Origin: Candidatus Gorgyraea atricola
Lineage (GTDB): Bacteria; Omnitrophota; Gorgyraeia; Gorgyraeales; Gorgyraeaceae
Assembly: GCA_030765235.1 (NCBI GenBank)
Contig: JAVCCW010000029.1
Location: forward strand, 12,939 to 76,938
Reading direction: 5' to 3'
DNA: 64,000 nt
Shown: piece by piece, positions 1-64,000 of the stretch
Position numbering within the stretch: the first letter of the stretch is position 1
Layout of the letters: the number at the start of each line of letters is the position of its first letter
Made by a program: the position numbers and the translations under genes
Notes under the pieces: model-generated
What the model saw: the letters and a program-made list of their open reading frames with translations, nothing else
Databases searched by the model: none
What the model was told of the DNA's origin: nothing

Positions 1-1908
1 TTAACAGTCGCGGCGGATGTCGTAGACGCGGGCGGAGGCAGCATTATTCTGGCGGCGGAAGGCACTACAGCGGGGGATGACTTAACGATCAATGATGTCA
101 TAACAGCCTCTGGTGGTAATGGAAATATAACTCTTTACGCGGGAAATACCATTACTCATAATGGTGTTGCTGTTACGGCCGCGGGTTCAGGAACTGTTAA
201 TTATTACGCTGGCGTGGATTATAATAGCGGCACACCTCAAGCGGGACTTTCTACAGGCTTGAGTGACATAACTATGGCAGCTGCAGCTACAGCGGTTTCC
301 GGCAGTGGAAATATTACAATGACCGCTCCAGGGAGTATCGCGCTTAGCGCGATATCAACGACAGGCAATGCGACGGTAACAGCTGATGATACCACTTATA
401 TCGTTTCCAATTCTATCGGCGCGATCACTGAAAGCGCGGCTGAGGGCACAGCGAATATAACTGCCGCTACAGCGACGCTGCGCGCCGCGACAGGAGTAGG
501 CTCAGCCGATGATATCGAAACAAACATCACTGCTTTAGATGTTTTAAACTCGATTTCCAGCAATATAAACATAACTGAACTGGCTGCCGGCGGGGCATTA
601 GGTATTAATCGGGCAACCCAAAGCGCTCTTGGCGACATAACGATTCAAACACTTGATGGAACACTCACAGTGACAGCGGGGCAAAATGGTGTAAGCTTGA
701 CTACAGGGGCCTTACTTCTTAATGCCGCAGACGCTGGCGCAAGCGGTGATGATAATTTAGCGGTAAACGCGGCAGTTACCTCAACTACAGGCAAGGTAAA
801 TCTGGATGCCAGCAATGACGTAACATTTGGCGCTGCGGGAGACGTGACTACTACCAGCGGTGAGATCGAAGTCGCTGCTACTGACGCGATCACTATGACA
901 GACGGGGCAGTTCTTGATGCGGGAGATGATCAGATTGATATGGACGCGGATGAGGATATTACACTTGGCGGCTTGACAACAGTGCATACCGCGGATGACG
1001 CGATAGCGGTTACATCAGTTTCCGGCGGTATAGTGGATGGCGGCGATACAGATGTTGATATAGTCGCTAATACCGCTTCCGCGACAGTCGATCTGGATGC
1101 CGCGACGGGAATCGGCTCTGCCAATGCCCTTGAGACAACGATCTATAATCTTGAGGCAAACAATACGACATCCGGTGATATAAAGATCAATGAAACAGAC
1201 GCGATCAATCTGGTCGAGGTATTGGACAATATCACGGGCGGGGATATCGAGCTTGAGTCAGGCGGAGATATTACCTCGACGACTGTAACAGCGGGCAACG
1301 GTGTAACGCTTTATGCTAACGGCGGCAATATATATGATACTGCCGGAGGGCTTATAACAGCTGGAGCAAGTTCAAGCTTGAAGGCAACAGGTATTATAGG
1401 TACTGCCCTTGTGCCGTATAATCCCGTAGATGTTGATATAACAGGAGATCTCTGGGTAGGCGCTGGAGAAGAACAAAATGGTATCTCAGTGATCCTCCAG
1501 GGCGCGGTCAGATCACCTACGCATACTGAAAGGGTCGAGATATACAGTGATCCTATTGTTCCTCCCGGGATCGTCATGTTGAATAATCATTTAATGGGAG
1601 GCTCTAATTACGGAAGCGGCAGCGCTAATGGAAGCATATTGAGCGTGGGTTATGGGGCCTTACAACAGAGCGTAAATGATACTGTTGGTTTCTATAACTC
1701 GAAAAATCTTCAGCCATGGGGTTATCAGAATAGTTCACCCTGGATCAACAGCATGATGCCTGTCATAGACAATAATTTCCTGAACGGGCCCATGGTTATC
1801 GTCGATGGTTCACAGGTGGGAGTCATCGTAGTGCCTGAAGCTTTACGTATTCTTCCGCCAAGATTTTCGCCCGATAGTTATTATGTGATCCGAAGCAGTA
1901 AAAAGTAG
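1..1908 (+). CDS. Large repetitive exoprotein, C-terminal portion. The frame is open from nt 1, so the 5' end lies outside the window. Thr/Ala/Gly/Asp-rich beta-helix-like repeats.
   Basis: Frame 1 has no stop from position 1 to the TAG at 1906-1908. Repetitive 'GxGNIT...GSIAL/TADDAIT' segments resemble hemagglutinin-type or autotransporter-type beta-solenoid repeats. Confidence 0.5.
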   Translation, partial: LTVAADVVDAGGGSIILAAEGTTAGDDLTINDVITASGGNGNITLYAGNTITHNGVAVTAAGSGTVNYYAGVDYNSGTPQAGLSTGLSDITMAAAATAVSGSGNITMTAPGSIALSAISTTGNATVTADDTTYIVSNSIGAITESAAEGTANITAATATLRAATGVGSADDIETNITALDVLNSISSNINITELAAGGALGINRATQSALGDITIQTLDGTLTVTAGQNGVSLTTGALLLNAADAGASGDDNLAVNAAVTSTTGKVNLDASNDVTFGAAGDVTTTSGEIEVAATDAITMTDGAVLDAGDDQIDMDADEDITLGGLTTVHTADDAIAVTSVSGGIVDGGDTDVDIVANTASATVDLDAATGIGSANALETTIYNLEANNTTSGDIKINETDAINLVEVLDNITGGDIELESGGDITSTTVTAGNGVTLYANGGNIYDTAGGLITAGASSSLKATGIIGTALVPYNPVDVDITGDLWVGAGEEQNGISVILQGAVRSPTHTERVEIYSDPIVPPGIVMLNNHLMGGSNYGSGSANGSILSVGYGALQQSVNDTVGFYNSKNLQPWGYQNSSPWINSMMPVIDNNFLNGPMVIVDGSQVGVIVVPEALRILPPRFSPDSYYVIRSSKK

Positions 1909-1934
1909 GCAGGGTTTCCTTTTTCAGAAAAACC

Positions 1935-1964
1935 TTGACAGAATAGTTGAAACGAATGTATAAT
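1935..1964 (+). promoter_or_regulatory. Sigma70-like promoter: TTGACA, 18-nt spacer, TATAAT.
   Basis: TTGACA at 1935-1940 and TATAAT at 1959-1964, just upstream of the HD-GYP gene. Confidence 0.4.
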
Positions 1965-1975
1965 TTCTACATATT

Positions 1976-2797
1976 GTGAAAAACGGGACAGAAAATAATT
2001 CCAGCCTATATAAAAAGCCGGTCCTTACTACTAAGGAAGCCGCGAAGTTATTGAAGGTCGGCGTCCAAACCATTAAGAATTACATCTACCAGGGAAAAAT
2101 CAAATCTTTTAAGACTCCGGGCGGTCATCACCGCATTCTTCGCTCTGATCTGCCTGCCCAGCTCGAAGAGACTTTTATGGCAGAGCTGAAAAACGGAACA
2201 GAGCAACTCATCAGGACCAATGGCGCTAAAGCAGCCCATGATACTCACGAGAGCTATCTTGTCATTATCAAGGCGCTGGTAAAGGCACTGGAGATGAGAG
2301 AGACACGCGATGACTCGCATCTGGATTTCGCGGCAAAGTGTTCTTTAAAAATGGCTCAGCGCCTGGATCTTCCTGAAGAGGAAAAAAAGAATCTTGAACT
2401 CGCGGCGCTTTTACGTGACATTGGAAAGATCGGAGTGAGTGAACAGATCCTTGGAAAACCGGGAAAACTCACTGAACAGGAATTCATGGTTATAAAGGAA
2501 CACCCGAAGATCGCGGAACGAATAGTGAGTGACATAGAATTTTTAGAAAAGACAAAACCTTTAGTAAGGCATCATCATGAAAGAATGGATGGCAGTGGAT
2601 ATCCTGATGGACTTAGCGGAAAAAATATTCCTTTAGGCGCGCGCATAATCGCGATAACAGGGGTGTATCAGGCATTAATATCTGACCGGCCTTACAGAAA
2701 GGCATACAGCGAAGAAGACGCAAAGGCCATAATAAAGAAAAGTTCTGGATCCCAGTTTGATCCAAAACTGGTTGATCTGTTCTTTGAAGTAACATAA
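1976..2797 (+). CDS. Excisionase-type HTH DNA-binding domain fused to an HD-GYP phosphohydrolase (putative c-di-GMP phosphodiesterase/regulator).
   Basis: N-terminus 'TTKEAAKLLKVGVQTIKNYIYQGKI...TPGGHHRI' is an MerR/excisionase-like HTH. HD-GYP motifs are 'LRDIGKIGV', 'HPK' and 'HHERMDGSGYPDGL'. Confidence 0.8.
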   Translation: MKNGTENNSSLYKKPVLTTKEAAKLLKVGVQTIKNYIYQGKIKSFKTPGGHHRILRSDLPAQLEETFMAELKNGTEQLIRTNGAKAAHDTHESYLVIIKALVKALEMRETRDDSHLDFAAKCSLKMAQRLDLPEEEKKNLELAALLRDIGKIGVSEQILGKPGKLTEQEFMVIKEHPKIAERIVSDIEFLEKTKPLVRHHHERMDGSGYPDGLSGKNIPLGARIIAITGVYQALISDRPYRKAYSEEDAKAIIKKSSGSQFDPKLVDLFFEVT

Positions 2798-2921
2798 AAG
2801 AGAATTTTTTTTGAACAAATACCGTCTAAAACCGATAGTTTCGATAAGAAGCGACATAATTGTGCAAGTAAGTAAATCGTATAAAATCGATAATGCCCAA
2901 AAAGAAACATTTAAAAAATAG

Positions 2922-2950
2922 TTGACACCCAGAGCAACCAGTGCTAATAT
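2922..2950 (+). promoter_or_regulatory. Sigma70-like promoter: TTGACA, 17-nt spacer, TAATAT.
   Basis: TTGACA at 2922-2927 and TAATAT at 2945-2950. Confidence 0.35.
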
Positions 2951-3027
2951 CAGAAACACAATACGTAACATTAAACAATTCGGATTTCATGAACCTACTA
3001 TCTAAATATATTTGGACAGTAAACTAT

Positions 3028-3068
3028 AAGGCGAAGATTTCTCTAAAGGAATCTCCGCCTTTTTTATT
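3028..3068 (+). terminator. Intrinsic terminator-like hairpin plus T-run in the leader of the first repeat-protein gene.
   Basis: Stem AAGGCGAAGATT / AATCTCCGCCTT with one mismatch, followed by TTTTTTATTT. Confidence 0.45.
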
Positions 3069-3113
3069 TATAAAAACAGAAAGCGTTTACAAGTGATTCA
3101 AAAGGAGAATACC

Positions 3114-6100
3114 ATGAAGAAATTATTCGCAATTATGCTTACAGTATCAATTAGCTTATTTCAAATAATGCCGGTTCTAGCTGAACCGGTTTTTTTATCT
3201 GATAAGGACATGGATAGTGTAGTGGCAGGCTACATTGAAGAAAACACCCTGACCATGACAGATGATAGCCAGCGCGATTTAAAAGCTCTTAGCAATGTAA
3301 ATGATGTTGACTCAGCAGTAGCAGCGCAGTCAAACGTCACGTTTGGCGGATTTGATGTGGAAAGTTACAACAGCGCCGCAGTAGAAAATAATGATGCGGA
3401 TCCAGGCATAACATTATTAGAAAGTATAGAATCTAATAATTCCCTTAGCCTAACTGATTTTGCGCAGGCTGAACTCCTTGCGCTCAGCAATGTAAACTCT
3501 GTTGACTCTGCAAACGCGGTCCAGTCCAATATCACAGTGTGCTCACAGTTTCCTTTGAGCGAAAATAAAGCAGACGTAGTTAACATAGATGCTGATAGCG
3601 AAGAAGAGATAGACGCCATTAACACCCTTTCACTCTCAGGCAGTGCTCAGACTTCACTGCATGCCCTTAGCAACCTTAACTCAGTAGACTCAGCAGTGGC
3701 AGTACAGTCGAATGCGAATTTCTGCGGAGAGAGCGTAGTAAATTCTAACATCGCTTGTGTAGATAATTTTAATGGTGATGCGGGTGATGTAGATACCTTG
3801 GATGATAACCCGCATTCACTCTCGATCATAGACAATGCACAGGAAAACCTGGCAGCATTCAGTAATGTCAATGCAGTTGACTCAGCTGTGTGCGTACAGC
3901 TCAATACCTCTATTAATATAAGAGAGGACGCCACTAACACAAATGACGGCTATGCCACGAATAACTCCACGCATCAGGCCAACTACATGGATCGCGACAA
4001 TGACCTTTATATAGCTGGCAATGGCCAGGCAGGCACAAGCGGCATTGTAAGCATAAACGCGGTAGACTCCGCGGAACTCGCGCAGGTAAACATTACAGTC
4101 TTCAGCGGCACAATAGGCGTGATGGACACAAACATCGTGCGCATAGTTTTAAATGATGACGGCGTTACATCAGGAACAGACTGGGATACTGACACCAACA
4201 CCATGACGCTCACTGGCAATGCTCAGCAGGGCCTTATAGCGCTCCACAATGAAAACCTCGTGGACTCAGCAGCCACCATAGAAGGAAACTACGGCGCGTT
4301 TGGCTACAATGACTTTAGATTCAACGAGGCCTATCTTATTAATAAAGACAAGGACTCCTATATATACGCGTCAGTCAATAGAATGGATCTTTCAGAAAAT
4401 GCCCAAAAGGATGTCCAGGTCGTAAGTAACCTGAACGCAGTAGACTCTGCGCCTGGCGTACAGACAAACATTACTTATGATGCGCACTGGGCCATTGGCG
4501 AAAACTATGCTGAGGCTACTAATAATGACGGCACATCCAGCTATTGGACTGATACAGATAATTCGCTTACCATGTCTGGCAGCGCACAGGAAGACTTAAC
4601 AGCGCTCACAAGCACAAACTCAGTTGACTCTGCGTCTATGGTGCAGACAAACCTATTTGCCTTAACTGCCAGTATGTCAACCGCTGTGAATGAAGCAACT
4701 ATCCTAAATACAGACGGCAGTGCCAATGGCGACTCCTGGGGCATAACCTATAATGTACTGGATCTCTCAGGAGATTCCCAGAGAGGCCTTGTAGCACAGA
4801 GTAATCTTAATGAAGTAGATTCAGCTACCTTGGTCCAAACCAATATTACTGCTGAAGAGGAGCAGGGTACACTTTCTGTAATAAGCTCCTCAAATACAGC
4901 AGACGTGGATAATCTTGATATAGTAACTGAGGATCAAAATGGCTTGCGTTCCTATAATAAGCTTACCATGACTGATAATACCCAGAGATCTTTACATGCC
5001 TTGAGCAATATAAATAGCGTTGATTCTGCTAGTGCTGTGCAGTCTAATCTAACAGTTAATAGCTCCCTGCCACCTATTGACTCAGAGCTAGTAGGGCTCG
5101 AGCTTACTGGTTATGCGCCTCTAGCGCCTATCCAGACTGAGATAGTAGCGCTTGAACTAGCTGGTTTTACTCCTGGCGATGATATTGAGATCGCCTTTCC
5201 TATGATCACAGGTATTGAGCTAAGTGATTATACAGAAATAGGAGACGACATAACCTCTACTAACATTGCTACAGTAGACAATATTGATGGTACAGCATAC
5301 TGGATGGATGTGCCTGAAGGCGAGATAATGAATCTTTTGAAACTCTCAGGCAATAGCCAGAGGAATCTCAGCGCGCTCTCAAATCTCAACACAGTTGATT
5401 CAGCCAATGCAGTCCAGATCAACATCGTATACGGAAATGGCGCAGGTATCGCGTCAAGCAACACTGCTACAGTAAAGAATGACGATGGCTCTACTAATTT
5501 TATGGGTTCACTAGAAGACGGCGGCGTGAGTGATGACACAAATAGGCTTAGACTTGTAGATAATGTACAGAGAAAACTCGAGGCATTAAGCAATGCCAAT
5601 ACAGTAGATTCAGCTACAGCAGTGCAGGCAAATCTCGCTGTAGGCGTATCAAGCTCTACGCAGACCAATACCGCGGATGTCTTAAATCAGGGTAGAGATA
5701 TCCTGGGAGAAGACATGACAGACCCGAAGAATCGCTTGACCTTAAAAGACAATGCACAGAGAGGACTAACTGCGCTAAGTAACCTTAACTCAGTTGACTC
5801 TGCTAACACAGTCCAGTCCAATATTACTATAAACAATACTGAAGGAGAAGCAGGAGGCATTACAAATGTGAGCGTGAACAAGACATATGCAGCGTTTGAT
5901 ATAGACTGCAGGATATCTCGCGAAAGACGTCATGCACCTGATATTGAACCTTGCGTTGACATCTCTTGCTGCCCTATATGGTATCTTGGAATAGAGTCAG
6001 AGCCTGGCACAAGAAACTATGGTAATGATGCAAAGAATACACTTAAGCTTGAAGGTGAGGCCCAGATGAAACTTACCGCGCTCAGTAACCTCAATGCTGT

Positions 6101-6965
6101 TTCCAGCGCCAGCGCAGTGCAGTCAAATATCACTGCGAATAAGATAGGTACAGTCACAGGCCCGATTGAAAATTTCAGCCTGAACATAGCTTCTGTTGAG
6201 AATATAACTGAAGATGGAGATAATACACTTAAGCTGCAAAACAAGGCCCAGAAAGACCTGTTAGCGCTCAGTAATGCTAATAGCGTTGACTCTGCCAATG
6301 CAGTGCAGTCGAATATCAGTATCAATGGCTCAGAAAATATCAGCATAAACAAGGCTGATGTGTATAATTCCAGCGGGGACAATCTCTGGCCAGAGAAGAA
6401 AACTGATAAGCTCACTATCAAAAACCACGCCCAGGAGGATCTAACTGCGCTCAGTAACCTTAATACAGTCTCATCAGCTAATGCAGTACAGTCTAACATT
6501 ACCGCGAATAATGTTACAGGCAGCGCCCTTAATGTAAGCGTGAACATTGCGCAGGTAAAAAATGCTCGCGGCACAGGTGAAAATAAACTCATACTTAAAA
6601 ACAAGGCGCAAAGAGGACTCACAGCTCTCAGCAACGTAAACTCTGTAGAAAGCGCAAATGCTGTGCAGTCCAACATCAGTGTCACCTCAACTGAGGATGT
6701 AGAAGCATGCGTTTCCAATATCAGCGCGAACTTCGCGAATGTCGAGAATAAAGATGAGGACGAAAATGAAGCGGATAAGCTCAATACCTTGAGCCTATCT
6801 AACCATGCGCAGCAGAATCTCATGGCACTCAGCAACTTAAATACAGTAAGCAGCGCAACAGCTGTGCAGTCCAACGCCGCGGTATCAAACGCTGCAGGTA
6901 TAAATATCAGCATGAACAATGCCCGAGTAGTTAACTCAGGCAGTTTTAACAACATAAGCGATTAA
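3114..6965 (+). CDS. Secreted giant repeat protein, paralog A: 18 copies of the repeat 'L-x-L-x-[DG]-x-AQ-x-x-L-x-ALSNLN-x-VDSANAVQSNIT', with a Cys-rich central module.
   Basis: RBS AAGGAG then ATG at 3114 (the ORF track's first Met at 3093 is probably upstream of the true start). Signal peptide MKKLFAIMLTVSISLFQIMPVLA. Repeats counted directly in the translation. Central module is 'CVDISCCPIWYLGIESEPGTRNYG'. Confidence 0.8.
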   Translation: MKKLFAIMLTVSISLFQIMPVLAEPVFLSDKDMDSVVAGYIEENTLTMTDDSQRDLKALSNVNDVDSAVAAQSNVTFGGFDVESYNSAAVENNDADPGITLLESIESNNSLSLTDFAQAELLALSNVNSVDSANAVQSNITVCSQFPLSENKADVVNIDADSEEEIDAINTLSLSGSAQTSLHALSNLNSVDSAVAVQSNANFCGESVVNSNIACVDNFNGDAGDVDTLDDNPHSLSIIDNAQENLAAFSNVNAVDSAVCVQLNTSINIREDATNTNDGYATNNSTHQANYMDRDNDLYIAGNGQAGTSGIVSINAVDSAELAQVNITVFSGTIGVMDTNIVRIVLNDDGVTSGTDWDTDTNTMTLTGNAQQGLIALHNENLVDSAATIEGNYGAFGYNDFRFNEAYLINKDKDSYIYASVNRMDLSENAQKDVQVVSNLNAVDSAPGVQTNITYDAHWAIGENYAEATNNDGTSSYWTDTDNSLTMSGSAQEDLTALTSTNSVDSASMVQTNLFALTASMSTAVNEATILNTDGSANGDSWGITYNVLDLSGDSQRGLVAQSNLNEVDSATLVQTNITAEEEQGTLSVISSSNTADVDNLDIVTEDQNGLRSYNKLTMTDNTQRSLHALSNINSVDSASAVQSNLTVNSSLPPIDSELVGLELTGYAPLAPIQTEIVALELAGFTPGDDIEIAFPMITGIELSDYTEIGDDITSTNIATVDNIDGTAYWMDVPEGEIMNLLKLSGNSQRNLSALSNLNTVDSANAVQINIVYGNGAGIASSNTATVKNDDGSTNFMGSLEDGGVSDDTNRLRLVDNVQRKLEALSNANTVDSATAVQANLAVGVSSSTQTNTADVLNQGRDILGEDMTDPKNRLTLKDNAQRGLTALSNLNSVDSANTVQSNITINNTEGEAGGITNVSVNKTYAAFDIDCRISRERRHAPDIEPCVDISCCPIWYLGIESEPGTRNYGNDAKNTLKLEGEAQMKLTALSNLNAVSSASAVQSNITANKIGTVTGPIENFSLNIASVENITEDGDNTLKLQNKAQKDLLALSNANSVDSANAVQSNISINGSENISINKADVYNSSGDNLWPEKKTDKLTIKNHAQEDLTALSNLNTVSSANAVQSNITANNVTGSALNVSVNIAQVKNARGTGENKLILKNKAQRGLTALSNVNSVESANAVQSNISVTSTEDVEACVSNISANFANVENKDEDENEADKLNTLSLSNHAQQNLMALSNLNTVSSATAVQSNAAVSNAAGINISMNNARVVNSGSFNNISD

Positions 6966-6976
6966 TCGTAGACCCC

Positions 6977-7011
6977 TGTCATTGCGAGGCCCAGCCTTGT
7001 GTCATTGCGAG
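6977..7011. repeat. Two direct copies of TGTCATTGCGAG, belonging to the second palindromic repeat family (TGTCATT/AATGACA termini).
   Basis: Seen at 6977-6988 and 7000-7011. Related sequences occur at 11477-11500, 17211-17270 and 41511-41574. Confidence 0.4.
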
Positions 7012-7152
7012 CGAAGCGAAGCAATCTCAATAACAGGACGTAAACTCCCTATACCAGGCCTAAAAAGGTGGCCTTTAACCACCAACATGGGAGAGAGGCC
7101 TTAAAATAGATCGGTGAAACATGGTGAAGTTAAAAACAAGGAGGAGAAAGTA

Positions 7153-10100
7153 ATGAGAAAGTTAGTATCGATTATCGCAGCTTTAAGTATCATTTTCTCA
7201 GGCGCTATTTCTCCAGTATTAGCAGCTGAAGTCCTGACAGACGAAGGCTTGGACTCTATTGTTGCAGGCGACCTTCCAGTCGGCGCTACTTTAGAGAACA
7301 ATACCTTAGATCTAAAAGAACAATCTCAGAGGTTCTTCAAAGGTCTAAGCAATGCAAATACTGTAGATTCAGCAAATGCAGTACAGTCAAACGTTACTAT
7401 GACAGGTGGCGGTCTGGCTGTAAGTATGAACGCAGCTGATGTTGACAACTTGGACGGTTTGAATGATGATTATTATGGCAGAGAGCAGAACAATGATCTG
7501 AAATTAAAAGATGATGCACAGAGCGGTTCATCAGGGTATCCACCAGCTGATGTTGGACAGGATTTCTTCGCAGCTTTGAGCAATCTCAACACTGTTGACT
7601 CTGCTAATGCTATCCAGTCAAACATCACTGCTGGTAATGATGACAAATTCAGCGGCAACAATGCTGATGTATTGAATGATGATGGTACGACTACTTGTCA
7701 CGTAGAGACTAACAATCTGATGATACTCAAAGACCAGGCACAGAATAGGCTTTGGGCACTCAGCAATGTTAACACAGTTGATTCAGCAAATGCTGTCCAG
7801 TCAAACATCACTGTGAATACAGGTGTTACTGGTGATAATGTAGCTGATGCTACAAGTCGTAACTGTGCTATAGTAGAGAATGCAGATGGCACATCAGTTG
7901 CAGAACCACTGCCAGAAACTGAACCTGCAAAACTGGTTAACAACAAGCTGGTCATAGACAATACTGCTCAGGCAGAACTCATGGCACTAAGCAACTTAAA
8001 CACAGTTGATTCTGCTAATGCAGTTCAGTCAAACATCAGTATTCATGGCGCAGATAATAACAATCAAAACCAGGCAGAGGTGCTTAATGAAGATGGTATA
8101 GCACCAACTGGTCAGAAGATTTTGAACAACACCTTAAAGATCAAGGATCAGGCACAGCATGATTTAATTGCACTCTCGAACTTGAATGCAGTTGATTCAG
8201 CAAGTGCTGTTCAGTCTAACATTACCTATGCTCATTGTAAAAACATCAATACTAACAAGGCTGATGTTGAGAACAATGATGGTGGAGTTGGAGTGGGTGT
8301 AGTAGATTCAAGCGGCAACCCAATGGATCCAGTAGTAGATAACAATGACGCACTTTCTCTTGGGACAAATGTCCAGGGTGGCCTTACTGCGCTTAGCAAT
8401 ATCAATTCAGTTGATTCTGCTAATGCAGTTCAGTCAAATATCACTGTTAATGACAGTGATTATGAAGGAACAGCAGGGCCAACAAAGGTGTTGAATATTA
8501 ACAAGAACATAGCTGGTGTTTTAAACACTGATGCTGATCCAGAGACAGATGGTGGAAATAATTCCATACTGCTCGGAGGCTTAGCTCAGAGCGGACTTAT
8601 GGCACTCAGCAATATTAATACCATTGATTCTGCTAACACAGTCCAGTCCAATGTCACTGTAAATAATACAGTTGGCGATGTTGGAGAGATTCACAACATA
8701 AGTAAGAATGAGGCCTTTGCATCATTTGACCTTTACTACCATGGTGGTTGCTGTGGCGGAAATGGTATAGATGATGGCGGATGTGTTGACATTAACTGTC
8801 CACCAATAAGTTGCATAGGTATAATTTCTGAACCTTGCACAAAGAACTATGCAGGTGATGGGAATAATATCCTTACACTTGAGGGTAGTGCACAGATTGG
8901 CTTAATGGCACTAAGTAACCTCACAGCTGTTTCCAGTGCAAGCGTTATACAATCCAACATTACTGCCAATGGTATTGGTAAGGAAGATGATGGATCTGGA
9001 ACAATGGTTGGAAGCGCAAATAATGTCAGAAACTTCAGTGAGAACATAGCTTCTGTTTGGAATTCTAGTGGAACAGGAGACAATACTCTTGAGTTAATGG
9101 ACAATGCACAGCAAGGTCTTTGTGCGCTCAGCAATGTTAACACAGTTGATTCAGCAAATGTTGTTCAGTCAAATATTACTGTAACAGCAGATGATGTGAA
9201 TCTTTGTGCTGAAGTTGGCTGGAATGTGGACTTTGATCGGCTTGTTTTAGGTCTTTGCCCGCAGGGCGACTCATTACTTGCTATTCAGTATCCTGATCTA
9301 GGAGAAATAGGACCAGATCTCTTAGGTGCTCTTAACAATAACATGTTTACATCTGCCACTATCAATGGTTTTGCACCTGATACAGAAAGCTGGATTTTCT
9401 TCAGGAGTTCATTAGGCAATCCGTCATGGGTCAATTGCTTAAAGCATATGTTTAAAGGTAAAGCGCTTTTAAACTACAGCATGAACGCAGCTGATGTCTA
9501 TGATGCAAGCGGTGACTCTCCGGAAGACAGTACAACTGATTTACTTACCATTGAAGTCAGCGCTCAGAAAAATCTAAGCGCATTGAGCAATCTCAACACA
9601 GTTGGTTCTGCAAATGCAGTTCAGTCAAATATAACTGTAAACTGGGTTGGCGGTGAGCTTAACAATGGACTTGTCAGCATCAATGCAAATCTTGCTAAAG
9701 TCCAAAATGCTGCTGGTATTGGAGAAAATAAGATGAAGCTAGCAGGCAGTGCCCAGGAAGAGCTAACAGCATTGAGTAATCTTAACACGGTTGAAAGCGC
9801 AAATGCAGTTCAGTCCAACGTCACACTTACCAGGGCATCAGGCGCAAGCGAAACATGCTTTGGTTGTGAAGGTGCTGCAATGGCATGTACTTTCAATTTG
9901 AATTCTGCTGAGGTTAGAAATTATGATAAGGTTAGAGATGTTGTTCAAGAAACTCCTATAGATGTACCTGATAGGGTTAATTCTTTGAAACTATCTGGTA
10001 TGGCACAGCAAAACCTTATCGCATTAAGTAACCTTAATGCAGTAAATTCAGCAACAGCTGTTCAGTCAAACATAACAGTGAGCAGCGGCATAGGCATGAA

Positions 10101-10155
10101 TGTTAGTGTCAATACCGCATGCGTATCAAACGTAGGTAGAAGTTTTGCAGATTAA
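7153..10155 (+). CDS. Secreted giant repeat protein, paralog B: 12 copies of the same ALSNLNTVDSANAVQSNIT-type repeat, with a Cys-rich central module.
   Basis: RBS AAGGAGG then ATG at 7153. Signal peptide MRKLVSIIAALSIIFSGAISPVLA. N-terminal motif 'LTDEGLDSIVAG' is shared with paralog A ('LSDKDMDSVVAG'). Module 'CVDINCPPISCIGIISEPCTKNYAG' is homologous to that of paralog A. Confidence 0.8.
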   Translation: MRKLVSIIAALSIIFSGAISPVLAAEVLTDEGLDSIVAGDLPVGATLENNTLDLKEQSQRFFKGLSNANTVDSANAVQSNVTMTGGGLAVSMNAADVDNLDGLNDDYYGREQNNDLKLKDDAQSGSSGYPPADVGQDFFAALSNLNTVDSANAIQSNITAGNDDKFSGNNADVLNDDGTTTCHVETNNLMILKDQAQNRLWALSNVNTVDSANAVQSNITVNTGVTGDNVADATSRNCAIVENADGTSVAEPLPETEPAKLVNNKLVIDNTAQAELMALSNLNTVDSANAVQSNISIHGADNNNQNQAEVLNEDGIAPTGQKILNNTLKIKDQAQHDLIALSNLNAVDSASAVQSNITYAHCKNINTNKADVENNDGGVGVGVVDSSGNPMDPVVDNNDALSLGTNVQGGLTALSNINSVDSANAVQSNITVNDSDYEGTAGPTKVLNINKNIAGVLNTDADPETDGGNNSILLGGLAQSGLMALSNINTIDSANTVQSNVTVNNTVGDVGEIHNISKNEAFASFDLYYHGGCCGGNGIDDGGCVDINCPPISCIGIISEPCTKNYAGDGNNILTLEGSAQIGLMALSNLTAVSSASVIQSNITANGIGKEDDGSGTMVGSANNVRNFSENIASVWNSSGTGDNTLELMDNAQQGLCALSNVNTVDSANVVQSNITVTADDVNLCAEVGWNVDFDRLVLGLCPQGDSLLAIQYPDLGEIGPDLLGALNNNMFTSATINGFAPDTESWIFFRSSLGNPSWVNCLKHMFKGKALLNYSMNAADVYDASGDSPEDSTTDLLTIEVSAQKNLSALSNLNTVGSANAVQSNITVNWVGGELNNGLVSINANLAKVQNAAGIGENKMKLAGSAQEELTALSNLNTVESANAVQSNVTLTRASGASETCFGCEGAAMACTFNLNSAEVRNYDKVRDVVQETPIDVPDRVNSLKLSGMAQQNLIALSNLNAVNSATAVQSNITVSSGIGMNVSVNTACVSNVGRSFAD

Positions 10156-10177
10156 TTAGCACCTAAAGTAACATTGT

Positions 10178-10203
10178 GTAGGGCAGGTTTAAACCTGCCC
10201 TAC
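10178..10203. repeat. REP palindrome variant: GTAGGGCAGGTTTAAACCTGCCCTAC.
   Basis: Perfect 26-nt palindrome centred on GTTTAAAC. Confidence 0.75.
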
Positions 10204-10216
10204 ACAAGCACACATA

Positions 10217-10252
10217 ACTTTACATTTGAAGCAAGACCTTAAATGTAAAGTT
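10217..10252. repeat. Second hairpin: AACTTTACATTT ... AAATGTAAAGTT.
   Basis: 12-bp inverted repeat. The TTTACA/TGTAAA hairpin type recurs next to the REP copy at 11414-11434. Confidence 0.4.
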
Positions 10253-10278
10253 AAACATTGAAATAGAGGTGAATTGAC

Positions 10279-10671
10279 ATGAAGAAGTTAGTAGCATTAA
10301 CAATTAGCCTATTAGTAGTTGCGATGGCTATACCTTGTTTTGCTGGAAGCGCTCGTATCCTCAGTGATGAGGAGCTTGATATGGTTTCAGCTAAAGGTGT
10401 TGATCAGCCAGAGGTGATTTGGGAGATCCTCCCTATGGTCTCAGGCAACATGGAAGATTTCTTTGCTAATGGCGTACCGTATGACCTTGGTAGTGGTAAC
10501 ACAGTTTTTACCATGGGCGGGAACGCGCAGCAGAATCTACAAGCCTTAAGCAATATAACTGCGGTTAATAGCGCAGTCGGAGTCTTGATAAATATCACTG
10601 TTGTTAACGGCAATCTTACTGGGACAGTTAATCAGACCAACAACGCCCAGATAACCAACTTCGTATTCTAG
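10279..10671 (+). CDS. Small secreted single-repeat paralog of the giant repeat proteins (candidate minor/nucleator subunit).
   Basis: Signal peptide, N-terminal 'ILSDEELDMVSAKG' family motif, one repeat 'GGNAQQNLQALSNITAVNSAVGVLINIT', and a C-terminal aromatic residue. Confidence 0.7.
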   Translation: MKKLVALTISLLVVAMAIPCFAGSARILSDEELDMVSAKGVDQPEVIWEILPMVSGNMEDFFANGVPYDLGSGNTVFTMGGNAQQNLQALSNITAVNSAVGVLINITVVNGNLTGTVNQTNNAQITNFVF

Positions 10672-10696
10672 TAGGCCAGGTTTAAACCTGGCCTAC
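10671..10696. repeat. REP palindrome, consensus copy.
   Basis: GTAGGCCAGGTTTAAACCTGGCCTAC. Confidence 0.85.
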
Positions 10697-10716
10697 GTGG
10701 CACCAGGTGGAATATT

Positions 10717-11412
10717 ATGAGAAAGCATAACAGTATATTTATATTTGTCTTTATTTTAGCGATGTCTTTAGTAGCAGAGCCTTGCTTTGCTGCTAGTATT
10801 GGCATTGCAGGCAGGATAAACAAGAACGTAAAGAGTCTCAAAGAGATACGTCATCAGAATATTGAAGCTCAGAGTCTGGATTACTCCTGTGGTCCGGCGT
10901 CTCTAGCTACTCTTCTGAGCTATTACTTCGGCGATAAAGTCACCGAAGTAGACGTACTCGAGACGCTCCTTACGACCTGCGACATTGAAAAGGTAAAGGC
11001 AAAGAAGGGCTTTTCGCTCTTAGACCTGAAACGTTTTGCCCAGTCCCGCGGCTACGATGTAGTCGGCTATAAGATGGACCTGGAGTTTCTCGTTGAGCTC
11101 GATAAGCCAGTCTTGATCCCCGTGAGTATAAAGGACTACTCGCATTTTGTTATATTCCGGGGGCTAGAGGGCGATCGCGTGTTCATAGCTGACCCAGTAC
11201 TGGGCAACATGACCATGCGCTACGAGAAGTTCGAGAGGATCTGGGAAGGCGGCATAGGCCTGGTGCTTAATGGCAGAGACGATGAGAAACTAAAAGACTC
11301 TCCTTTAAGGATAAGCGGCCAAGAAGAGGCAGTTTTCGCGGACGCTACGACTGTACGAAGGCTATTCGGAGTAAATTCCCTAGGCACCATCTTCGCGGAT
11401 GGCGAGTTCTAA
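10717..11412 (+). CDS. Periplasmic peptidase C39-like domain protein (stand-alone, with a signal peptide).
   Basis: Signal peptide. Catalytic-Cys motif 'QSLDYSCGPASLATLLSYYFG' and a downstream His 'DYSHFVIF', as in double-glycine/C39 peptidase domains. Confidence 0.6.
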   Translation: MRKHNSIFIFVFILAMSLVAEPCFAASIGIAGRINKNVKSLKEIRHQNIEAQSLDYSCGPASLATLLSYYFGDKVTEVDVLETLLTTCDIEKVKAKKGFSLLDLKRFAQSRGYDVVGYKMDLEFLVELDKPVLIPVSIKDYSHFVIFRGLEGDRVFIADPVLGNMTMRYEKFERIWEGGIGLVLNGRDDEKLKDSPLRISGQEEAVFADATTVRRLFGVNSLGTIFADGEF

Positions 11413-11413
11413 A

Positions 11414-11459
11414 CTTTACACTTTAAGTGTAAAGTAGGCCAGGTTTAAACCTGGCCTAC
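11414..11459. repeat. TTTACA/TGTAAAG hairpin followed by a consensus REP.
   Basis: CTTTACACTTTAAGTGTAAAG then GTAGGCCAGGTTTAAACCTGGCCTAC. Confidence 0.8.
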
Positions 11460-11476
11460 AGTTACTGTTGTAATGG

Positions 11477-11496
11477 ATTCCCGCTTTCGCGGGAAT
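11477..11496. repeat. Palindrome ATTCCCGC-TTTC-GCGGGAAT (second repeat family core).
   Basis: Perfect 8-bp stem. An expanded version is at 17211-17266. Confidence 0.5.
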
Positions 11497-11550
11497 GACA
11501 AAGTTAACGGTTGACATATACCTATAATTTGTGGTATAAAGTCTATAGCC

Positions 11551-12465
11551 ATGAGACATTTGATGGTATTTTTTATTCTCTGGAGTAGTATGTTTCTTGC
11601 TGCACCCATCAGCATAGGCGCTAGCCTGGCTGAAGAGCAAAGGGAAATAGAGGGGGTAGTAGTAGGGTATTACTCTGCCAAGATCAGCTGGGCAACAGAT
11701 GAGCCAGCTACTTCACAGGTAGACTATGGCACATCAGGGTTTATATATGAACAGAGTTCCCCAGAGCGCAACAGCCTATTAATCAATCACGAGATAATCC
11801 TGAGCAACCTCAAGCCATCTACCCTATATCATTACAGGATAAGGAGTAAGGACGCTTTTGGCAATGAGGGTGTGAGCCAGGACCTTACATTTAAGACTCT
11901 GGATTTCTCCATAGCTGATAATAAAGCACCCACTATATCTAATATAAAGGTAGCCTCTCTTGCAGGCGTAAAAGAGCCTACCTATTTATCAGATGAGGAG
12001 GCAGCTGCTATTATAGGTGCAGGCCCGGCAGCGCCTAAAGGCAATTTCCCGGGTGGTAAGATAATTGCAGTAGCAAAGGCAAAACCAAAAGCAGAACCAA
12101 AGGCAGAGACAAGGCATATACAGGAGGGATCTGAGCCTGCAGCTTCAGGCATGATCCATTCAGCAGGTCAGCTTACTAAGCACGAAGCGCCAGTGGAAAA
12201 GACGCTTGTGCAAAAGGGCGGATTACTCATGCCTAAAGGCACATGGCAGTATGAGCCAAGTTTTGCCTATGCTCATACATCAGCAAATCGTATTGCCATA
12301 AGCGGATTTACAGTGCTGCCGGTTCTAATAATAGGAAGCATTTCCGTAGACGAAGTAAAAAGGGACATACTTATACAAACCAATACCTTTCGCTATGGGT
12401 TATTTAATAATTTCCAGGTAGAAGTAAAGGTCCCATCCCATATAGGTATCAATACGAGCGTATAA
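11551..12465 (+). CDS. Secreted FN3-like domain protein with an Ala/Pro/Lys-rich linker. It appears to be the N-terminal part of a frameshifted FN3 + outer-membrane beta-barrel gene.
   Basis: Signal peptide. 'KPSTLYHYRIRSKDAFGNEG' is FN3/purple-acid-phosphatase-N-like. Linker 'KAKPKAEPKAE'. C-terminal beta-strand-like segments run into the next ORF. Confidence 0.55.
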   Translation: MRHLMVFFILWSSMFLAAPISIGASLAEEQREIEGVVVGYYSAKISWATDEPATSQVDYGTSGFIYEQSSPERNSLLINHEIILSNLKPSTLYHYRIRSKDAFGNEGVSQDLTFKTLDFSIADNKAPTISNIKVASLAGVKEPTYLSDEEAAAIIGAGPAAPKGNFPGGKIIAVAKAKPKAEPKAETRHIQEGSEPAASGMIHSAGQLTKHEAPVEKTLVQKGGLLMPKGTWQYEPSFAYAHTSANRIAISGFTVLPVLIIGSISVDEVKRDILIQTNTFRYGLFNNFQVEVKVPSHIGINTSV

Positions 12466-13043
12466 CCACAGCAGACAATATAGAAACTACAGATAATCTG
12501 TCTGGACTTGGTGATATTGAGGCAGGATTATATAAGCAGATAGCGTTTGAGCATGGATGGGTACCAGATCTAATAGCTGGGGTCAGTGTAAAGTCAGACA
12601 GCGCCGATAAAAGCCCTTATGAGAATCCAGGAGATATTGGCTTAGGAACAGGGCACTGGGCAGTAAAAGGGAGCCTGGTGTGGGTAAAGTCAAGCGACCC
12701 GGCGATTGTCTTTGGTGGATTGAACTATACATGGAATATGGAAGATGATATTACAAATTACGGCAAGATAAATCCTGGAAATACTATTGGATATTCTCTT
12801 GGAATGACCTTTGCCTTGAATTACCAGGTAGCATTAAACCTGGGCGTGGACCAGAGCGTTACCGAAAAGATGAAAATAGATGACACTCCAGTAAATGGCT
12901 CATTTACTAATGTAGCCAGTTTTAAATACGGTTTTGTCTGGTCTGTAAACAAGAACTTTTCCTGTGATGTATCCGCAACACACGGCCTAACAGAAGACTC
13001 ACCTGACATGGTCCTGGAAGTCCGCTTCCCGTATACCTTCTAA
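12411..13043 (+). CDS. Outer-membrane beta-barrel C-terminal domain (MetA/transporter-like), ending in Phe. It continues the previous ORF in a different frame.
   Basis: Frame 0 is open from 12411, overlapping the 304-aa ORF, whose stop is at 12463-12465. Amphipathic alternating strands and a C-terminal 'RFPYTF'. Confidence 0.55.
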   Translation, partial: FPGRSKGPIPYRYQYERITTADNIETTDNLSGLGDIEAGLYKQIAFEHGWVPDLIAGVSVKSDSADKSPYENPGDIGLGTGHWAVKGSLVWVKSSDPAIVFGGLNYTWNMEDDITNYGKINPGNTIGYSLGMTFALNYQVALNLGVDQSVTEKMKIDDTPVNGSFTNVASFKYGFVWSVNKNFSCDVSATHGLTEDSPDMVLEVRFPYTF

Positions 13044-13051
13044 ACCCAACA

Positions 13052-13098
13052 AAAAAAGCCGAGGCTGGACCTCGGCCATTGGCCGAGGTCCAGCCTCG
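13052..13098. terminator. Large A-tract-flanked palindrome: two inverted copies of the GCCGAGG-CTGGA-CCTCGGC hairpin. Likely a bidirectional terminator.
   Basis: AAAAAAAGCCGAGGCTGGACCTCGGCCATTGGCCGAGGTCCAGCCTCG. The same hairpin recurs inside leuS at 62150-62180. Confidence 0.55.
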
Positions 13099-13136
13099 AA
13101 AGTTTAAACCCGGGCTACAGCTTTACACTCGTGCAA

Positions 13137-13162
13137 GTAGGCCAGGTTTAAACCTGGCCTAC
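13137..13162. repeat. REP palindrome, consensus copy. A half-copy, GTTTAAACCCGGGCTAC, lies at 13102-13118.
   Basis: GTAGGCCAGGTTTAAACCTGGCCTAC. Confidence 0.85.
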
Positions 13163-13209
13163 TTGTTTTGCTTTGTTTCGTTAAGTTTTAAAAAATATTA
13201 AAAAAGTAT

Positions 13210-13238
13210 TTGACAAGACAGCGTTTACATGGTATACT
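13210..13238 (+). promoter_or_regulatory. Sigma70-like promoter: TTGACA, 17-nt spacer, TATACT.
   Basis: TTGACA at 13210-13215 and TATACT at 13233-13238, upstream of the EPS outer-membrane protein gene. Confidence 0.4.
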
Positions 13239-13286
13239 TTCGTTCAATACCGTATAAAACCGTAGTAACTAAACGAGAGGTGGTTC

Positions 13287-14459
13287 ATGAAGAAAGTATG
13301 TAAAATTGTATTAAGTTTGTGCTTTTTGGCTTCCATTCTTGTAATTAACTCCACATTATATGCTGCAGAAGGATTAAAGATAGGCGATGCAGAGATCATC
13401 CCTTGGGGTGAAGTGCGACTTCAGTATGATGACAACATATTCCTGGATTCTGATGATGAAAAGGATGACATTATAGTCACGCTTGTGCCAGGTGTATCTC
13501 TTGAATGGCCATTCAGTGATAATCTTCTAAAGCTTGACTATCACGCGGAGATCACAGAGTTTATGGATTATGGCTCAAATGATGCCACGAACCATTATTT
13601 CTCCGGAGACCTGGAGGTAGAATTGCAGGACCTTACCTTTAATATATATGATGACTATAAGCATGTATATGAAAGGGCGTCCACAGAGGATACCTTAAGG
13701 ATCAAGAGGGAAGACAATACTATAGGTATCAGGGCTGGCCTGGAAAAGGATCGGCTTGGTGTACAGCTTGGTTATGAGCATTTTACTCGTGATTACAAAG
13801 ACGAAGATACTTATGATATTTATGACAGAAAAGAGGATATTTATTCCGCGGTCCTTACCCACCAGACATTCGCAAAGACAAAACTTCTGGCAGAATATGA
13901 TTTCGGGCAGATCAGGTATGATAGTTCCACCCGTTCAGACTCAGACTACCACCAGTTTCTTGTTGGCGCAATAGGCGAACTGACTCCAAAAACTACAGCT
14001 ACTGTAAAAGCAGGTTATCAGTTCAGGGAGTACGATGATAGCACCCAACCTGATTTTGATACAGGAGTGCTTTACGCGGATCTGACACACGAATTTTCAG
14101 AAAAAGATGCTCTTAAGCTTTCACTGACCAGGACAGCTTACGAGTCCACTTATGATATAAATAATTATTACACTGTAGAGAATGTAACCGCGATATACGA
14201 CCACTATTTCACTGCAAAACTACTTGGTTTTGTAAACGGCATATACCAGGTCAATTCCTATCCTCGAGAGACTACAGAAGGGACTGAGACACACAAGAGA
14301 GAAGACAGGTATGCTTCTTTGGGCGCTGGTTTCAGGTATTATATGCAAGAATGGCTGACATTTACTATGCAGCTCGAGCATATAGACAGGGATTCTAATT
14401 TTGATACATTTGATTACGAACAGAATCTAGCCACACTTACTGCAAAGGCGGTATTCTAA
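13287..14459 (+). CDS. Outer-membrane beta-barrel protein of the EPS export locus (PEP-CTERM-locus-type putative OMP).
   Basis: Signal peptide, Asp/Tyr-rich amphipathic strands and a C-terminal '...AKAVF'. Located immediately upstream of wza/wzc. Confidence 0.6.
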   Translation: MKKVCKIVLSLCFLASILVINSTLYAAEGLKIGDAEIIPWGEVRLQYDDNIFLDSDDEKDDIIVTLVPGVSLEWPFSDNLLKLDYHAEITEFMDYGSNDATNHYFSGDLEVELQDLTFNIYDDYKHVYERASTEDTLRIKREDNTIGIRAGLEKDRLGVQLGYEHFTRDYKDEDTYDIYDRKEDIYSAVLTHQTFAKTKLLAEYDFGQIRYDSSTRSDSDYHQFLVGAIGELTPKTTATVKAGYQFREYDDSTQPDFDTGVLYADLTHEFSEKDALKLSLTRTAYESTYDINNYYTVENVTAIYDHYFTAKLLGFVNGIYQVNSYPRETTEGTETHKREDRYASLGAGFRYYMQEWLTFTMQLEHIDRDSNFDTFDYEQNLATLTAKAVF

Positions 14460-14460
14460 C

Positions 14461-15027
14461 TTGCGATATTTAACCTTTCTATTAGCGCTAACTCTAGTAC
14501 TGAATCCTTTCACACTCCTTGCTGAAGAGTACAAGGTCGATACAGGGGATGTGCTTCTTATCACTGTGTATGAGCAGGCAGACCTTACTACTAAGGTGCG
14601 CGTTAGCTCAAAAGGCGAGATCACCTTTCCTCTGATTGGTACTGTAAATGTAAAGGACCTCACAGTGGAAGAGATAGAGAAAAAGATAATGGTCTCACTT
14701 AAAAAAGACTACCTCGTAGACCCTCAGGTCAATGTCTTTATAGAAAAATATACAGAGAAGAAGGTATTTGTAATGGGTTTTGTAAATAGGCCAGGCGAAT
14801 ATGAGCTTTTTAAAGACCGTCCTACCACAGTGCTTGAGGCAATTACTATGGCAGGCGGTTTTAAAGAAGGCGCAGCTCAGAACGGAACCAAGGTACTGCG
14901 CGTAGATAATGGCCAAGAACTCACCATAGCTATAAAAGTAACAGACATCACGAAAAAGGGCGATAAAGAAAAGGACATCCCTGTAAAACCAGGAGATATT
15001 GTTGTCGTGCCAGAGAGTTTCTTTTGA
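14461..15027 (+). CDS. wza: Polysaccharide export protein, Wza/KpsD/EpsA family (Poly_export + SLBB).
   Basis: 'PGDIVVVPESFF', 'VDTGDVLLITVYEQ' and 'GEITFPLIGTVNVKDLTVEEIEKKI'. TTG start. Confidence 0.8.
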   Translation: MRYLTFLLALTLVLNPFTLLAEEYKVDTGDVLLITVYEQADLTTKVRVSSKGEITFPLIGTVNVKDLTVEEIEKKIMVSLKKDYLVDPQVNVFIEKYTEKKVFVMGFVNRPGEYELFKDRPTTVLEAITMAGGFKEGAAQNGTKVLRVDNGQELTIAIKVTDITKKGDKEKDIPVKPGDIVVVPESFF

Positions 15028-15057
15028 ACACAGATGATCGCAGATGAAAGGATATAG

Positions 15058-17118
15058 ATGATCACAGATGTAACTAAGAACATACATATGCGTGATTACC
15101 TTAATATAATAAGTCGCAGGAAATGGCTCGTCATAAGCTTTTTCCTGATCACTGTTACGCTCGTGACAGTGACATCTTTCATGCAGAAAAAGGTCTACAG
15201 GGCCACTGCCACAGTAATAGTGGATGTGGAAGGCCCGAGTGTCCTGGCGGTAAAGGATGTTGTTAAGCTCGGTGAGACCAATTATTTTGCATACCGCGAT
15301 TACATAGAGACCCAGCAGGAGATAATAAGGGGCAGGCGCACTGCCTACCGTGTCATGAAGAACCTGGGATTGATCAAAAAAGAAGAGTTTAGCGAATCCA
15401 AAGACCCTATACAGACACTTCTGGAAAAGGTAAAGGTAGAGCTATTGCGTGATACAAGGATCATCAATGTACGCGCAGAAGATAACGATCCTAATCTGGC
15501 CAGCCGCATCGCGAATGAGTTTGCCAAGGTCTATGTTGATTCCAACATAGCTATGAAGATGAAGATGTCGCAGGATGCTCAGGATTGGTTAGGAAAAGAG
15601 GTTGATATCCAGAAGAAAAAGGTAAGAGAAGCAGAACTGAAACTTCAGGCTTACAAGGAACAAAATAGTATTGTTTCCATAGAGAACCAGGAGGCCATGA
15701 TCGATGATGGCCTGGCTAAACTGAATTCCAGTTATCTGGCAGCGCAGGAGCGAAGGATAGGCGCAGAGACTACCTATAATAGCCTTATTGATAGCAGTGG
15801 AAATGTGGCCATGGAAAATCTGCCATCGCTTTTAACAGACAATAAGTCCTTACAGTTATTAAAGGACGATTACCTGAAGCAAGAGGCGCTTTTAGTCGAA
15901 TATAAGAAGATCTACAAGTATAAGCATCCTAAGATGATAAAGCTCTCAGAGAATATAGATTATCTTAAATCTCGCCTGAAGAGCGAGATAGGGAATGAAT
16001 ATAATAGCGCAGTCGCGGAGGAAAAAAAGTTTAAGATGGCTCTTGCCGAACAAAAGAAAGAGGCCCTGGGATTAGAGCGTAAGATCATAGAGTACAGTGC
16101 CTTAGATAGAGAAGTAGAGACCAATGACCGTATTTTAGAGATCGTACTCAATAGACTCAAAGAGACATCTATCTCCAGCCAGATACAGGCGAATAATGTA
16201 CGAGTGCAGGATCTGGCAGAGCCTCCCATAAAACCAATAAAACCAAAGAAAAGAATAAATATCATACTTTCCATGATCGTGGGTTTGATGGGCGGCATAG
16301 TCCTCGCGTTTTTCAGGGATTATATGGACATCAGTTTAAAAAATCCCAATGAGATAGCCAGTGTGCTTCAGATACCTTTACTAGGGTCTGTGCCTAAGGT
16401 TAAATTAGACGGGAATCGTATCAGGAAAAAGGCTGATATCGACCGTGTTGTTGAAAAGGATTCGGCTTCACTGGCTTCAGAGGCCTACCGTTCAATAAGG
16501 ACAAATCTTTTATTCTCGCTAAACCATTCAGGCTCTTCAAAGAGTATAGTTGTAACAAGTTCTGTACCCAAAGAAGGAAAAAGCATTACTGCGGTGAATC
16601 TCGCGCTCATGATAGCTAATAGTGGAGAAAGAGTGCTTTTAGTAGACGCTGACATGAGAAGGCCAAGACTTCATACAGTATTTAATGATGATAATTCAAT
16701 AGGCCTTACGCAGTTTTTATCAAAAGAAGCGGACTTTGAAAGTGTAGTCAAACCTTCCGGCATAGATAATCTAAGCATAGTCACTTCAGGAGGCACTATT
16801 GGCAGTTCCGCGGAATTGATCTCTTCAGAACAGATGAAAATTTTCATAGAAAAGGCATCATCTGGATTTTCAAAGATCATCTTTGATACACCACCTATAG
16901 CCTTAGTTACAGACGCGGCATTGCTCTCGAGTATCTGTACAGGGGTGCTCCTGATAGCTGAAGGCGGCAGGGCAACAAAGGATTTATTGATAAAATCCAA
17001 AGGACTCTTAGAAAAGGTAGACGCGAAGATCTTAGGCGTCATAGTCAATAATATATCTCTTACCAGCGATAGTTCCTACCAGCAGTATTACTACGGAAAG
17101 ACTTACGGTAAAACTTAA
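15058..17118 (+). CDS. wzc: Chain-length determinant / BY tyrosine autokinase (Wzc/EpsG-like).
   Basis: Two transmembrane segments, a coiled-coil periplasmic region, Walker A 'VTSSVPKEGKSITAVNLA', 'LLVDADMRRP', Walker B 'IFDTPP' and a C-terminal Tyr cluster 'YQQYYYGKTYGKT'. Confidence 0.85.
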   Translation: MITDVTKNIHMRDYLNIISRRKWLVISFFLITVTLVTVTSFMQKKVYRATATVIVDVEGPSVLAVKDVVKLGETNYFAYRDYIETQQEIIRGRRTAYRVMKNLGLIKKEEFSESKDPIQTLLEKVKVELLRDTRIINVRAEDNDPNLASRIANEFAKVYVDSNIAMKMKMSQDAQDWLGKEVDIQKKKVREAELKLQAYKEQNSIVSIENQEAMIDDGLAKLNSSYLAAQERRIGAETTYNSLIDSSGNVAMENLPSLLTDNKSLQLLKDDYLKQEALLVEYKKIYKYKHPKMIKLSENIDYLKSRLKSEIGNEYNSAVAEEKKFKMALAEQKKEALGLERKIIEYSALDREVETNDRILEIVLNRLKETSISSQIQANNVRVQDLAEPPIKPIKPKKRINIILSMIVGLMGGIVLAFFRDYMDISLKNPNEIASVLQIPLLGSVPKVKLDGNRIRKKADIDRVVEKDSASLASEAYRSIRTNLLFSLNHSGSSKSIVVTSSVPKEGKSITAVNLALMIANSGERVLLVDADMRRPRLHTVFNDDNSIGLTQFLSKEADFESVVKPSGIDNLSIVTSGGTIGSSAELISSEQMKIFIEKASSGFSKIIFDTPPIALVTDAALLSSICTGVLLIAEGGRATKDLLIKSKGLLEKVDAKILGVIVNNISLTSDSSYQQYYYGKTYGKT

Positions 17119-17210
17119 TTTCTGATTTTTGCATTAGAGAACAAGGGGGATCGTCTTAGCATGAAGCGATTAAAAAAACATAAAATCAATTAAAATCGAA
17201 AGCATAATGG

Positions 17211-17266
17211 ATTCCCGCTTTCCCCGTACCATTCGCTTCGCTCAGGTACGGGGCACGCGCGGGAAT
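17211..17266. repeat. Composite palindrome: ATTCCCGC ... GCGGGAAT with an internal CCCCGTACC ... GGTACGGGG hairpin.
   Basis: Expanded version of the element at 11477-11496. Confidence 0.5.
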
Positions 17267-17279
17267 GACAGCAACAATA

Positions 17280-17305
17280 GTAGCCCAGGTTTAAACCTGG
17301 GCTAC
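17280..17305. repeat. REP palindrome variant: GTAGCCCAGGTTTAAACCTGGGCTAC.
   Basis: Perfect palindrome with compensatory changes in both arms. Confidence 0.8.
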
Positions 17306-17322
17306 CAAAAAGGAGAAAAATC

Positions 17323-18081
17323 ATGAAAAAGAAATTCGAAGGAGATGTTTATTTTACACCAAAGCAGGCTGCAGAGTATTTTAATCTGAGTCTGTCTACT
17401 ATTAAGAATTACATCTATGCGGGCAAGCTTAGGACGCTAAAGACGCCAGGGGGCCATCACAGGATCAGCAAGGCTGAACTCTTTGCTACCCTGGATCACG
17501 GGGTCGCATCCAGCGACTCGCTTTCTTCAGCTATATTCCTGTCCAACATCACCATGGCCTTATTCAATGCGATCGGCCCTGCAGGAAAATCCCTATCCCT
17601 GCATGTGCAGAATGTCTCTGAGCTATGCAGTCAGATAGCAAAGAAGCTGGGCTTAAGCGATCTAGATCTAAATCGCATAAAAATAGCAGGCCTTGTCCAT
17701 GACATAGGGCATATAGGCATAGACAAGAGCATACTTTTAAAATCAGGGCCATTGAGCGCCCAGGAATATGAATTAATAAAGAAACACCCGACACTGGGCC
17801 ACCAGACATTGAGTTCGATAAAAGAATTGAACGGCATCGCGGACCTTGTGATCCAGCATCATGAGAGGATAGACGGGACTGGTTACCCAAAAGGCCTTAA
17901 AGGAAGTGACATCCATGTGGGCGCGCGCATTATAGCTATTGCAGAGGCGTATGATTCAATGGTCTCAGAGCATTCGTATAAGACGCCTGTTTCAAAGAAC
18001 AAGGCCATAGCTGAGCTTATGCAGCATAAGGGCACGCAGTTTGATAAAGATATCGTGGAGATCTTTACTAAGATCATATGA
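17323..18081 (+). CDS. Second excisionase-type HTH – HD-GYP protein, paralogous to 1976-2797.
   Basis: 'TPKQAAEYFNLSLSTIKNYIYAGKL...TPGGHHRI', 'HDIGHIGI' and 'HHERIDGTGYPKGL'. Confidence 0.8.
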   Translation: MKKKFEGDVYFTPKQAAEYFNLSLSTIKNYIYAGKLRTLKTPGGHHRISKAELFATLDHGVASSDSLSSAIFLSNITMALFNAIGPAGKSLSLHVQNVSELCSQIAKKLGLSDLDLNRIKIAGLVHDIGHIGIDKSILLKSGPLSAQEYELIKKHPTLGHQTLSSIKELNGIADLVIQHHERIDGTGYPKGLKGSDIHVGARIIAIAEAYDSMVSEHSYKTPVSKNKAIAELMQHKGTQFDKDIVEIFTKII

Positions 18082-20564
18082 TGAAACTTTTCTTGATCTT
18101 AATCCTGGCATTCGCACCTATAGCAAGAGGAGCGGCTCGTGTATGGGCATTTGCGCCTATACAGATCTTTACGCTCGCTGTGCTTTTATATTCTATATTC
18201 AAGATGAGTGTAAATAGAGAGATCAGGATAAAAAGGACTCCCTTAGATATCCCTATAGTATTATTCTTATTTGTTTTTATAGTATCATGTTTTAATTCCA
18301 GCTATGCCTATGCCTCAATAATGGAATTTACGAAACTATTTACCCTGGCCTCTATCTTTTACCTGACAATTAATTTTGTAAAGACAAAAGAGGATATAAA
18401 GAAAGTATTAAACGCGGTTTTGATCGTAGCGACAGCCATTGCCTTATTTGGCATATTACAGTATATAGGCGCAGTAGACAGGTCCTGGTGGGCCAAGGAA
18501 AACTTTTTATCAGCCACCTATGTAAATCATAACCATTTTGCCGGGCTGTTGGAACTGACCATACCCCTTTCAATAGGCATGTTTTTATCGGAAAGGACAT
18601 TAGGCAAAAAGTCTTTATACGTATACTCGACCCTGATCCTTTGCGTCGCGTTTTTACTTTCTATGTCAAGGGGAGGGTGGCTGTCTTTATCGATCTCTAT
18701 GCTTTTTATGATCATGTGTATTTCAATAAGCGGAAGATTACGGCTTACGAAAAAAACAGGCATCGCTATTTTATTGCTAATGATAGGTGTCGGCGTATTT
18801 GCGTTAAAGGCAGCTGGTAAGGATGCTTTAGTGGGCAGGGTATCCAGCTATAGATACTTGGATTTTTCAGGAAGGCTTGACATATGGAAGGCTTCCTTAA
18901 GCATGATAAAAGATAACTGGTTCTTAGGGACAGGGCCAGGCACATTTATATATAGTTTCCCGAAATACAGGCTGGCAGGCATGAACATGCTTGTCAATTA
19001 CGCGCACAATGACTATCTTCATGTCTTATCTGAACTGGGTGTATTCGCTTTAGGCATTATGGTCTTCACCATCTTTACCATAGTCAAAAAGGCTATAAGG
19101 ACATACAGAGTGGCTAATTCATCTTTTAAGATGTGGATCTCTCTTGCCCTTGCTACAGGCATCTTAAGCATTGCCATACACGGTATCGGAGATTTTAATT
19201 TTTATATGCCGGCAAATGCTATTTTATTTACTGTGTTTTCCGCATTTATCTTTAATCTATCTTCCAGGAAGGAGAAGAAGATCGAGCCCCTGGTCATAAA
19301 ACACGGCCCTGTTTTTAAACCTCTTGTATTGACAGCAGTTATTGCCTTGATCATTTTTATAACTAGCTCTCTTGCGGCAGATGTGTGCCGGTTGAGCTCT
19401 CAAAAGGCGCTATCCAACAATGAATTGAATAAGGCAGAATACATGATGTTTTTGGCAACCAGGATATGCCCTTTAAATTACAAATATCATTATGAGCTCG
19501 CCAAGATCTACGATAAGAAAACTGATGTAAAAAGATCAGCGCAGTCCTACGAACGCTCCATAGCCTTAAATCCCCTGGACGCGTGGTCGTGGATGGGCCT
19601 TGCTGATAATTATTACAGGCGCAATATTGGCCTGGCAGATTCGGCGTACAGAAAGGCCGTGGAATTAGACCCGTTAAATTCATATTATCTTAAGAAATTT
19701 GGCAAGTTTTTGGTAGAGACAGGCGATTCAGGGCTTTCAAGCAGTATATATAAAAAGGCATCTTACGCGGAGTCTAAGTCTGAGACGCTTTCGATTCTGC
19801 CAACAGACTTTGCAGATGGAGAGACTTATCAGGAAAAGGCGGCCCTTTCATTTTCCGCGCAGAATATAAACAAGGCCCTTGTATTTTATGAGATGGCAGA
19901 GAATCTTCTTGAAGAGACTGACAAGGCAAAGCTGGGCCAGGTAAAGTGTTACCTGAAGATGTCTTTGTTAGGTGAGGCACTTAATAGATTTAGAGAGATA
20001 CAGCCTTCTATATCAGCCAAGAGCACATTGTTTGCCTGCATGGGAGATTATTATTTAAGAAAGGGATCCATTGATACAGCAAATAGGTTTTTAGAAAAAT
20101 CAATAACATTAGATCCTGAAAACCCGGAACCCTACCAGGTACGTTATAAGATTTCAAAGGCAAAGGAAGATAGCTCCAAGATATTGAGTTTTAACAGTCT
20201 TCTTACCTCAACAGAGCTGGGTGAAGATGGCCTTGAGATAACATTCGAACTCAAAAAACAATTTGCCTCTGAGGGAAGATTGAGTGTAGATCTCATCCTG
20301 CCAGCAGGCATATATGAATTTAATGTCAAGGCAAGGGGCAAAGATGCGCTGGATATCTGGCCTCACATGGAGGTGTGGTTTAATAATAAAAAATCACTGG
20401 ATACTCATGTGACAAATATATATTGGAATTTCTATCCAGGGATCGTAGTGGTGGATTACCCGGTGAACAGGATGGATATAATATTCGATAATGATTATTA
20501 TGACGAAAATACGCTGGAAGATCGTAATCTCTGCGTACACAGCATAAGTTTAAAAGCCCTTTAA
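18078..20564 (+). CDS. O-antigen ligase/polymerase-like (Wzy_C) membrane protein fused to TPR repeats, with an extra C-terminal domain.
   Basis: Polytopic N-terminal half with 'HNDYLHVLSELG'. TPR-like 'YERSIALNPLDAWSWMGLADNYY'. About 200-aa C-terminal domain. Confidence 0.65.
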   Translation: MMKLFLILILAFAPIARGAARVWAFAPIQIFTLAVLLYSIFKMSVNREIRIKRTPLDIPIVLFLFVFIVSCFNSSYAYASIMEFTKLFTLASIFYLTINFVKTKEDIKKVLNAVLIVATAIALFGILQYIGAVDRSWWAKENFLSATYVNHNHFAGLLELTIPLSIGMFLSERTLGKKSLYVYSTLILCVAFLLSMSRGGWLSLSISMLFMIMCISISGRLRLTKKTGIAILLLMIGVGVFALKAAGKDALVGRVSSYRYLDFSGRLDIWKASLSMIKDNWFLGTGPGTFIYSFPKYRLAGMNMLVNYAHNDYLHVLSELGVFALGIMVFTIFTIVKKAIRTYRVANSSFKMWISLALATGILSIAIHGIGDFNFYMPANAILFTVFSAFIFNLSSRKEKKIEPLVIKHGPVFKPLVLTAVIALIIFITSSLAADVCRLSSQKALSNNELNKAEYMMFLATRICPLNYKYHYELAKIYDKKTDVKRSAQSYERSIALNPLDAWSWMGLADNYYRRNIGLADSAYRKAVELDPLNSYYLKKFGKFLVETGDSGLSSSIYKKASYAESKSETLSILPTDFADGETYQEKAALSFSAQNINKALVFYEMAENLLEETDKAKLGQVKCYLKMSLLGEALNRFREIQPSISAKSTLFACMGDYYLRKGSIDTANRFLEKSITLDPENPEPYQVRYKISKAKEDSSKILSFNSLLTSTELGEDGLEITFELKKQFASEGRLSVDLILPAGIYEFNVKARGKDALDIWPHMEVWFNNKKSLDTHVTNIYWNFYPGIVVVDYPVNRMDIIFDNDYYDENTLEDRNLCVHSISLKAL

Positions 20565-20569
20565 TCGGA

Positions 20570-21952
20570 GTGTTTATGTCTTTAAAACTATTATTTACAC
20601 CAGAAACGATAATTTTATTAGGGGTAGTATTTACAGGGATGATCTTTTTGTTTCTTCTGGTGAATAAGAATTTTGTTATGGGCATATATCTGTGGTTTTT
20701 AATAGACCTGTTTTTAAAATATCAGAAGTTAAATTTCGCGGGCTCTATAATGCCGGCCATATCTATGGAAAGGATATTATTCGCGTTCCTGATAGGGATC
20801 TTCATCATAGAGGTCTTTTCAGGGAAGCTAAAGATTTCCAGGTTTACAGGCATAGAGTATGTGATGCTTCTATTTTGCCTCTTTGCCCTGATCTCGATGT
20901 TTTGGACAGGCTCTCTTATCAGGGCTGGCGGAAAACTGAACATAGGGCAGTTATTGACCGGATATATATTTCCATTTTCCATGTTTTTTATAAGCAAAAA
21001 TGTCTACGATAACGCGAAAAAAAGAGAAGGGTTTATAAAGTTTGTTATGCTGATAGGACTGTATCTGGTATGTACGGCATTTTTAGAGCATTTTCATATA
21101 AACAGACTGATCTGGCCCAGGTATATATTAGATCCTTCCTTTGGGATACATTTTGAAAGGGCAAGAGGGCCATTTGTCCAGGGAGCAGTCAATGGTACAG
21201 TGCTCGGATTTGTGCTCGTAAGCTCGTTCTACTTCCTCCTTCATCGCAATAAGAGGGACTTGTGGAGGACCTGTTCACGGGTTCTATTGATATTGTCTCC
21301 TATCGCTATATTTTTTACATATACCAGGGCTGCGTGGGTAGGCGCTCTGGCAGGTTTTTCACTGATCCTTTTATTTATTCTTAAGCAGGGAAAAAAGATG
21401 TCCACTCTAGTCATAATTATCTTATGCATAGGTATTTTTATAGGACTGGGATTTTTCCTGGACGATAGCGTAGTCTCTCTTTCGTCCGAGAGGGCTTTTG
21501 ACGAGAGCCCTGTTCACGATAGATTAAATCTGTATATAGCCATGATAAATATGTTCAAAGAGCACCCTATTTTAGGCGTAGGCTTTGGTAAATTTACAGA
21601 ATTTTCAAAGAATTATTTTAAGAACGTAGATGGTATACATTTTCAGGCAGTGGGCCTGAGCGGACATGATAGTTTCGCGGGCGTATTAGCGGAGATGGGA
21701 ATTCTGGGTTTTTCGTTAATAGCCTCTGTGTATCTTCTGATCCTGCGCAGCAGCATCAGATTATATAAAAATTTAAAGAAGGACGCAAAGGATACGCAGC
21801 TGGTAATAGTCTTTTGGGCATTTATGATCGTATTTATAGTCAATTCGGTTTTTATAGAGATGAAGTTTTTTGAATTCGTAAGCAGCATGTTTTTTGTATT
21901 TGCAGGTATCATATGCGCATGGGAGAGGAATTATGCAGCAGCGCGAGCTTGA
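20570..21952 (+). CDS. Second O-antigen ligase/Wzy-like polytopic membrane protein.
   Basis: 10-12 transmembrane segments. 'GLSGHDSFAGVLAEMGILG' matches the Wzy_C H-x-x-x-x-x-x-x-E-x-G motif. Confidence 0.65.
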   Translation: MFMSLKLLFTPETIILLGVVFTGMIFLFLLVNKNFVMGIYLWFLIDLFLKYQKLNFAGSIMPAISMERILFAFLIGIFIIEVFSGKLKISRFTGIEYVMLLFCLFALISMFWTGSLIRAGGKLNIGQLLTGYIFPFSMFFISKNVYDNAKKREGFIKFVMLIGLYLVCTAFLEHFHINRLIWPRYILDPSFGIHFERARGPFVQGAVNGTVLGFVLVSSFYFLLHRNKRDLWRTCSRVLLILSPIAIFFTYTRAAWVGALAGFSLILLFILKQGKKMSTLVIIILCIGIFIGLGFFLDDSVVSLSSERAFDESPVHDRLNLYIAMINMFKEHPILGVGFGKFTEFSKNYFKNVDGIHFQAVGLSGHDSFAGVLAEMGILGFSLIASVYLLILRSSIRLYKNLKKDAKDTQLVIVFWAFMIVFIVNSVFIEMKFFEFVSSMFFVFAGIICAWERNYAAARA

Positions 21953-23426
21953 TAGAAAAAATGTTATAAGGGATACGTCTTTCTTTTCAGGGAGTGTCTA
22001 TATCTCCCAGGCGATGTTTTTTATACGCGGGTTCCTGAACGCGAAGATACTCGGGCCGGAACTTTACGGGGTTTGGTCTTTCTTGAATATAATCCTGCGA
22101 TATAGCGTATTTGCTCATCTCGGCAGTTTTAATGCCATGGCCAGGGAGATCCCTTATGAAAACGGCAAGCGCTCAAATAAAGGCATGGATAGAGTCAGGA
22201 ATGTGGTTTTTACATTCTCACTCTGCACCATCTCCATATTCGCGCTCGGGGTGATAATAGTGGCGATTTTATTGTGGAAGAGACTTCTTCTGTATGAGGC
22301 AGTGGGCCTTATAGTGATAGCCGCCCTTGCTGTTTCAATGGCATTGTATGAATTCTGTCAGACCTCTCTGATAGGAGTAAAAAGGTTTGTGCTGATAAGC
22401 AAGGCGAATGTGCTATTTCCGATCTTAAGCGTGCTTCTTACATTGCTTTTTGTCCCCAGGCTTAAGATATACGGAGTTTATATTGTCGCGCTAGTAATAC
22501 CCATATTGACAGTCACATATCTTTACATGAAGGAAAGCTTTAAGCTGAAGTTATGTTTTGACCTTAAAGAAATATACAGGCTCCTTAAGATAGGATTTCC
22601 AATAATGTCCAGCGGGTTTTTGCAGGGCACTATCACGAATATCGCGGGGATAATGACACTCAGCTTTTTAGGAAAGACGAATATGGGATATTATTCTGTG
22701 GCAGCGCTCGCGACTAATTTTCTGATGTATTTTCCTATGAGCATACACCGCTCTTTTGAACCGCATATCTATCAGCGTTACGGGGAGACGCATGATATAG
22801 GTTCGCTCAAGAAGTATCTCTTTAAGCCGATGCTGGTAATGTCTCTGTTATTTCCAGTGGCGCTCGCGTTTTATTATACAGGCGTGACATTTTTCATACG
22901 ACATTTCCTGTCGAAGTATACTGTGGCTATTTATCCTTTTTCTATCATATTGATAGCGAGGTTTTTTCTCGCGTTTTCTCCAACAGCTGTCGCGATTATA
23001 ACAGTTTTGAACAAGCAGAGGTTTCTCGTACCGGTCTATCTATCGGGTATTGCTATTGCGTTTGTCTCAGGCCTTGTATTTATAAATCAGGGTTTTGGTA
23101 TAGTAGCTGTCGCGCTGGGGCTTTTATTATCATTTTTCTTCGTAGGGACCGTTATATTTATATATTCTATGAAGCAATACATAAAAAGCCCGCTTACATG
23201 CATAGGTTATTTAGTAACTATGTCTATCCCGCTTGTGTATATGATTGGAGTGATATTTTTTAATGAGATCATGATACCTGTTTCTGTGGAGATCCTTCCG
23301 GATATCTTTGTTCTTGTCATGAGGCTCCTGACAGTGGCAGGTTTTTCTATACCTTTAATATATATCGCGCACAGGAAGACAGGGATATTGCATGATGTGG
23401 CAGGGTTTATAAGGAGAAAAAGATGA
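21933..23426 (+). CDS. Wzx-like polysaccharide flippase (MOP superfamily).
   Basis: RBS GGAGAGG then ATG at 21933. About 12-14 transmembrane helices. Typical polysaccharide-biosynthesis-protein topology. Confidence 0.65.
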   Translation: MQQRELDRKNVIRDTSFFSGSVYISQAMFFIRGFLNAKILGPELYGVWSFLNIILRYSVFAHLGSFNAMAREIPYENGKRSNKGMDRVRNVVFTFSLCTISIFALGVIIVAILLWKRLLLYEAVGLIVIAALAVSMALYEFCQTSLIGVKRFVLISKANVLFPILSVLLTLLFVPRLKIYGVYIVALVIPILTVTYLYMKESFKLKLCFDLKEIYRLLKIGFPIMSSGFLQGTITNIAGIMTLSFLGKTNMGYYSVAALATNFLMYFPMSIHRSFEPHIYQRYGETHDIGSLKKYLFKPMLVMSLLFPVALAFYYTGVTFFIRHFLSKYTVAIYPFSIILIARFFLAFSPTAVAIITVLNKQRFLVPVYLSGIAIAFVSGLVFINQGFGIVAVALGLLLSFFFVGTVIFIYSMKQYIKSPLTCIGYLVTMSIPLVYMIGVIFFNEIMIPVSVEILPDIFVLVMRLLTVAGFSIPLIYIAHRKTGILHDVAGFIRRKR

Positions 23427-24568
23427 AGTTAGTAATAATAAGCCCATACCCGCTGGACAATGATACCGATAACATACATGGCGGGGTCGAGGCAGTGGCA
23501 GTTAATCTACTGAAAGGACTTTTAAGGTTTAAAGACCTTGATATACATGTCCTTACTGTAAGTCACGTTATAGACAAGGACAGGGATTTTAAGTCCAATG
23601 GTCTTACCATACACGCTGTAGCCGCAGACAAGAGATTTGGAAATATTACGCTTTACTCAAAAACAAGAAAGAGGATATGCAGAAAGATAAATGATATAAA
23701 ACCTGACCTGATACATTCGCACATGCTTGGATATCATACGTTAGCAGCATTAGAGAGTGGTCATCCAAAGGTAGTTATAAGCACTCATGGCATAACTGAA
23801 GGCAACTGGGGAGTATCCTGCACGCTTATGGATAAGATGAGGCGATATCTTCAGGACTTGATACGCGAGAAATGCTTAAAGAGGGCTAAAAACATTATAG
23901 TAAATAGCCGGTTTTCAGAGGATTTTCTGAAGAGCTATAAGATCAGAAATCTTTACAGATTAAACAATCCGATCTCTGACCCATTTTTTAATATAGACGC
24001 GGATAAGGAAGAAGAAAACAGGATCTTATTCGCGGGGAATATCTCTGAGGCAAAAGGCGTAGGTACGCTTATAGAGGCAGTGAGGATTTTAAAGGGTTCG
24101 TTTAAGGATATAAGGGTCATGGTAGCCGGACCTGTAAGCGACAGTAGTTTTTACGCGAAGTTAGAAGGATTTATCAGGGAAAATAATCTGACCGGAGCTG
24201 TTAATTTTTTAGGCCATCTAAATGAGAATAAGCTGAGGGAGGAGTACGCAAAGGCCTCTATATTTGTTTTTCCTTCACAGCAGGATGTGGCCCCGCTCGC
24301 GCTTTTACAGGCAATGGCCTGCGGCAAGGCCATAGTCAGCACCAGGGTAGGAGGTATACCTTATATCGTGGATGACAGCGTAAACGGATTTTTGGTCAAT
24401 AGCAAAAACCCTAATGCCCTGGCAGACATGGTAGCGGTATTATTAATGGACAAATCTCTACGTAAGGATCTGGGAGATAACGCGAAAAAAAAGATCTCCA
24501 AGGGCCACAGGATAGATTCTGTGGCAGAAGAGCTTTACGCGATATATAGAAGGTTTGAGGATAATTAA
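23423..24568 (+). CDS. Glycosyltransferase family 4.
   Basis: 'FVFPSQQDVAPLALLQAMACGKAIVSTRVGGIPYIVDDSVNGFLV' matches the GT4 E-x7-E region. Confidence 0.8.
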   Translation: MKLVIISPYPLDNDTDNIHGGVEAVAVNLLKGLLRFKDLDIHVLTVSHVIDKDRDFKSNGLTIHAVAADKRFGNITLYSKTRKRICRKINDIKPDLIHSHMLGYHTLAALESGHPKVVISTHGITEGNWGVSCTLMDKMRRYLQDLIREKCLKRAKNIIVNSRFSEDFLKSYKIRNLYRLNNPISDPFFNIDADKEEENRILFAGNISEAKGVGTLIEAVRILKGSFKDIRVMVAGPVSDSSFYAKLEGFIRENNLTGAVNFLGHLNENKLREEYAKASIFVFPSQQDVAPLALLQAMACGKAIVSTRVGGIPYIVDDSVNGFLVNSKNPNALADMVAVLLMDKSLRKDLGDNAKKKISKGHRIDSVAEELYAIYRRFEDN

Positions 24569-24569
24569 T

Positions 24570-25706
24570 ATGTTAAACATAAAGCAAGTTTCTAATCATG
24601 GGGAGTTCGAAGGCTATAAAGGCATGTGGAATGGCTTGCTAGAGAAGAGCAATATAGACAATGTCTTTATGACCTACGAGTGGGTCGATACATATATAAG
24701 GCATTTCTGCGTCTCTCAAAGATTATTGATACTGAATATCTTTGAAGGCGATAGATTAATAGGCATAGCGCCCCTAATGATAAGAAAATATAAATATCTT
24801 GGCTTACCTGTGAGGGCCGTTTCCTTTATAGGCGCAGGCGCGTCAGACAGGATGGATTTTATACTAACAGGCGACAAGGAAAAGGCCATATACCTGGTAT
24901 TAGATCATCTGATGGGAATAAGCTCAGAATGGGATCTCATAGACCTTGAGGAGATAACAGAAAAGAGCGCTACCGTAGAGATCATTGAAAAGTGGCTACA
25001 GGAAAGGAATATCCTGAATTTTTCAGGGCCCCAAAAGAGATCGTTCCTTATACAGTTCGATGGTAATAGAAAGTCTCTTGTGGAAAAATTTTCCGGAAAG
25101 CTCAAAAAAAGACTGACGAAGCTGGACAATAAGAATATACAAGTGAACCTGGACTTTAAAAGATACAGGGTAAGGGCCAGCGAGGTAGAAGCCATCTTTT
25201 CAGATATATGCGATATAGAGGATCGCAGCTGGCAGGGAAAAAAGCAGAAGGGCATCTTTACAAAAAACCCCAGTAGGGATTTTCACAAGGAGATATTTGA
25301 TAGATTTTCAAGAAATGGACAGTTGGATATCTCGGTCCTGATGTTAGAAAAAAAGCCAATAGCTTATATCTATAATTATCTGTATGGCGGGCGTTCCTAT
25401 AATTACAATGTCGCTTTTGATAACGCGCATAAAAACCTTTCTGCCGGGACCATGCTTATGTTCTGGATGCTGAAGGATTCTGCTGTAGGCGATATTTCAG
25501 AGTTTGATTTTATGAGGGGCGAAGAACCATGGAAGAAGAGATTGACAAGTTCTTTTAAACTCCACAATCGCGTGAGGATCTTTAAAGGCAGTTTTTATTC
25601 CAGGAGCCTGTATGTACTACAGTCAAAGATCATGCCTTATTTTAGAAAGAAAAACGCGCTTCGCAAAATATGGATAACTATCAAGGAGAAACTGGGATGG
25701 TATTGA
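24570..25706 (+). CDS. FemAB/CelD-like GNAT-fold acetyltransferase (Acetyltransf_6; PEP-CTERM-locus FemAB-related type).
   Basis: 'TMLMFWMLKDSAVGDISEFDFMRGEEPWKKRL' is typical of the BioF2/CelD-like family. Start chosen at the internal ATG at 24570. Confidence 0.6.
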   Translation: MLNIKQVSNHGEFEGYKGMWNGLLEKSNIDNVFMTYEWVDTYIRHFCVSQRLLILNIFEGDRLIGIAPLMIRKYKYLGLPVRAVSFIGAGASDRMDFILTGDKEKAIYLVLDHLMGISSEWDLIDLEEITEKSATVEIIEKWLQERNILNFSGPQKRSFLIQFDGNRKSLVEKFSGKLKKRLTKLDNKNIQVNLDFKRYRVRASEVEAIFSDICDIEDRSWQGKKQKGIFTKNPSRDFHKEIFDRFSRNGQLDISVLMLEKKPIAYIYNYLYGGRSYNYNVAFDNAHKNLSAGTMLMFWMLKDSAVGDISEFDFMRGEEPWKKRLTSSFKLHNRVRIFKGSFYSRSLYVLQSKIMPYFRKKNALRKIWITIKEKLGWY

Positions 25707-26668
25707 GAAGATCTTTTAAAGACATGGCAAAAGATTTATATTGTCGGCTGGGAATACCAGGGTCTTTATTGCGCCTGGCAGGTCTTTCAAGGCGGCCAAG
25801 ACTTTTTATATTTACATATCACAGGGTATGCGATGCCTCAGGGAGCGCCTCATATCTTGCAGTGCCAAGCAGTGTATTTGAAAGTCATATGAGATTTATA
25901 AAGAATAATTTTAAAATAGTATCTCTCTTGGAAGGTGTAGAGATCTTATCTAAGGATACATCAGGCGGTATGTACGCTGCCATAACCTTTGACGATGGTT
26001 ATATGGATAATTATCTTAACGCATTTCCCATACTGAAGAAACATAACGTACCTGCCACTATATTTCTTACAACAGATTTTATTGGCAAGGATAGTCTTTT
26101 CTGGTGGGACAGGATTTTTAATGTAGTGTCACAATTTCAATTGAATGGCAAGACAAGAGAAGAGATGGCAGATGACATAAATAGCACTCTATTAAGAAAA
26201 AAAGAGTCTGAGATAGAATCCCTTGTCAGTGGCTTAGAGGCAAGGCACCTTAATAATAAAGATATAAGACCCTGCGCCATGCTTGGCTGGGATGAGGCCA
26301 GAGAGATGCGCGATAATGGGCTTATAGATTTCGGATCACATACAAAGACACATCAAAATCTCTGCCTGCTTAATGACACTGAGGCGTTAGAGGAACTAAG
26401 AGGTTCCAAAAAGAAGATAGAACAGGAGTTGGACATAGAGGTCAATGTATTCTGCTATCCCTACGGGTTGTTTGATAAAAGGGTCAAGGATCTTATCTCT
26501 CAGGCTGGTTTTAAATGCGCCAGGAGCGCGTCGCAGGGATCCAATAGCAGAGAAACAGACAGGTTCTCATTGAACTATATCGGCGTAGGATCTCTTTTAA
26601 GGACAGATTTTCTCGCGGCACGAGTTTCGTCAAATTTATTTAAGACCAGAAATGGAGTCACAGCGTGA
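25697..26668 (+). CDS. Polysaccharide deacetylase (NodB homology domain).
   Basis: 'AITFDDGYMDNY' and 'FGSHTKTHQNL'. Confidence 0.75.
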   Translation: MVLRRSFKDMAKDLYCRLGIPGSLLRLAGLSRRPRLFIFTYHRVCDASGSASYLAVPSSVFESHMRFIKNNFKIVSLLEGVEILSKDTSGGMYAAITFDDGYMDNYLNAFPILKKHNVPATIFLTTDFIGKDSLFWWDRIFNVVSQFQLNGKTREEMADDINSTLLRKKESEIESLVSGLEARHLNNKDIRPCAMLGWDEAREMRDNGLIDFGSHTKTHQNLCLLNDTEALEELRGSKKKIEQELDIEVNVFCYPYGLFDKRVKDLISQAGFKCARSASQGSNSRETDRFSLNYIGVGSLLRTDFLAARVSSNLFKTRNGVTA

Positions 26669-28050
26669 ATATCTTTACTACTCGATTTTACATAAATAGC
26701 CCGTTATGGATGCAGGAGTGTATGGTTTCTCTGCGCGGCCTGAAGTTTAAATTACTCAGGGAAGGCAGGATGTTCCAGAGGCTGGTCTCTGAACTGGAAA
26801 AGAGCCAGTACTATTCAGAAGAGGAGCTCAGGAACCTGCAGAATGAAAAGTTCAGGATCATCATAAAGCATTCGTATGAAAATGTGCCATATTACAGGAG
26901 GCTCTTTAAGAAGCTGAATCTAAAGCCGGAGGATTTTAAGGATATCTCCGATATCTCTAAGCTCCCGATGATCAGTAAGCCTGATGTAAGAGTGAATCCA
27001 GATGATTTTCTGGCAAAAAACATAAATAGGCTCTTTACAAGGACTGTTTTTAGCAGCGGGACAACAGGCTCACCCTTAAAGATATTTAGAGATATGTACT
27101 TGATCAATTTTGAAAATGCCATACTCACCAGGCAATACAGGTGGGCAGGGTTTAATCCCGGGGATAAAAAGGTGATCATACGCTCCAGCCCAATAGTGCC
27201 TTCGCGTGTAAAGAGGCCGCCTTTCTGGAGGCACGATGTCTTTCAGAATAGTTTATGCGCCTCATCATACCATCTTTCAAAAGAGAATGTAGATTCTTAC
27301 GCAAGGGAGATCTCCAGATATAGCTCAGATGTCCTGGAGACAGTGCCATCACAGGGTTATATATTTGCCAAGCTCGCTTTTCTTAAAGGCATAGACCTGA
27401 ATTTTAAGAGTATATTTACCTCTTCAGAGGTCATGATGCCAGAGAAGAAATTATTTATAGAAAAACAATTGAAAGGCAAGGTTTTTGATCATTACGGGAC
27501 AGCTGAACGCGTTTCTGCTATAGGTACATGCGAAAGAGGGACTTATCATGTGTATCCTGAGTATGCGATAACAGAGTTTTTGCCTGTTCCCGGCAAAAAA
27601 GGCCAATTCGAGATCGTAGGAAGTACTTTAAATAGTTTTGCTATGCCGCTTTTTAGATACAAAACAGGGGATATTGTGACCCTGTCTTCTAAAGTATGTT
27701 CCTGCGGAAGAAATTTCCCGATCGTTGAATCAATAGAGGGCAGAAACACAGACCAGTTTTTCATAACAAAGGACGGCCGCATGATATCGCTTTTTTGCTC
27801 GATCTTTTCAGCAGATCTAAAGGATGTCATCGAGGCGCAATTTATTCAGGAAGACATGAATATGCTTAAGGTAAAACTGGTAGCTGGTGACAAATATGAC
27901 TCGTCAGACGAGGAGCTAATAAAGACTAATATAAAAAACTATCTCGGAGAAGATGTAACAGTAGACATAGAGAAGGTCGATTTTGTACCAAGGACAAACA
28001 CAGGCAAGTTCAAACAGTTTATTTCAAAACTAAAAGAAAAGGAGCTCTAA
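26665..28050 (+). CDS. Adenylate-forming enzyme, phenylacetate-CoA ligase (PaaK)/CapK-like.
   Basis: AMP-binding motif 'FSSGTTGSPLKI' with PaaK-like length and architecture. GTG start. Confidence 0.7.
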   Translation: MNIFTTRFYINSPLWMQECMVSLRGLKFKLLREGRMFQRLVSELEKSQYYSEEELRNLQNEKFRIIIKHSYENVPYYRRLFKKLNLKPEDFKDISDISKLPMISKPDVRVNPDDFLAKNINRLFTRTVFSSGTTGSPLKIFRDMYLINFENAILTRQYRWAGFNPGDKKVIIRSSPIVPSRVKRPPFWRHDVFQNSLCASSYHLSKENVDSYAREISRYSSDVLETVPSQGYIFAKLAFLKGIDLNFKSIFTSSEVMMPEKKLFIEKQLKGKVFDHYGTAERVSAIGTCERGTYHVYPEYAITEFLPVPGKKGQFEIVGSTLNSFAMPLFRYKTGDIVTLSSKVCSCGRNFPIVESIEGRNTDQFFITKDGRMISLFCSIFSADLKDVIEAQFIQEDMNMLKVKLVAGDKYDSSDEELIKTNIKNYLGEDVTVDIEKVDFVPRTNTGKFKQFISKLKEKEL

Positions 28051-28051
28051 G

Positions 28052-29131
28052 ATGAAAAAACTAAATTCTGATCATGAGGCAATGCTGTACAAGAAACTAT
28101 CAGATGATAGGGTCCAGTGCAGTTTATGCCCGAGAAGGTGCGTGATAGCTGAAGGCGAGAGAGGATTCTGTAAAGTAAGAGAGAATAAAAAGGGCACGCT
28201 TTACGCTATCAGCTATGGCAAGGCAGTGCATATAGCGGAAGAGCTCATGGAGACTGAGGCAGTGTTTCATTTTGAACCTGGAAGCCGCATACTCTCTCTT
28301 GGAAATGTAGGCTGTAATCTTTCTTGCCTGTATTGTCAGAACTGGAGATTTTCTCAGATAGAACATCTGGATGAAAACGTCATATTTGACTATACGCCTG
28401 AGCAGGTCGTTAAGACCGCGCTGGAAAAGGGCATAAAGGTGCTTTCATGGACCTATAACGATCCTGTTATATGGTTTGAATTTGTCATGGATACAGCCAG
28501 GCTTGCTAAGAAACACGGCATTATTAACCTCTTTAAGTCAGCCATGTTTATAAACCCAGAGGCCCTAGAGCAGTTGATGGATGTGATAGATATCTTTAGC
28601 ATCTCTGTAAAGAGCCTGAACTCTGAATTTTACAAAGAGTTTACCGGGGGCTGGATAGATCCAGTGCTTAAGGCTGTTAAGCAGGTTTTCGATGCAGGCA
28701 GGCATCACATAGAGATAAGCAATCTCGTAGTCACTGGCGCAAATGACAGTGAAAAGGATTATTTACAATTTATTAATTGGGTAAAGAAGGATCTTTCCGC
28801 GGATATCCCGATTCATTTTGTGCGTTTTCATCCGAATTATAAATATACACACGTTGCCCGCCCTTCCATAGATACCCTTGAGAAGGCAGAGAGATTAGCA
28901 AAGGCCTCTGGCATAAAACACTGCTATCTCGGCAATGTATTTATGCACGAAGGCGCGAATACATACTGTAGTCATTGCAGCAATCTGCTGGTTGAAAGAA
29001 GGGGCTTAAACGCAGATGCGGTTGGCTTAAAGGCCTCTAACAGCGGCTATATATGCAGTAAATGTAAGTCGAGTACACCGATAAAGATGATAAATATAAA
29101 GGAGGGCACTCATGAAATCACTAAGGCATAA
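28052..29131 (+). CDS. Radical SAM enzyme (AmmeMemoRadiSam / PFL-activase-like subfamily).
   Basis: 'CSLCPRRCVIAEGERGFCKVREN', then 'GCNLSCLYCQNW' (CxxxCxxC) and a C-terminal Cys cluster. Confidence 0.7.
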   Translation: MKKLNSDHEAMLYKKLSDDRVQCSLCPRRCVIAEGERGFCKVRENKKGTLYAISYGKAVHIAEELMETEAVFHFEPGSRILSLGNVGCNLSCLYCQNWRFSQIEHLDENVIFDYTPEQVVKTALEKGIKVLSWTYNDPVIWFEFVMDTARLAKKHGIINLFKSAMFINPEALEQLMDVIDIFSISVKSLNSEFYKEFTGGWIDPVLKAVKQVFDAGRHHIEISNLVVTGANDSEKDYLQFINWVKKDLSADIPIHFVRFHPNYKYTHVARPSIDTLEKAERLAKASGIKHCYLGNVFMHEGANTYCSHCSNLLVERRGLNADAVGLKASNSGYICSKCKSSTPIKMINIKEGTHEITKA

Positions 29132-29435
29132 ATGGGATAAGGATATTTGGCTCCTGCATCTTGAAGCAGATAATAATAACGGAGGCACTAAATCTATTGT
29201 CTATTCTCGTGTTATATGGAATGGCAATGGCGGCTTAAACGGGCCTAAGACCAGTGTCCCTGTAAAATCCGGGGAGAGTTACAGGTTTATACTGTCCAAA
29301 AACAGCATGGATGAGGTAGGCGTGGATATCAGATTTGAAAAAGGGCTTGCAGTAAAGATCTTCAGGCTCCAGGACAGGGCTTATCTGCCAGGGGATTCTG
29401 ATATAGTCTTTTCAAGTGAGGGGACATTAAATTGA
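29112..29435 (+). CDS. Hypothetical small protein.
   Basis: ORF only. Overlaps its neighbours by 4-20 nt. Confidence 0.3.
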   Translation: MKSLRHKWDKDIWLLHLEADNNNGGTKSIVYSRVIWNGNGGLNGPKTSVPVKSGESYRFILSKNSMDEVGVDIRFEKGLAVKIFRLQDRAYLPGDSDIVFSSEGTLN

Positions 29436-32400
29436 AAAAGATAGCTTTTCTTAATTCAACTTTAAATATTGGCGGCGCTGAAAAACTGGGCTACGAGATA
29501 ATGCGGGACCTCGATAAGGCCAGGTTTACGGTCAAGTCATTCTGTCTTTATGGGCCTGGCGTTATTGGGAAAAGGCTCACTTCAGAAGGCATAGACCTTA
29601 CGCACAGCCTTATGCGCAATAAATACGATTTTTTAGTAATATTCAGATTGATAAAGGCGCTAAAGGCTGAAGAAATAGACATACTGTATCTTGAGAGTTC
29701 GCCGCTGGTTCTATTTTGGGGATTTATATGCGGAAGGATAGCCAGGATCCCATATATTTATACAACGATCCATACCATGAGAAAGCCAGAGGCGTGGAAG
29801 AGATATAAATCAGGCATTATAAATAGATTAATATTGCGCAGGTTAGACAGAGTGGGTGTACCTTCAAGGATCAAATACGATTCCCTTATAAAAGAATATG
29901 GTCTTGATTCAAAAAAGCTCGAGCTGATCCAAAACGGCATAGACATAAAGAAGTTTGATAGGCTGAAAAAGGCCAATGGGTTAAAAAAAGAATTAGGCAT
30001 CTCACGCGATCAGAAGATCATAGGTATAGTAGGAAGATTAGTAAATGAAAAGGCGCATGATGTTTTTTTAAAGGCAGCGCAGCATATTATCGGATCCGAG
30101 CCGAATGTCAAATTTTTGATCATAGGAGATGGCGAAGAAAAGAAGAATCTCAAGGCCCTGGCAGATGGTCTGGGCATTTCAAAGAACGTGATATTTATTG
30201 ATAAAGGCAAGGATACAGAGAACATCCCAGGGCTTATTTCTATATTTGATGTAGCAGTGCTTTCCTCAAGAATGGAATTATTCCCTCTGGTGTTATTAGA
30301 ATACATGGCAGCATCCAAGCCTATAGTAGCGACAAGGGTGGGCGGAAATCCGGAGATCATCGTGCATGGCGAATCAGGGATCATTGTTCCGCCTGAGGAT
30401 CCAAAGGCCCTTGCAGAAAATGTCATAGCGATATTAAAAGACAAGGACATGGGCAGCAGTATGGCGGCCCTGGCAAGAAAAAGGGTCAAGAAAGAATTTT
30501 CTCTGGAGCGGATGGTAGAGAGAACAGAGAGATTCTTTCTGAATCCAGCGCCAAGATATTTTAAAACCCACATAATCCTGGCAGGCCCTGGCCTTTCAGT
30601 AAAAGGCGGGATATCGTCTTTTGCGAGAAATTATCTGAGCTCGCGATCGCCGGAAGGATCGAAGATAACATATCACGCGACAACAATAGACGGCAGTAAG
30701 ATACTCAAGACCTTTTTCTTCTTAAAAAGTTTTTTACTTTTTGCCGCTAAATTAGTTTTTGATAGGACCATAAAGATAGTACATGTCTGCAGTTCCTCAA
30801 AAGGCAGTTTTTACAGAAAAGCGATGATATTGATCCTGTCCAGGCTTTTTAAAAAGGCCACTATTTTTCATATACATGGTGGAGGTTTTCACCTGTTTCA
30901 TGATAGAGGAACTATATTGCGGAAGTTTTTCATAAGAAAGGTATTAGATATAACTGATTCAATAATAGTCCTGTCAGAGTCATGCCTTTTAGATATCAAG
31001 GGAATCACAAAAAACAGGAATATAAAAGTGATACCTAATCCTATAGATACCTCTGATTTTATATCAATTAGAGGCAGTAGAGATAATTCTAGTCTGAATG
31101 TCTTTACCGCGGGCAGGCTTTACTGGCTTAAAGGCACATATGACATATTGGATATAATTCCGCGCATCTTAAAAGAGATACCAGGCGTGAAGTTTCACCT
31201 GGCAGGTGATGGAGATGTGGAAAAGGTCAGAGAGATCGTCAGGAATAAGGGAATAGAAAAGAACGTATTTTTACCAGGCTGGCTCGATAAGCATGGATTA
31301 ATAAAAAATCTTAAAGACGCCGGTATATTTTTACTGCCTTCATATACTGAGGGGCTTCCAGTAGCCATGCTCGAGGCAATGGCATCGGGTTTACCTGTTG
31401 TCTCTACAAGAGTAGGCGGTATACCTGAGCTGGTAGAGGACGGGGTCAATGGATTTTTAGTAGAACCCGGGGAAAAGCAGAAGCTGGGAAACAGGATCAT
31501 AAAACTGCTTAAGGACGCGGATCTAAGAAACAGGATGGGCAAGAATAACATCGATAAGATAGACAGGTTCTTCAGGCTGGATCGTATCGTAGGTAAATTC
31601 TACAAGGAGTACGAGCGTTTGGTCGAGGTTTCGCCTCGACCAGGCAGGTTAAGATGGTATATCAAGAGGCTATCCTGTATGTCTACCCTGGAGATTATTC
31701 ACAGGATGGGCAGTATGGTACAGGCTGAGGTAAAAAGGTTTTCCAGGGGCAATGTAGATATAGACAGGCTCTTGAAGAAGAAGATCGCGCCGCGGACATT
31801 TTATTTTAAGGATAATGCAATAAAGGAATTTTCAAGGCTCTTCCCTGGCAGATCAAAGGATATCCTCAGAGAGGCTGATGAGATCTCCGCTCACAGGTTT
31901 AAGATCTTTGATCTGGATTGGGATGCCGGTAAAGACATAGACTGGCATAAAGATATTCTTACAGGCAAAACATGGCCTTTAGTATATCAGGCCGATATAG
32001 ATTTTAAAAATAACCACGATTCCAAGGAGATAAGGTTTATATGGGAATTGAACAGACATCAGCATCTTGTAACATTGGCCAAGGCATATTTTTTAACAAA
32101 AGACAAAAGATATAAAGAAGAGGCAAGGGGTCAGATCCTTTCATGGATAGAACAAAATCCTCCTTATAAGGGGGTTAATTGGACAAGCGCGCTTGAGGTA
32201 AGCCTGAGATTAATATCGTGGTGCTGGGCCTATAAGTTTATAGGGATAGATGAAGACAGGGATGAGTTTTTGAGATCTGTATACCTGCAGACTAAATTTA
32301 TAGAGCGTAATCTTTCTAAATATTCATCCGCGAATAATCATCTGATCGGCGAGGCGTGCGGCTTAATAATCACAGCGTTGAGTTTTCCAGAATTCAAGGA

Positions 32401-33607
32401 TTCTGACAGGTGGCTATATAAAGGTAAATCTATCCTGTTCAGGGAGATCCTCCGGCAGGTACATCCTGATGGAGTCACAAAGGAACAGGCATTCCATTAT
32501 CAGGGATTTATTATGGAACTTTTTGTGCTCGCAGCGGAGCTTCTTATAAAGAACAACATAAAAATCCCCAGGAAAGTCATGGACAGGTTCTTTTCCATGT
32601 CTGAATTCGTAATGAATATCATTGATTCTAAAGGCAAGGCGCCTCTTGTCGGAGATTCTGATGATGGAAGGGCTATAAGATTATCCAATAGTGAAGATTT
32701 TAGCCTGTTTAAGTCTATTTTGACAAGCGCATGTATTTTATCGCAGAGGGGTGATTTTAAAAGTAAAGGCGGTACCTTTAGCGAAGAGCATTTTTGGATA
32801 TTCGGGCTTAAAGGATATAAGGCTTATCGATCTATCAGGACTAAAAGGCCCGCGCTGGGTTCAAGGCTTTTTAAAAAAGGCGGCTATGCTGTTTTTAGAA
32901 ATGGCAAAGATGAAGTGCTTTTAATGGACTGCGGGAAACTGGGTTATGGGTCAATAGCAGCTCATGGCCATGCAGATCTTTTGAGCGTAACGCTGGTTGC
33001 AAATGGCGCGGAACTCTTAGTGGATCCCGGAACTTATTTATATCATACAGGAGGCGTATGGAGGGACTATTTTAGAGGCACAAGAGCTCATAATACAGTT
33101 ACGCTGGACGACAATAATCAATCAGAGATAACAGGCCCTTTTATGTGGGGCAAAAGGCCTTTACCCAGGATAGAAAAGTGGAAAAGCTCCAAAGACATGG
33201 ATTATATATCTGCCGCGTATAAAAATTCCAGGATCAGCCACAGGAGGACCATCTATTTTGATAAAAAGAAAGGGCTGTGGCGCATAGAGGATTTCTTGAA
33301 TACAGCCAGGCAGAGCACAGTAAGACAGTATTTTCACTTGTCTCCAGCAGTAAAGATCAGGCTGTTGGATCCCAATGTGATCGAGGTAGAGAATCAGGGG
33401 ATATATTTATATATAACATTGGATAGCCGTTTAACAGTTGATGTAAAAAAGGGTAGGTTGGATCCTATTTTGGGCTGGAGCTCAGATATATTTGGCACAA
33501 AGGTAGAGAGTCCAACGCTTGTCAATACAGCTGTTATAGGCAGTTCAAGGAAATTCACAACGTTTTTGCGTGTCTCAAATAGAAAACTGTCGAGGATAGA
33601 AGTATGA
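29432..33607 (+). CDS. Tri-domain fusion: GT4 glycosyltransferase + second GT4 glycosyltransferase + heparinase II/III-like (alginate-lyase-superfamily) C-terminal domain.
   Basis: 'RMELFPLVLLEYMAASKPIVATRVGGNPEII', 'EGLPVAMLEAMASGLPVVSTRVGGIPELVEDGVNGFLV', and Hepar_II_III-like 'AAHGHADLLSVTLVANGAELLVDPGTYLY...RGTRAHNTVTLDD'. Confidence 0.8.
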   Translation: MKKIAFLNSTLNIGGAEKLGYEIMRDLDKARFTVKSFCLYGPGVIGKRLTSEGIDLTHSLMRNKYDFLVIFRLIKALKAEEIDILYLESSPLVLFWGFICGRIARIPYIYTTIHTMRKPEAWKRYKSGIINRLILRRLDRVGVPSRIKYDSLIKEYGLDSKKLELIQNGIDIKKFDRLKKANGLKKELGISRDQKIIGIVGRLVNEKAHDVFLKAAQHIIGSEPNVKFLIIGDGEEKKNLKALADGLGISKNVIFIDKGKDTENIPGLISIFDVAVLSSRMELFPLVLLEYMAASKPIVATRVGGNPEIIVHGESGIIVPPEDPKALAENVIAILKDKDMGSSMAALARKRVKKEFSLERMVERTERFFLNPAPRYFKTHIILAGPGLSVKGGISSFARNYLSSRSPEGSKITYHATTIDGSKILKTFFFLKSFLLFAAKLVFDRTIKIVHVCSSSKGSFYRKAMILILSRLFKKATIFHIHGGGFHLFHDRGTILRKFFIRKVLDITDSIIVLSESCLLDIKGITKNRNIKVIPNPIDTSDFISIRGSRDNSSLNVFTAGRLYWLKGTYDILDIIPRILKEIPGVKFHLAGDGDVEKVREIVRNKGIEKNVFLPGWLDKHGLIKNLKDAGIFLLPSYTEGLPVAMLEAMASGLPVVSTRVGGIPELVEDGVNGFLVEPGEKQKLGNRIIKLLKDADLRNRMGKNNIDKIDRFFRLDRIVGKFYKEYERLVEVSPRPGRLRWYIKRLSCMSTLEIIHRMGSMVQAEVKRFSRGNVDIDRLLKKKIAPRTFYFKDNAIKEFSRLFPGRSKDILREADEISAHRFKIFDLDWDAGKDIDWHKDILTGKTWPLVYQADIDFKNNHDSKEIRFIWELNRHQHLVTLAKAYFLTKDKRYKEEARGQILSWIEQNPPYKGVNWTSALEVSLRLISWCWAYKFIGIDEDRDEFLRSVYLQTKFIERNLSKYSSANNHLIGEACGLIITALSFPEFKDSDRWLYKGKSILFREILRQVHPDGVTKEQAFHYQGFIMELFVLAAELLIKNNIKIPRKVMDRFFSMSEFVMNIIDSKGKAPLVGDSDDGRAIRLSNSEDFSLFKSILTSACILSQRGDFKSKGGTFSEEHFWIFGLKGYKAYRSIRTKRPALGSRLFKKGGYAVFRNGKDEVLLMDCGKLGYGSIAAHGHADLLSVTLVANGAELLVDPGTYLYHTGGVWRDYFRGTRAHNTVTLDDNNQSEITGPFMWGKRPLPRIEKWKSSKDMDYISAAYKNSRISHRRTIYFDKKKGLWRIEDFLNTARQSTVRQYFHLSPAVKIRLLDPNVIEVENQGIYLYITLDSRLTVDVKKGRLDPILGWSSDIFGTKVESPTLVNTAVIGSSRKFTTFLRVSNRKLSRIEV

Positions 33608-34878
33608 AGAAAAAAAAGACTTTAAGTATATTTGGACTTGGATATGTAGGCGTGGTCACAGCAGCCTGTCTTGCTGAACAGGGCTATCACATCATAGGTG
33701 TCGATGTCAGCAGGAAAAAGCTGGACCTTATAAACAAAGGCAAGAGTCCTATTGTCGAGAAAGGCATTGATGACCTTGTATCCAAGACAGTCAAGAGAAA
33801 GAGGTTTTGCGTAACTGACTCTGCGATGTACGCGATATCAAATAGCGAAGTTTCAATAGTGTGCGTTGGTACACCTTCCATGGAAAACGGCGCAATAGAC
33901 CTTTCGCATCTTAAGAATGTCTCAAGAGAGATAGGGGCTAGCCTAAAGGGACTGCGAAGATACCATATTATAGTCATAAGAAGCACTATGATGCCGGGCA
34001 CAACAGAAGATGTCGTTATCCCTATTATAGAAAAGGCCTCGTCCAAAAAGGCGTTTAAGGATTTTGGCGTGCTGGTCAATCCGGAATTTATGAGAGAGGG
34101 TAATTCCATAGAGGATTTTTACGCACCGGCAAAGGTGATAATCGGGAGTAGAAAAAAGCAAGATGAAAAGGTGTTGCGTTCGATATATGGATTCATCAAG
34201 GCGCCTTTTATTTCAACAGATTTTAAGACAGCGGAATTTTCAAAATATTTGGACAATGTTTTCCACGGCCTAAAGATAGTATTTGCCAATGAGATAGGGG
34301 CTTTTTCCAAGAGATTTGGCCTGGATGGAAAAAAGGCAATGGAGATCCTGTGCATGGATAAAAAGTCCAATATATCAGGCATGTATCTTAAGCCCGGGTT
34401 TGCCTTTGGAGGATCATGTCTTCCAAAGGATCTAAAGGCAGTCCTGCATAAGACAAAGATAGGGGAATTGGATCTGCCGCTTCTGGGGTCTATCGTAAAG
34501 AGTAATGACCTGGCTATTAGAAGGGCATTCGAGGCGATTAAAAAGACAGGTAAGAAAAAGATTACAATGCTGGGCCTGAGCTTTAAACCAGGGACAGATG
34601 ATCTAAGAGAGAGTCAGATGGTCAGGCTGGCAGAGCTTTTGATCGGTAAGGGCTATAAGTTAAAGATATACGATAAGAATGTATCTCTCGCGGCATTGAT
34701 GGGCGCTAACAGGACTTACATAGAAAATGAGATACCGCATATAGCGTCACTTTTATGCGGATCCATTAATGAGGCAATAAAGACTTCAGAGGTGATCGTG
34801 GTAGGGCATTCCGCAAAGGAATTTAAGAAGGCTATAAAGAAAATAAAAAAGAACCAGGTTTTAATAGATCTAACCTAA
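33604..34878 (+). CDS. Nucleotide-sugar (UDP-glucose/UDP-ManNAc) 6-dehydrogenase.
   Basis: Rossmann 'IFGLGYVGVVTAACLA' and catalytic 'GFAFGGSCLPKD'. Confidence 0.85.
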   Translation: MKKKKTLSIFGLGYVGVVTAACLAEQGYHIIGVDVSRKKLDLINKGKSPIVEKGIDDLVSKTVKRKRFCVTDSAMYAISNSEVSIVCVGTPSMENGAIDLSHLKNVSREIGASLKGLRRYHIIVIRSTMMPGTTEDVVIPIIEKASSKKAFKDFGVLVNPEFMREGNSIEDFYAPAKVIIGSRKKQDEKVLRSIYGFIKAPFISTDFKTAEFSKYLDNVFHGLKIVFANEIGAFSKRFGLDGKKAMEILCMDKKSNISGMYLKPGFAFGGSCLPKDLKAVLHKTKIGELDLPLLGSIVKSNDLAIRRAFEAIKKTGKKKITMLGLSFKPGTDDLRESQMVRLAELLIGKGYKLKIYDKNVSLAALMGANRTYIENEIPHIASLLCGSINEAIKTSEVIVVGHSAKEFKKAIKKIKKNQVLIDLT

Positions 34879-34888
34879 AGGGCATATT

Positions 34889-36277
34889 ATGAACGCAAAG
34901 GTCGCGATTTATAAACAGCATAGTTTACATTATTCAAATAGGGCGCCGTATTTTCCGCCGGCAATATTTGCAGAATATCCCTTTGCGAATAAGACAGTTG
35001 ATACAGGGAATGAGGCCTATTTTTCATTAAGGGAATTGTTTAAGATGCTTGATCTTGATTCTAAGAATTTTGGAAAAAATAACTGGAATCCTCTTTCTTT
35101 TCTTGTATCGCCAGGCCAGACAGTGCTTTTAAAGCCGAACCTTATGAGGCACTTTGCTGACAAGGGATCTACAGATAAGCTGATTACTCATGGCTCTGTG
35201 ATCAGGGCGATCGCAGATTATGTCTATATTGCTCTGAATGGCAAAGGCAGGATCATTATTGCTGATGGCCCAATGGATGATGGTGATTTTGGAAAGATAT
35301 GCAGGATCACGGGCCTGGACGAGATAAAGAGATTCTATAAGAAAAATGCCGGCTTTGATATCGAGATATATGACTTGAGGCAGGAACAGGTATTTAAAAA
35401 GGGCAATGAGATCATCCGCAGACTAAAGCTATCCGGTGATCCTATGGGCTATACAGCTATTGATTTATTCAAACACAGTGAATTCAAAAAAGACTCCTTG
35501 GACTATACGACATTCAAGGGGAGCGAATGTATAAGTTCTATCATGAATGCCCATCACAATGATAAGAAGAACGAATATCTTGTATCCAATACACTGCTTA
35601 ACGCGGATGTGGTCATTAATATTCCTAAACTCAAGACACACAACAAGGCTGGCGTTACGCTATCTCTTAAAAATATGGTAGGCATTACAGGTGACAGGAA
35701 CTGGCTGCCTCATTTTAAAGGGGTTTCATCAAAGTGCAATAGGATCAATAAGAGGGGCAGCAAGGTTTCATGTGTTTTGAATAAAGGGATCATCAAATAT
35801 CTTAAGGATAAAGTAAAGGAACTAAGAGGCCTCAGGGATTCTGATATAAAAAAGGGCAACTGGCATGGAAATAATATTATCTGGAGGATGATCTTAGACC
35901 TATCGCGAATAGTCATGTACGCGGATAAAAAAGGTAAGCTTCAGAAAGAGGTGCAGCGCAAGAATTTCTTTATTATAGACGGCATAGTCGGAGGAGAAGG
36001 GGATGGCCCTATGAATCCTGATCCAAAGCCGTGCGGCGTCTTAATGGCGGGTTTTGATAGCCTATGCGTAGACATGGCCGCGGCCAGGCTTATGGGGTTT
36101 GATCCTAAGCGTATCCCGCAATTTAAAAACTTCTCCAATAGTATATACAAGGATATCAAGGTTGTATCTAATTTACGCGATTGGGATAGATCTTTATCTC
36201 AGTTTAAAGGCAGGTGCCTGGGTTTTAAGCCGTTTTATGGATGGAGACATCATATAGAGGTAAAAGATGAAAAATAA
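34889..36277 (+). CDS. DUF362-domain protein.
   Basis: 'VINIPKLKTHNKAGVTLSLKNMVGITG' matches the DUF362 signature. Confidence 0.5.
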   Translation: MNAKVAIYKQHSLHYSNRAPYFPPAIFAEYPFANKTVDTGNEAYFSLRELFKMLDLDSKNFGKNNWNPLSFLVSPGQTVLLKPNLMRHFADKGSTDKLITHGSVIRAIADYVYIALNGKGRIIIADGPMDDGDFGKICRITGLDEIKRFYKKNAGFDIEIYDLRQEQVFKKGNEIIRRLKLSGDPMGYTAIDLFKHSEFKKDSLDYTTFKGSECISSIMNAHHNDKKNEYLVSNTLLNADVVINIPKLKTHNKAGVTLSLKNMVGITGDRNWLPHFKGVSSKCNRINKRGSKVSCVLNKGIIKYLKDKVKELRGLRDSDIKKGNWHGNNIIWRMILDLSRIVMYADKKGKLQKEVQRKNFFIIDGIVGGEGDGPMNPDPKPCGVLMAGFDSLCVDMAAARLMGFDPKRIPQFKNFSNSIYKDIKVVSNLRDWDRSLSQFKGRCLGFKPFYGWRHHIEVKDEK

Positions 36278-37451
36278 AAGCGTTTTGATAATAGTAGAAA
36301 ATCTATCCGTACCTTTTGACAGGCGCGTGTGGCTGGAGGCAAGGGCGTTAAAAGAGAACGGCTATGGTGTCAGCGTTATTTGCCCTAGATCTGGAAAAGA
36401 TAAAGGTTTTGAAGTCCTTGAAGGCATAAATATATACAGGTATAAGCCCGCCCCTAATACAAAAGGCGTTTTAAGCTACGTGTTTGAATTTTCGTATTGT
36501 TTTATCATGACATTTTTATTGAGCATATGGATAGCATTGAGACACAGCTTTGACATAATCCACGCGTGCAATCCACCAGATACATTTTTTGCCATAGGAC
36601 TGTTCTATAAATTATTTGGCAAGAAGTTCTATTTTGACCAGCATGATCTTTGCCCGGAGGTATATCTCGCGAAATACGGCATGAATAAAAAGGACTTTCT
36701 TTATAAGGCCCTTCTCGCGCTTGAATTCCTGACATATAAAACAGCGGATAAGGTCATTGTCACGAATGATTCTTACAGGCAGATCGCTATTGCAAGGGGA
36801 AAGCTGGATCCTGAAAAGGTCGTTGTAGTCAGGACGTCCCCGGAATTAGAGAGATTTAAAAGGACACCCTCTGACGCGGCGCTTAAACGCGGGAAAAAAT
36901 TTCTTGTTTCTTATCTTGGCGTCATGGCCCCCCAGGATGGCGTGGATTATCTTTTGGTCGCGATAAACATCATTATAAACAAGTATAAACGCGACGATAT
37001 AATGTTTACTTTAATAGGGAGCGGGGATTCTATCGAGGATCTAAAGAATCTAAGAGAGGAATTGGGTCTCGATGGAGCGGTCTTATTTACCGGCAGGATC
37101 CCTGATGAAGAGCTTTTTAAATATTTGTCCAGTTCTGATGTATGTGTCGCGCCGGATCCAAAGAGCCCTTTAAATGATAAGTCCACCATGAATAAGATCC
37201 TGGAATATATGGCAATGGAAAGGCCAATAGTCTCTTTTGATCTAAAGGAATCCAGGTATTCAGCGGGTGACGCGGCGCTTTATGCCAAGCCGAACAATAT
37301 CGAAGAATTTGCCAAAAATATCATTGAATTGGTAGATGACGCGCGGCGCAGAGAGAAGATGGGAAAGCTTGGTTACCAGCGCCTTAAGGGCGAGCTTTCA
37401 TGGGAATACAACAAGAAGAGGTTAATAGATGCGTATAGAGGATCTATCTAA
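36267..37451 (+). CDS. Glycosyltransferase family 4 (WbuB-like).
   Basis: 'EYMAMERPIVSFDLKESRYSAGDAALYA' C-terminal GT4 motif region. Confidence 0.8.
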   Translation: MKNKSVLIIVENLSVPFDRRVWLEARALKENGYGVSVICPRSGKDKGFEVLEGINIYRYKPAPNTKGVLSYVFEFSYCFIMTFLLSIWIALRHSFDIIHACNPPDTFFAIGLFYKLFGKKFYFDQHDLCPEVYLAKYGMNKKDFLYKALLALEFLTYKTADKVIVTNDSYRQIAIARGKLDPEKVVVVRTSPELERFKRTPSDAALKRGKKFLVSYLGVMAPQDGVDYLLVAINIIINKYKRDDIMFTLIGSGDSIEDLKNLREELGLDGAVLFTGRIPDEELFKYLSSSDVCVAPDPKSPLNDKSTMNKILEYMAMERPIVSFDLKESRYSAGDAALYAKPNNIEEFAKNIIELVDDARRREKMGKLGYQRLKGELSWEYNKKRLIDAYRGSI

Positions 37452-39513
37452 GAAAATAATAACTGGAGCGCTTTTAGCTTCGTTTGCATTTTTTCCAGTG
37501 AACCTGTTCGAGAAGAAGAGGGAGAATTGGTTCCCGTTCTATATTCCCTGGAATTACTGTCAGGATTCGAGGCTGGATTTTAGTTTCTTGCTGGACGCGC
37601 CTGCCGGCAGTCATGGTTTTTTGACTGTAAAGGACGGGCATTTTTATTTTGAAGATGGCAAGAAGGCGAGATTCTGGGGGGTGAATATACATTCTGACAC
37701 GGCATGTTTTCCCACGCGTAAACAGGCAGAGGATGTTTCAAAGAGACTTGCCCAGCTGGGCTGCAACGCAGTGAGGATGCATTTTCTTGATAATGAAGCA
37801 CCTCATGGAATAATAGCGTCACATCGCAATGACTCGCAGCATCTTTCAGAATCGCAGATGGATAAATTGGATTATTTTATCTATCAATTGAAACAGAATG
37901 GCATATATGTGTGCTTTGATGTATTGGGCCTCGGGGTCAGGAGATTTAAAAAAGACGACATGGTGCCTGAATTAAAAGACATGCCCAGAGGCGCAAGGGG
38001 CATCTCATTTTTTAATAAACGCATTATAGAGTTGAGCAAGAAATTCGCGTTTGATTTTTTGAGTCATGTGAATCCGTACACTGGCGTTAGCTATCTGGAT
38101 GAGCCGGCAATTGCCTTTGTGGAGATGACCAATGAGAATTCTATTTTTTTTAAAAGCTGCAGGAATTTCTCACCTTACTATGAAAACGAGATAGAGGGAT
38201 TATGGAAAAAGTGGCTTGTTGATAATGATAAGAATCTTGACGGTGACTGGGCTCATTGGAGCGAAGACAGGGAATTTTTATATGAACTTACAGATGGATA
38301 TCAGAGAGATATGTATGAGTACCTTCGTTCTATAGGCGTGAAGGTCCCCATAGGGGCTTCGAATATACCGTACGACAGTCTGATGCTGTTAGCGGACAGT
38401 CACATGGATTTTACTGATATTCACGTGTACTGGGATCTATGTGATTCCATGGATAAGATACACAACAGGCCCCTTGTGAAGCAGGACCATACGAATCCTA
38501 AGACAATAGTCAATACGATCAGCATAGCAAAGACCAGTAAAAAACCTTTAATGTCCACTGAATGGGGAAGTAATTGGCCTAATGAATGGAGGTCAATAGA
38601 CATGCTGACCACCGCGTCTTATGCGAGCTTGAACGATTGGGACGCATTGTTTTTGTATTCCTATAATGGCGGCTACACCTCCAACTGGTATGATCTTGAA
38701 AAGAGACTTTATTTTGGCACAGTAGTGTTTAATGATCCGGCAAAGATGGGGCTTTTTTCATTGGCCGCACTTATGTTTTTAAGAGATGATATTGAAAAAT
38801 CGTCAAAGGTATACACGGTACGTTATCCCGTAGAGTCACTTTTTAAGATGGATGATACCTGGGCCGATAGATTGGGCATGGCAGGCGCAGCATATCTGGC
38901 TAGAGTTGAAAAAATATTTTACAGAAATAACGAAGGAGGCCCGGGGACTGAAGTAGACTATCCTGATCTTGAGGGCTTGTCAAATGAGGACGGGACGGTC
39001 GTTTCCGATACGGGCCAGATTACCAGGGATCACAAAAAGGGCGTCTTTATGCTGAAGACTCCGAGGGTATTTTCTTTTTCAGGATTTTTGTCCGAGAAAC
39101 AGGATCAGGAATTTCAGGGCGTAAGATTTTCCACAGAGGAAGACTTCGCCACTTTTACAGTTATTTCTATGGACGATAAGGATATATCCGGATCCAAGCG
39201 ACTTTTGTTAGCGGTAGTCGGCCGTGTTCAAAATAGAGGTCAGAAACTCGCCCCGCATATCACTAAGAGTTCAGACGATCTTCGCAGGGATGTGTATATC
39301 TTAAATGAGGGGGAAGAGCCGATAATGGTAGAAGATATAGAAGGGAATATTTTTATAGAAAAGACTGAAAACGATAATGGATTAATGGTGTTTTCTTTGG
39401 ATGAAAAAGGGCACAGGAAAGAGACTGTTCCTGTAAAGCGTGTGCGTGATGGTTATAGCTTTGATGTGTCAGGCAGTTATCAGACTATCTATTACGAGAT
39501 CATAAGGATGTAG
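37429..39513 (+). CDS. Putative glycoside hydrolase (TIM-barrel, GH5-like), a candidate EPS-processing hydrolase.
   Basis: N-terminal hydrophobic segment. 'ARFWGVNIHSDTACFP...LGCNAVRMHFLDNE' resembles GH5 sugar-binding pocket strands. Confidence 0.4.
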   Translation: MRIEDLSKKIITGALLASFAFFPVNLFEKKRENWFPFYIPWNYCQDSRLDFSFLLDAPAGSHGFLTVKDGHFYFEDGKKARFWGVNIHSDTACFPTRKQAEDVSKRLAQLGCNAVRMHFLDNEAPHGIIASHRNDSQHLSESQMDKLDYFIYQLKQNGIYVCFDVLGLGVRRFKKDDMVPELKDMPRGARGISFFNKRIIELSKKFAFDFLSHVNPYTGVSYLDEPAIAFVEMTNENSIFFKSCRNFSPYYENEIEGLWKKWLVDNDKNLDGDWAHWSEDREFLYELTDGYQRDMYEYLRSIGVKVPIGASNIPYDSLMLLADSHMDFTDIHVYWDLCDSMDKIHNRPLVKQDHTNPKTIVNTISIAKTSKKPLMSTEWGSNWPNEWRSIDMLTTASYASLNDWDALFLYSYNGGYTSNWYDLEKRLYFGTVVFNDPAKMGLFSLAALMFLRDDIEKSSKVYTVRYPVESLFKMDDTWADRLGMAGAAYLARVEKIFYRNNEGGPGTEVDYPDLEGLSNEDGTVVSDTGQITRDHKKGVFMLKTPRVFSFSGFLSEKQDQEFQGVRFSTEEDFATFTVISMDDKDISGSKRLLLAVVGRVQNRGQKLAPHITKSSDDLRRDVYILNEGEEPIMVEDIEGNIFIEKTENDNGLMVFSLDEKGHRKETVPVKRVRDGYSFDVSGSYQTIYYEIIRM

Positions 39514-39515
39514 GC

Positions 39516-40928
39516 ATGTTAAAAGAAAAGGACCAACTTTTTAGAAAATTATTAATACTGTCAGATGTGGCCACTATCTGCGTCTCATTCTTTATTGCTT
39601 ATGCATTGAGACAGAATATAGAGGTGCTTGGAGAACTCTATTCTCCGTCTAAATATCTGAATATACTGGCCCTGGTCTTATTTTCATGGATGTTCGCATT
39701 GCGTTCCACAGGCCTATATGAATCTTTAAGGAGAGAGAATCTATTCGGGATAACGAGTCGTATAATAAAAAGCGCCTTTTTTGTTATGGTGATATCTATA
39801 GGCGCGATATTTATTTTTAAGATGGAATTTGTGAGCAGGACCTTTATATTAAGCCTGCTTCTTGTGACGAGTTTATTTTTGATATTCGAGCGATGGATCG
39901 TAATATCCTCTTTGAGATTTTTTAGGAAAAAGGGTTATAATTTTAGAAATATTTTAGTAGTGGGCACAGGGCCCAGGGCAAAGAATTTTATAGAACTTGT
40001 TCACAGGCATGATGAGTGGGGTCTGAGGATCATAGGTATAATAGACGCTGAGAAAAAGATGCTGGGAAAGACTGTAGCCGGGGAAAAGGTAATAGGACTT
40101 CTAAAGGATATACCAAAGATACTTATTGAAAATGTAGTAGATGAGGCGATGTTTGTAATACCCAGGAAGTGGATACCTATTATAGAAGAAAGTCTTTTGG
40201 CCTGTGAGTTGCAGGGCGTTAAGACCAATCTTGCCGCTGATTTTTTTAACATGAAGATATCAAGCTGGAGCTCCGGCGAGGTCGGAGGCGTACCTACTCT
40301 GGGCTTTCAGACAACAGTTGGTGAAGAATGGCAATTGTTAGTTAAAAGGTTATCTGATATACTATTATCGTTAGCAGGTATGGCGATCACCCTGCCTATT
40401 TTGATAGGAGTAGGTATCGCTATAAAGATTTTTTCGCGAGGGCCTGCGATATTTAAGCAAATAAGAAGCGGCCTTAATGGCAGAAAGTTTGTGATGTATA
40501 AATTCAGGACTATGGTGGATGGCGCAGAAAATGGGATAGACGCGCTTCGCGCCAATAATGAAATGGCCGGGCCTGTATTTAAGATGCGCAAAGATCCACG
40601 TGTCACAAGATTTGGCGAATTTTTACGCAGGTCTAGTCTGGATGAACTACCACAGCTTTTTAATGTATTGAAGGGCGAGATGTCTATAGTAGGCCCGAGA
40701 CCTCCTATACCTAGAGAAGTGGAGAAATACCAGATCTGGCAGAGAAGGCGTCTTAGCATGAAACCAGGACTTACGTGTTTGTGGCAGATAAATGGACGCA
40801 ATAATGTAGACTTTGACGAATGGATGAAGCTGGATTTAGAATATATAGATAATTGGTCATTGAGATTGGATCTGAAGATCTTATTAAAAACAGTACCCGC
40901 GGTGATTTTTTCAGTAGGCGCGAGGTAA
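39516..40928 (+). CDS. Undecaprenyl-phosphate sugar phosphotransferase (WbaP/EpsB-like priming glycosyltransferase).
   Basis: Five N-terminal transmembrane segments and C-terminal 'DELPQLFNVLKGEMSIVGPRP'. Confidence 0.85.
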   Translation: MLKEKDQLFRKLLILSDVATICVSFFIAYALRQNIEVLGELYSPSKYLNILALVLFSWMFALRSTGLYESLRRENLFGITSRIIKSAFFVMVISIGAIFIFKMEFVSRTFILSLLLVTSLFLIFERWIVISSLRFFRKKGYNFRNILVVGTGPRAKNFIELVHRHDEWGLRIIGIIDAEKKMLGKTVAGEKVIGLLKDIPKILIENVVDEAMFVIPRKWIPIIEESLLACELQGVKTNLAADFFNMKISSWSSGEVGGVPTLGFQTTVGEEWQLLVKRLSDILLSLAGMAITLPILIGVGIAIKIFSRGPAIFKQIRSGLNGRKFVMYKFRTMVDGAENGIDALRANNEMAGPVFKMRKDPRVTRFGEFLRRSSLDELPQLFNVLKGEMSIVGPRPPIPREVEKYQIWQRRRLSMKPGLTCLWQINGRNNVDFDEWMKLDLEYIDNWSLRLDLKILLKTVPAVIFSVGAR

Positions 40929-40939
40929 CGGAGGTAGGT

Positions 40940-41503
40940 ATGAAAATGATATTTTCTGTTTTGCTGGTTTCATGTTTTATACTATCAGGTTGTTCATGTC
41001 CTGTTAGCGGCGGGGGTAAGAAGACAGTGGCGCAGGCAGGCAAATACAAGATGAGCGTAGAGGACCTGAAGTACGAGTTAAAGAGTGTGCCTCATGACGA
41101 AACAGCGCTTCTGGATACAGCAGCAGGCAGGGCGCAGTATATAGATAGATTGCTGGAGAAAGAGCTTCTTCTTCAAGAAGCACAGCGTCAGGGTCTGGAC
41201 AGGGAAGGGGATTTCATGAAGAGTATTGAGAGCTACTGGGAGCAGGCGCTTTTAAGACTTTTGCTTGAGAAAAAGAGCAAGGAGATCTCAGGTCTGATCC
41301 ATGTCTATGATAATGAGGTGGAGGAGCATTACAGGGACTCCGGAGAAGACTTGCCTCTTCCAACGGTTCGGGCTGATATAAGAAGGGCTATTAGGCAAGG
41401 AAAAGAGACAGAGGCAATGAGGGCATGGATAAAGGAATTAAGGAAAAAATCATATATAAAGATAAATAAGAAACTTCTGGAAGAAGTACTTTCGAATCGT
41501 TAA
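40940..41503 (+). CDS. Lipoprotein with a SurA-N-terminal-like chaperone domain (EpsD-like).
   Basis: RBS GGAGGTAGG then ATG at 40940. Lipobox 'ILSGC'. SurA_N-like helices. Confidence 0.5.
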   Translation: MKMIFSVLLVSCFILSGCSCPVSGGGKKTVAQAGKYKMSVEDLKYELKSVPHDETALLDTAAGRAQYIDRLLEKELLLQEAQRQGLDREGDFMKSIESYWEQALLRLLLEKKSKEISGLIHVYDNEVEEHYRDSGEDLPLPTVRADIRRAIRQGKETEAMRAWIKELRKKSYIKINKKLLEEVLSNR

Positions 41504-41510
41504 TTACATG

Positions 41511-41574
41511 TGTCATTGCGAGCCTCAATTTGTAGGCCAGGTTTAAACCTGGCCTACAAATTGGGCAATGACAG
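41511..41574. repeat. Nested composite palindrome: TGTCATTGC ... [consensus REP 41532-41557] ... GCAATGACA.
   Basis: Outer 9-bp inverted repeat of the second family encloses a perfect consensus REP with extended CAATTTG/CAAATTG arms. Confidence 0.8.
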
Positions 41575-41589
41575 GCATAGGAGGGGATC

Positions 41590-42189
41590 ATGGCAAAGTA
41601 CAAGCGCAGGAATTATTTCATAAACAAGGGTTTTCAGACAGAGTTTATATTGAAGTTTTGCGTATTGGCGGCTATTGGATGCGTGTTCTTTGGGATAATT
41701 TTATACGCCTTTTCTAGTCGTACGCTTACCACATCTTTCGAGAACTCGAGGCTGGTAGTAAAAAGCACAGCTGATTACATATTACCTGGTTTGTTATTTG
41801 GCGGGCTTATAGTGGGACTTTTATTGGCAATAGCAGCGAGTATTGTAGTGCTTTTCATGACGCATCGGCTCGCGGGACCTATGTACAGGTTTGAAAAATA
41901 TGCCCAGAAGGTCGGTAATGGCGAGCTCGCGCCTGATTTAAAGATAAGAAAGAAAGACCAGTTTCAGAATCTGGTCAGCGCCTTTAATAACATGACCCAG
42001 GGACTAAACGTGGGACTTTTAAAGGTGGTCGGTGTTTCAGAAAAGCTGGACGGCTTAATAGATGAGCTTACAGACAGCTCGAACCAGGAATTGCTGCTCA
42101 AAGAGGACATAAAGAAGATAGTCTCTGAGTTAAAAAAGGATAAAAAGGACCTTAATAACGCACTTTCGTATTTCAAAATAAGCAGGTAG
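41590..42189 (+). CDS. Two-transmembrane HAMP-domain membrane protein.
   Basis: Two transmembrane helices then HAMP-like 'LAGPMYRFEKYAQKVGNGELAPDLKIRKKDQFQNLVSAFNNM'. Confidence 0.5.
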   Translation: MAKYKRRNYFINKGFQTEFILKFCVLAAIGCVFFGIILYAFSSRTLTTSFENSRLVVKSTADYILPGLLFGGLIVGLLLAIAASIVVLFMTHRLAGPMYRFEKYAQKVGNGELAPDLKIRKKDQFQNLVSAFNNMTQGLNVGLLKVVGVSEKLDGLIDELTDSSNQELLLKEDIKKIVSELKKDKKDLNNALSYFKISR

Positions 42190-42203
42190 CGTACCAAAGG
42201 TTA

Positions 42204-42255
42204 CCTGTCCAACTTCGTAGGTCGGATTTAAATCCGACCTACGAAGTTGGACAGG
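42204..42255. repeat. 52-nt perfect palindrome containing a REP variant: GTAGGTCGGATTTAAATCCGACCTAC.
   Basis: CCTGTCCAACTTCGTAGGTCGGATTT | AAATCCGACCTACGAAGTTGGACAGG. Confidence 0.8.
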
Positions 42256-42265
42256 TCTAAGCCCT

Positions 42266-42829
42266 ATGATTAAAGTTAGAGCTGCTATTATTTTAATTAT
42301 TGCGTGTTTAGCACTTAATATTGCGGATTTTGCGCATTCGCAAGACAGGGAATGGAATATATTCTCGACGAGGTTTTGTACCGTGTTCTATGAAAAGGAT
42401 GTGAATTTGAAGATAGTCAACAGGCGCATCAATCTAAGATTTTCTGATTTTTACAGCGCCAGGGCATACAGGAAAAAGGCGGATATGTCAATGGAGGAGA
42501 TAGTCTCAGACAAACTTGACGCTATATTCATGAAGGTCGAGGACATACTGGACATGTTTCCTTCCAAGGTACACGTTGCCATTAATATCTATAAGACAAA
42601 ACATGGCCTGAACGAGGCATACGAAGACATATTTAACCAGCCAAATACAGCAGTTTCTTTTTATGTTTACAAGACCAATACCATTTACACCACAGAACGC
42701 GCCATAAGACAAGGCCTTCTTGCCCACGAGATGGCCCATTGCATAATAGACCACTACTTCGTCATTTTACCGCCTAAAAAAATCCAGGAAATGCTCGCGA
42801 TCTACGCAGATGTACATCTAAAAGATTAA
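42266..42829 (+). CDS. Secreted hypothetical protein with an HExxH motif.
   Basis: Signal peptide and 'LLAHEMAHCIIDHY'. Confidence 0.4.
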   Translation: MIKVRAAIILIIACLALNIADFAHSQDREWNIFSTRFCTVFYEKDVNLKIVNRRINLRFSDFYSARAYRKKADMSMEEIVSDKLDAIFMKVEDILDMFPSKVHVAINIYKTKHGLNEAYEDIFNQPNTAVSFYVYKTNTIYTTERAIRQGLLAHEMAHCIIDHYFVILPPKKIQEMLAIYADVHLKD

Positions 42830-42906
42830 TAAGATTTTGCTTGCAAAAGCAGGGCATATCTGGTATACTTATATAAGTATTTAAAAAGTATTTTAAGGAG
42901 GAGCAT

Positions 42907-44343
42907 ATGAGAAAGATAGTATCTATAATAATAGTAGTTAGCATGTTAACGATCGCGTCTGCCATGGCTAAGCAGGATGCAGATGTGTGCCGGACCAGAT
43001 GCAGGCTTGATGAGGGAGTTATCTGTCTTGAGAGAGACCCTTGCGCGCCTGAAAATGAGTATTTATTAAAGGCTGCAAAGAATTGCAGAGAAGAAGCTGT
43101 TGCCAAATATATGCCTATTACGAAGCTGTTGTTCGTAGATATCCTGTCGCAGGTGATACGGCTGGATAAGGAATTTGCCCAGAATGTATATAGACTGAGC
43201 GATGAAGAGAGATATATTTTAAAGGCAGAACTCCTGGATCGTAAAGGCATAGATATGTTTGTCGGTACCAAGCCTTTATCTCCTCTTACAAGAGAAGAGC
43301 TGGCTACAGTATTAAAGAATATAACTGTAGAAAAGTATTTAGGCCTTTCAAGCGGCCTGCCAGGTCAGATGTTTGACCTGAAGAACGCCGAATTTATTGT
43401 GTATGATGTCGAAGTATACGTAGATGAAGGAAAAGGGTTTGAAGTGTGGGAAAGGAAGAAGACCTTTGAAGAGAGTAAATCCAACGCAGAAGACTATGTT
43501 GCAAAGCTTGATTCCTGCGATGACGCAATGGTAGTGTTTGGTGACAATGAAAAGGGCAGGATTCCTGAAGCAGGTTCAAGATTAAAGACAATATATAAGT
43601 TTTTTGGCAGGGATGACGAGATGGTTACAGAATGCGAGATAGCAATGCTTCTGTCTGATCCAGATGTGACAAGGGCATTGAAACAGAAATACAATCCATC
43701 AAGGTTACTTACAAGGGCAAATTTCGTAGACCTTCTTGTAAAGACAAGGCACATAGAAAACCAGCTGCCAAGGCATTATGCTGTTCTTACTGAGAACGAG
43801 ATATATAGACTTCAGACTGAGATACTCCGGAAGCACGGCATTGATATATTTGTAGGCACTGATCCAAGTGAGTTATTGACTCGCGAAGAGCTTGCCAGGG
43901 TGTTGTATGATTCTCCTGTGCAGGAGATCATAGGCATAAGTAATGGTAGTCAAGGCCAGAGTTTTGAGCTCAAGAACGCGGGTTTTGTCATATACGATTT
44001 ACACGCATATGTAGATGAAGAATCCGGGTATGAAGAGTGGTACAAGAAAAAGAGTTTCTTCGAGAGCTCTTTAGCGAGTAAAGATTACGTAGTCAAGCTC
44101 GACTCAGGAAATTACGCGAGTGTTTATTTTGGAGATGATAAAAAAGGCAAGATCCCAGTAGCAAATTCCCCTATAAGGGTGACTTATAGACTTTATGCGC
44201 CTGTTGCGATGATTACAGAGGATGATATTATCTGCGTATTGGGCAGGATAGTCCCTGTAGCCGAGACATATATCCCACCTATGCCCCCTCCTGAATTTCC
44301 GCCGCCCACTAACGGATACGATGATCCTGCTTCACACTTATGA
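42907..44343 (+). CDS. Secreted protein with an internal ~200-aa tandem duplication and a Pro-rich C-terminus.
   Basis: Signal peptide. The two halves align: 'ERYILKAELLDRKGIDMFVGTKPLSPLTREELA...' against 'EIYRLQTEILRKHGIDIFVGTDPSELLTREELA...'. Confidence 0.55.
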   Translation: MRKIVSIIIVVSMLTIASAMAKQDADVCRTRCRLDEGVICLERDPCAPENEYLLKAAKNCREEAVAKYMPITKLLFVDILSQVIRLDKEFAQNVYRLSDEERYILKAELLDRKGIDMFVGTKPLSPLTREELATVLKNITVEKYLGLSSGLPGQMFDLKNAEFIVYDVEVYVDEGKGFEVWERKKTFEESKSNAEDYVAKLDSCDDAMVVFGDNEKGRIPEAGSRLKTIYKFFGRDDEMVTECEIAMLLSDPDVTRALKQKYNPSRLLTRANFVDLLVKTRHIENQLPRHYAVLTENEIYRLQTEILRKHGIDIFVGTDPSELLTREELARVLYDSPVQEIIGISNGSQGQSFELKNAGFVIYDLHAYVDEESGYEEWYKKKSFFESSLASKDYVVKLDSGNYASVYFGDDKKGKIPVANSPIRVTYRLYAPVAMITEDDIICVLGRIVPVAETYIPPMPPPEFPPPTNGYDDPASHL

Positions 44344-45305
44344 GGAGAGCGCGGTTAATTCAGAATATTTGTATATCCTTTCTTAGTTTAGCGATATTTT
44401 TTTCGCTAGGCGAAATCATTACAAGAAAAATCGTTGGCTCCCCATTATTGACAAAGCCGGATAATGTTTTATTCTGGAGATACAAGAAGGGCCAGATTGG
44501 CTGCCAGAAACTATATTCGCCTGTTTCACGAGTTGACAAGAATGGTTTTCGTTATTCAGGCAAGGAGTATGACCCGGCTTTACCGTCGATTTATGTAGGA
44601 GGGGATTCCTATGCCTGGGGAGAAGGCGTTCTGGACAGAGAGACATTTGCAGCCAGTCTTCAGGATTTACTGGATTCGCGCGGCATGCATTATAATGTCC
44701 TTAACGGAGGCGTACCCGGCTATGGTATTGAACAGATCGCTAACAGGATGGAAATAGAGAGCGAAAAATATAATTGTAAATATGCTATATTTTTATGGGT
44801 AGAAGAGGATATAAATAGGCTGAGGGATATTTCTCCTGAAAGAAAGAAAAGATTTCTCAGGGATTACAGGCTGCGTTCGATGTTTCGTTACTCCGCTTTT
44901 TTAAAAATGATAAAAGAGCGGGTGTTTGATAAGTTTTTGCAGAAAGATATAGGCTTTGGTTATTATGGCGATGAAAATCTGGAATACGCAAAGGCTAATT
45001 CATTCGATGAAAAGATCAAGGGCCTGACTCCTAAAATAAGAGATAATGTTCGTTTTCTTAAAGATAGAAATATAATCCCAATGTGGGCATTTATAACCGT
45101 GCCTTCTAAAGAATTTAAAAGCTACCTTAATTTACTGGCGGATGAGCTTTCTGTGAAGTTGATCGATCCAGAGGCAACCTATAGAGGACATTTTCAGGGA
45201 TTAAAAAATATGGCAACTGAGCACAGTGGACATTTTAAGCCGAAGGTCTATAGATTATTAGCCGGAGAACTTTTTGATAGAGCGTTTCAGGGGAGCGACC
45301 AATGA
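44340..45305 (+). CDS. SGNH/GDSL-like hydrolase (putative polysaccharide O-acetyl-esterase or acetyltransferase accessory).
   Basis: N-terminal transmembrane segment and 'IYVGGDSYAWGEGV' GDS block. Confidence 0.55.
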   Translation: MRRARLIQNICISFLSLAIFFSLGEIITRKIVGSPLLTKPDNVLFWRYKKGQIGCQKLYSPVSRVDKNGFRYSGKEYDPALPSIYVGGDSYAWGEGVLDRETFAASLQDLLDSRGMHYNVLNGGVPGYGIEQIANRMEIESEKYNCKYAIFLWVEEDINRLRDISPERKKRFLRDYRLRSMFRYSAFLKMIKERVFDKFLQKDIGFGYYGDENLEYAKANSFDEKIKGLTPKIRDNVRFLKDRNIIPMWAFITVPSKEFKSYLNLLADELSVKLIDPEATYRGHFQGLKNMATEHSGHFKPKVYRLLAGELFDRAFQGSDQ

Positions 45306-46153
45306 CTTTTTGTGAAAGATATTTTCTAGGCTTTGCGAAAAGATTTATTCTAAGGCATGCGTTATTGAAAAGGGCGTGCCTTTTTTTCTTGGTCCAGAAA
45401 CCCGTGACAAGGCTTCTCAAGCCCCCATTTACAAGGACCTCCAAGATAATCGCCATAGATATCACTTATGTCTGCAATCTAAAATGCAATAATTGTGTTC
45501 GCTCCTGTAAGCAGGCCCCGACCAGTCAGCGTATGACTGTCGAGCAAATAAAAAAGTTTATCAAGGAGAGTATTGAAAATAATAACAGATGGGAAAGAAT
45601 ACGACTGATGGGAGGGGAACCAACGCTTCACCCTGACCTTCTTAAGATCGTACAGTTATTACTGGAGTACAAAAAGAAATATTCTCCTGAGGCTGTGATA
45701 GAAGTCGTAACTAATGGCCATGGGAAGACAGTAAATAATATCTTGTCCAAACTTCCAAAAGACATTGAGATCTCTAATTCAGCAAAGGATTCTCCTATGC
45801 AGGAGCATTTTCTTGCCTTTAATATAGCCCCGCGGGACCTTAAACATTATAGATTTGCAGATTATTCAGTGGGCTGCAGGGGCATGACTGTGAGCGGCAT
45901 GGGCCTGACTCCATATGGCTATTATCCCTGCGCGGTATCTGGCGGCATTGACAGGATCTTTGGTTTTAATATCGGCAGAAAGAAATTGCCATTGGATGAC
46001 GATTCCATGAAGGATCAGAGAGAAAAGTTCTGTCAATATTGTGGAAGATTCAGAGGTATGGGCGGATGGGTAAAAGAAGAAGTCATGTCTCCTACCTGGA
46101 AAAATGCCTATGCCAGTTATAAGTCAAAAAAGCCTACCTTGTCGTTGTATTAA
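45302..46153 (+). CDS. Small radical SAM protein.
   Basis: 'IAIDITYVCNLKCNNC' (CxxxCxxC) and 'RLMGGEPTLHP'. Confidence 0.65.
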   Translation: MTFCERYFLGFAKRFILRHALLKRACLFFLVQKPVTRLLKPPFTRTSKIIAIDITYVCNLKCNNCVRSCKQAPTSQRMTVEQIKKFIKESIENNNRWERIRLMGGEPTLHPDLLKIVQLLLEYKKKYSPEAVIEVVTNGHGKTVNNILSKLPKDIEISNSAKDSPMQEHFLAFNIAPRDLKHYRFADYSVGCRGMTVSGMGLTPYGYYPCAVSGGIDRIFGFNIGRKKLPLDDDSMKDQREKFCQYCGRFRGMGGWVKEEVMSPTWKNAYASYKSKKPTLSLY

Positions 46154-46209
46154 TCCTTTCAATTTATTCAACCCTTGAACTCCATAATCTCGTGTGATAC
46201 AATCTCCCT

Positions 46210-48870
46210 ATGCGAATAAGTAGAAAGATCGGGATTAGTTTTTTTATAACCTTTCTTCTTGTTATAGTTCTTGGCGCACTTTCCATCTATAGTCTAAGGC
46301 ATACATATAGAGGCTTGAGTCAGGTCTTTGCAAGGGATCTGCCTGCATCCAGGGCTACCTACCAGATAGCCATTTCAATGGAAGGGCTTTTTGCAGAGCT
46401 CAATAATTTTCTAATAACAGGCAATGAGAATTTTAAGATAAGTTATGAAAAGGCCCACAAAGGGATAGAGCGGGATATATCAGCCCTTGAGAGATTTATA
46501 TCTGAAGAGGAAGAGACAGGGCTTTTTGACGAGGCAGAGGATTTAATAGCCCGGATAGACGGAGCTGCGCAGGACATATTTAAGAACAAAAAAGATATAG
46601 ACGCTCTATACAAGGATCTCAGGGCAATAGAGATCACATTCACAAAGAAACTGGACAGCCTTTTTGATTTTGAAGAAAAAAAGATGCAGGATGAGAAGGA
46701 TTTTTTGTTGGTACAGACGCAATATCTCCCTGCATCAGACCTAATAACAGAAGCGCGCTTGAGGTTTTCAAAAGCACTCTCAGACCTTAATGAAGAAGAT
46801 GTCCTGATCCTGGAAAAATCCTTAAGGGATTACAAGAATTACTACGGGTATTCTATTTCTGATAAAGAACGCAGCCTCGCGACTGAACTTATAGAATCCT
46901 CCACTGAAATCAAATCAATTGTCAGCTCGATCAATGATCTTAAGGCTAAGGCAGGCAGTCATGTGGAGTTACTCTTGGCTAAAGGCAAGGATTTTATGGA
47001 GGCGCTGGATAAGATAATCGCGCTTAAGAAAAGTGGCATTTCTTCAAAACTGGGAGTAGGCGCTGCGCTTACAGAGGATATACCAGCCATACATAATATT
47101 TCCAAGATAGAAAAGGATCTGGCAGAGTCGTGGAGGGCAAGCAGTAGATATATATTGACTGGTGATGAAACATATATAGCCCACTATCATCAGCTTAGAC
47201 AGAATATAGATAAGGCTCTTAAGGATTATGGCCGTCATGCGCGGCTTAGGGGTACAGAGAGATTTTTAGATGATATCCTGGAATCAGATAACGCTATTTT
47301 AAAGCTTATAGATTCTAACACGGCACTCTTTGACAAGAAACAGGATAGCCTTTCAGAGTTTTTGTCTATAGCTTCAGAGATCGAGAGCAAGATAGATGGG
47401 CTCTTGGCTGAAAAGGATTCTTTGATAAAAGAGGCAGAGGACCCGCAGGATATTTTAGAGAAACATGTGCCTGCGAGGTGGATGTTGATGCGTCTTAAGG
47501 ATGAGCTTGCGGGCGCGTCCAGGCTTATCATGGATTATTTAGATGAACAGGAATTAAAGTACAAGGACCAGTATTCAGAATCATATTTTGATATGAAAAA
47601 ATACATGAATAGATACAGGAATCTTTCTAAGGGGCGCGCTGATTCTGTGTTTATAAAAGAGATAGAGCTAAAGCTGGACAGCTTTAATAGCGCTGTCTTG
47701 GGTGTTATTGATAGTCACGATAGCATTATGAAGGAGCGCGGGTGGACCCTTATAGAATTACAGGATGATCTAAAGGATAGTTTAGCCAAGGCAGTGGAGG
47801 CAGAGATCAGTCAGATCGAGAAGAATAAAAAAGACCTTACGAATAGGATAAGGACTATCAACATCGTGATATTTATCATAATAGGCGTAGTGGCCTTTAT
47901 AGCAGTGTTTGTTATTTTCTACACCACGAGCTCCATAACAAATCCTATTCAGGCGCTTTACAGCGGCGCTGGCATCATAGGTAAGGGCAATCTGGACCAT
48001 CGATTGAACATAAAAACAGGTGATGAGATACAGGATCTTGCAGAAGGATTTAACACAATGGCAGGGGAGCTCAAGGAGCTCTATACAAATTTAGAGAACA
48101 AGGTAAAGGAGAGGACCGCTCAGCTGGGAGAGGCAAACAAGACCCTTGTTTTCAAGAAAGATGAATTAGAGAAGATCAATTCTAAGCTTAAAGATCTGGA
48201 CAGGATGAAGTCAGACTTTGTGGCAAACGTAGTGCATGAATTAAGGACGCCGCTTACCCTGATAACAGGCAATTTAGATAATATTGATAAAGGTTTTGCA
48301 GGGAAAGTCCAACCAAAACAACAGGAGATATTGGGTGACGTGTTCAGAGTCGTAAACAGGCTTGCGAGGCTTGTGAATAACCTTCTGGATCTATCCAAGA
48401 TCGAATCAGGCAAAATGTCACTCAAAAAGGAAACCCTGGACGTGGTAAAACTGGCAAAAGGAGTCCTTAAAGAATTTGATAGTGTAGCCAGGAAAAAGAA
48501 TGTGGACCTAAAACGAGAATTTCCTGATAAGGCCGTTAGCATCAAGGCAGACGAGGATAAATTGACACAGGTCTTCGTGAATCTTGTAGGGAATGCCCTG
48601 AAGTTCACTGACAAGGGAGGCGTTACTGTAAAGATCGCCGAATTGCAGGATGAGGTGCAGGTGGAGATCCAGGACACTGGCCCGGGCATGACAAAAGAAG
48701 AGTGCGAGAAGATTTTTGATAAATTCGTAAGAGTTGTCGCAGAGAAAAAAGAGGGCACAGGTCTTGGCCTTCCAATAGCAAAGGACATAGTAATGCTTCA
48801 CAAAGGCCGCATGAGAGTAGAAAGCGCTCCAGGTAAAGGTTCAACCTTCATCTTCAACCTACCAAAGTAA
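46210..48870 (+). CDS. Sensor histidine kinase: transmembrane segments, HAMP, coiled coil, HisKA and HATPase_c. No receiver domain and no adjacent response regulator.
   Basis: 'VANVVHELRTPLT' H-box, HAMP 'GDEIQDLAEGFNTMAGEL' and G-boxes 'DTGPGM...GTGLGL'. Confidence 0.85.
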   Translation: MRISRKIGISFFITFLLVIVLGALSIYSLRHTYRGLSQVFARDLPASRATYQIAISMEGLFAELNNFLITGNENFKISYEKAHKGIERDISALERFISEEEETGLFDEAEDLIARIDGAAQDIFKNKKDIDALYKDLRAIEITFTKKLDSLFDFEEKKMQDEKDFLLVQTQYLPASDLITEARLRFSKALSDLNEEDVLILEKSLRDYKNYYGYSISDKERSLATELIESSTEIKSIVSSINDLKAKAGSHVELLLAKGKDFMEALDKIIALKKSGISSKLGVGAALTEDIPAIHNISKIEKDLAESWRASSRYILTGDETYIAHYHQLRQNIDKALKDYGRHARLRGTERFLDDILESDNAILKLIDSNTALFDKKQDSLSEFLSIASEIESKIDGLLAEKDSLIKEAEDPQDILEKHVPARWMLMRLKDELAGASRLIMDYLDEQELKYKDQYSESYFDMKKYMNRYRNLSKGRADSVFIKEIELKLDSFNSAVLGVIDSHDSIMKERGWTLIELQDDLKDSLAKAVEAEISQIEKNKKDLTNRIRTINIVIFIIIGVVAFIAVFVIFYTTSSITNPIQALYSGAGIIGKGNLDHRLNIKTGDEIQDLAEGFNTMAGELKELYTNLENKVKERTAQLGEANKTLVFKKDELEKINSKLKDLDRMKSDFVANVVHELRTPLTLITGNLDNIDKGFAGKVQPKQQEILGDVFRVVNRLARLVNNLLDLSKIESGKMSLKKETLDVVKLAKGVLKEFDSVARKKNVDLKREFPDKAVSIKADEDKLTQVFVNLVGNALKFTDKGGVTVKIAELQDEVQVEIQDTGPGMTKEECEKIFDKFVRVVAEKKEGTGLGLPIAKDIVMLHKGRMRVESAPGKGSTFIFNLPK

Positions 48871-49979
48871 TGAAACAGAACCTTTTAATACTAAACGCGT
48901 CTTTATCAGGATCAAATAGATTTCTATTTGAATCCCTGAAGAAACGCGGCTGGAATCTTATTGTCAAAGATGTCCCGATTCCTGCAAGATATAAATTATG
49001 GAGCCTTTTAAAGACCTTTAATTTCAATAAGTCTAAATGGGGCAATGCGTATCGTGACTATTTAGGACGATATACAATAACACCCAGTGTTTTTCGCGAA
49101 AGGAGCAGGATCTGCGAAAGATATTTAGCCAGTCACAGTCATGAGTATGATCTGATTTTACAGATCGGGTCTTTATTCGCGCCCAGCCTTAAGTCAATAA
49201 ATAAAAAATACGTTATCTTCTCTGACTATACAACAAGGCTTGCTGAAAAGCATTTTCCTGAATGGGCGCCTTTGTCTTCCAAGCGCCAGAGCGATGAGTT
49301 GCTCGAATTACAGAAAGGCCTTTATCAAAGGGCCGCCATGGTCTTTACGACCAGCAATAATACGCGCAGATCCATGATCAGCGATTATGGCGTAAGAGAA
49401 GAAAGATCGATGACTGTGGGTTATGGATTGCCTTTTAGCGTATTTCCACACGCAGAGAAAAAGCAATACGATAGGAAGACCATACTTTTTATAGGCAATA
49501 ATTTTAAAAGAAAAGGGGGATTTACATTATTAGAGGCTTTTAAGAATGTAAGGAATAAAATAAAGGATGTACGCCTGATCATAATAGGTCCAAACCAGGT
49601 TTTGGCAGAAGTAGAAGGCGTTGAATGGAAAGGCCACATAAAGGATAGAGATATGATCGGGGATTTTCTTAATAAGTCTTCAATATTCGCTATGCCATCT
49701 TTCTGTGAACCATTTGGCCTGGTTTTTTTAGAGGCCATGTCCTACAGGCTTCCCTGCATAGGCTCTAGAGTAGATGCCATGCCAGAGATAGTAGAGGAGG
49801 GAAAGACAGGATTTTTGGTTAATGCGGGGGATGCTGATGATTTAGGGCGCAAGATAACACTTCTTTTGGAGGATAAAAAATTAATGGAGACTATGGGTGA
49901 AGCTGGAGCTAAAAGAGTGAAAGAGCGCTTTACATGGGATAAAGTCGCAGAAAAGATAATGGAGGCAAAATATGTCTAA
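48870..49979 (+). CDS. Glycosyltransferase family 4.
   Basis: 'FAMPSFCEPFGLVFLEAMSYRLPCIGSRVDAMPEIVEEGKTGFLV'. Confidence 0.8.
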   Translation: MKQNLLILNASLSGSNRFLFESLKKRGWNLIVKDVPIPARYKLWSLLKTFNFNKSKWGNAYRDYLGRYTITPSVFRERSRICERYLASHSHEYDLILQIGSLFAPSLKSINKKYVIFSDYTTRLAEKHFPEWAPLSSKRQSDELLELQKGLYQRAAMVFTTSNNTRRSMISDYGVREERSMTVGYGLPFSVFPHAEKKQYDRKTILFIGNNFKRKGGFTLLEAFKNVRNKIKDVRLIIIGPNQVLAEVEGVEWKGHIKDRDMIGDFLNKSSIFAMPSFCEPFGLVFLEAMSYRLPCIGSRVDAMPEIVEEGKTGFLVNAGDADDLGRKITLLLEDKKLMETMGEAGAKRVKERFTWDKVAEKIMEAKYV

Positions 49980-50372
49980 TGTAACCAAAGTCGAACTAAA
50001 ATTTCGAAAACTCCCCAATAACCCCGACATGTTCGAGTTCACAGTAAGCTCGCCATTACTAAGGTCCCAATTCTGCGTACCTAGGGCTATCGTCAATCAG
50101 CTGCGCGTAGATCTGGAAAAGGCATTGACGAGATAGGAAATTTTACCTATCTACTTGTAATCATTATAGATATATCAAAAATTTTACTTGCAATCTAGTA
50201 TATTTTGTGCTATACTTAATATGACCTTATAAATAGGGAAAAGGCTATTTTTTTGGCTAAATTATGTTAAAGTTTAATAAAGCTCTCAATTTAAAGATAA
50301 TCTTAATAACAGCGGGTTTTTTATTTATACTTAGCCCCCCCTCTATGCTATGCTTTTTTTAATGGCAAAACA

Positions 50373-51842
50373 TTGCGAATCCCACTTGAAGGCTATAGGC
50401 GCGCTGCAAATAAACTAAAACAGGAAAAAAGCAATAAAACATCTTCCTTCCAAAGAGAGAACTTCAAAGCTATATTGAGAGACGAAGGTTTGGTCGGGTT
50501 TGTCAGAGATGAATACTGTCTGAGGTTATTAAGGAGGTATGGAGATCAAAAAAGTTTTTACCTAACCGCAACATCGAAACTTATCAAAAGTACAGGTTTC
50601 GCAAGAGAATACTTTCTGAATACTTCGGATAAACTAGGTTTAAGAATAGTAGACTCTAAAAACGCTTCAACAAAGCGTATGTCCGTAAGATTAATAGATA
50701 AATGGCTTGCAGAAAAACGAGAAAATGAAAAGTTGATTCTAAAAGATTCTATAATTAATAAACCCAGGGAATGGGAAGCAGTAAATGAATACCTTAAAAA
50801 GTTTGTTTATCAATCTTTAGGCATAGCCAGAGCGAAAGATGAAAAAGTAAAATTAGAACTGATGAACCTGTGTTATCAGACACTTTATAAAGGAAATGAG
50901 AACTCTCACATAGGTCGACTTAATGAAATTATGGATGGAATAGGAAAAAGTAAAAATGTAACTAATTTAAGAATAAATAGTATTTTAAAAGACGAATTTA
51001 TAGCTTTTTTAAATTCCCACATAGAGGATATGAAAAAACAGGCGATTCTGACCGTAAAGAGAAAATCAGAAAAGATAACATTTAAAGGAAAGACAAGATT
51101 TTCGGGGCGTAATAATGTTTCGGAAAAAGAAGGCCCAAAAGAAGACCCATTGGTGATGGCCATACTGGAAGAAAAAGAAGCTCTTTTAGTGAAACAGCAA
51201 GCACCCGGACGCAAAGGTGAAAGCTTAACAAAAGGTGCAATAGTAGAACATCCTACTTTTGGCAGGGGGATTGTTAGTAAAATAGATTCCGCAGGACAGA
51301 AGATCACAGTTAAGTTTGATAAAGTGGGAGTCAAAAAACTTGCTATTCAACATGCGAATTTAAAGGTTGTTGTAGATAATGATGATATGTCCATTCCTAA
51401 GAATACTAATGGCCATTGGTCCATAATAAACAAAGAGTACCCGCCTCTATTGCATAATAATGGATTAATGAAAGACCAAATAGACTTAAAGGCCTTGCCA
51501 ACAGCCTCACTTGTATATATGACTGATATAGACAGTCAGGATGTTTATATTATAGAAGTTATTGATGATGGCCGCGTAAAATTATGGCTTAATTATAACC
51601 TTGGTTGTGCGGTTGGAAAAGCAGAATTGATTTCGACTAACTTTGGAAAAGGGGTATTGAATAAAGGAGAGAGGATAGCATTGCCGATACCATTGTCTAA
51701 TTTAGACGGAGATGGTGAAGTGTTGGATTTTTATGAAATTTCAGGCAGATGGAGCATCAATGAATTCTCATATTTTGATGTTTTGTATCCCGAGGATTCT
51801 AAGGTAATATCTGATAATATCGATCTAAGGTCTTCACTTTAA
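50373..51842 (+). CDS. Hypothetical protein with a UvrD-helicase-C-terminal-like ~50-aa motif. The start is uncertain (TTG, or internal Met near 50682). It lies in an AT-rich islet.
   Basis: 'GAIVEHPTFGRGIVSKIDSAGQKITVKFDKVGVKKLAIQHANLKVV' matches the V-H-x-x-FG-x-G-x-V ... V-x-F ... G-x-K pattern of UvrD/PcrA C-terminal (UvrD_C_2-like) domains. The rest is unrecognised. Confidence 0.4.
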   Translation: MRIPLEGYRRAANKLKQEKSNKTSSFQRENFKAILRDEGLVGFVRDEYCLRLLRRYGDQKSFYLTATSKLIKSTGFAREYFLNTSDKLGLRIVDSKNASTKRMSVRLIDKWLAEKRENEKLILKDSIINKPREWEAVNEYLKKFVYQSLGIARAKDEKVKLELMNLCYQTLYKGNENSHIGRLNEIMDGIGKSKNVTNLRINSILKDEFIAFLNSHIEDMKKQAILTVKRKSEKITFKGKTRFSGRNNVSEKEGPKEDPLVMAILEEKEALLVKQQAPGRKGESLTKGAIVEHPTFGRGIVSKIDSAGQKITVKFDKVGVKKLAIQHANLKVVVDNDDMSIPKNTNGHWSIINKEYPPLLHNNGLMKDQIDLKALPTASLVYMTDIDSQDVYIIEVIDDGRVKLWLNYNLGCAVGKAELISTNFGKGVLNKGERIALPIPLSNLDGDGEVLDFYEISGRWSINEFSYFDVLYPEDSKVISDNIDLRSSL

Positions 51843-51858
51843 TATATAATGTAGAGTA

Positions 51859-51902
51859 GCAGTAGCAGTAGGCCAGGTTTAAACCTGGCCTACTGCTACT
51901 GC
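51859..51902. repeat. 44-nt perfect palindrome; extended REP copy.
   Basis: GCAGTAGCAGTAGGCCAGGTTTAAACCTGGCCTACTGCTACTGC. Confidence 0.85.
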
Positions 51903-52007
51903 TTAGTGTTGACCTCTGTCCCCACGCCCCCAAAGTTCTATACAAATTTTTCACAAAATTTGAAACTTTGCCCTATTTAGGCTATAATTAGGGCAAAGGG
52001 AGATGCC

Positions 52008-53744
52008 ATGGAGATGGATTCTACTCAGAATACAAAAAAGAAGAAGATAATAGCTGCAGTGATTTTATTGGCAATTTTTATAGGTGCCGGCTATTTTTTA
52101 TTTACTAGCGGGACAGCAGTTAAGCTATACAAACATGCTAAGTTTATAATGCAGAAGAAATTATATGCGACTGAGGAAATCCTAGAATACGACTACAAAG
52201 ATAAGGTAGCACTGCATTTTAGAGATGGAAGCACAATGATAGGGGGGCTGGCAGGTATAACAAAAGACGCGTATCATATTGATTGGAAAGGTGAGGAGAT
52301 CATTGTCTATCTTGATATGGTAGATCGTATAACCCCTCCTAAGGAGGCCCTGAAAGAAAAAACCTTGCTTTCAGACGAAGAGATCTCAGAACATTGGCCT
52401 TTTAAGAATGATGTTGTAATAAGACTGAATAACAGGAGTATCCTGGACGCCAAGATCGATCGAGTAGATCCAGATAAACTCTATTTATCGTATGCTACAG
52501 AAGGAGGGGGAAGCATTGAACAGGATATTGAGCGCTCAGAGATCCAATATCTTATTTTTAAGCCAGTAGATAATGAAGAGAGCAGGAATACAGAGGATTC
52601 ACTTAAAAGGCTTTTTCCAGAGATGGAGTTTTACAAAGATGGGAATTTTACTATTGTAACTGATTCATATATTACATGGGTTAAAAGATGCAGGAAGGTT
52701 TTAAGAAAGACATATACAGATATCTATTTAGAGTTTTTTGATATCTTTAAAGACAGGGAGCCGAAACTTCAGAATTTTGTAGTAATATTTGATGACTATG
52801 TTGATTTTGTTGAATATGCCGTGTCAGATGGCGTGCCAGGATGGGCAGCCGCAGGTTATTTTACGCCAGAGGACAAGGTGCTTTACCTTTTTAATGTATT
52901 AGGAGACAGATTTGCAGAGCTGTTGTTTGAAGGTATAGTCGGGGAAAGCGGAAGGCAGATTAATCAGATAGTGGATGCGATCGAGACCCGCGTAGATAAG
53001 AGATATCATATCTATGTCGAAGGCCGAGCAAAGAAGATTAAAAACAAGTTCTGGAAAGTATACAACTATTACGAGAATATGTTCATAAATATGACGATGT
53101 CTACATTGAGGCATGAATTTACTCACGAACTCTTTCATAACTGGGGCCTGCAAAACATAACTCTTTCAAGGTTTAAAGGGCCCGACAAAGAGCTTATAAA
53201 AAGGAAAAAGGCATTTCTGGAGGAAAAGGATTACAAAAAAAAGGCAAAGGTCTTAAAGAAGCTGCTTGAGCAGAAGAGCGAGGATGTGCCGCTTGATATG
53301 AAGGCTGCAAATTCATGGCTTTCAGAGGGCATGGCTACATATTGCGAGCCAGATGAACTCGGCGCCCAGAACGATAGGAGGTTATTTATCTACCAGGAGA
53401 TGACCAGAAAAGGCCCTGTATACCCATTGGAATTTTTAACAGCTTATAAAATGGGAAGTTTCCCAGGGGTCTATTCAAGGGCCATGCGGGACATGTATGC
53501 CCAAAGCTGGGCATTTGTCTCTTTTTTGATGAAGAGATATCCGAAAGAATTTATGGAATACCAAAATAGGTTAGCAGGTGAAACTGCTAAATACTCTGAA
53601 GATATAAATTGGCTGCTAGAGGCCTTAGGCAAAGATTCAAAGACAATAGAGAGAGAATTTGCAGAATACATGGCTGGCTTTGAAGAATTAGAAGATCCCT
53701 TCCTGATCCGTTTTGATGTAATCAACAACGCCTTTAAGTATTGA
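52008..53744 (+). CDS. Membrane-anchored hypothetical protein with HExxH (putative zinc metallopeptidase-like).
   Basis: N-terminal transmembrane segment and 'LRHEFTHELFHNWG'. Confidence 0.45.
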   Translation: MEMDSTQNTKKKKIIAAVILLAIFIGAGYFLFTSGTAVKLYKHAKFIMQKKLYATEEILEYDYKDKVALHFRDGSTMIGGLAGITKDAYHIDWKGEEIIVYLDMVDRITPPKEALKEKTLLSDEEISEHWPFKNDVVIRLNNRSILDAKIDRVDPDKLYLSYATEGGGSIEQDIERSEIQYLIFKPVDNEESRNTEDSLKRLFPEMEFYKDGNFTIVTDSYITWVKRCRKVLRKTYTDIYLEFFDIFKDREPKLQNFVVIFDDYVDFVEYAVSDGVPGWAAAGYFTPEDKVLYLFNVLGDRFAELLFEGIVGESGRQINQIVDAIETRVDKRYHIYVEGRAKKIKNKFWKVYNYYENMFINMTMSTLRHEFTHELFHNWGLQNITLSRFKGPDKELIKRKKAFLEEKDYKKKAKVLKKLLEQKSEDVPLDMKAANSWLSEGMATYCEPDELGAQNDRRLFIYQEMTRKGPVYPLEFLTAYKMGSFPGVYSRAMRDMYAQSWAFVSFLMKRYPKEFMEYQNRLAGETAKYSEDINWLLEALGKDSKTIEREFAEYMAGFEELEDPFLIRFDVINNAFKY

Positions 53745-54115
53745 ATTTTGGAGCATCTTGAGTCACCTACAATTGTGAACAGACCCAGAAGGAAGTCAGG
53801 TTATATAAACAGATGGGCTACCTAAGTCTAGGAAAGAAGTTATGCATAATAAAGACATAAACCCAGGAAAAGAACCAAGCAATTATCAATATGATGCCTA
53901 TGATTTTTAAGAATTTATTCATCACTTTAAATTATACCTTAGGGAAAGAGGGTTTGCAAGGGGGAGTGCGAGTAAATAATCCTCCCCTGTATTTTTAAGG
54001 ATTTTTTGATAAGGAAAAGTTAAAGGTAAAAATACGTTCGTTTGTTTAGTGGGTTATTTTATCCTATTTGACTTTTGAGGTGTACAGGGTATACTTTTGG
54101 GAATAAGGAGAGGTT

Positions 54116-54439
54116 ATGGATAAGAAGGATAAAACTTCAGTTAATATATTGAGTATTATTTTCTTAGTGCTTGATACCCTCATTTTAATTGCCACTCCTT
54201 TAATACAAGGGAAAATGTATGGTTTATACCAAGAATTTGGGATAAAGTTACCTTCATTTATGCACATAATTTTCTTTCATAAGTATATTTTTATTATCAT
54301 AGCCCTGATTTTAATAGCAAAAGAGTTTGCAAAAAATAAAATGAATTGCATTATTAACATAGTAACGTTTATTATATTAGGTTTTTTATTAATGGGACCT
54401 ATTCTCATTGGTTTTTTATCACCACTTTCTAACTTCTGA
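54116..54439 (+). CDS. Small polytopic membrane protein, hypothetical.
   Basis: Three predicted transmembrane helices. AT-rich context. Confidence 0.3.
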   Translation: MDKKDKTSVNILSIIFLVLDTLILIATPLIQGKMYGLYQEFGIKLPSFMHIIFFHKYIFIIIALILIAKEFAKNKMNCIINIVTFIILGFLLMGPILIGFLSPLSNF

Positions 54440-54473
54440 AAAGGAATTTTAAGAACAAGTAGCCCTAAAGTAG

Positions 54474-54507
54474 TAGGCCAGTAGTAGGCCAGGTTTAAAC
54501 CTGGCAC
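54474..54507. repeat. Degenerate REP (duplicated left arm, diverged right arm) at the 3' flank of the RAYT gene.
   Basis: GTAGGCCAGTAGTAGGCCAGGTTTAAACCTGGCACC. Confidence 0.6.
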
Positions 54508-54529
54508 CATGCATGTTACATACTACAAA

Positions 54530-55015
54530 TTACGGTTCTATCTTATCAATTTCTGGTATTCCTGAATAATTATTGCCAAAGTAGTAGTTATAACTTGAAA
54601 AAGGATACTCATCTGGCGTTGTTGTCAATTTTGCACGGACAGGATTATTATGGATGTATTCTATTTTCTGAAGCAGAACATCATGATTCCTGAGGCCTGT
54701 ATCATAGAATCTGTCTTGCCAGACTTTTCCTTGCGTTGAGAGCATTTTATTATATTTTCTTGCGAAATTACCTTTAATCATCTTCATGATATATGAAATA
54801 TTATAGATGCCATAGGTTTGAATTATGAGATGTAAATGGTCGGGCATTAAGCAGTAGGCAAATAGTTTATAGTCCAGAACCAGTTTAAAGAATTCGATTG
54901 TGGCCAAGAGGATTTTGCAGTTCCGTTCGTCACGGAAGATAGGCTTTCTATTGAAAGTTGCAGTAGTGATAAGATATGGATATCCCTCTTCGAAATATCT
55001 TTTGAGTCTGCCCAT
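54530..55015 (-). CDS. REP-associated tyrosine transposase (RAYT; IS200/IS605-like Y1 HUH transposase).
   Basis: HUH motif 'LMPDHLHLII', catalytic Tyr region 'YIHNNPVRAKL', about 160 aa, flanked on both sides by REP copies. Confidence 0.8.
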   Translation of the reverse strand: MGRLKRYFEEGYPYLITTATFNRKPIFRDERNCKILLATIEFFKLVLDYKLFAYCLMPDHLHLIIQTYGIYNISYIMKMIKGNFARKYNKMLSTQGKVWQDRFYDTGLRNHDVLLQKIEYIHNNPVRAKLTTTPDEYPFSSYNYYFGNNYSGIPEIDKIEP

Positions 55016-55030
55016 GAATTCCTTTCTGTA

Positions 55031-55088
55031 GTAGGCCGGGTTTAAACCCGGCCTACTGGATCGTAGGCCAGGTTTAAACCTGGCCTAC
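55031..55088. repeat. Two tandem REP copies (GTAGGCCGGGTTTAAACCCGGCCTAC and consensus) at the 5' flank of the RAYT gene.
   Basis: Copies at 55031-55056 and 55063-55088. Confidence 0.85.
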
Positions 55089-55105
55089 CGGTTAGATTAC
55101 CAGGA

Positions 55106-56641
55106 TTACCAACTGGTCTTGTCTAGGCTTCTTAGTTGTATGCTTTCAGAGACGTGGTTGGGTTCTATGTTGGATTTTCCCTCCAAGTCTGCAATTGTCC
55201 TGGAAATCTTCAGGATCTTGTCGTAGCATCTGGCGCTGAAGCCCATTTCTGTTATTGCTTGCTTTAGGAGACCCTGTGCAGCCTCGTCTAATCTGCAGTA
55301 TTTTCTGATAAGCTTATGAGGCATCTGGGAGTTTGCGAATATGCCATGGTCTTTGAGTCTAGTCAGCTGGATTTTTCTTGCAGCTTCAACCCTTGCCTTT
55401 ATTACTTCTGATTTTTCCCCGCAGGCCTCGCCTGAAAGCTCTTTGTATCTGACAGGAGGGACCTCTATGTGGATGTCGATCCTGTCTAAGAGCGGCCCTG
55501 AGATCCTGGACATGTATTTCTGTATTCTTGGAGATGTGCAAAGACATTCTTTCTTTGGATCAGTTAAAAAACCACAAGGGCACGGGTTCATCGAGGCCAC
55601 AAGAGTAAACTTGGACGGGAATCTCAAGGTAGCGCTTACCCTGGAAATAGTTACGTACCCATCTTCAAGAGGCTGCCTCAATGCCTCCAGGACATTCCTG
55701 TGAAATTCAGGCAGCTCGTCCATAAAAAGCACACCGTTATGCGCTAGGCTCACCTCGCCTGGCTTTGGCGTGCTTCCACCGCCAACAAGCGATGAGTCAG
55801 AAGAGGTGTGATGTGGCGTTCTAAAGGGCCTTGTGTTTATTATTGCCTTTTTTGTTGGGACAAGGCCGCATATGCTGTAAATCTTTGTAGTCTCAATAGC
55901 TTCTTCAAGTGTCATATCAGGCATGATCGTGGGCAGCCTCTTAGCGAGCATTGTCTTTCCGCTGCCAGGAGGACCTATCATGATGATATTATGACCTCCT
56001 GCTGCAGCGATCTCCATGGCCCTTTTTGCATAGACCTGGCCTTTTACGTCTGAGAAATCAGTTTCATAGTCGCGTTTTTTATTTAGATGGATCTGCGCAG
56101 TATAAGGTAAGGGTGAGAGCGAGTTTATGTCGTTTATAAAATCACACACGCTATTGAGCCTGTCTACAGGATAGACCTCCAGGCCTTCTACTACGCTGGC
56201 CTCATATGCATTTTCTTCTGGCAGGATCAGTTTTTTACGCGAGTTCTTTAAAGATATTGCAATAGGCAGGACCCCTTTTACAGGCCTTATGCTGCCATTA
56301 AGGGCAAGCTCTCCCAGGAATACAAAGTCCTTTATGTTCTTATAATCTATCTGCTCAGATGCAACAAGTATCCCTATTGCCATAGGAAGGTCAAAGCAAG
56401 GACCTTCTTTCTTTATGTCGCATGGCGCAAGGTTTACTGTTATCTTTTTAGAAGGATACTTGAACTGGCTGTTTTTTATAGCTGAGCGCACCCTGTCCCT
56501 GGACTCTCGTATAGCAGTATCAGGGAGACCTACAATAGCCACTTGCGGCAGCCCGCTCGCTATATCTACCTCGATCTCGATCTCTCTTGCTTCAATGCCA
56601 ATAGTGGTTGCTGAAAATACCTTTGATAACATATAGACCAC
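55106..56641 (-). CDS. comM: YifB/ComM family Mg-chelatase-like AAA+ ATPase.
   Basis: N-terminal Lon-like domain 'IGIEAREIEIEVDIASGLPQVAIVGLPDTAIRESRDRV', Walker A 'GPPGSGKT' and C-terminal Mg_chelatase_C. Confidence 0.85.
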   Translation of the reverse strand: MVYMLSKVFSATTIGIEAREIEIEVDIASGLPQVAIVGLPDTAIRESRDRVRSAIKNSQFKYPSKKITVNLAPCDIKKEGPCFDLPMAIGILVASEQIDYKNIKDFVFLGELALNGSIRPVKGVLPIAISLKNSRKKLILPEENAYEASVVEGLEVYPVDRLNSVCDFINDINSLSPLPYTAQIHLNKKRDYETDFSDVKGQVYAKRAMEIAAAGGHNIIMIGPPGSGKTMLAKRLPTIMPDMTLEEAIETTKIYSICGLVPTKKAIINTRPFRTPHHTSSDSSLVGGGSTPKPGEVSLAHNGVLFMDELPEFHRNVLEALRQPLEDGYVTISRVSATLRFPSKFTLVASMNPCPCGFLTDPKKECLCTSPRIQKYMSRISGPLLDRIDIHIEVPPVRYKELSGEACGEKSEVIKARVEAARKIQLTRLKDHGIFANSQMPHKLIRKYCRLDEAAQGLLKQAITEMGFSARCYDKILKISRTIADLEGKSNIEPNHVSESIQLRSLDKTSW

Positions 56642-56654
56642 CTCCCTTTTAATA

Positions 56655-56680
56655 GTAGCCCAGGTTTAAATCTGGGCTAC
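56655..56680. repeat. REP variant: GTAGCCCAGGTTTAAATCTGGGCTAC.
   Basis: Near-perfect palindrome. The centre is TTTAAAT. Confidence 0.7.
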
Positions 56681-56818
56681 TATTATAATAGACACATCTA
56701 AGGGGTGGTTTTCTTTCAATTTTTTTAAGGATATCGGGTTTTATGCTGGCTCCCTTGACAATACCTATATTGTAATGTATACTTCATTATAAAATAAACT
56801 GAAGTATTATACTTTATT

Positions 56819-57676
56819 ATGAAGAAACTCTGTATTTTATATTCTTTATTGATTACAGCTATATTTGCCAATAGTGGGGTTGCGTTTGCCGCAACTGTAG
56901 GTAATTCCCTTGATCTTGATGTGCCAAATGTCTCTGCTATATTGAAACAGGAGGCTGTGAGTAAAGCCCTTGATGGCTATGAACAGATGATAAAGATAAA
57001 GGCAGCGCTGGATATGGAATTTCTATTTGATAAAGATCTAAATGGACCTAATGAAGTAGGAGGCGCTGAGCTATCAGGAGAGTCTTATATGGTAAAGCTG
57101 GGCGTTACTATTTTTGACAGGGTAGAGCCATATATCAAGATAGGCGCATCAAGGTTAGACGCGAAATGGAGACAGAATAGTGCATTGGACATAGAGGTTG
57201 CATCTGATCAGGGTTTTGCATGGGGCGGTGGCATAAAGGGGATTATCTGGGATTTCGATGGTTCGGGTATTCGCCTGACAGGCGATGTTCAATGCAGGAT
57301 TACAGATCTGGACGTAAGCGATATTGAGCGGGGAGGTACTGTCATAACTGATACAGGCGCAGATTTTAAAGTAGATGAATGGCAGGCATCCATTGCTATG
57401 AGTAAGAAGTATGAGCTTCCTTTAAAATGGCAGAATATCTACTTAGTGCCTTATACAGGTTTGACGCTTTCTGATTCAACAGTAGATATAAGCTTTAAAA
57501 ATCCAGATGATACTACGCAGGATTGGACGCTCTATGACGCGAATAATGATTCCATGTTTGGTTTTTTTCTGGGATGCGACATTATGCCGACCTTGTCAAG
57601 CTCGTTTATATACAGCATAGAGGTCAGGCTTATTAATGAGATGGCGCTTACGCTTGGCGGCGCAATGAAGTTTTGA
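56819..57676 (+). CDS. Outer-membrane beta-barrel protein, tandem paralog 1.
   Basis: Signal peptide, alternating amphipathic strands and C-terminal 'LTLGGAMKF'. Confidence 0.5.
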   Translation: MKKLCILYSLLITAIFANSGVAFAATVGNSLDLDVPNVSAILKQEAVSKALDGYEQMIKIKAALDMEFLFDKDLNGPNEVGGAELSGESYMVKLGVTIFDRVEPYIKIGASRLDAKWRQNSALDIEVASDQGFAWGGGIKGIIWDFDGSGIRLTGDVQCRITDLDVSDIERGGTVITDTGADFKVDEWQASIAMSKKYELPLKWQNIYLVPYTGLTLSDSTVDISFKNPDDTTQDWTLYDANNDSMFGFFLGCDIMPTLSSSFIYSIEVRLINEMALTLGGAMKF

Positions 57677-57746
57677 AAGAGGGTATAAAAATGACCTATT
57701 CGACACAAACTCAAGGTCATCCTGAGCGACTGAAAGGAGTCGAAGG

Positions 57747-58589
57747 ATGAAAAAAATAATAATAATCTCATTTTTCATAATTTTTAGTGCTTCGTTTGCG
57801 CTGGCAGCTACAGTAGGCGGTCCTGATATGAGCGTTCCAGAGGACTCTCTATTCCTAAAGGAACAGGCAATAAAAAAGACCCTTGATAAATTTGAAGAAG
57901 AGATGAATATAAAAGTCGGCCTGGACATGGAAATAGTTACCAAAAGAACTCTTTCTTCTGCTACGGATGTCACTGACGCTGAGATGGACGGTTATAATTT
58001 CATCCTCAAGGTTTCCAATAATTATAAAGATATGCTCGACTCCTATATAAAAATAGGAACATCCAGTCTTGAAGTCGAGTGGGAGCAAAATGGTGATGCT
58101 GTTAAAGTGGAGTCAAATATTGGTCTTTCCTGGGGCGCTGGCCTAAAGGCAAAGTTATGGGAGCTGAAGAATTATGATGTTGATCTTACAATGGATCTAC
58201 AATATAGGCATAGTGATCTGGGTTTTGACAAGGCAAAGATAAACGGTTCAGAATCAACAGCTTCTCGCACTAACGAGGATTTCACAATAGATGAATGGCA
58301 GACGAGTTTATTGGCCAGCAAGAAATTCATTATTCCATTAGGGGTAAATGATTGCTATGTTATTCCGTATGGCGGCCTGACTTATTTAGCGTCAGACATA
58401 GATGTGAATTTTATGCGGTCTACTACTGGTCAGCTTTATTCTACATATAATGCGAATGATGAAAATAGCTTTGGTATTGTACTTGGCTGCGATATAATGC
58501 CGTTCTATTTGAGCTACTATCTGCTGAACTTTGAGCTCAGACTCCTGAATGAGACTGCCCTGACTCTTGGCGGTACAGTGAAGTTCTAA
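57747..58589 (+). CDS. Outer-membrane beta-barrel protein, tandem paralog 2.
   Basis: Signal peptide, conserved 'AATVGxxxxxVPE...LDxxEExMxIKxxLDME' and C-terminal 'LTLGGTVKF'. Confidence 0.5.
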   Translation: MKKIIIISFFIIFSASFALAATVGGPDMSVPEDSLFLKEQAIKKTLDKFEEEMNIKVGLDMEIVTKRTLSSATDVTDAEMDGYNFILKVSNNYKDMLDSYIKIGTSSLEVEWEQNGDAVKVESNIGLSWGAGLKAKLWELKNYDVDLTMDLQYRHSDLGFDKAKINGSESTASRTNEDFTIDEWQTSLLASKKFIIPLGVNDCYVIPYGGLTYLASDIDVNFMRSTTGQLYSTYNANDENSFGIVLGCDIMPFYLSYYLLNFELRLLNETALTLGGTVKF

Positions 58590-58668
58590 AGAGTTTCCCA
58601 TCTTTTCCCTTGCCATAGTTCCTATCTATTATATATAATGTTATACAACTTAATTTTAGGAGGTTAGG

Positions 58669-59115
58669 GTGGATTTCTTTGTAGACTTAGGGAAGAACCA
58701 GGTGTTTTTGACTGCCTCGTTGGCATGGCTTTTAGCGCAGACCATAAAGGTGGCGATCGGTGTGATACGCGAGAAGCGGTTTAATTTTAGATGGTTCGTG
58801 GGAGCAGGGGGTATGCCGAGTTCTCATGCCGCTACTGTGACAGCGCTTGCCGCTTCTATTGGATTTACCTTTGGTTTTTCGTCGGCATTTTTTGCATTCG
58901 CGTTTTTCATTGCGCTTATCATAATGTTTGATGCCCAGGGTGTGCGGCGGCAAAGCGGCCAGCAGGCAGAGATACTCAATAAGATCATAGAGGATATTTA
59001 TTTACAAAAGGGCGTTAAACAGGATCGTCTTATAGCGTTATTAGGTCATACGCCTATACAGGTATTTATAGGCGCTGCATTAGGTATTTTAGTCGCGATT
59101 TTTTGTTACAGATAA
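58669..59115 (+). CDS. Divergent PAP2 family membrane protein (DUF212/YuiD-like).
   Basis: 'GGMPSSHAATVTALAASIGF' and 'FDAQGVRRQSG'. Confidence 0.7.
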   Translation: MDFFVDLGKNQVFLTASLAWLLAQTIKVAIGVIREKRFNFRWFVGAGGMPSSHAATVTALAASIGFTFGFSSAFFAFAFFIALIIMFDAQGVRRQSGQQAEILNKIIEDIYLQKGVKQDRLIALLGHTPIQVFIGAALGILVAIFCYR

Positions 59116-59118
59116 AAC

Positions 59119-60036
59119 ATGGAGGATAGAGTGAATAGTAAACTGGTTGGTGCGGGAATTGGTTTGGCGTTGATATTGGTATTGATAATTATTGTATTCA
59201 GTCCTAAGAATCAGGCTAAGATAGAGGGGTTATCAGATTTTAGATCTGTAAGGGAATTGATCTCGAAGGACGATCTGGATGAGGCAGAGAAAAAGATAGC
59301 TGAGCTAACAGATAAAGATCCTGATTCAGCTGAGGCAGGCAGGGTCTATTTTGATCTCGCAAAATCTTACGAGAAAAAAGAAGAGATCGTTAAGGCAAGG
59401 GATGCATATCAGATGATATTGAGTAAATATCAGAATGTCGACAATATACTTCAGATACAGGAAAAACTGGGAGCGCTTAACATAGAGATACTTTTTTCCC
59501 CTATTATTACAGATATGGACCTGCTCTATCAGGTGGAGCCAGGCGACAGTCTTACAAAGATCGCAAAGAAATTCAAGACGACGATCGAGCTTATCAAGGC
59601 TTCAAATTCACTGGAAAGTAATACCATAATGGCCAATTCAAGACTAAAGGTCTCGACTGCCAGATATAAGATATTGATAGATAAGTCTCAAAATCTTTTA
59701 ACGATTTTTTCTGGGGATGAGGATACTGTAAAGGTCTATCCGGTTTCAACAGGCAAAAATGGATCTACGCCAGTAGGGACTTTTACTATAATCAATAGAA
59801 TGGAAGACCCTGTCTGGTATAAAGAAGGTGCAATGGTGCCTGCTGAGAGCCCTGAGAATATTCTTGGTTCGCGCTGGCTTGGACTTTCTGAAAAAGGTTA
59901 TGGCATTCATGGGACAATAGATCCAGACAGTGTGGGCCAACAGGCTACGCAAGGCTGCGTGAGGATGTTCAATGCCGACGTGGAAGAGTTATACGCTATT
60001 ATTCCAGTCGGGACACAGGTCACGACAGTAGAGTGA
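59119..60036 (+). CDS. LysM domain + L,D-transpeptidase (YkuD) protein.
   Basis: LysM 'YQVEPGDSLTKIAKKF'. Catalytic 'GIHGT...GCVRM'. Confidence 0.8.
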   Translation: MEDRVNSKLVGAGIGLALILVLIIIVFSPKNQAKIEGLSDFRSVRELISKDDLDEAEKKIAELTDKDPDSAEAGRVYFDLAKSYEKKEEIVKARDAYQMILSKYQNVDNILQIQEKLGALNIEILFSPIITDMDLLYQVEPGDSLTKIAKKFKTTIELIKASNSLESNTIMANSRLKVSTARYKILIDKSQNLLTIFSGDEDTVKVYPVSTGKNGSTPVGTFTIINRMEDPVWYKEGAMVPAESPENILGSRWLGLSEKGYGIHGTIDPDSVGQQATQGCVRMFNADVEELYAIIPVGTQVTTVE

Positions 60037-60044
60037 GATAGATT

Positions 60045-60989
60045 ATGGCAGGTGGATTGGATTTTGAAAAACCTATATTGGAACTGGAGCTGAAGATAGC
60101 AGAGCTAAAGTCTCTTGCGTCAGATGGCAGCATAAATCTTTCTGCAGAGATAAAGACGCTCGAGGCAAGACTCGAGAAGGTCAAGAAAGAGATTTTTGAT
60201 TCTCTTACGCCATGGCAGAAGATACAGATCGCCAGGCATCCGAAAAGGCCGTACACCACTGATTACATCCATATGATAATGGTGGATTTTGTTGAGTTGC
60301 ATGGCGATCGCATGTTTAAGGATGACAAGGCCATGATCGGCGGTTTTGCCAAGATCGACGGGGAAAAAGTCATGGTGATCGGCCATCAAAAAGGCAGGGA
60401 CACAAAAGAGAATCTCATGAGAAATTTTGGCAGCGCTCATCCAGAAGGGTATCGCAAGGCAATGAGACTGATGAAGCTTGCCGAGAAATTTAATGCACCT
60501 ATAGTCACTTTTATTGATACACCTGGCGCATATCCTGGCATAGGCGCTGAAGAGCGTGGCCAGGCAAATTCCATTGCGCATAATCTGATGGAGATGATAT
60601 CTTTAAAGGTGCCAGTGATCGTAGTAGTAATAGGAGAGGGTGGCTCAGGAGGAGCGCTTGGCATAGGTATAGGCGACAGGGTCTATGTAATGGAGAATGC
60701 ATACTATTCAGTGATATCTCCAGAAGGCTGCGCTGCTATTTTATGGAAAGACAGATTAAAGGCGCCTGAGGCAGCAGAGGTGCTGAAGCTTACTGCCAAG
60801 GACCTTATTGAACTCGAGATTATTGATGGTGAGATCCCAGAGCCAATTGGCGGTGCGCACAGGGACCCTGAAAAAACAGCTCAGACCGTGAAGAAGTGCA
60901 TAAAAAAGGCATTGAAGGAACTCAAAACAGTTCCTGTGGATAAATTACTAAAAAAGCGCTACGAGAAATTCAGAAGCATGGGGGATTAG
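60045..60989 (+). CDS. accA: Acetyl-CoA carboxylase carboxyltransferase alpha subunit.
   Basis: '[19 protein letters not shown]' and '[17 protein letters not shown]'. Confidence 0.9.
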
Positions 60990-60999
60990 GTTTAGCCCG

Positions 61000-61072
61000 T
61001 TGACCCGTTACCCGTTTTGCCCGTTAACGGGCAAAACGGGTAAACGGACTAAACGGGTAACGGAAATTGCCG
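61000..61072. repeat. About 70-nt imperfect palindrome between accA and tRNA-Leu.
   Basis: GTTTAGCCCGTT ... CCCGTTTTGCCCGTTAACGGGCAAAACGGG ... AACGGACTAAAC. Confidence 0.4.
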
Positions 61073-61156
61073 GAGTGGCGGAACTGGCTGACGCGCACGA
61101 CTCAAAATCGTGTGAGGCAACCCCTCGTGTGGGTTCGACTCCCACCTCCGGCACCA
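61069..61156 (+). tRNA. tRNA-Leu (anticodon CAA), class II with a long variable arm; CCA encoded.
   Basis: Acceptor GCCGGAG/CTCCGGC. Anticodon stem CACGA/TCGTG with loop CTCAAAA. T-loop GGTTCGACTCC. Confidence 0.8.
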
Positions 61157-61279
61157 TGAACCACTCGCTAAGAATACTACTTTTAGTTGCGTATTCGCTC
61201 GGGTTCATGGCAGGCCATCAGATACTGGGGCGTGCCCCGTTCCAAATTGCCCGATTTTAAGAATGGGGCAATTTGGAAT

Positions 61280-61353
61280 GGGGCTGTAGTGAAGCGGGAT
61301 CACACGACAATGGCATTGTCGCATCACGGGTTCGATTCCCGTCAGCTCCACCA
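61280..61353 (+). tRNA. tRNA-Ala (anticodon GGC); CCA encoded.
   Basis: Acceptor GGGGCTG/CAGCTCC with the G3:U70 identity pair. Anticodon stem CGACA/TGTCG with loop ATGGCAT. T-arm ACGGG-TTCGATT-CCCGT. Confidence 0.7.
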
Positions 61354-61374
61354 AACTCGCCGAAGGCGAGTTTG
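61354..61374 (+). terminator. Hairpin CTCGCC-GAAG-GCGAG plus TTT after the tRNAs.
   Basis: Short GC stem followed by TTT. Confidence 0.4.
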
Positions 61375-61440
61375 ATCCTGAGCGAGCAATAAAATCCGAT
61401 GAATAAGAGGATTTTATGCGAGTCGAAGGACCTTTTTATT

Positions 61441-63969
61441 ATGAGTGAATTTTATCCGTTTAAGAAAATTGAGAAGAAGTGGCAGAAGGCGTGGGAGAAG
61501 AAGGGTCTTTTTAAGATGGACCCTAAGTCTTCTAAGGAAAAATACTATTGCCTCATGATGTTTCCGTATCCGTCTGCATCTCTGCATGTAGGACATGGCA
61601 GGAACTACATCATAGGTGATGTTGTAGCGCGTTATAAGATCATGCATAAGCTCAATGTCCTGGCGCCAATGGGCTGGGATGCATTTGGCCTTCCTGCAGA
61701 AAATGCTGCTATAAAGAGCGGCATCCATCCTAAGACTTCCACATTGAATAATATAAAGACAATGAAAAAGCAACTCGATGCCTGGGGCGTGGGTTATGAC
61801 TGGGATAGAGAGATTGCTTCGTGCATGCCTGACTATTACAAATGGACACAGTGGATATTTTTAGAGCTCTATAAAAAAGGTCTTGCCTATAAGAAAAAAG
61901 CCCAGGTCAACTGGTGTCCTTCCTGCCAAACGGTGCTTGCAAATGAGCAGGTCGTGGATGGCGCGTGCGAGAGATGCTCATCAGAGGTCGAACTGCGCAG
62001 CCTGGAGCAATGGTTTTTAAAGATCACTGATTACGCGCAAAGGCTTCTGGATGATCTGAGTCTTTTAAAGGATTGGCCAGAGCGTGTAAGGATCATGCAG
62101 AAGAACTGGATAGGCAGGAGCGAGGGCGTTGAGATAGATTTCAAGCTTGAAAAAAGCCGAGGTCCAGCCTCGGCTTTTTTGAGCTGTTTTACCACAAGGG
62201 TGGATACGATTTATGGCGCTACATATATGGTGCTTGCTGCAGAGCATCCAATGGTCGAGGAATTAGTAAAGAGTTCCAGTAAAGAAAAAGACATAAAGAA
62301 ATTCATCGCAGATGTTAAAAAAGAGAGTTTTACAGACAGGGTCTCAGCTACGACTGAGAAAAAAGGCATATTTACAGGCCGCTATGTTATAAATCCTGTG
62401 AATAATAAAAAGATCCCGCTCTGGATCTCGAATTATGTACTCATGGAATATGGCACTGGCGCAGTAATGGCAGTGCCTGCGCATGATGAAAGGGATTTTG
62501 AATTTGCGAAAAAGTATGATCTAGATATAGTGGTCGTGATCGATGATCCAAAAGAACATCTTGATGTAAAGACTATGAAAGAAGCCTTTGTTGAAGAAGG
62601 CGTAATGGTAAATTCTGATCAATTCAATGACCTGCCAAGCCTTAAGGCAATTGAAAAAATCGCAGACTACATGGAAAAAGAAGAGATCGGCAGGAGAAAG
62701 ATCCATTATAAGCTGCGGGACTGGCTCATCTCCAGGCAGAGATACTGGGGCGCGCCTATACCTATAGTGTATTGTGAAAAATGTGGCATACAGGCAGTGG
62801 ACGAGAAAGACCTGCCAGTTCTTTTGCCTGAAAAAGTTGAATTCAAGCCTCATGGCGAGTCACCTCTAAAACAAGCCAAGGGTTTTGTCAATGCAAAATG
62901 CCCTAAGTGTAAATCAAAAGCTCGACGAGAAATCGATACAATGGACACATTCGTGGACTCGAGCTGGTATTTTCTTAGATTCTTATCGTCAAAAGACAAC
63001 AAAAGACCTTTTGATAAAGAATTAATCAATAAGTGGCTTCCTGTAGATCAATATATAGGTGGCGTAGAGCATGCTATTCTGCATTTAATGTATTCAAGAT
63101 TTATTGTAAAGGTACTTTATGATTTGGGTCATGTAGGTTTTAAAGAACCATTCGCCAAACTCTTTACACAGGGCATGATCGTAAAAGATGGCGCAAAGAT
63201 GTCCAAGTCAAAAGGCAATGTAGTAAGTCCTGACGCGCTCATAGAAAAATACGGCGCAGACACAGTGAGACTTTATACATTGTTCATTGGTCCACCTGAG
63301 AAGGATGCAGAGTGGAATGACCGAGGAGTAGAGGGAGCGTGGAGATTTCTTAATCGGGTGTGGAGGCTTGTGGAAGGGACAAGGGACAAGGGACCCCATA
63401 CGAGAATCAAAGATTTCGTACGGGGCAGGCAAGGGACAAGGGATGAAGGCTTAAGACGAAGAACTCATCTTACTATTAAAAAAGTTACAGAAGATATGGA
63501 AGGGTCGTTTCATTTTAATACAGCGCTCAGTGCGATAATGGAGTTAGTGAATGAGATCTATAAAGTCAGGGACAAGGGACCCCATACGAGAATCAAAGAT
63601 TTCGTACGGGGCAGGCAAGGGACAAGAGACAAGGGGTATGGACTTGCCGTAGAGACTGTGATAATTCTTCTTGCGCCATTCGTGCCGCATGTTGCTGAAG
63701 AGATGTGGGAGAGGTTGGGGAATAAGAAAAGCGTGTTTGAAGCAGAGTGGCCAGGATATGACGAGGCTGCGCTTGCTCAGGACAAGATTACTATGCCAGT
63801 GCAGATAAATGGCAGGGTGCGCTCAAAAATAGAAGTAGCATCAAGCGCAGGTGATGAAGATATTAAAAGAATTGTGCTTGAAGATCCTGGAATAAATAAA
63901 TGGACTCAAGGTAAAGCGCCCAAGAAGATTATTGTTGTAAAAGGGAGATTAGTGAATCTTGTGGTATAA
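61441..63969 (+). CDS. leuS: Leucyl-tRNA synthetase carrying in-frame palindromic insertions.
   Basis: 'HVGHGRNY' HIGH motif, 'KMSKSKGN' KMSKS motif, editing-domain 'TTRVDTIYGATYMVLAAEHP'. Start at the internal ATG at 61441 (the ORF track starts at 61399). Confidence 0.9.
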   Translation: MSEFYPFKKIEKKWQKAWEKKGLFKMDPKSSKEKYYCLMMFPYPSASLHVGHGRNYIIGDVVARYKIMHKLNVLAPMGWDAFGLPAENAAIKSGIHPKTSTLNNIKTMKKQLDAWGVGYDWDREIASCMPDYYKWTQWIFLELYKKGLAYKKKAQVNWCPSCQTVLANEQVVDGACERCSSEVELRSLEQWFLKITDYAQRLLDDLSLLKDWPERVRIMQKNWIGRSEGVEIDFKLEKSRGPASAFLSCFTTRVDTIYGATYMVLAAEHPMVEELVKSSSKEKDIKKFIADVKKESFTDRVSATTEKKGIFTGRYVINPVNNKKIPLWISNYVLMEYGTGAVMAVPAHDERDFEFAKKYDLDIVVVIDDPKEHLDVKTMKEAFVEEGVMVNSDQFNDLPSLKAIEKIADYMEKEEIGRRKIHYKLRDWLISRQRYWGAPIPIVYCEKCGIQAVDEKDLPVLLPEKVEFKPHGESPLKQAKGFVNAKCPKCKSKARREIDTMDTFVDSSWYFLRFLSSKDNKRPFDKELINKWLPVDQYIGGVEHAILHLMYSRFIVKVLYDLGHVGFKEPFAKLFTQGMIVKDGAKMSKSKGNVVSPDALIEKYGADTVRLYTLFIGPPEKDAEWNDRGVEGAWRFLNRVWRLVEGTRDKGPHTRIKDFVRGRQGTRDEGLRRRTHLTIKKVTEDMEGSFHFNTALSAIMELVNEIYKVRDKGPHTRIKDFVRGRQGTRDKGYGLAVETVIILLAPFVPHVAEEMWERLGNKKSVFEAEWPGYDEAALAQDKITMPVQINGRVRSKIEVASSAGDEDIKRIVLEDPGINKWTQGKAPKKIIVVKGRLVNLVV
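62150..62180. repeat. Terminator-like hairpin element A6-GCCGAGG-TCCAG-CCTCGGC-T6, embedded in-frame in leuS.
   Basis: Reverse-complement-identical to one arm of the intergenic palindrome at 13052-13098. Encodes 'EKSRGPASAFLS'. Confidence 0.6.
63375..63443. repeat. About 60-nt palindromic element, copy 1, in-frame in leuS (encodes 'TRDKGPHTRIKDFVRGRQGTRD').
   Basis: AGGGACAAGGGACCCCATACGAGAATCAAAGATTTCGTACGGGGCAGGCAAGGGACAAG. Hairpin CCCCATACG/CGTACGGGG. Confidence 0.65.
63569..63636. repeat. About 60-nt palindromic element, copy 2, in-frame in leuS, about 190 nt downstream of copy 1.
   Basis: Near-identical direct repeat of 63375-63443. Confidence 0.65.
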
Positions 63970-64000
63970 TTGTTCTATGTTAAGAAAAATAGTTATTGTT

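Follow-up and report, generated by a model that had tools for sequence, protein, structure and literature searches.

A REP-RAYT system (REPtron) with a cognate 26-nt hairpin-forming REP is, judging from sequence comparison, very probably present in the Omnitrophota bacterium whose DNA was analysed as one stretch of 64 kb (the window); the probability of this reading is put at about 0.85. Two proteins of the window match, at 100% identity, proteins that carry the name Candidatus Gorgyraea atricola, and the organism agrees with this. As comparison with relatives shows, the REP has spread into intergenic spacers, and activity of the RAYT could explain this dispersal. The system departs from described REPs in two respects: the GTAG tag is present on both strands, and the palindrome extends into copy-specific flanks.

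The repeat, GTAGGCCAGGTTTAAACCTGGCCTAC, is a 26-base perfect palindrome scattered between the genes of the window, where six exact, four near-exact and one diverged full copies are accompanied by one truncated and one half copy, all of them lying between ORFs. Ten matches with at most three mismatches (10178, 10671, 11434, 13137, 17280, 41532, 51868, 55031, 55063 and 56655; six exact) were found in the window and none in 100 dinucleotide-preserving shuffles of it, in agreement with the many copies of a perfect palindrome reported in the sequence-only reading. These ten positions of that reading were confirmed; its copies at 42213 and 54474 begin at 42217 and 54484, and its half copy is located at 13106-13118. 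GTTTAAAC, a part of the repeat, occurs 11 times in the window (0.9 expected).

The family has the layout GTAG-N7-TTAA-N7-CTAC. A search of all DNA compared, which did not demand pairing of the N7 segments, returned 81 matches with 19 distinct sequences, and in 79 of them the segments are paired by seven of seven Watson-Crick pairs. Covariation is observed in all seven variable stem pairs (52 double-change cells; the score was reached by 0 of 500 shuffles). G.T pairs are nearly absent from the stems (one cell), which argues for constraint at the DNA level rather than the RNA level. Folding of the DNA hairpin is estimated at -11.7 kcal/mol (z = -5.9). GTAG is present on both strands and paired with CTAC, so the REP equals its own reverse complement and the same substrate is offered by both DNA strands. 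Since GTAG is base-paired in the hairpin form, its reading as a single strand would need opening. The dinucleotide most commonly preceding GTAG is CT.

The stem variants are propagated subfamilies: variant GGCAGG of the window was also found in L013 and L034, and variant CCCAGG occurs twice in the window. The compensated changes had been taken as a sign that selection acts on structure; the changes are real, but selection is unproven, because propagated subfamilies and hairpin-templated copying, which would change both arms at one step, also fit.

The 161-aa ORF at 54530-55015 (- strand), identified earlier as a RAYT, scores 123 bits on the NCBIfam model NF047646 (REP_Tyr_transpos, cut-off 80) and remains below the cut-off of the IS200 model (30.2 bits vs 55); its Pfam match is Y1_Tnp. 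E. coli TnpAREP (PDB 4ER8) matches it with E = 3.7e-7, PDHLHLI aligning to PEHMHCI and IEYIHNNPV to VDYIYINPV. The HUH (H60-L61-H62) and the catalytic Tyr (Y120), both anticipated earlier, align to the E. coli protein and are kept in 11 homologues.

REP copies stand on both sides of the RAYT gene, and the degenerate copy and two tandem copies described before were recovered. Upstream of the RAYT gene, 15 nt from its start codon, lies the variant GTAGGCCGGG..CCCGGCCTAC (55030-55057, core 55031-55056), which is also conserved in L047 and L048 and has 7-nt arms CACAATT/AATTGTG there. An exact copy (55063-55088), likewise conserved in these two relatives, lies 6 nt from it and follows the comM stop codon at a distance of 17 nt. 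The truncated copy at 54484-54509 (22 of 26 bases; + strand GTAGGCCAGGTTTAAACCTGGCACCA), conserved in L048, is tagged on one strand only and reads in the RAYT sense as the hairpin, then CTAC. A duplicated GTAGTAGGCCA directly precedes it at about 54473-54483. In L048 the copy of this type is followed by a 69-nt block, absent from the window, which consists of a duplicate of the comM 3' end and most of a full REP; set against L048, the duplication looks like a deletion scar.

The first gene of the - strand pair is comM and the second the RAYT gene, so the cluster does not begin with the transposase as had been stated. The comM/yifB-like ATPase of the Mg-chelatase family (55106-56641, - strand; Pfam Mg_chelatase, ChlI, Mg_chelatase_C) belongs to the context, outside the element. 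DNA homologous to comM lies upstream of the RAYT gene in the window, L047, L048, L051 and L053, and a comM-like C-terminal coding end was read by eye there in L050 and L051. The comparison shows a conserved chromosomal position of the RAYT gene downstream of comM, as under vertical inheritance.

RAYT homologues with 56-91% identity from metagenomes (L047 to L054) are each flanked by perfect GTAG-N7-TTAA-N7-CTAC palindromes. GTAG, CTAC and the central TTAA are invariant in these palindromes, whereas N7 varies along with the protein. This co-variation of flanking stems and protein is the strongest evidence, at sequence level, that the REP is probably cognate, and together with the two model scores it bears out the REP family and cognate RAYT proposed earlier. 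In no lineage examined does the RAYT gene lack flanking repeats. A more distant homologue (41% identity; L055/L056) is accompanied by singly tagged inverted REPs. In relatives L049-L054, direct copies of a 15-nt motif with a hairpin flank the RAYT gene.

The palindrome proved common in related genomes: about 16 Omnitrophota species, with 45 stretches in all, have the exact 26-mer; the genome of the bacterium itself was scanned within the 64 kb. The earlier placement of copies right after + strand stop codons also holds: the REP lies 0-29 nt past the upstream stop codon in seven of eight spacers of + strand genes, the exception being the 17280 copy (162 nt). Relatives differ in whether the orthologous sites carry a copy, so the copies are insertions. 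The exact copy at 10671-10696 shares the first G of its GTAG with the end of the stop codon TAG of ORF 10279-10671; L130 and L131 have empty spacers, of 18 and 7 nt, at the orthologous site. The exact, armless copy at 11434-11459, inserted in the right arm of a AACTTTACAC-type palindrome, is missing from L129, L130 and L131, where the downstream promoter is kept. The variant GTAGCCCAGG..CCTGGGCTAC at 17280-17305, 17 nt ahead of the start codon of ORF 17323, is missing from L128 and L130. At 41526-41563 (core 41532-41557), an exact copy with 6-nt arms CAATTT/AAATTG is nested in a GTCATTGC..GCAATGAC hairpin element (41512-41572), and a block of about 73 nt around it is missing from L126, L127 and L128, where the spacers measure 12, 17 and 58 nt. 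The CCCAGG variant at 56650-56685 (core 56655-56680; one G.T mismatch, 5-nt arms TAATA/TATTA) stands between the divergent comM and OMP genes; the orthologous spacer of L048 is empty (32-nt gap).

Among the remaining copies, the variant GTAGGGCAGGTTTAAACCTGCCCTAC (10174-10207, core 10178-10203) with 4-nt arms TTGT/ACAA is also present in L013 and L034, and the orthologous site of L131 carries another REP, GTAGGGGAGCCTTAAGGCTCCCCTAC. An exact copy at 13134-13165 (core 13137-13162) has 3-nt arms CAA/TTG and is the only one in the window with a T-rich tail. The half copy at 13100-13118, with AAACCCGGGCTAC at 13106-13118, consists of only the right half (TTTAAACCCGGGCTAC) of a REP of the CCCGGG type; unrelated DNA adjoins it at the centre of the repeat. 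An exact copy at 51858-51903 (core 51868-51893) has 10-nt arms AGCAGTAGCA/TGCTACTGCT; GTAGCA is reiterated upstream of it. The diverged copy, formerly counted as a variant family member, belongs to a separate 54-nt long-armed subfamily: it is a perfect palindrome (42203-42256) of the core GTAGGTCGGATTTAAATCCGACCTAC (42217-42242; six mismatches to the 26-mer, every one compensated) and 14-nt arms. The element is missing from orthologous spacers of 9-17 nt, and another site, L126 3272-3326, holds a relative of it whose arms are similar, with three compensated differences.

Growth of the palindrome into unique flanking DNA is seen in over half of the copies: of 73 non-redundant ones, 39 have it extended by 3-14 nt into flanks specific to the copy, compared with a permutation expectation for arms of at least 3 nt of 3.6 on average and 11 at most (2000 permutations); 21 of the 73 are armless. 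Copying of one flank onto the other through the hairpin is suggested by these statistics and by a handful of filled versus empty comparisons at 70-90% identity. Four cases are informative on which arm served as the template. The outer 5' arm of L039 2775, TTAC, is ancestral; in the copies L047 2767, L053 4497 and L033 the 3' arm exactly complements the copy's own CACAAnn 5' of the REP, a sequence which at L047 and L053 belongs to a motif conserved beside RAYT genes. The arms of the 42217 subfamily travel with the core, so some arms are not made locally.

Alternatively, the arms could be explained if REPs inserted precisely at the dyad of a palindrome or hairpin that pre-existed in the target. 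REPs are often nested in palindromic elements, as in the GTCATTGC element and in AACTTTACAC elements of L011 and L041, REP families inside palindromes were described by Di Nocera et al. (PMC3733652), and the empty site for the 56655 copy is an AT-rich near-palindrome, TATATATA. However, no palindrome was found in the 9-17-nt empty spacers orthologous to long-armed copies, nor at the L039 2775 empty site; complementarity begins at the first flanking base instead of leaving the unpaired loop bases expected beside the core; and the 11434 REP lies in an arm of the neighbouring palindrome, not at its dyad. Insertion at a dyad is thus unlikely, though it keeps some weight. Movement of the repeats in trans by a DDE transposase encoded elsewhere, as miniature inverted-repeat elements, is the least credible of the alternatives. 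Short length, intergenic location and presence-absence polymorphism would suit this, but each repeat is a single hairpin without separate terminal inverted repeats, target-site duplication was looked for and is absent beyond self-complementary tetranucleotides, the GTAG tag is typical of RAYT substrates, and RAYT and REP co-vary.

Two further explanations separate the repeats from the transposase. Selected intrinsic terminators or mRNA-stabilising 3' hairpins, beside an unrelated decayed IS200 remnant, would agree with the proximity to stop codons, the stable hairpin, the T-rich tail at 13137 and the effects of REPs of other bacteria on mRNA decay and termination (PMC3733652). Nevertheless, on the transcribed strand a usable T tract accompanies a single copy only, several copies lie within apparent operons, 17-24 nt ahead of the next start codon, 26 identical bases in about 16 species are unexpected from independent selection, and the gene is intact, passes the RAYT model and conserves the catalytic residues, which makes this origin very improbable. 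A role in RNA may well be a secondary, co-opted function; it leaves the origin of the copies unexplained. Even less probable are immobile operator sites of a dimeric double-stranded-DNA-binding protein, or restriction-modification-linked sites, unrelated to the transposase. The repeat does contain GTTTAAAC, CCWGG and GGCC, its perfect dyad with zero spacer and almost no G.T has the look of a symmetric double-stranded site, covariation alone does not separate hairpin from dimer-site constraint, and the 17280 and 42217 copies directly precede start codons. Yet the copies are insertions relative to orthologous spacers, most are preceded by stop codons and not promoters, stems vary with the flanking RAYT and not with neighbouring genes, the restriction-like subsites are unconserved across the family (GGCACCC in L050, CCCGGGC in L049), and RAYT genes are consistently flanked.

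For the REP-RAYT system, the steps of RAYT action can be drawn from the characterised enzymes of E. coli, Stenotrophomonas and Marinomonas. The RAYT would bind the hairpin of single-stranded REP DNA, recognise it by the GTAG tag and the TTAA loop, nick near it, probably between the bases of CT or CA dinucleotides, and rejoin the strands, whereby the REP could be moved or copied. An E. coli REP mutated to a perfect palindrome is neither bound nor cleaved (PMC3333891), and only the REP, not its complement, is processed there (PMC8266576); recognition in the present system must therefore differ from that of the best-studied enzyme. Arms could arise when the 5' flank is copied by the 3' end of the hairpin, either by fold-back priming from the RAYT nick or by template switching in replication. 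In the same way an ancestral singly tagged REP (GTAG and hairpin) could have become a doubly tagged palindrome; the singly tagged REPs of L055/L056 and the RAYT-proximal copy of the window bear on this ancestral state.

E. coli REPs start with GTAGGCC, as does the REP of the window. Further likenesses to E. coli TnpA-REP (RAYT group 2; 4ER8; PMC3333891, PMC3479197) are a HUH/Y1 protein of some 160 aa in which HUH and Tyr occupy matching positions, a GTAG tag 5' of a GC-rich hairpin, and intergenic REPs which flank the gene and mostly lie behind stop codons. E. coli REPs, however, form imperfect palindromes in which an AA/GC bulge is essential and GTAG is unpaired, whereas the window REP has no bulge and its GTAG is paired with the 3' CTAC. 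One strand only is the substrate in E. coli, and its REPs form BIME pairs; the window family consists mainly of singletons. Group 3 REPtrons (Stenotrophomonas maltophilia SMAG, Marinomonas MWYL1; PMC8266576; GTAG families, PMC3733652) share with the window family short perfect stems, the GTAG tag, protein-REP co-evolution, small loops whose bases matter for recognition, and a terminal TAG which can supply stop codons. Unlike the window REP, their REPs carry GTAG unpaired and at a single end, so that the strands can be told apart, and have stems of 5-8 bp and loops of 3-4 nt that are not self-complementary; copy-specific palindromic arms are not reported for them (PMC8266576, PMC3733652).

The Pseudomonas REPIN-RAYT systems (PMC3116915, PMC5581495) are similar in the fixed chromosomal position of an apparently vertically inherited RAYT, and in cognate repeats that persist across species with gain and loss at orthologous sites. 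A REPIN consists of two inverted REPs and a spacer (about 100 nt), whereas the unit of the window is a single 26-nt hairpin tagged at both ends, with the symmetry of a REPIN but without two internal hairpins. IS200/IS605 elements (IS608, ISDra2) have the same Y1 HUH fold, produce no target duplication and recognise single-stranded hairpins with a tetranucleotide 5' of the hairpin; the flanking direct copies in L049-L054 recall their left and right ends. Unlike them, the RAYT is below the IS200 cut-off, its hairpins are dispersed without the gene, and there is no tnpB. Quasipalindrome template-switching, a replication error which extends and perfects inverted repeats, with 'compensatory' changes in one step (PMC8794818, PMC3820800), fits the arms and the perfect pairing, but is undescribed as a systematic property of any REP family. 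REP/RAYT is a known kind of system; what differs here is a repeat that is its own complement and the extension of its palindrome into unique DNA.

The 26-nt palindrome GTAGGCCAGGTTTAAACCTGGCCTAC, with the layout GTAG-N7-TTAA-N7-CTAC, is matched in the window at ten places with at most three mismatches (six exactly), and at none in 100 dinucleotide-preserving shuffles of the window. The count of GTTTAAAC is 11 versus 0.9 expected. A looser scan adds a copy at 42217-42242, every one of whose six mismatches is compensated, a truncated REP at 54484-54509 and a right-half copy ending at 13118. The at least 13 copies claimed in the sequence-only reading are thereby borne out, with two of its coordinates shifted (42213 to 42217 and 54474 to 54484). 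With 26 nt per element and 13 copies per 64 kb, 13/13 of them intergenic, the family is short, palindromic, extragenic and multi-copy, as are the GTAG REPs of Di Nocera, which span 20-40 nt. The REP starts 0-29 nt past the upstream stop codon in 7/8 + strand spacers, as expected from the earlier remark that almost all copies directly follow + strand stops. At 10671 the first G of the element is supplied by the stop codon TAG; TAG stop codons formed by GTAG REP termini have precedent in other families (PMC3733652). The predicted hairpin (11-bp stem, TTAA loop, -11.7 kcal/mol) is identical on either strand, and an Rfam scan returned no family at the REPs, only two tRNAs. Half-site matches at 29482 and 29515 lie within coding sequence and are due to chance; the match at 1905, where a promoter-like site overlaps, is at most the decayed half of a copy.

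The ORF at 54530-55015 (-) encodes a protein of 161 aa that matches the NCBIfam model NF047646 (REP-associated tyrosine transposase, RAYT) with 123 bits (cut-off 80) over residues 4-140/161; its Pfam domain is Y1_Tnp. The comparison with TnpA_REP and IS200 Y1 families, proposed earlier as a check, is passed for the RAYT model and failed for the IS200 transposase model NF033573 (30.2 bits, below the cut-off of 55). The nearest solved structure is E. coli TnpA-REP (4ER8, E = 3.7e-7). Because PDHLHLI and IEYIHNNPV align with the 4ER8 motifs PEHMHCI and VDYIYINPV, the HUH is assigned to H60-L61-H62 and the catalytic Tyr to Y120 (YxxxNP context in IEYIHNNPV), so that both features on which the earlier identification depended are present. 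The gene is flanked by REPs, one degenerate and two in tandem as had been described: the truncated copy lies 20 nt past the stop codon (54484-54509), and two full copies lie 15 and 47 nt upstream of the start codon (55031-55056 and 55063-55088). The same REPtron arrangement, a gene flanked by REPs, is found at the RAYT homologue loci L047-L054. Contrary to what had been stated, RAYT does not open the - strand cluster; it is the second gene of a pair, preceded by a comM/yifB-like ATPase gene. No plasmid match to the RAYT region was found.

A single scan of metagenomes for the protein gave 80 loci. Identity to the window protein is 100% at L046, 91% at L047/L048, 66% at L049, 64% at L053, 61% at L054, 59% at L050/L051 and 56% at L052. 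The homologues at L047-L054 (56-91% identity) are flanked by perfect 26-nt palindromes of the same GTAG-N7-TTAA-N7-CTAC layout with differing N7, namely CCCGGGC (L049), GGCACCC (L050), CGCACCC (L051), CCGGGGT (L053) and GGCACGT (L054); these stand on both sides of the gene except at L054 (downstream side only). The claim that this RAYT is cognate to the REP is supported by the change of N7 with the homologue, and the pattern agrees with the co-evolution known for other RAYT/REP pairs (PMC8266576).

The layout GTAG-N7-TTAA-N7-CTAC was also searched, with pairing not required, over 0.79 Mb (the window plus the fetched loci). In 79/81 matches N7 is paired 7/7 Watson-Crick, with 19 distinct sequences and a single G.T. 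Over these 19 sequences, changes on both sides occur at all 7 variable stem pairs (52 double-change cells, 99% of cells paired); the covariation score was reached by 0/500 shuffles, and the pairing breaks down once the partner is shifted. No variation occurs in GTAG, CTAC or the central TTAA, as would be predicted for a protein that recognises tag and loop and asks of the stem only that it pairs. The at least eight co-varying RAYT/REP pairs would define the bases that the protein must read: GTAG, CTAC and TTAA are fixed, and the stem is free.

Of 168 paired stems that begin with GTAG, 160 terminate in CTAC. Since GTAG is mirrored by CTAC, the element equals its reverse complement and forms the same hairpin on both strands. 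The published classification describes GTAG as unpaired and confined to one end (PMC3733652), whereas here it is invariant but paired, and the tag is present on both strands. The classical layout is seen at L055/L056, whose RAYT homologue has 41% identity, with GTAG and a hairpin upstream of the gene and a hairpin and CTAC downstream. The RAYT-proximal copy at 54484 is singly tagged as well and is conserved in L048; no other REPs have a single tag, and together these make the doubly tagged form look derived.

Judged by sequence, two traits set the family apart: complete strand symmetry, the tag being doubled and paired, and a systematic extension of the palindrome into unique flanking DNA. The pairing continues beyond the 26-nt core by 3 nt at 13134-13165, 4 nt at 10174-10207, 5 nt at 56650-56685, 6 nt at 41526-41563, 10 nt at 51858-51903 and 14 nt at 42203-42256, and the sequences of these arms differ from copy to copy. 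Arms of at least 3 nt are carried by 39/73 non-redundant copies (window plus fetched loci); when flanks were re-paired in 2000 permutations, the number of such copies averaged 3.6 and never exceeded 11. In the copies at L047 2767, L053 4497 and L033, the copy's own 5' CACAAnn is matched by an exactly complementary 3' arm (pairs CACAATT/AATTGTG, CACAATA/TATTGTG and CACAACA/TGTTGTG); at L047 and L053, CACAAnn is part of a motif conserved beside RAYT genes. The window counterpart of the L047 2767 REP has lost the 5' CACAAnn sequence and has a 1-nt arm. For the copy at L039 2775 (12-nt arms), the empty orthologue L009 has no more of the 5' arm than its outer TTAC, the 3' arm lying inside the inserted block. 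One arm thus seems to have been copied from the other. Some arms, however, are not of local origin. A relative of the 42217 element, whose similar arms show three compensated differences, lies at L126 3272-3326, and the orthologous window position (34878-34889) is empty; the relative thus stands at a different site, and the 42217 copy is a separate long-armed, mobile subfamily.

Comparison with orthologous loci bears on how the copies are gained. In L048 the spacer orthologous to that of the 56655 copy lacks the REP (32-nt gap), a block of ~73 nt around 41532 and one of 54 nt at 42217 are absent from L126, L127 and L128 (downstream spacers of 9-17 nt; upstream spacers of 12, 17 and 58 nt), and the copies at 10671, 11434, 13137 and 17280 are absent from L129-L131 and L128. 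Relative to these spacers the REPs are insertions. L128, L133 and L134 represent one species, with no REP in its 20 kb. At the 10178 site, the window (10178-10203) has a GGCAGG stem, L131 (4-29) holds a REP of another stem class (GGGAGCC) and L130 has an unrelated GC hairpin; the differing classes could mean that the REP co-evolved or was converted where it stands, or that the spot received insertions more than once. The exact 26-mer is found in 45 stretches (18/45 from a single MAG) of ~16 species-level genomes, nearly all labelled Candidatus Omnitrophota, and is thus not rare outside the window. Two proteins encoded in the window show 100% identity to proteins assigned to Candidatus Gorgyraea atricola.

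DNA homologous to comM lies upstream of RAYT in the window, L047/L048, L051 and L053, and a comM-like C-terminal coding end was seen by eye at L050 and L051. With comM upstream in several lineages, the position of RAYT appears to be fixed on the chromosome while the REP changes. In L047 (2680-3420) and L048 (3870-4615) the last ~45 nt of comM and a REP are duplicated downstream of RAYT, so that the cassette lies between direct repeats. Relative to L047/L048, 69 nt are deleted downstream of RAYT in the window, leaving a GTAGTAGGCCA duplication at 54473-54483; relative to L048, the window also has an 11-nt tandem duplication (TGGTAATCC/TGGTAATCT) at the comM stop codon (55089-55110, -). Syntenic L048 has no counterpart of the block 48870-54480, whose ORF 50373-51842 (489 aa) has no homologue but itself among 5.8 billion proteins; this block may be a lineage-specific insertion beside RAYT. 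Elsewhere, ORFs 11551-12465 (Pur_ac_phosph_N) and 12678-13043 (Phenol_MetA_deg) correspond to one gene of 463-507 aa in L129-L131, the window counterpart being probably split or frameshifted.

Several other identities were weighed for the gene and its repeats. An IS200/IS605 insertion sequence was rejected since the IS200 model stays below its cut-off and a tblastn search with RAYT of the 45 REP-bearing loci found no second copy. The elements could be taken for DDE-type MITEs, which would call for target-site duplication; direct repeats are not enriched beyond self-complementary tetranucleotides (AGCT, AATT), and this assignment was also rejected. Pre-existing local hairpins as the source of the long arms are contradicted by the empty orthologous spacers, which are too short and contain no palindrome. 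Assignment to REPINs fails because singleton copies dominate, the sole close pairs being 55031/55063 (6-nt spacer) and 13106/13137. As for function, a T-rich tail on the transcribed strand was found in a scan for terminator-like sites only at 13137, and several copies lie 17-24 nt ahead of the next start codon, which makes a role as general intrinsic terminators improbable. The copies may act on mRNA 3' ends or on how neighbouring genes are coupled.

The dinucleotide preceding GTAG is CT in 33/146, TA in 30/146 and AA in 23/146 flanks, C|T being the cleavage dinucleotide of E. coli TnpA-REP (PMC3333891). An additional GTAG lies no more than 14 nt from an end in 16/146 flanks versus 3.5 expected, mostly on a single side, and four copies from three genomes have a doubled CTGTAG. 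At L049-L054, AAAGTTATCCACAA plus 1-3 nt precedes the RAYT-flanking REPs on the RAYT-sense strand, on both gene sides and in direct orientation. This motif contains TTATCCACA, by sequence a perfect consensus DnaA box, and a mark of DnaA binding was considered, the conserved block being longer than the box; it also precedes two dispersed REPs of different stem classes (L026 5715 and 7159) and none of the window REPs. Of 27 occurrences of TTA[TC]CCACA in the 0.79 Mb, 15 are directly 5' of a REP.

Other repeats were noticed as well. A second palindromic family, (CT)AACTTTACA(C/T)TT...AAGTGTAAAGTT(AG), often lies 5-15 nt from REPs and sometimes encloses them (window 10216-10252, 11412-11433 and 13119-13128; L011, L015, L019, L041 and L127 11171-11209); a related unit in L039, GTAGGTCACACTTTAGTGTGAC, is a singly GTAG-tagged hairpin. 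Hairpin elements of the form GTCATTGCGAG...CGAAGCAATC with variable centres are found at 6978-7040 and 41512-41572 and in L003, L007, L012, L021 and L035, the 41512 copy having a REP in its centre. ATGGATTCCCGCTTTCGCGGGAATGACA elements, which would translate to MDSRFRGND, adjoin REPs in inserted blocks absent from relatives (window 11470-11500 and about 17190-17272; L012, L013, L019, L041 and L044). A GC-rich palindrome with 19-nt arms (13060-13098), preceded by a run of A and followed, on the opposite strand, by a run of T, abuts the half REP and resembles a - strand terminator. A perfect palindrome of 36 nt (TTACCCGTTTTGCCCGTT/AACGGGCAAAACGGGTAA) is located just upstream of two tRNA genes (61008-61043, 61069-61153, 61280-61350), and at 9909-9983 of L128/L133/L134 two CATGTTCAAGGCT(A/T)AGCCTTGAACATG palindromes overlap the end of a SurA_N-like gene.

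The observation of the sequence-only reading and its main interpretation, a REP family with its cognate RAYT, are correct. Beyond this, we tentatively propose, with a probability of roughly 0.3, a strand-symmetric, self-extending REP family, in which RAYT acts on either strand and the 3' end of the hairpin copies the 5' flank. Being its own complement, the element could be acted upon by RAYT on either strand. The hairpin 3' end, whether released by a RAYT nick or produced through a replication template switch, would copy the 5' flank, and the arms would be an inverted duplicate of the neighbourhood. Such copying would yield the doubly tagged GTAG...CTAC from a classical singly tagged REP and would produce 'compensatory' changes in both arms in one step, without selection. 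Extension of a RAYT-made 3'-OH by host polymerase has been suggested for BIME amplification (PMC3333891), and template switching at quasipalindromes generates and perfects hairpins, with paired changes in one event (PMC8794818, PMC3820800); the arms could form by either process. The paired changes from which selection on structure had been deduced are real, with all 7 variable stem pairs covarying, but if the arms arise by either mechanism the deduction of selection is weaker.

If correct, this proposal would mean that a domesticated HUH transposase system is an inherent source of long perfect palindromes between genes. The copy-specific arms would be a footprint of insertion or maintenance chemistry, and paired hairpin changes would call for caution against a reading as selection. 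The invariant 26-nt core, common to many species of the little-studied phylum Omnitrophota, offers a clean natural experiment. For annotation, it matters that REPs supply stop codons, interrupt assemblies and abut ribosome-binding sites.

In Proteobacteria, REP/RAYT systems have been described in detail, but the mode of REP spread is still unsettled. No paper on REPs or RAYTs in Omnitrophota was found in the literature searched, and as far as that literature goes the system is new for the phylum. E. coli TnpA-REP needs a bulge in the stem and neither binds nor cleaves a perfected palindrome (PMC3333891). The E. coli group 2 REP is an imperfect palindrome with a bulge, whereas the window family is perfectly paired in 79/81 cases and has no bulge. 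Two rules of the E. coli model, the obligatory imperfect palindrome and the one-strand substrate, are broken by this family.

Follow-up and report, generated by a model that had tools for sequence, protein, structure and literature searches.

The leucyl-tRNA synthetase gene (leuS) of the 64,000-nucleotide stretch of DNA analyzed here (the window) contains a terminator-like hairpin within its reading frame, which is most likely, at a probability of roughly 80%, a copy of a REP/REPIN-type mobile repeat, tolerated in frame in a loop of LeuS and vertically inherited. Sequence comparison shows the leuS segment to be an insertion when set against orthologs, assigns the hairpin to a dispersed multi-copy repeat family, and links that family to a Y1/RAYT-like transposase gene. 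Family membership, the link to the Y1 gene, compensatory stem changes, and synteny together indicate a REP/REPIN-like element with in-frame copies of the kind known as Rickettsia palindromic elements (RPE). A first-pass annotation of this DNA had offered two readings, an internal attenuator of leuS or an RPE-like mobile palindrome inserted in a loop, and it is the second that gains support from the insertion, the family, and the Y1 link.

The hairpin unit in leuS and its copies in the window

The leuS gene (61399..63969, plus strand; E = 4e-252 to T. thermophilus LeuRS 1h3n) is intact, is the sole long open reading frame (ORF) at the hairpin site, and has the HVGH, KMSKS, and TTRVDT motifs; its true start is probably the ATG at 61441, which matches where orthologs begin. 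The REP-like unit, as read from the sequence, is a singlet at 62150..62180 on the plus strand, reading AAAAAAGCCGAGGTCCAGCCTCGGCTTTTTT, and its 31 nt consist of A6, a 7-bp stem (GCCGAGG/CCTCGGC) enclosing the loop TCCAG, and T6. It is translated as codons 251-261 of the 856-codon ORF, E251-KSRGPASAF-L261 (EKSRGPASAFL), with a Leu codon directly 5' of the hairpin, so that sequence and translation confirm the earlier claim of a terminator-like hairpin in frame in leuS. The near-canonical terminator shape claimed for the RNA was also found: a GC stem is followed by U6, and a terminator scan flagged 62150-62180 on the plus strand. The RNA of the 31-nt unit folds at -19.6 kcal/mol (z = -5.5), which no shuffle equalled, and the core stem alone, preceding U6, at -13.5 kcal/mol. 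A terminator proper is expected at the end of a transcription unit, 3' of the stop codon, while this one lies at codons 251-261. The unit ends in A-runs and T-runs, and neither a GTAG nor a CGTC tag is present in the copies of the window and its relatives. An Rfam scan of the window at gathering thresholds returned two tRNAs only and no match at the hairpins.

The 19-nt core GCCGAGGTCCAGCCTCGGC has three copies in the window, exact at 62156 (plus strand) and 13058 (minus strand) and with two mismatches at the 3' end at 13082 (plus strand), compared with no copies in 100 dinucleotide-preserving shuffles; sites of the repeat recur about once per 30 kb. Two of these copies form an intergenic doublet. 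Its left half (13051..13077, minus strand) is a REP-like unit of A7 and the core, with the loop reading CTGGA on the plus strand, and when reverse-complemented it matches the leuS core and T-run exactly; 25 nt of the leuS copy, T-run included, are the reverse complement of 13052-13076. The right half (13082..13100, plus strand) is oriented as the leuS copy and identical to it at 17/19 positions. Together the halves form a REPIN-like hairpin of 18-19 bp with a 3-nt apical loop (-42 kcal/mol). The leuS element had been described as identical to an intergenic terminator, which stands for the sequence of one arm but not for the structure, since the site is an inverted doublet rather than a single hairpin. 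Its label as the terminator of the OMP gene is unsupported: the doublet is terminator-like on the minus strand only, and the genes on either side of it lie on the plus strand. The more general claim, that one short element exists in coding and intergenic contexts, is borne out by the leuS copy and the doublet at 13051-13100.

An insertion in LeuS conserved at the nucleotide level

Protein alignment and codon comparison with L045, L046, and L047 place the stretch that differs from insert-free orthologs at 62144..62188 on the plus strand. Between the conserved AAG (K249) and TGT (C263) there are 13 codons compared with 9 in orthologs, or 39 compared with 27 nt, a net gain of 12 nt. In the window and in four relatives (86-93% LeuS identity) the protein reads K-LEKSRG(PA/RT)SAFLS-C, while 16 orthologs with LeuS identity of 81% or less have a 9-residue loop, except for two with a different insert. 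The ortholog alignment that the first-pass annotation had proposed as a check therefore indicates that the segment is not ancestral, with a 13-residue loop against 9. Because the insert-free loops are too diverged (about 80% protein identity), insertion boundaries and any target-site duplication are undefinable, and what can be stated is that 39 nt replace 27.

In the HMMER alignment to T. thermophilus LeuRS, the four additional residues fall between K239 and E240, where the first beta-hairpin of the editing domain (CP1) has its tip; this agrees with the position in the editing-domain region suggested earlier. The loop is probably surface-exposed, given the alignment to a solved LeuRS and the natural variation in loop length; an AlphaFold2 model of LeuS from a 20-sequence alignment (mean pLDDT 47) was too poor to confirm exposure.

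The window, L041, and L044 share an identical 31-mer, with 500-nt flanks that are 89-94% identical. Across four lineages (85-89% gene identity) the stem, the A-run, and the T-run of the unit are unchanged, synonymous sites included, and the A-run is as conserved as the T-run. In one lineage the loop residues PA are replaced by RT and every stem base is kept; together with the conservation of synonymous sites, this points to constraint on nucleotides rather than amino acids. Such exact conservation of the leuS copy could reflect a function of the hairpin there rather than neutrality.

The same observations bear on the proposal that selection acts on the peptide, with SRGPASAF altering LeuRS editing or tRNA handling from beside the TTRxDT motif and the palindrome being merely its source. 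The insert lies only seven residues before this threonine-rich editing motif and has been retained in the four lineages, and in another lineage (L171) a different, unrelated palindrome sits in this loop. However, peptide-level selection does not account for the conserved third positions or for the exchange of PA for RT with an intact stem, the same peptide is found in unrelated proteins (GH94, RAYT, and UvrA), and the loop varies freely among insert-free orthologs. Selection on the peptide is accordingly regarded as quite improbable.

A dispersed family with in-frame copies in other genes

The exact 19-mer is found in a related, fragmentary metagenome-assembled genome (MAG), CAZWYD01, whose leuS is identical to that of L041, at 12 sites comprising at least 14 units on 10 short contigs; every other genome match is isolated, one per genome, and falls in an unrelated genome, almost always of high GC. 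The CAZWYD01 sites are mostly inverted doublets with A/T runs, both head-to-head and tail-to-tail. Four of the 12 are in frame within genes (leuS, uvrA, dxs, and a transposase gene), and metagenome contigs add in-frame copies in queA (L165) and a GH94 gene (L157). The search for copies in other coding sequences suggested by the earlier annotation was thus productive, with the uvrA copies on L022/L079, the dxs copy on L040, the copies in queA, the GH94 gene, and the transposase gene itself, and a further copy in an unnamed ORF (L101). Clearly, then, the alternative set out in that annotation, ancestral LeuS sequence with no further copies, does not describe this element. In uvrA, dxs, queA, and GH94 the insert has Pfam domains to either side of it, and the uvrA doublet is identical at 49/49 positions compared with 84% in its flanks.

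The metagenome was also scanned with the loop left free (pattern AAGCCGAGGNNNNNCCTCGGCTT). Among the matches listed there are more than 120 contigs from very diverse organisms, mostly with unrelated terminators, and about 90 different loops; the stem alone is therefore not specific, and the scan serves as a control. The family loop is found at nine or more loci. Contigs with the loop TCCAG/CTGGA, among the matches listed, are all of 41-45% GC, and several repeat contexts known from the related MAG, namely uvrA, the spacer upstream of glyS, and the transposase locus.

These data bear on whether the leuS hairpin resembles an ordinary terminator by chance or convergence, or is an assembly artefact. 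Terminators commonly have the shape of GCCGAGG/CCTCGGC with A/T flanks, and the diversity of the loop-free matches likewise speaks for coincidence. However, identity between copies spans the loop and both flanks (25-31 nt) with none in shuffles, the family-loop contigs share a narrow GC range and several share their contexts with the related MAG, and the same leuS insert is found in five independent assemblies. Chance and artefact are already refuted, and practically no probability attaches to either. Neither empty/filled polymorphism nor recent transposition was seen for the family.

The distribution of copies also bears on the first of the earlier readings, that of a putative intragenic attenuator; in such a device the stem and U6 would stop RNA polymerase whenever the lead ribosome lags, coupling leuS transcription to translation. 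The canonical shape on the sense strand, with a core stem and U6 recognized by the terminator scan, is suggestive, as is the invariance of stem, A-run, and T-run at synonymous sites in four lineages, and there is published evidence that a ribosome suppresses intrinsic terminators close behind it (PMC5021804, PMC4824070). Only the shape stands, however, because the unit recurs, in either orientation, also as doublets, and with T-runs of varying length, in uvrA, dxs, queA, GH94, and the transposase gene, which leaves nothing specific to leuS. In addition, the A-run, irrelevant for termination, is conserved like the T-run, pairing of the A-U arms would sequester the U-tract in the stem, and the intergenic copy in the window is wrongly oriented to terminate its neighbours. 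An attenuator role for the leuS hairpin is not needed, and we consider it unlikely. A broader version, in which the in-ORF hairpins of leuS, uvrA, dxs, and queA are translation-gated terminators, the conserved copy in the transposase ORF, with its compensatory stem changes across genera, is autoregulatory, and the repeat has been co-opted as a coupling sensor, is similarly doubtful; if true, a mobile repeat would act as a genome-wide sensor of transcription-translation coupling.

Association with a Y1 transposase gene

An identical 31-mer adjoins and lies within a Y1 transposase gene in relatives. The ORF on contig L036 (286..927) scores 25.9 bits against Pfam Y1_Tnp (cut-off 23), and in the alignment of its orthologs HFH and (R)YIHLNP are conserved and H78, H80, and Y138 invariant. 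Units are found on both flanks of this ORF and one inside it, likewise on L048 and L133. The more distant ortholog on L172 (56% identical) has three flanking copies and one internal copy of TGGTCGAGG-CGAAA-CCTCGACCA, while that on L049 (52% identical) has an internal doublet GCGGAGG-TTTCG-CCTCCGC and no intact flanking copy. Between lineages three of the seven stem pairs have changed on both sides, with 97% of cells still paired. In L036, L048, L049, and L172 the order is small ORFs, Y1 gene, ECF sigma, anti-sigma, and spoVG; the Y1 gene is upstream of an ECF sigma factor gene in all these orthologs, and its synteny is conserved across orthologs of 52-94% identity. The hairpin inside the transposase ORF is itself conserved.

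The L036 protein belongs to a clade of 210-250-residue proteins, with more than 1000 members, spread over Omnitrophota and Patescibacteria-like MAGs. The L036 protein reaches 23.3 bits against the NCBIfam equivalog REP_Tyr_transpos (NF047646) and so misses its cut-off of 80, while a second Y1 ORF in L041 reaches 70 bits; one protein, P0126, was not placed on any contig. The cognate transposase gene was found in relatives and was not found in the 64-kb window. Two other Y1 genes were considered as mobilisers and rejected. The one beside leuS in L041 (17245-17745) has a different inverted repeat, of 32 nt, on its flanks, and the Y1_Tnp ORF in the window (54530..55015) is flanked by palindromes of another family, GTAGGCCAGGTTTAAACCTGGCCTAC, which carries GTAG. 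The GTAG tag is the site cleaved by the E. coli RAYT. This second REP/RAYT pair indicates that the lineage does run such systems.

Comparison with known repeats

In-frame palindromic insertions are already known from Rickettsia and other bacteria, and REPs lying inside uvrA and tRNA synthetase genes have been published, as set out in an account of 'REP-decorated proteins' (Di Nocera, De Gregorio & Rocco 2013, PMC3733652). There, REPs are described as palindromes of 20-40 bp, mostly extragenic and often inverted dimers, of which a minority lie in frame in genes for known proteins; hosts include uvrA (Opitutus terrae, Thioalkalivibrio) and tRNA synthetase genes, and dimers encode 20-30 residues. 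The in-frame copies in uvrA, dxs, queA, and leuS resemble these. The families described in that account are tagged with GTAG/CGTC at one end, however, while the present unit is untagged and flanked by A- and T-runs; the account does not extend to an Omnitrophota-like phylum, nor is a copy inside the transposase ORF itself known from it, and the in-gene share here (4/12 sites in one MAG) appears high.

A further close parallel is with REPIN-RAYT systems or REPtrons (Nunvar 2010; Bertels & Rainey 2011, PMC3116915; Ton-Hoang 2012), in which a Y1 gene (HUH and Tyr) is flanked by the hairpin; inverted doublets that give a long hairpin, a syntenic gene, and hairpin and gene changing together between lineages are further likenesses. 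The present protein differs in scoring below the NCBIfam RAYT cut-off (23 vs 80 bits) and the unit in having no GTAG cleavage motif. RPE (Ogata et al. 2000) are similarly in-frame palindromes in functional, often essential proteins, which tolerate them in surface segments, and related species share them by inheritance. RPE-1 is given as 100-150 bp and 30-50 residues (PMC3184786) compared with 31 nt and about four net residues per singlet here, there is no sequence relation, and short RPEs are listed as CGTC-tagged with no dedicated transposase known (PMC3733652), while the unit here has no CGTC tag. Among terminator-like dispersed repeats, SPRITE of Streptococcus pneumoniae is listed as 'Rho-independent terminator-like' (PMC3184786). 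SPRITE and paired Neisseria uptake sequences share with the present family the shape of an intrinsic terminator and are often inverted pairs after genes, but SPRITE is about 105 bp. Paired Neisseria uptake sequences are terminator-shaped dispersed repeats at about 1 per kb, far denser than the sites here, and are not known to have a transposase partner.

Proposed origin and implications

The REP/REPIN-type reading would make the unit a non-autonomous element spreading within the genome. Its most likely mobiliser would be an IS200-like tyrosine transposase (Y1, RAYT-like) that has become domesticated and acts on the hairpin in single-stranded form. A single copy would have landed at the tip of the LeuS editing-domain beta-hairpin in the common ancestor of a small Omnitrophota-like clade and been inherited vertically since. 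It may have survived because it has no stop in six frames, kept the frame (+12 nt, +4 residues), and met a loop that tolerates extra residues, in which case it would be neutral for LeuS; the stop-free frames have little weight, as they are not rare by chance for a 31-nt palindrome. The constancy of the unit while its flanks drift may reflect selection on the hairpin or gene conversion among copies. Its likeness to a terminator would belong to the family as a whole (A-run, GC stem, T-run) and not be a device made for leuS, and a translating ribosome would be expected to keep the in-ORF hairpin from forming and so mask termination.

On this evidence REP/RAYT-type repeats with RPE-like in-frame copies extend to uncultured Omnitrophota-like bacteria, in a family that has the shape of a terminator without a GTAG/CGTC tag and about a third of whose sampled sites in one MAG are in genes, several of them housekeeping genes. 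Prediction tools will call such units terminators inside ORFs. They also inflate the 'variable loops' of marker-protein alignments such as those of LeuS and UvrA and can break metagenome assemblies, while at the same time they are natural markers of loops that tolerate insertion.

The palindromic unit in leuS and its intergenic counterpart

The REP-like unit in leuS, a 31-nt palindrome with a GCCGAGG/CCTCGGC stem, a TCCAG loop and flanking A6 and T6 runs, lies at 62150-62180 on the plus strand (AAAAAAGCCGAGGTCCAGCCTCGGCTTTTTT). The ORF containing it (61399..63969, plus strand) encodes leucyl-tRNA synthetase. It matches T. thermophilus LeuRS at E = 4e-252 and has LeuS homologs in the thousands, the best-named being from "Candidatus Omnitrophota/Omnitrophica". 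The first ATG of this ORF (61399) adds 14 residues absent from all orthologs, which begin at the Met of 61441 (MSEFYPFKK); the real start is probably 61441. The unit is translated as E251-K-S-R-G-P-A-S-A-F-L261, and sequence, ORF, translation and homology all bear out the in-frame hairpin described in the first-pass annotation. That annotation also called it identical to an intergenic terminator, which is true for the sequence of one arm of that site. The 19-nt core (stem plus loop) occurs three times in the window, at 62156 (+), 13058 (-) and, with two mismatches, 13082 (+), and in none of 100 shuffles of the window. The last two copies make 13051-13100 an inverted doublet, predicted to fold in RNA as a single 18-19 bp hairpin of -42 kcal/mol; however, the doublet has a terminator shape on the minus strand only, while its neighbours, an outer-membrane-type fragment and a beta-barrel porin, are both on the plus strand.

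Insertion into the LeuS editing domain

When the window LeuS was aligned with 19 homologs, the four closest (P0001, P0002, P0003 and P0074; 86-93% identity) had the common form K-LEKSRG(PA/RT)SAFLS-C, and homologs at 81% identity or below had a 9-residue loop, such as IADTDIVLR, with the exception of two carrying another insert. The segment is thus an insertion and not ancestral sequence, amounting at the DNA level to 39 nt in the window versus 27 nt in insert-free orthologs. A HMMER alignment to the solved T. thermophilus LeuRS, from which residue numbers were counted, confirms the placement in the editing domain: four extra residues fall between K239 and E240, in the turn joining the two strands that open CP1, seven residues ahead of T247-T248-R249-x-D251-T252. 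This loop tolerates inserts. In L171, a contig from another lineage, it contains an unrelated perfect palindrome, GATGTTCAAGGC-GAA-GCCTTGAACATC (about 2215-2245; 12-bp stem, -20.9 kcal/mol), which encodes DVQGEALNI, and a decayed version occupies the same loop in P0014/L170, suggesting that palindromes land, or survive, here repeatedly.

A dispersed family with in-frame copies

Exact matches to the 19-mer, sought in one genome per species, were singles in unrelated, nearly all high-GC genomes, apart from those in the fragmentary MAG CAZWYD01 (about 42% GC), which has 12 sites on 10 contigs, together carrying at least 14 units. CAZWYD01 is a related species, because its leuS is identical to that of metagenome contig L041 and has 89% DNA identity to that of the window. 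At most of its sites the unit is doubled in inverted orientation, with A/T runs, and both orders occur; family stems are constant and loops vary (TCCAG, CCGGA, TTCGG). When the loop was left free in a metagenome scan, the matches listed were mostly unrelated terminators, so the stem by itself is not diagnostic, and at least nine further loci had a family loop. Chance resemblance or artefact is excluded by these loci together with the shuffling result, the multi-site family in CAZWYD01 and the same leuS insert in relatives.

Four of the 12 CAZWYD01 sites are within ORFs (leuS, uvrA, dxs and a transposase gene). The leuS copy (L030) is in frame, as are a uvrA doublet (L022) encoding KAEAGPRQSRGPASAFKE and a doublet in the C-terminal half of dxs (L040), which encodes AEKAEVQPRLFEKPRLDLGFSK between two transketolase domains. 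Metagenome contigs add a doublet in queA (L165), where the Pfam domain spans the whole protein, a singlet in a GH94-type gene (L157), where the LeuS frame is used again (SKSRGPASAFL), and an in-frame copy in an ORF without a gene name (L101). The element suspected of being mobile has in-frame copies in uvrA, dxs, queA, GH94-type and transposase genes. Stop codons are absent from the unit in every one of the six reading frames, which helps in-frame copies survive but is not unusual for so short a palindrome. In L025 (3240-3320, a doublet bracketed by AAATAAGTTTACTT and AAGTAAACTTATTT), L015 (60-140) and L036 (924-958) the palindromic symmetry does not end with the unit but takes in copy-specific flanking sequence; doublets may have arisen by inverted duplication including flanking DNA, or units may have inserted into existing hairpins.

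A Y1 transposase gene bearing the unit

Contig L036 has a 213-residue ORF with HUH (HFH) and YIHLNP motifs that scores 25.9 bits against Pfam Y1_Tnp (cut-off 23). One unit lies upstream with the loop in the opposite orientation, the exact leuS 31-mer lies immediately 3' of the stop codon, and a third is in frame within the ORF, encoding KKSRGSASAFL. L048 and L133 show this layout too, with proteins 94% identical. More distant orthologs have their own hairpins with lineage-specific stems: TGGTCGAGG-CGAAA-CCTCGACCA in L172 (56% identity), with three flanking copies and one internal (1309-1331), and an internal doublet, GCGGAGG-TTTCG-CCTCCGC, in L049 (52% identity; 3161-3209). An ECF sigma factor gene lies downstream of the Y1 gene in L036, L048, L049 and L172. 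Sites occur roughly every 30 kb, so that units on both sides of, and within, precisely a Y1 gene are very unlikely by chance. Between hairpin versions, three of seven stem pairs differ at both positions, with pairing kept in 97% of cells. Since the sequences compared had been chosen by hand, and since a palindrome duplicated in inverted orientation can by itself give matched changes, this is support and not proof. The L036 protein scores 23 bits against the NCBIfam RAYT (REP-associated tyrosine transposase) model, below the cut-off of 80, and the unit has no GTAG tag; the labels used here are therefore "REP-like" and "RAYT-like", not certified membership.

The internal hairpin (452-482 in L036, 3158-3188 in L048), a singlet or a doublet, holds its position in the stretch separating the first strand-helix unit from the HUH motif even in orthologs of only 52% identity, and the eight closest homologs all have the peptide (R/G)G-x-(A/T)-S. 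It may reflect invasion of this site more than once, or a regulatory hairpin that has been conserved.

Conservation and origin of the leuS copy

The window, L041 and L044 do not differ at any position of the leuS 31-mer, against 89-94% identity over the surrounding 500 nt; likewise, the uvrA doublet is identical at 49/49 positions versus 84% in its flanks, and a unit upstream of glyS at 26/26 versus 88%. The transposase locus itself shows gain and loss of units, L036 having a singlet and L048 a doublet. Such exact conservation could come either from nucleotide-level selection on the hairpin or from homogenisation by recombination among copies. The leuS unit of L043 differs at three loop positions only, its loop being the reverse complement of the variant inside the L036 transposase gene, which favours homogenisation without proving it.

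Constraint on stem bases and not residues, and the same peptide in unrelated proteins, make it very improbable that the inserted peptide was kept for a benefit to the protein. An internal attenuator, the first alternative in the earlier annotation, has in its favour a sense-strand hairpin followed by U6, but unrelated genes carry the unit too, in either orientation, so that nothing about it is specific to leuS. The A-run, dispensable for termination, is as strictly conserved as the T-run, and a ribosome trailing RNA polymerase closely keeps terminator hairpins from folding (PMC5021804, PMC4824070). Attenuation in leuS is therefore not needed to explain the data, and is unlikely. With a probability of roughly 80%, a REP/REPIN-like unit, probably Y1-mobilised, would have entered leuS once, in the clade ancestor, with the reading frame kept and the loop accepting the insert, and would afterwards have been inherited vertically. 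The annotation's second alternative, a mobile palindrome tolerated in a surface loop, agrees with the insertion, the dispersed family, the in-frame copies and the other inserts in the loop; surface exposure does not gain from the AlphaFold model of LeuS, which at pLDDT 47 is too poor to inform on the loop.

Other repeats and transposases

A second, classical REP/RAYT pair is present in the window, where a Y1_Tnp ORF (54530..55015, minus strand; 49.8 bits, Pfam) has the GTAG-tagged palindrome GTAGGCCAGGTTTAAACCTGGCCTAC on both sides. At least 10 window copies of this 26-nt perfect palindrome were found (10172, 10670, 11433, 13136, 17279, 41531, 42211, 51867, 54483, 55030, 55062 and 56654), and those compared with the ORF list are intergenic. 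A third Y1 transposase (L041 17212-17817, 166 residues), a few kb 3' of leuS, scores 70 bits against the RAYT model, just below the cut-off of 80. The inverted repeat on its two sides, GGGACGGTTCTTAGCCCAATCCCAGACCTGTC (32 nt), has no relation to either of the other families, and L046 lacks a Y1 gene in the syntenic stretch.

Within leuS, a 62-nt direct repeat (63382-63443 and 63568-63629; 98% identical, in frame) encodes RDKGPHTRIKDFVRGRQGTRD twice, once in each of the two hypervariable linkers that the C-terminal part contains, and both copies are hairpins, CCCCATACGAGAATC-AAA-GATTTCGTACGGGG, between GGGACAA heptamer repeats; the hairpin part has no other copy in the window or the relatives' DNA examined. 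In orthologs (P0003, P0009, P0022, P0074 and others) the same linkers (alignment columns about 670-705 and 744-766) have peptides resembling 7-nt tandem repeats translated in all three frames, namely SELRTPNSEL as (TCCGAAC)n, TEYGIRNTEYG as (ACGGAAT)n and TRDKGQETRDKG as (ACAAGGG)n, by back-translation, with DNA confirmation for the GGGACAA type only. Directly upstream of leuS are tRNA-Leu(CAA) (61069-61156) and tRNA-Ala(GGC) (61280-61353), interleaved in 60990-61380 with further palindromes, among them ACCCGTTTTGCCCGTT/AACGGGCAAAACGGGT (near 61005-61040) and AAACTCGCC-GAA-GGCGAGTTT (61354-61374), so that ORFs 61000..61260 and 61187..61375 are spurious. Two very large ORFs at 3093-10155 (1290 and 1013 residues) are made of about 21 diverged repeats of roughly 180-230 nt with a conserved ALSNxNxVDSANAVQSNIT-like core (families D1-D4).

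Relation to known repeat systems

A Y1 gene flanked by repeat units is known from REP/RAYT systems as the REPtron (PMC3116915, PMC3733652). Di Nocera et al. 2013 (PMC3733652) also document in-frame intragenic REPs, as single units and as dimers encoding 20-30 residues, with hosts including uvrA (Opitutus terrae, Thioalkalivibrio) and tRNA synthetase genes, both host types being shared with the present family. Rickettsia RPEs are the classic case of in-frame palindromic repeats (PMC3184786, PMC3733652). The literature search found no paper tying Omnitrophota to such repeats. New here are the host group, a unit shaped like a terminator and without a tag, the large fraction of sites within genes, and the copy within the transposase ORF, kept across genera.

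Follow-up and report, generated by a model that had tools for sequence, protein, structure and literature searches.

What are the two nearly identical tracts of DNA that sit close together inside the leucyl-tRNA synthetase gene of Candidatus Gorgyraea atricola, and how might they have come to be there? The window analysed here is a 64,000-nt stretch of one contig from this member of the Omnitrophota, and the closest homologs of its leuS product in a homolog search are Omnitrophota LeuRS. A repeat search recovered a 62-nt direct repeat within the gene (63382-63443 and 63568-63629), with 61 of 62 positions identical. The two starts are 186 nt apart, a multiple of three that places both copies in the leuS frame, where they translate as ...TRDKGPHTRIKDFVRGRQGTRD... 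and ...RDKGPHTRIKDFVRGRQGTRDK.... A 51-nt core pattern matched the window exactly twice and 100 shuffles not at all. The initial annotation had described in-frame repeats about 190 nt apart, each with an imperfect hairpin core (CCCCATACGAGAATC / GATTTCGTACGGGG), and was borne out on both points. The parts of the locus, in window coordinates, are as follows.

61441..63969, forward strand: leuS (leucine--tRNA ligase), 842 aa, the host gene; an open reading frame matching NCBIfam TIGR00396 leuS_bact at 1099.8 bits
63374..63443, forward strand: element copy 1, whole unit, in the loop between AF2 helices 627-648 and 666-687
63374..63394, forward strand: copy 1 left heptamer array, AAGGGAC x3 (CAAGGGA phase); TRF period 7, 3.0 copies, 100% matches
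63394..63425, forward strand: copy 1 hairpin core (arm CCCCATACGAGAATC, loop AAA, arm GATTTCGTACGGGG)
63424..63433, forward strand: copy 1 conserved family tail GGCAGGCAAG, a 10-mer also found 3′ of the hairpin in the orthologs L003, L011 and L016
63430..63443, forward strand: copy 1 right heptamers, CAAGGGA x2
63444..63567, forward strand: inter-element LeuRS segment (…LRRRTHLTIKKVTEDMEGSFHFNTALSAIMELVNEIYKV), native coding sequence outside both elements, by ortholog alignment
63568..63636, forward strand: element copy 2, whole unit, in the anticodon-binding domain between AF2 helices 692-711 and 731-744
63568..63580, forward strand: copy 2 left array, AGGGAC AAGGGAC
63580..63611, forward strand: copy 2 hairpin
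63610..63619, forward strand: copy 2 tail GGCAGGCAAG
63616..63636, forward strand: copy 2 right heptamers, CAAGGGA CAAGAGA CAAGGGG

Whole units in leuS are thus 69-70 nt long with a 32-nt hairpin, and they carry three heptamers on the left and two on the right in copy 1, two and three in copy 2. Predicted RNA folding energies are -15 to -17 kcal/mol (z -2.4 to -3.2) for the sense strand and -19.6 kcal/mol (z -5.5) for the antisense strand. The flanking AGGGACAAG direct repeats had originally been read as target-like flanks of a miniature inverted-repeat element. That idea does not survive: the flank is a tandem heptamer array (AAGGGAC x3, 63374-63394) that forms part of the element, terminal inverted repeats and a duplicated target are both lacking, and lineage-specific CAAGNNN arrays travel with the core. 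Nor does the hairpin at 62150 constitute a third insertion in leuS, as had been proposed, for it belongs to a separate, terminator-like palindrome family.

Read 5′ to 3′ on the coding strand, the sequences collected here describe an element that opens with one to four CAAGNNN heptamers in tandem, continues with a hairpin whose clamp is CCC(C)...(G)GGG and with the tail CAGGCAAG, and closes with two to five further heptamers. The corresponding family pattern (CAAGNNN heptamers, GC-clamped hairpin, GGGCAGGCAAG, CAAGNNN heptamers) was found in at least 120 metagenome contigs against about 1-2 expected by chance, by our own estimate, and the 10-mer GGCAGGCAAG follows the hairpin at at least 120 metagenome loci; IMG/VR viral contigs gave 0 matches. 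The NNN of the heptamer is lineage-specific and identical on both flanks, and elements range from about 45 to 80 nt, with a mean family unit of 59 nt. Hosts include Omnitrophota and CPR/Parcubacteria, on contigs of 35 to 69% GC, a breadth that would require spread to new sites and genomes. Density is low, with about 10 further element-like copies and 15 further occurrences of GGCAGGCAAG in 781 kb beyond the seeded copy. Near-identical window-type cores also occur in genes for a SPOR-domain protein, a dihydroorotate dehydrogenase (DHODH) and a ferredoxin-domain (Fer4) protein; the contigs concerned (L150, L155, L183 and L193) likely belong to the genome of the window, being of its metagenome series and of similar GC content. 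The searchable literature held no account of such heptamer-flanked intragenic hairpin elements in Omnitrophota or Patescibacteria, nor of the 10-mer, so that a widespread family of heptamer-flanked tiny hairpin elements has apparently gone undescribed.

The family resides largely within genes. Among the matches listed, a same-strand open frame reaching 120 nt or more to each side surrounds the element in 75 of 113 unique contexts, against 5 on the opposite strand; counting intragenic contexts alone, 75 of 80 stay open across the element. In the same set, 69 host ORFs match 129 Pfam families of unrelated housekeeping genes, including the Leu, Ile, Val, Pro and Cys-tRNA ligases, GatB, LigA, KsgA, PGM, MurB and AroA. 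Some ORFs spanning elements on GC-rich contigs may be spurious, and the one on L093, which is without a homolog, probably is. GC skew is positive in the orientation of the element at 79 of 102 flanks among the matches listed; because the genes are co-oriented, it cannot separate a replication-strand from a coding-strand bias.

All three reading frames are used, by 26, 17 and 32 of the 75 intragenic copies among the matches listed. The 10-mer GGCAGGCAAG is read as RGRQ in the window and in loop 2 of L003, as AGK in L016 and in loop 1 of L003, and as GQA in L011, L205 and L206. The window-type core likewise gives DKGPHTRIKDFVRGRQ in leuS, TRDPIRKSKISYGAGK in the SPOR protein and DHODH, and QGTPYENQRFRTGQARDK in the Fer4 protein. 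Such reading of the same DNA in several frames places the conservation at the nucleotide rather than the protein level. Of 109 unique elements among the matches listed, 62% are free of stops in all three sense frames, compared with 16% of shuffles and 19% in antisense. The sense peptides are rich in Arg, Gln, Ser, Lys, Ala, Gly and Pro, with a mean hydropathy of -1.22 (antisense, +0.54), and being hydrophilic they should be tolerated as disordered surface loops.

Lengths are divisible by three in 96 of 105 unique matches listed, in classes of 42, 45, 48, 51, 54 and 57. Total element length modulo three is blurred by the fuzzy boundaries of the arrays, and the core-length classes and the orthologous pair L141 and L145 are informative instead. 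In that pair, a 7-nt indel to the left of the core is offset by an opposite 7-nt indel to the right, which keeps the host frame and changes that of the core. The two window copies conform to this pattern, with three heptamers left and two right in one and the reverse in the other. From the open frames and this quantisation in steps of three we infer that the elements are translated with the host protein. Taken together, stop-free frames, hydrophilic sense peptides and 3-nt steps in core length are three features that suit a niche in coding sequence. We therefore consider it likely, on the strength of the sequence comparisons, that each 62-nt repeat in leuS is a copy of a small dispersed, coding-resident element that is oriented in the sense direction and translated within its host protein.

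How do related leuS genes bear on this reading? Ortholog loops were extracted by alignment, and a scan of a genome-contig collection for LeuS relatives, from which the window's own species is absent, gave a best hit of 78% identity. The closest ortholog, on the sister contig L001 (89.7% nucleotide identity), cleanly lacks both copies, and the comparison with it points to replacement of loop sequence by the elements and not to insertion plus target duplication. In L003 (76% nucleotide identity) these two loops hold a near-identical pair of its own (44/45), in which the heptamers are GCGACAA and the core differs from that of the window. The L003 and window cores have nothing in common but the CCCC/GGGG clamp, which suggests that the cassette was replaced and did not diverge in place. 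Both loops are occupied in the window, L003, L016, L011, L206 and L207, each by lineage-specific variants. The sharing of segments with divergent DNA among orthologs, which the initial annotation had regarded as a sign of ancient duplication instead of mobility, is accordingly seen in part: five of these genes (L003, L016, L011, L206 and L207) carry related, lineage-specific variants and L001 carries none. Related variants in the same loops mean recurrent or persistent use of these sites, for which simple one-off insertions cannot account. Shared-site occupancy is as compatible with repeated transposition as with long residence under concerted evolution or gene conversion.

Another account of these data would be that the two leuS loops were colonised once, in an ancestor of this Omnitrophota clade, and that transposition is not ongoing. 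Gene conversion or template switching between the arrays would then homogenise the copies, and the nearest relative would have lost both through slippage across the direct repeats on either side. At least seven lineages have these loops filled, each with its own variant, and the array-only loops of L007 (loop 1), L016 (loop 1) and L204 (both loops) resemble deletion footprints. An identical site in ProRS is likewise occupied by different variants in L136 and L191, and the copies paired within the window, as within L003, are more alike than copies elsewhere. Yet the unrelated cores of the window and L003 point to cassette replacement, near-identical window-type cores occur in unrelated genes, and the occurrence in both Omnitrophota and CPR/Parcubacteria over so wide a GC range needs spread. 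We hold this alternative to be rather unlikely, although far from negligible. It also overlaps the main explanation, disputing the mode of copying and not the identity of the element.

A hairpin within mRNA naturally raises the question of a regulatory role. The family hairpin shows covariation, with 91.8% of cells paired and a score reached by 0 of 500 shuffles; the pair 7-26 occurs as GC, CG, AU and UA, and the pair 15-18 as CG in 16 and UA in 12. Judging by these compensatory changes, the hairpin is under selection. In L204, L009, L011 and L012, moreover, loops 1 and 2 are inverted repeats that could pair into a long stem enclosing the conserved 130-nt segment, and the two loops co-vary within genomes. 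Conceivably, paired hairpins or long-range inverted arrays could form a leuS-specific mRNA structure that regulates translation, decay or co-translational folding. Such a role is improbable: the same element occurs in dozens of unrelated genes, the closest ortholog is without it, the two loops run in the same direction in some lineages and in opposite directions in others, and no curated covariance model of a known structured RNA in Rfam matched at E <= 1 in 63300-63700.

Could the segments instead escape translation, either cut out of the mRNA or skipped by the ribosome, with the flanking heptamers as take-off and landing sites? Direct repeats around a hairpin do resemble bypass cassettes. 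A skipped segment would have no need, however, of the frame kept open through 75 of 80 intragenic contexts among the matches listed (at least 120 nt on both sides), of core lengths in 3-nt steps or of the compensated indels of L141 and L145, all of which argue against this idea and leave it a slim chance. In a bypass cassette the frame would be unconstrained and stops could occur inside, and neither is the case here. A -1 frameshift cassette of slippery heptamer and hairpin was also considered and rejected, as its heptamers do not follow the X XXY YYZ scheme; no feature supporting a DGR, attC, CRISPR, ribozyme or intron was seen, and Rfam was negative.

Still less probable is an adaptive duplication, at the protein level, of a useful peptide of about 22 aa in LeuRS, for example a basic loop contacting tRNA. 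The two window copies do share a frame and identical basic peptides, but the L003 pair is read in two different frames, as DPSTLLGAGKRQ and RPLDLARGRQAT; window-type DNA yields three different peptides across its host genes; every one of the three frames is used for the conserved 10-mer; and AF2 predicts disorder in both segments. The frame data effectively refute this explanation. Finally, an assembly artefact, whether a repeat-induced duplication or a chimera, deserves hardly any credence even though short exact repeats 186 nt apart may confuse assemblers, for the independently assembled JGI contig L084 (Ga0075122_10018864) reproduces window positions 62663-64000 with both copies at 100% identity over 1338 nt, which argues against the artefact raised in the initial annotation; the ORF is intact, the stretch separating the copies is conserved LeuRS sequence, and analogous element pairs occur in the assemblies of L003 and L123.

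Both copies fill naturally variable inter-helix loops, one at and one inside the anticodon-binding helical bundle: copy 1 lies directly ahead of the Pfam Anticodon_1 domain (first residue 670), and copy 2 lies within the bundle. When the segments are mapped onto the AF2 model, they coincide with residues 650-665 and 714-729, the sole places in the copy region with pLDDT < 50, each flanked by confident helices, so that the model predicts both to be disordered surface loops. Solved LeuRS structures, from distant homologs, have segments of variable length at both element sites. The estimate of about 22 aa added per copy therefore needs qualification: L001 is indeed without both copies, but short native loops were replaced at sites where distant LeuRS structures already vary in length, and the excess over the nearest ortholog is about 16 and 19 residues. 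The intervening segment (63444..63567) is highly conserved among the 40 closest orthologs aligned, and several of its positions do not vary across the 53 sequences of alignment A3. With its ORF intact and all conserved motifs present, the LeuRS carrying both inserts very probably stays functional.

To which known class of repeats might the element belong? It works like the Rickettsia palindromic elements (RPEs), yet is neither an RPE, a classical MITE nor a REP. As far as Ogata et al. (2000) are relayed in PMC10969869, RPEs are about 100-150 bp long, occur only in Rickettsia and conserve a single-frame peptide in each family. The likeness lies in short dispersed palindromic repeats that are often in frame in unrelated housekeeping genes and give fold-compatible translated extra segments; in-frame insertion in unrelated genes holds here too, with translation deduced from the frames. 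The leuS element family differs in its length of about 45-80 nt (with units of 69-70 nt and a 32-nt hairpin in leuS, not a palindrome as long as an element of 100-150 bp), in its order of heptamer array, hairpin, GGGCAGGCAAG and heptamer array, in being read in three frames with no one peptide or frame per family, and in its occurrence in Omnitrophota, CPR/Parcubacteria and other lineages. Because the host belongs to the Omnitrophota and not to Rickettsia, RPE membership is implausible, the two being set apart here by their descriptions. What stands of the original RPE-like interpretation is a nucleotide-level, in-frame insertion that is apparently read through, absent from L001 and near-identical in other genes; what falls is the RPE family itself, given an element of about 60-70 nt in another phylum with another architecture.

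Classical MITEs such as Correia/NEMIS, ERIC and RUP possess terminal inverted repeats and target-site duplications (PMC10969869). The leuS element shares with them the character of a small, non-autonomous repeat with occasional in-frame fusions to host ORFs. Its ends, however, are direct, same-orientation heptamer arrays with the inverted repeat internal, and no host-derived duplication is shared by the flanks of the five window-type copies, where the repeated flank is the element's own heptamer, or seen against the empty L001 site. REPs are extragenic, have a GTAG or CGTC head and are mobilised by RAYT (Y1/HUH) transposases (PMC3116915, PMC3733652). REPs and REPINs resemble the element in their short GC-rich hairpin with an adjoining conserved motif, their lack of terminal inverted repeats and target duplication, and their lineage-specific variants. 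Unlike them, the leuS element is intragenic, as is most of its family, and has heptamer arms; no GTAG or CGTC head adjoins a palindrome of 20-40 nt, and the conserved motif is the 3′ GGGCAGGCAAG tail. A separate, canonical GTAG-headed REP family does occur in the intergenic regions of the window. The sister contig L001 carries a RAYT-like gene, at 70 bits under the cutoff of 80, which lies past the window end and is not flanked by the leuS element.

Elhai et al. reportedly described, in 2008, cyanobacterial STRR heptamer arrays together with small dispersed repeats (SDR). There, tandem heptamer arrays are reported to be accompanied by dispersed hairpin repeats of about 20-30 nt, seemingly mobile and nested in or beside the arrays, and the combination of a small hairpin with tandem heptamer arrays is present here as well. 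The cyanobacterial elements are reportedly mostly intergenic, however, and are not known to have the GGGCAGGCAAG tail or the CAAGNNN rule, nor is any all-frame adaptation to translation known for them. Yeast mitochondrial GC clusters and Magnusiomyces byp elements are tiny GC-rich hairpins in coding genes with short identical flanks, and in byp elements, as in the T4 gene 60 hop, the segment is bypassed by the ribosome. Those elements are bypassed or organellar, whereas the frame and length statistics of the leuS element indicate read-through in bacteria.

A mechanism for the coding-resident element can be sketched from these features. As a heptamer is 7 nt (1 mod 3), its gain or loss by slippage could re-frame an insertion and slide the core between frames. 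The flanking arrays may also serve as homology arms or landing pads when a cassette is copied, is lost so as to leave an array-only footprint, or is replaced at a site, which would explain the lineage-specific variants in the same loops. Dispersal to new genes would require either template switching or a trans-acting activity on the hairpin and conserved tail. The search turned up no mobilising enzyme, transposition intermediate or clean empty/filled-site junction; the leading guess for the mobiliser is an enzyme of the HUH/Y1 type acting on a ssDNA hairpin, a guess that would be expected to miss more often than it hits. Most likely, the element is selfish or neutral and has no leuS-specific function.

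A broader proposal, to which we would give an even chance, is that these repeats represent a hitherto undescribed cross-phylum class of coding-adapted selfish mini-elements, in at least the Omnitrophota and CPR/Parcubacteria, which are stop-free and hydrophilic in the three sense frames, and whose 7-nt arms tune the frame and serve as homology arms or landing pads, so that a given protein loop is re-colonised time and again by the variant current in the genome. They would be moved by an activity recognising the hairpin and GGGCAGGCAAG, and they would form an overlooked major source of odd low-complexity insertions in the housekeeping proteins of uncultivated ultra-small bacteria. If this is true, RPEs would be no curiosity of one genus, and the in-frame colonisation of essential genes by tiny repeats would be widespread in uncultivated lineages, here through a design of its own, by which a single DNA element is tolerated whichever frame it is read in. 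It would also provide a concrete origin for lineage-specific disordered loops in aminoacyl-tRNA synthetases, GatB, DNA ligase and AroA, and a warning for annotators and phylogeneticists, as element segments would be non-homologous noise in alignments. The signature of CAAGNNN arrays, hairpin and GGGCAGGCAAG could then guide phylogenetic profiling for the responsible enzyme and help to follow presence or absence at strain level in metagenomes.

The leuS gene of the window (842 codons; NCBIfam leuS_bact, 1099.8 bits) was found in a repeat search of the window to contain a 62-nt direct repeat in two copies, 61/62 identical. Because the copies start 186 nt apart, they lie in the same frame, which confirms the in-frame pair of ~60-nt repeats described in the initial annotation:

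61441-63969, + strand: leuS
63382-63443, within leuS: copy 1
63568-63629, within leuS: copy 2

The 51-nt core of the repeat has two exact matches in the 64-kb window, against none in 100 shuffles. Each copy forms an imperfect hairpin, CCCCATACGAGAATC-AAA-GATTTCGTACGGGG, with a predicted RNA fold of -15 to -17 kcal/mol (z ~-2.4 to -3.2) on the sense strand and -19.6 kcal/mol (z -5.5) on the antisense strand. An assembly artefact is ruled out as the source of the duplication, which is therefore real, by the separately assembled JGI contig L084, 100% identical to window positions 62663-64000 with both copies present.

All best homologs of the window LeuRS are from Omnitrophota. When the 40 closest proteins are aligned, both copies fall in hypervariable loops (loops 1 and 2), and the segment between these loops is highly conserved (LRRKTHLTIKKVTEDMEGxFHFNTALSAIMELVNEIY). 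Copy 1 lies just before, and copy 2 inside, the Pfam Anticodon_1 domain (residues 670-803). Mapping the insertion sites onto an AlphaFold2 model (mean pLDDT 72) bore out their placement in loops, since pLDDT falls below 50 at residues 650-665 and 714-729, between confident helices 627-648/666-687 and 692-711/731-744, respectively. Segments of variable length occur at the same two places in the solved LeuRS structures 6Q89/7NUA and 4AQ7. The idea that orthologs would lack the extra segments held for the closest one (L001, protein P0001, 89.7% nucleotide identity), which has neither element and only the short loops ERSSETQNPN and KLDDKVDKK; it did not hold for the more distant L003 and others, where the same loops are filled by variants of their own.

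In L003 (P0004, 76% nucleotide identity) both loops are filled by a near-identical pair of its own, AGCGACA(A/G)GCGAC-CCCTCGACCTTGCTCGGG-GCAGGCAAGCGACA, in which both heptamer and core differ from those of the window. Related units occur in further LeuRS genes:

L016: loop 2
L011, loop 1: two units in tandem
L206: loop 2
L205, loop 2: three tandem 33-nt units
L207: one core in two orientations, sense in loop 1 and antisense in loop 2

The architecture shared by these elements is [CAAGNNN]n - CCC(C)…hairpin…(G)GGG - CAGGCAAG - [CAAGNNN]n, where the NNN of the heptamer is lineage-specific and alike on the left and right flanks. A conserved 10-mer, GGCAGGCAAG, is translated in frames that differ from gene to gene:

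Window, and L003 loop 2: RGRQ
L016, and L003 loop 1: AGK
L011, L205 and L206: GQA

Since the two L003 DNA copies yield different peptides, duplication at the protein level is excluded. Across 1.01 Mb of LeuS loci and window the 10-mer occurs nine times, seven of them in the two LeuRS loops.

A scan of public metagenome contigs with the family pattern CAAGNNNCCCN{4,30}GGGCAGGCAAGNNNCAAG matched at least 120 stretches, against ~1-2 expected by chance on our own estimate; 2.9 million viral contigs gave no match to this pattern. Among the 125 matches listed, which represent 113 unique contexts, 75 of the 113 are spanned by a same-strand open frame that reaches at least 120 nt to both sides, only 5 lie in an opposite-strand frame, and several contexts with no spanning frame are insertions in N-terminal leaders. 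The 69 host ORFs among these matches hit 129 Pfam families, and hosts include class I and class II aminoacyl-tRNA ligases, GatB, NAD-dependent DNA ligase, KsgA, phosphoglucomutase, MurB and TsaE. All three frames are used by the intragenic elements listed (26/17/32), and an EPSP synthase gene (L123:4372-5754, - strand) carries two copies of one variant, ~460 nt apart, each read in its own frame (QVTLRLRSGQASHK and TSHPSASLRAGKSQV). Fully 62% of 109 unique elements are stop-free in every sense frame, versus 16% of shuffles and 19% of antisense sequences. Sense peptides are hydrophilic (mean Kyte-Doolittle -1.22) and rich in R, Q, S, K, A, G and P, whereas antisense peptides are hydrophobic (+0.54; 20% Leu, 7% Cys), a contrast that alone could be enough for the orientation bias. 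Length is divisible by three in 96/105 unique matches (classes 42, 45, 48, 51, 54 and 57), and such 3-nt steps in core length are a signature of long evolution under reading-frame constraint. Covariation supports the hairpin in the most frequent core class, of 23 nt: the paired fraction of cells is 91.8%, pairs 7-26 (GC/CG/AU/UA) and 15-18 (CG16/UA12) covary, and the covariation score was reached by 0/500 shuffles and far exceeds that of slid controls.

The LeuS hosts of the elements are Omnitrophota, and the GC content of other host contigs reaches up to 69%. One host contig, L122 (35% GC), belongs to CPR/Parcubacteria: its named AlaRS matches (55-56% identity) are Nealsonbacteria and Gribaldobacteria. 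Here (L122:228-2298) two neighbouring type IV pilin-like genes have elements in their N-terminal leader peptides (…FPQRSRFATLRGRQVSSFKTGFTIIELL…), immediately before the prepilin cleavage or hydrophobic segment. The window-type core, CCCCATACGA[G/A]AATCAAAGATTTCGTACGGGG with GGGACAA heptamers, was also found at 92-100% identity on other contigs, which have GC similar to the window, in some cases come from the same metagenome series, and probably belong to the window's genome:

L150: SPOR-domain protein
L155: dihydroorotate dehydrogenase, tandem doublet
L183: ferredoxin-domain protein
L193: window-type core

Across leuS and these genes all three frames are in use. Such a scatter of near-identical cores is what a mobile or homogenised repeat should produce.

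Orthologous loci L141 and L145, with ~96% identical flanks, are distinguished by one 7-nt indel on each side of the core, the right-hand one opposite to the left-hand one; the host frame is kept and the core frame shifted (SKLPACAKALAGRQ versus PPALKLRRAGK). The heptamer indels are thus compensated, and the window copies, with three heptamers left and two right of copy 1 and two left and three right of copy 2, show the same pattern. Arrays with no core occupy loop 1 of L007 and L016. In L204:409-2880 (P0003, LeuRS 87% identical), (GAGTTCG)x4 in loop 1 and (CGAACTC)x4-5 in loop 2 form perfect inverted heptamer arrays that bracket the conserved segment at a spacing of ~130 nt, of a non-CAAGNNN type and with no hairpin core. 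These array-only loops look like footprints after core loss. In a shuffle test the relationship of loop 1 to loop 2 is significant in the window, L003 and L016, where it is direct, and in L005, L009, L011 and L012, where it is inverted; in outgroup LeuRS genes relatedness is about at chance level. An identical ProRS site holds different variants in L136 and L191. Sites therefore recur or persist, and it is the cassette that turns over, which may come from re-insertion into arrays or from gene conversion between arrays. Elsewhere in the window, a GGGCACA x2.7 array (39962-39980, inside ORF 39516-40928) resembles the GGGACAA heptamer, lacks hairpin and tail, and may represent either a decayed footprint or chance resemblance.

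The supposed third copy in leuS, at 62150, belongs to a different repeat family. It is a perfect terminator-like palindrome, AAAAAAGCCGAGGtccagCCTCGGCTTTTTT (62150-62180; RNA fold -26.8 kcal/mol, z -5.3), in frame at the start of the editing domain, where LEKSRGPASAFLS replaces the usual 9-aa turn (xADSDIxLx). It is identical in sister contigs L001 and L002, absent from L003 and most other orthologs, and present twice more, inverted, in intergenic 13058-13100, which directly follows a stop codon. The window also has ten copies of a REP-like palindrome of 26 nt that is headed by GTAG on either strand, all intergenic and just 3' of stop codons:

10178, 10671, 11434, 13137, 17280, 41532, 51868, 55031, 55063 and 56655: GTAGGCCAGGTTTAAACCTGGCCTAC

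These are distinct from the leuS element and resemble canonical GTAG-tagged REPs or terminators. In sister contig L001, past the point where the window ends and ~5 kb downstream of leuS, a 166-aa Y1 transposase (L001:17245-17745, - strand; Pfam Y1_Tnp; best NCBIfam, REP-associated tyrosine transposase, RAYT-like, 70 bits, below the cutoff of 80) is a possible mobiliser of the GTAG REPs. Palindromes at 61005-61063 and 61234-61284, repeating internally every 8-9 nt (AAACGGGT units) and with a 23-bp hairpin, flank tRNA-Leu(CAA) (61069-61156) and tRNA-Ala(GGC) (61280-61353); an Rfam tmRNA score at the latter (43.1 bits, short of the 47-bit gathering score) probably reflects only the tRNA-Ala-like fold. 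Two very large ORFs (3093-6965, 1290 aa; 7114-10155, 1013 aa), made of ~21 diverged copies of a ~183-230-nt repeat (…LxALSNxNxVDSANAVQSNIT…), probably encode a giant repetitive surface protein.

The nearest architectural analogue of the leuS family is the cyanobacterial STRR heptamers with small dispersed repeats, reportedly described by Elhai in 2008. Rfam held no match for the leuS element, and the literature searched in full text gave no description of the family, which is not proof of novelty. The core idea of RPE-like selfish palindromic elements inserted in frame is supported: as in Rickettsia (PMC10969869), these are palindromic repeats in housekeeping genes, predicted to be translated in frame. 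Membership of the RPEs themselves fails on size, single-frame peptide and host. The element is not a REP or REPIN, because it lacks a GTAG or CGTC head and is intragenic (PMC3733652, PMC3116915). Nor is it the classical MITE with target-like flanks first proposed, because it has no terminal inverted repeats or target duplication, the flanks being the element's own [CAAGNNN]n heptamers. The leuS repeats probably represent a coding-adapted family of mini-elements with heptamer arms.
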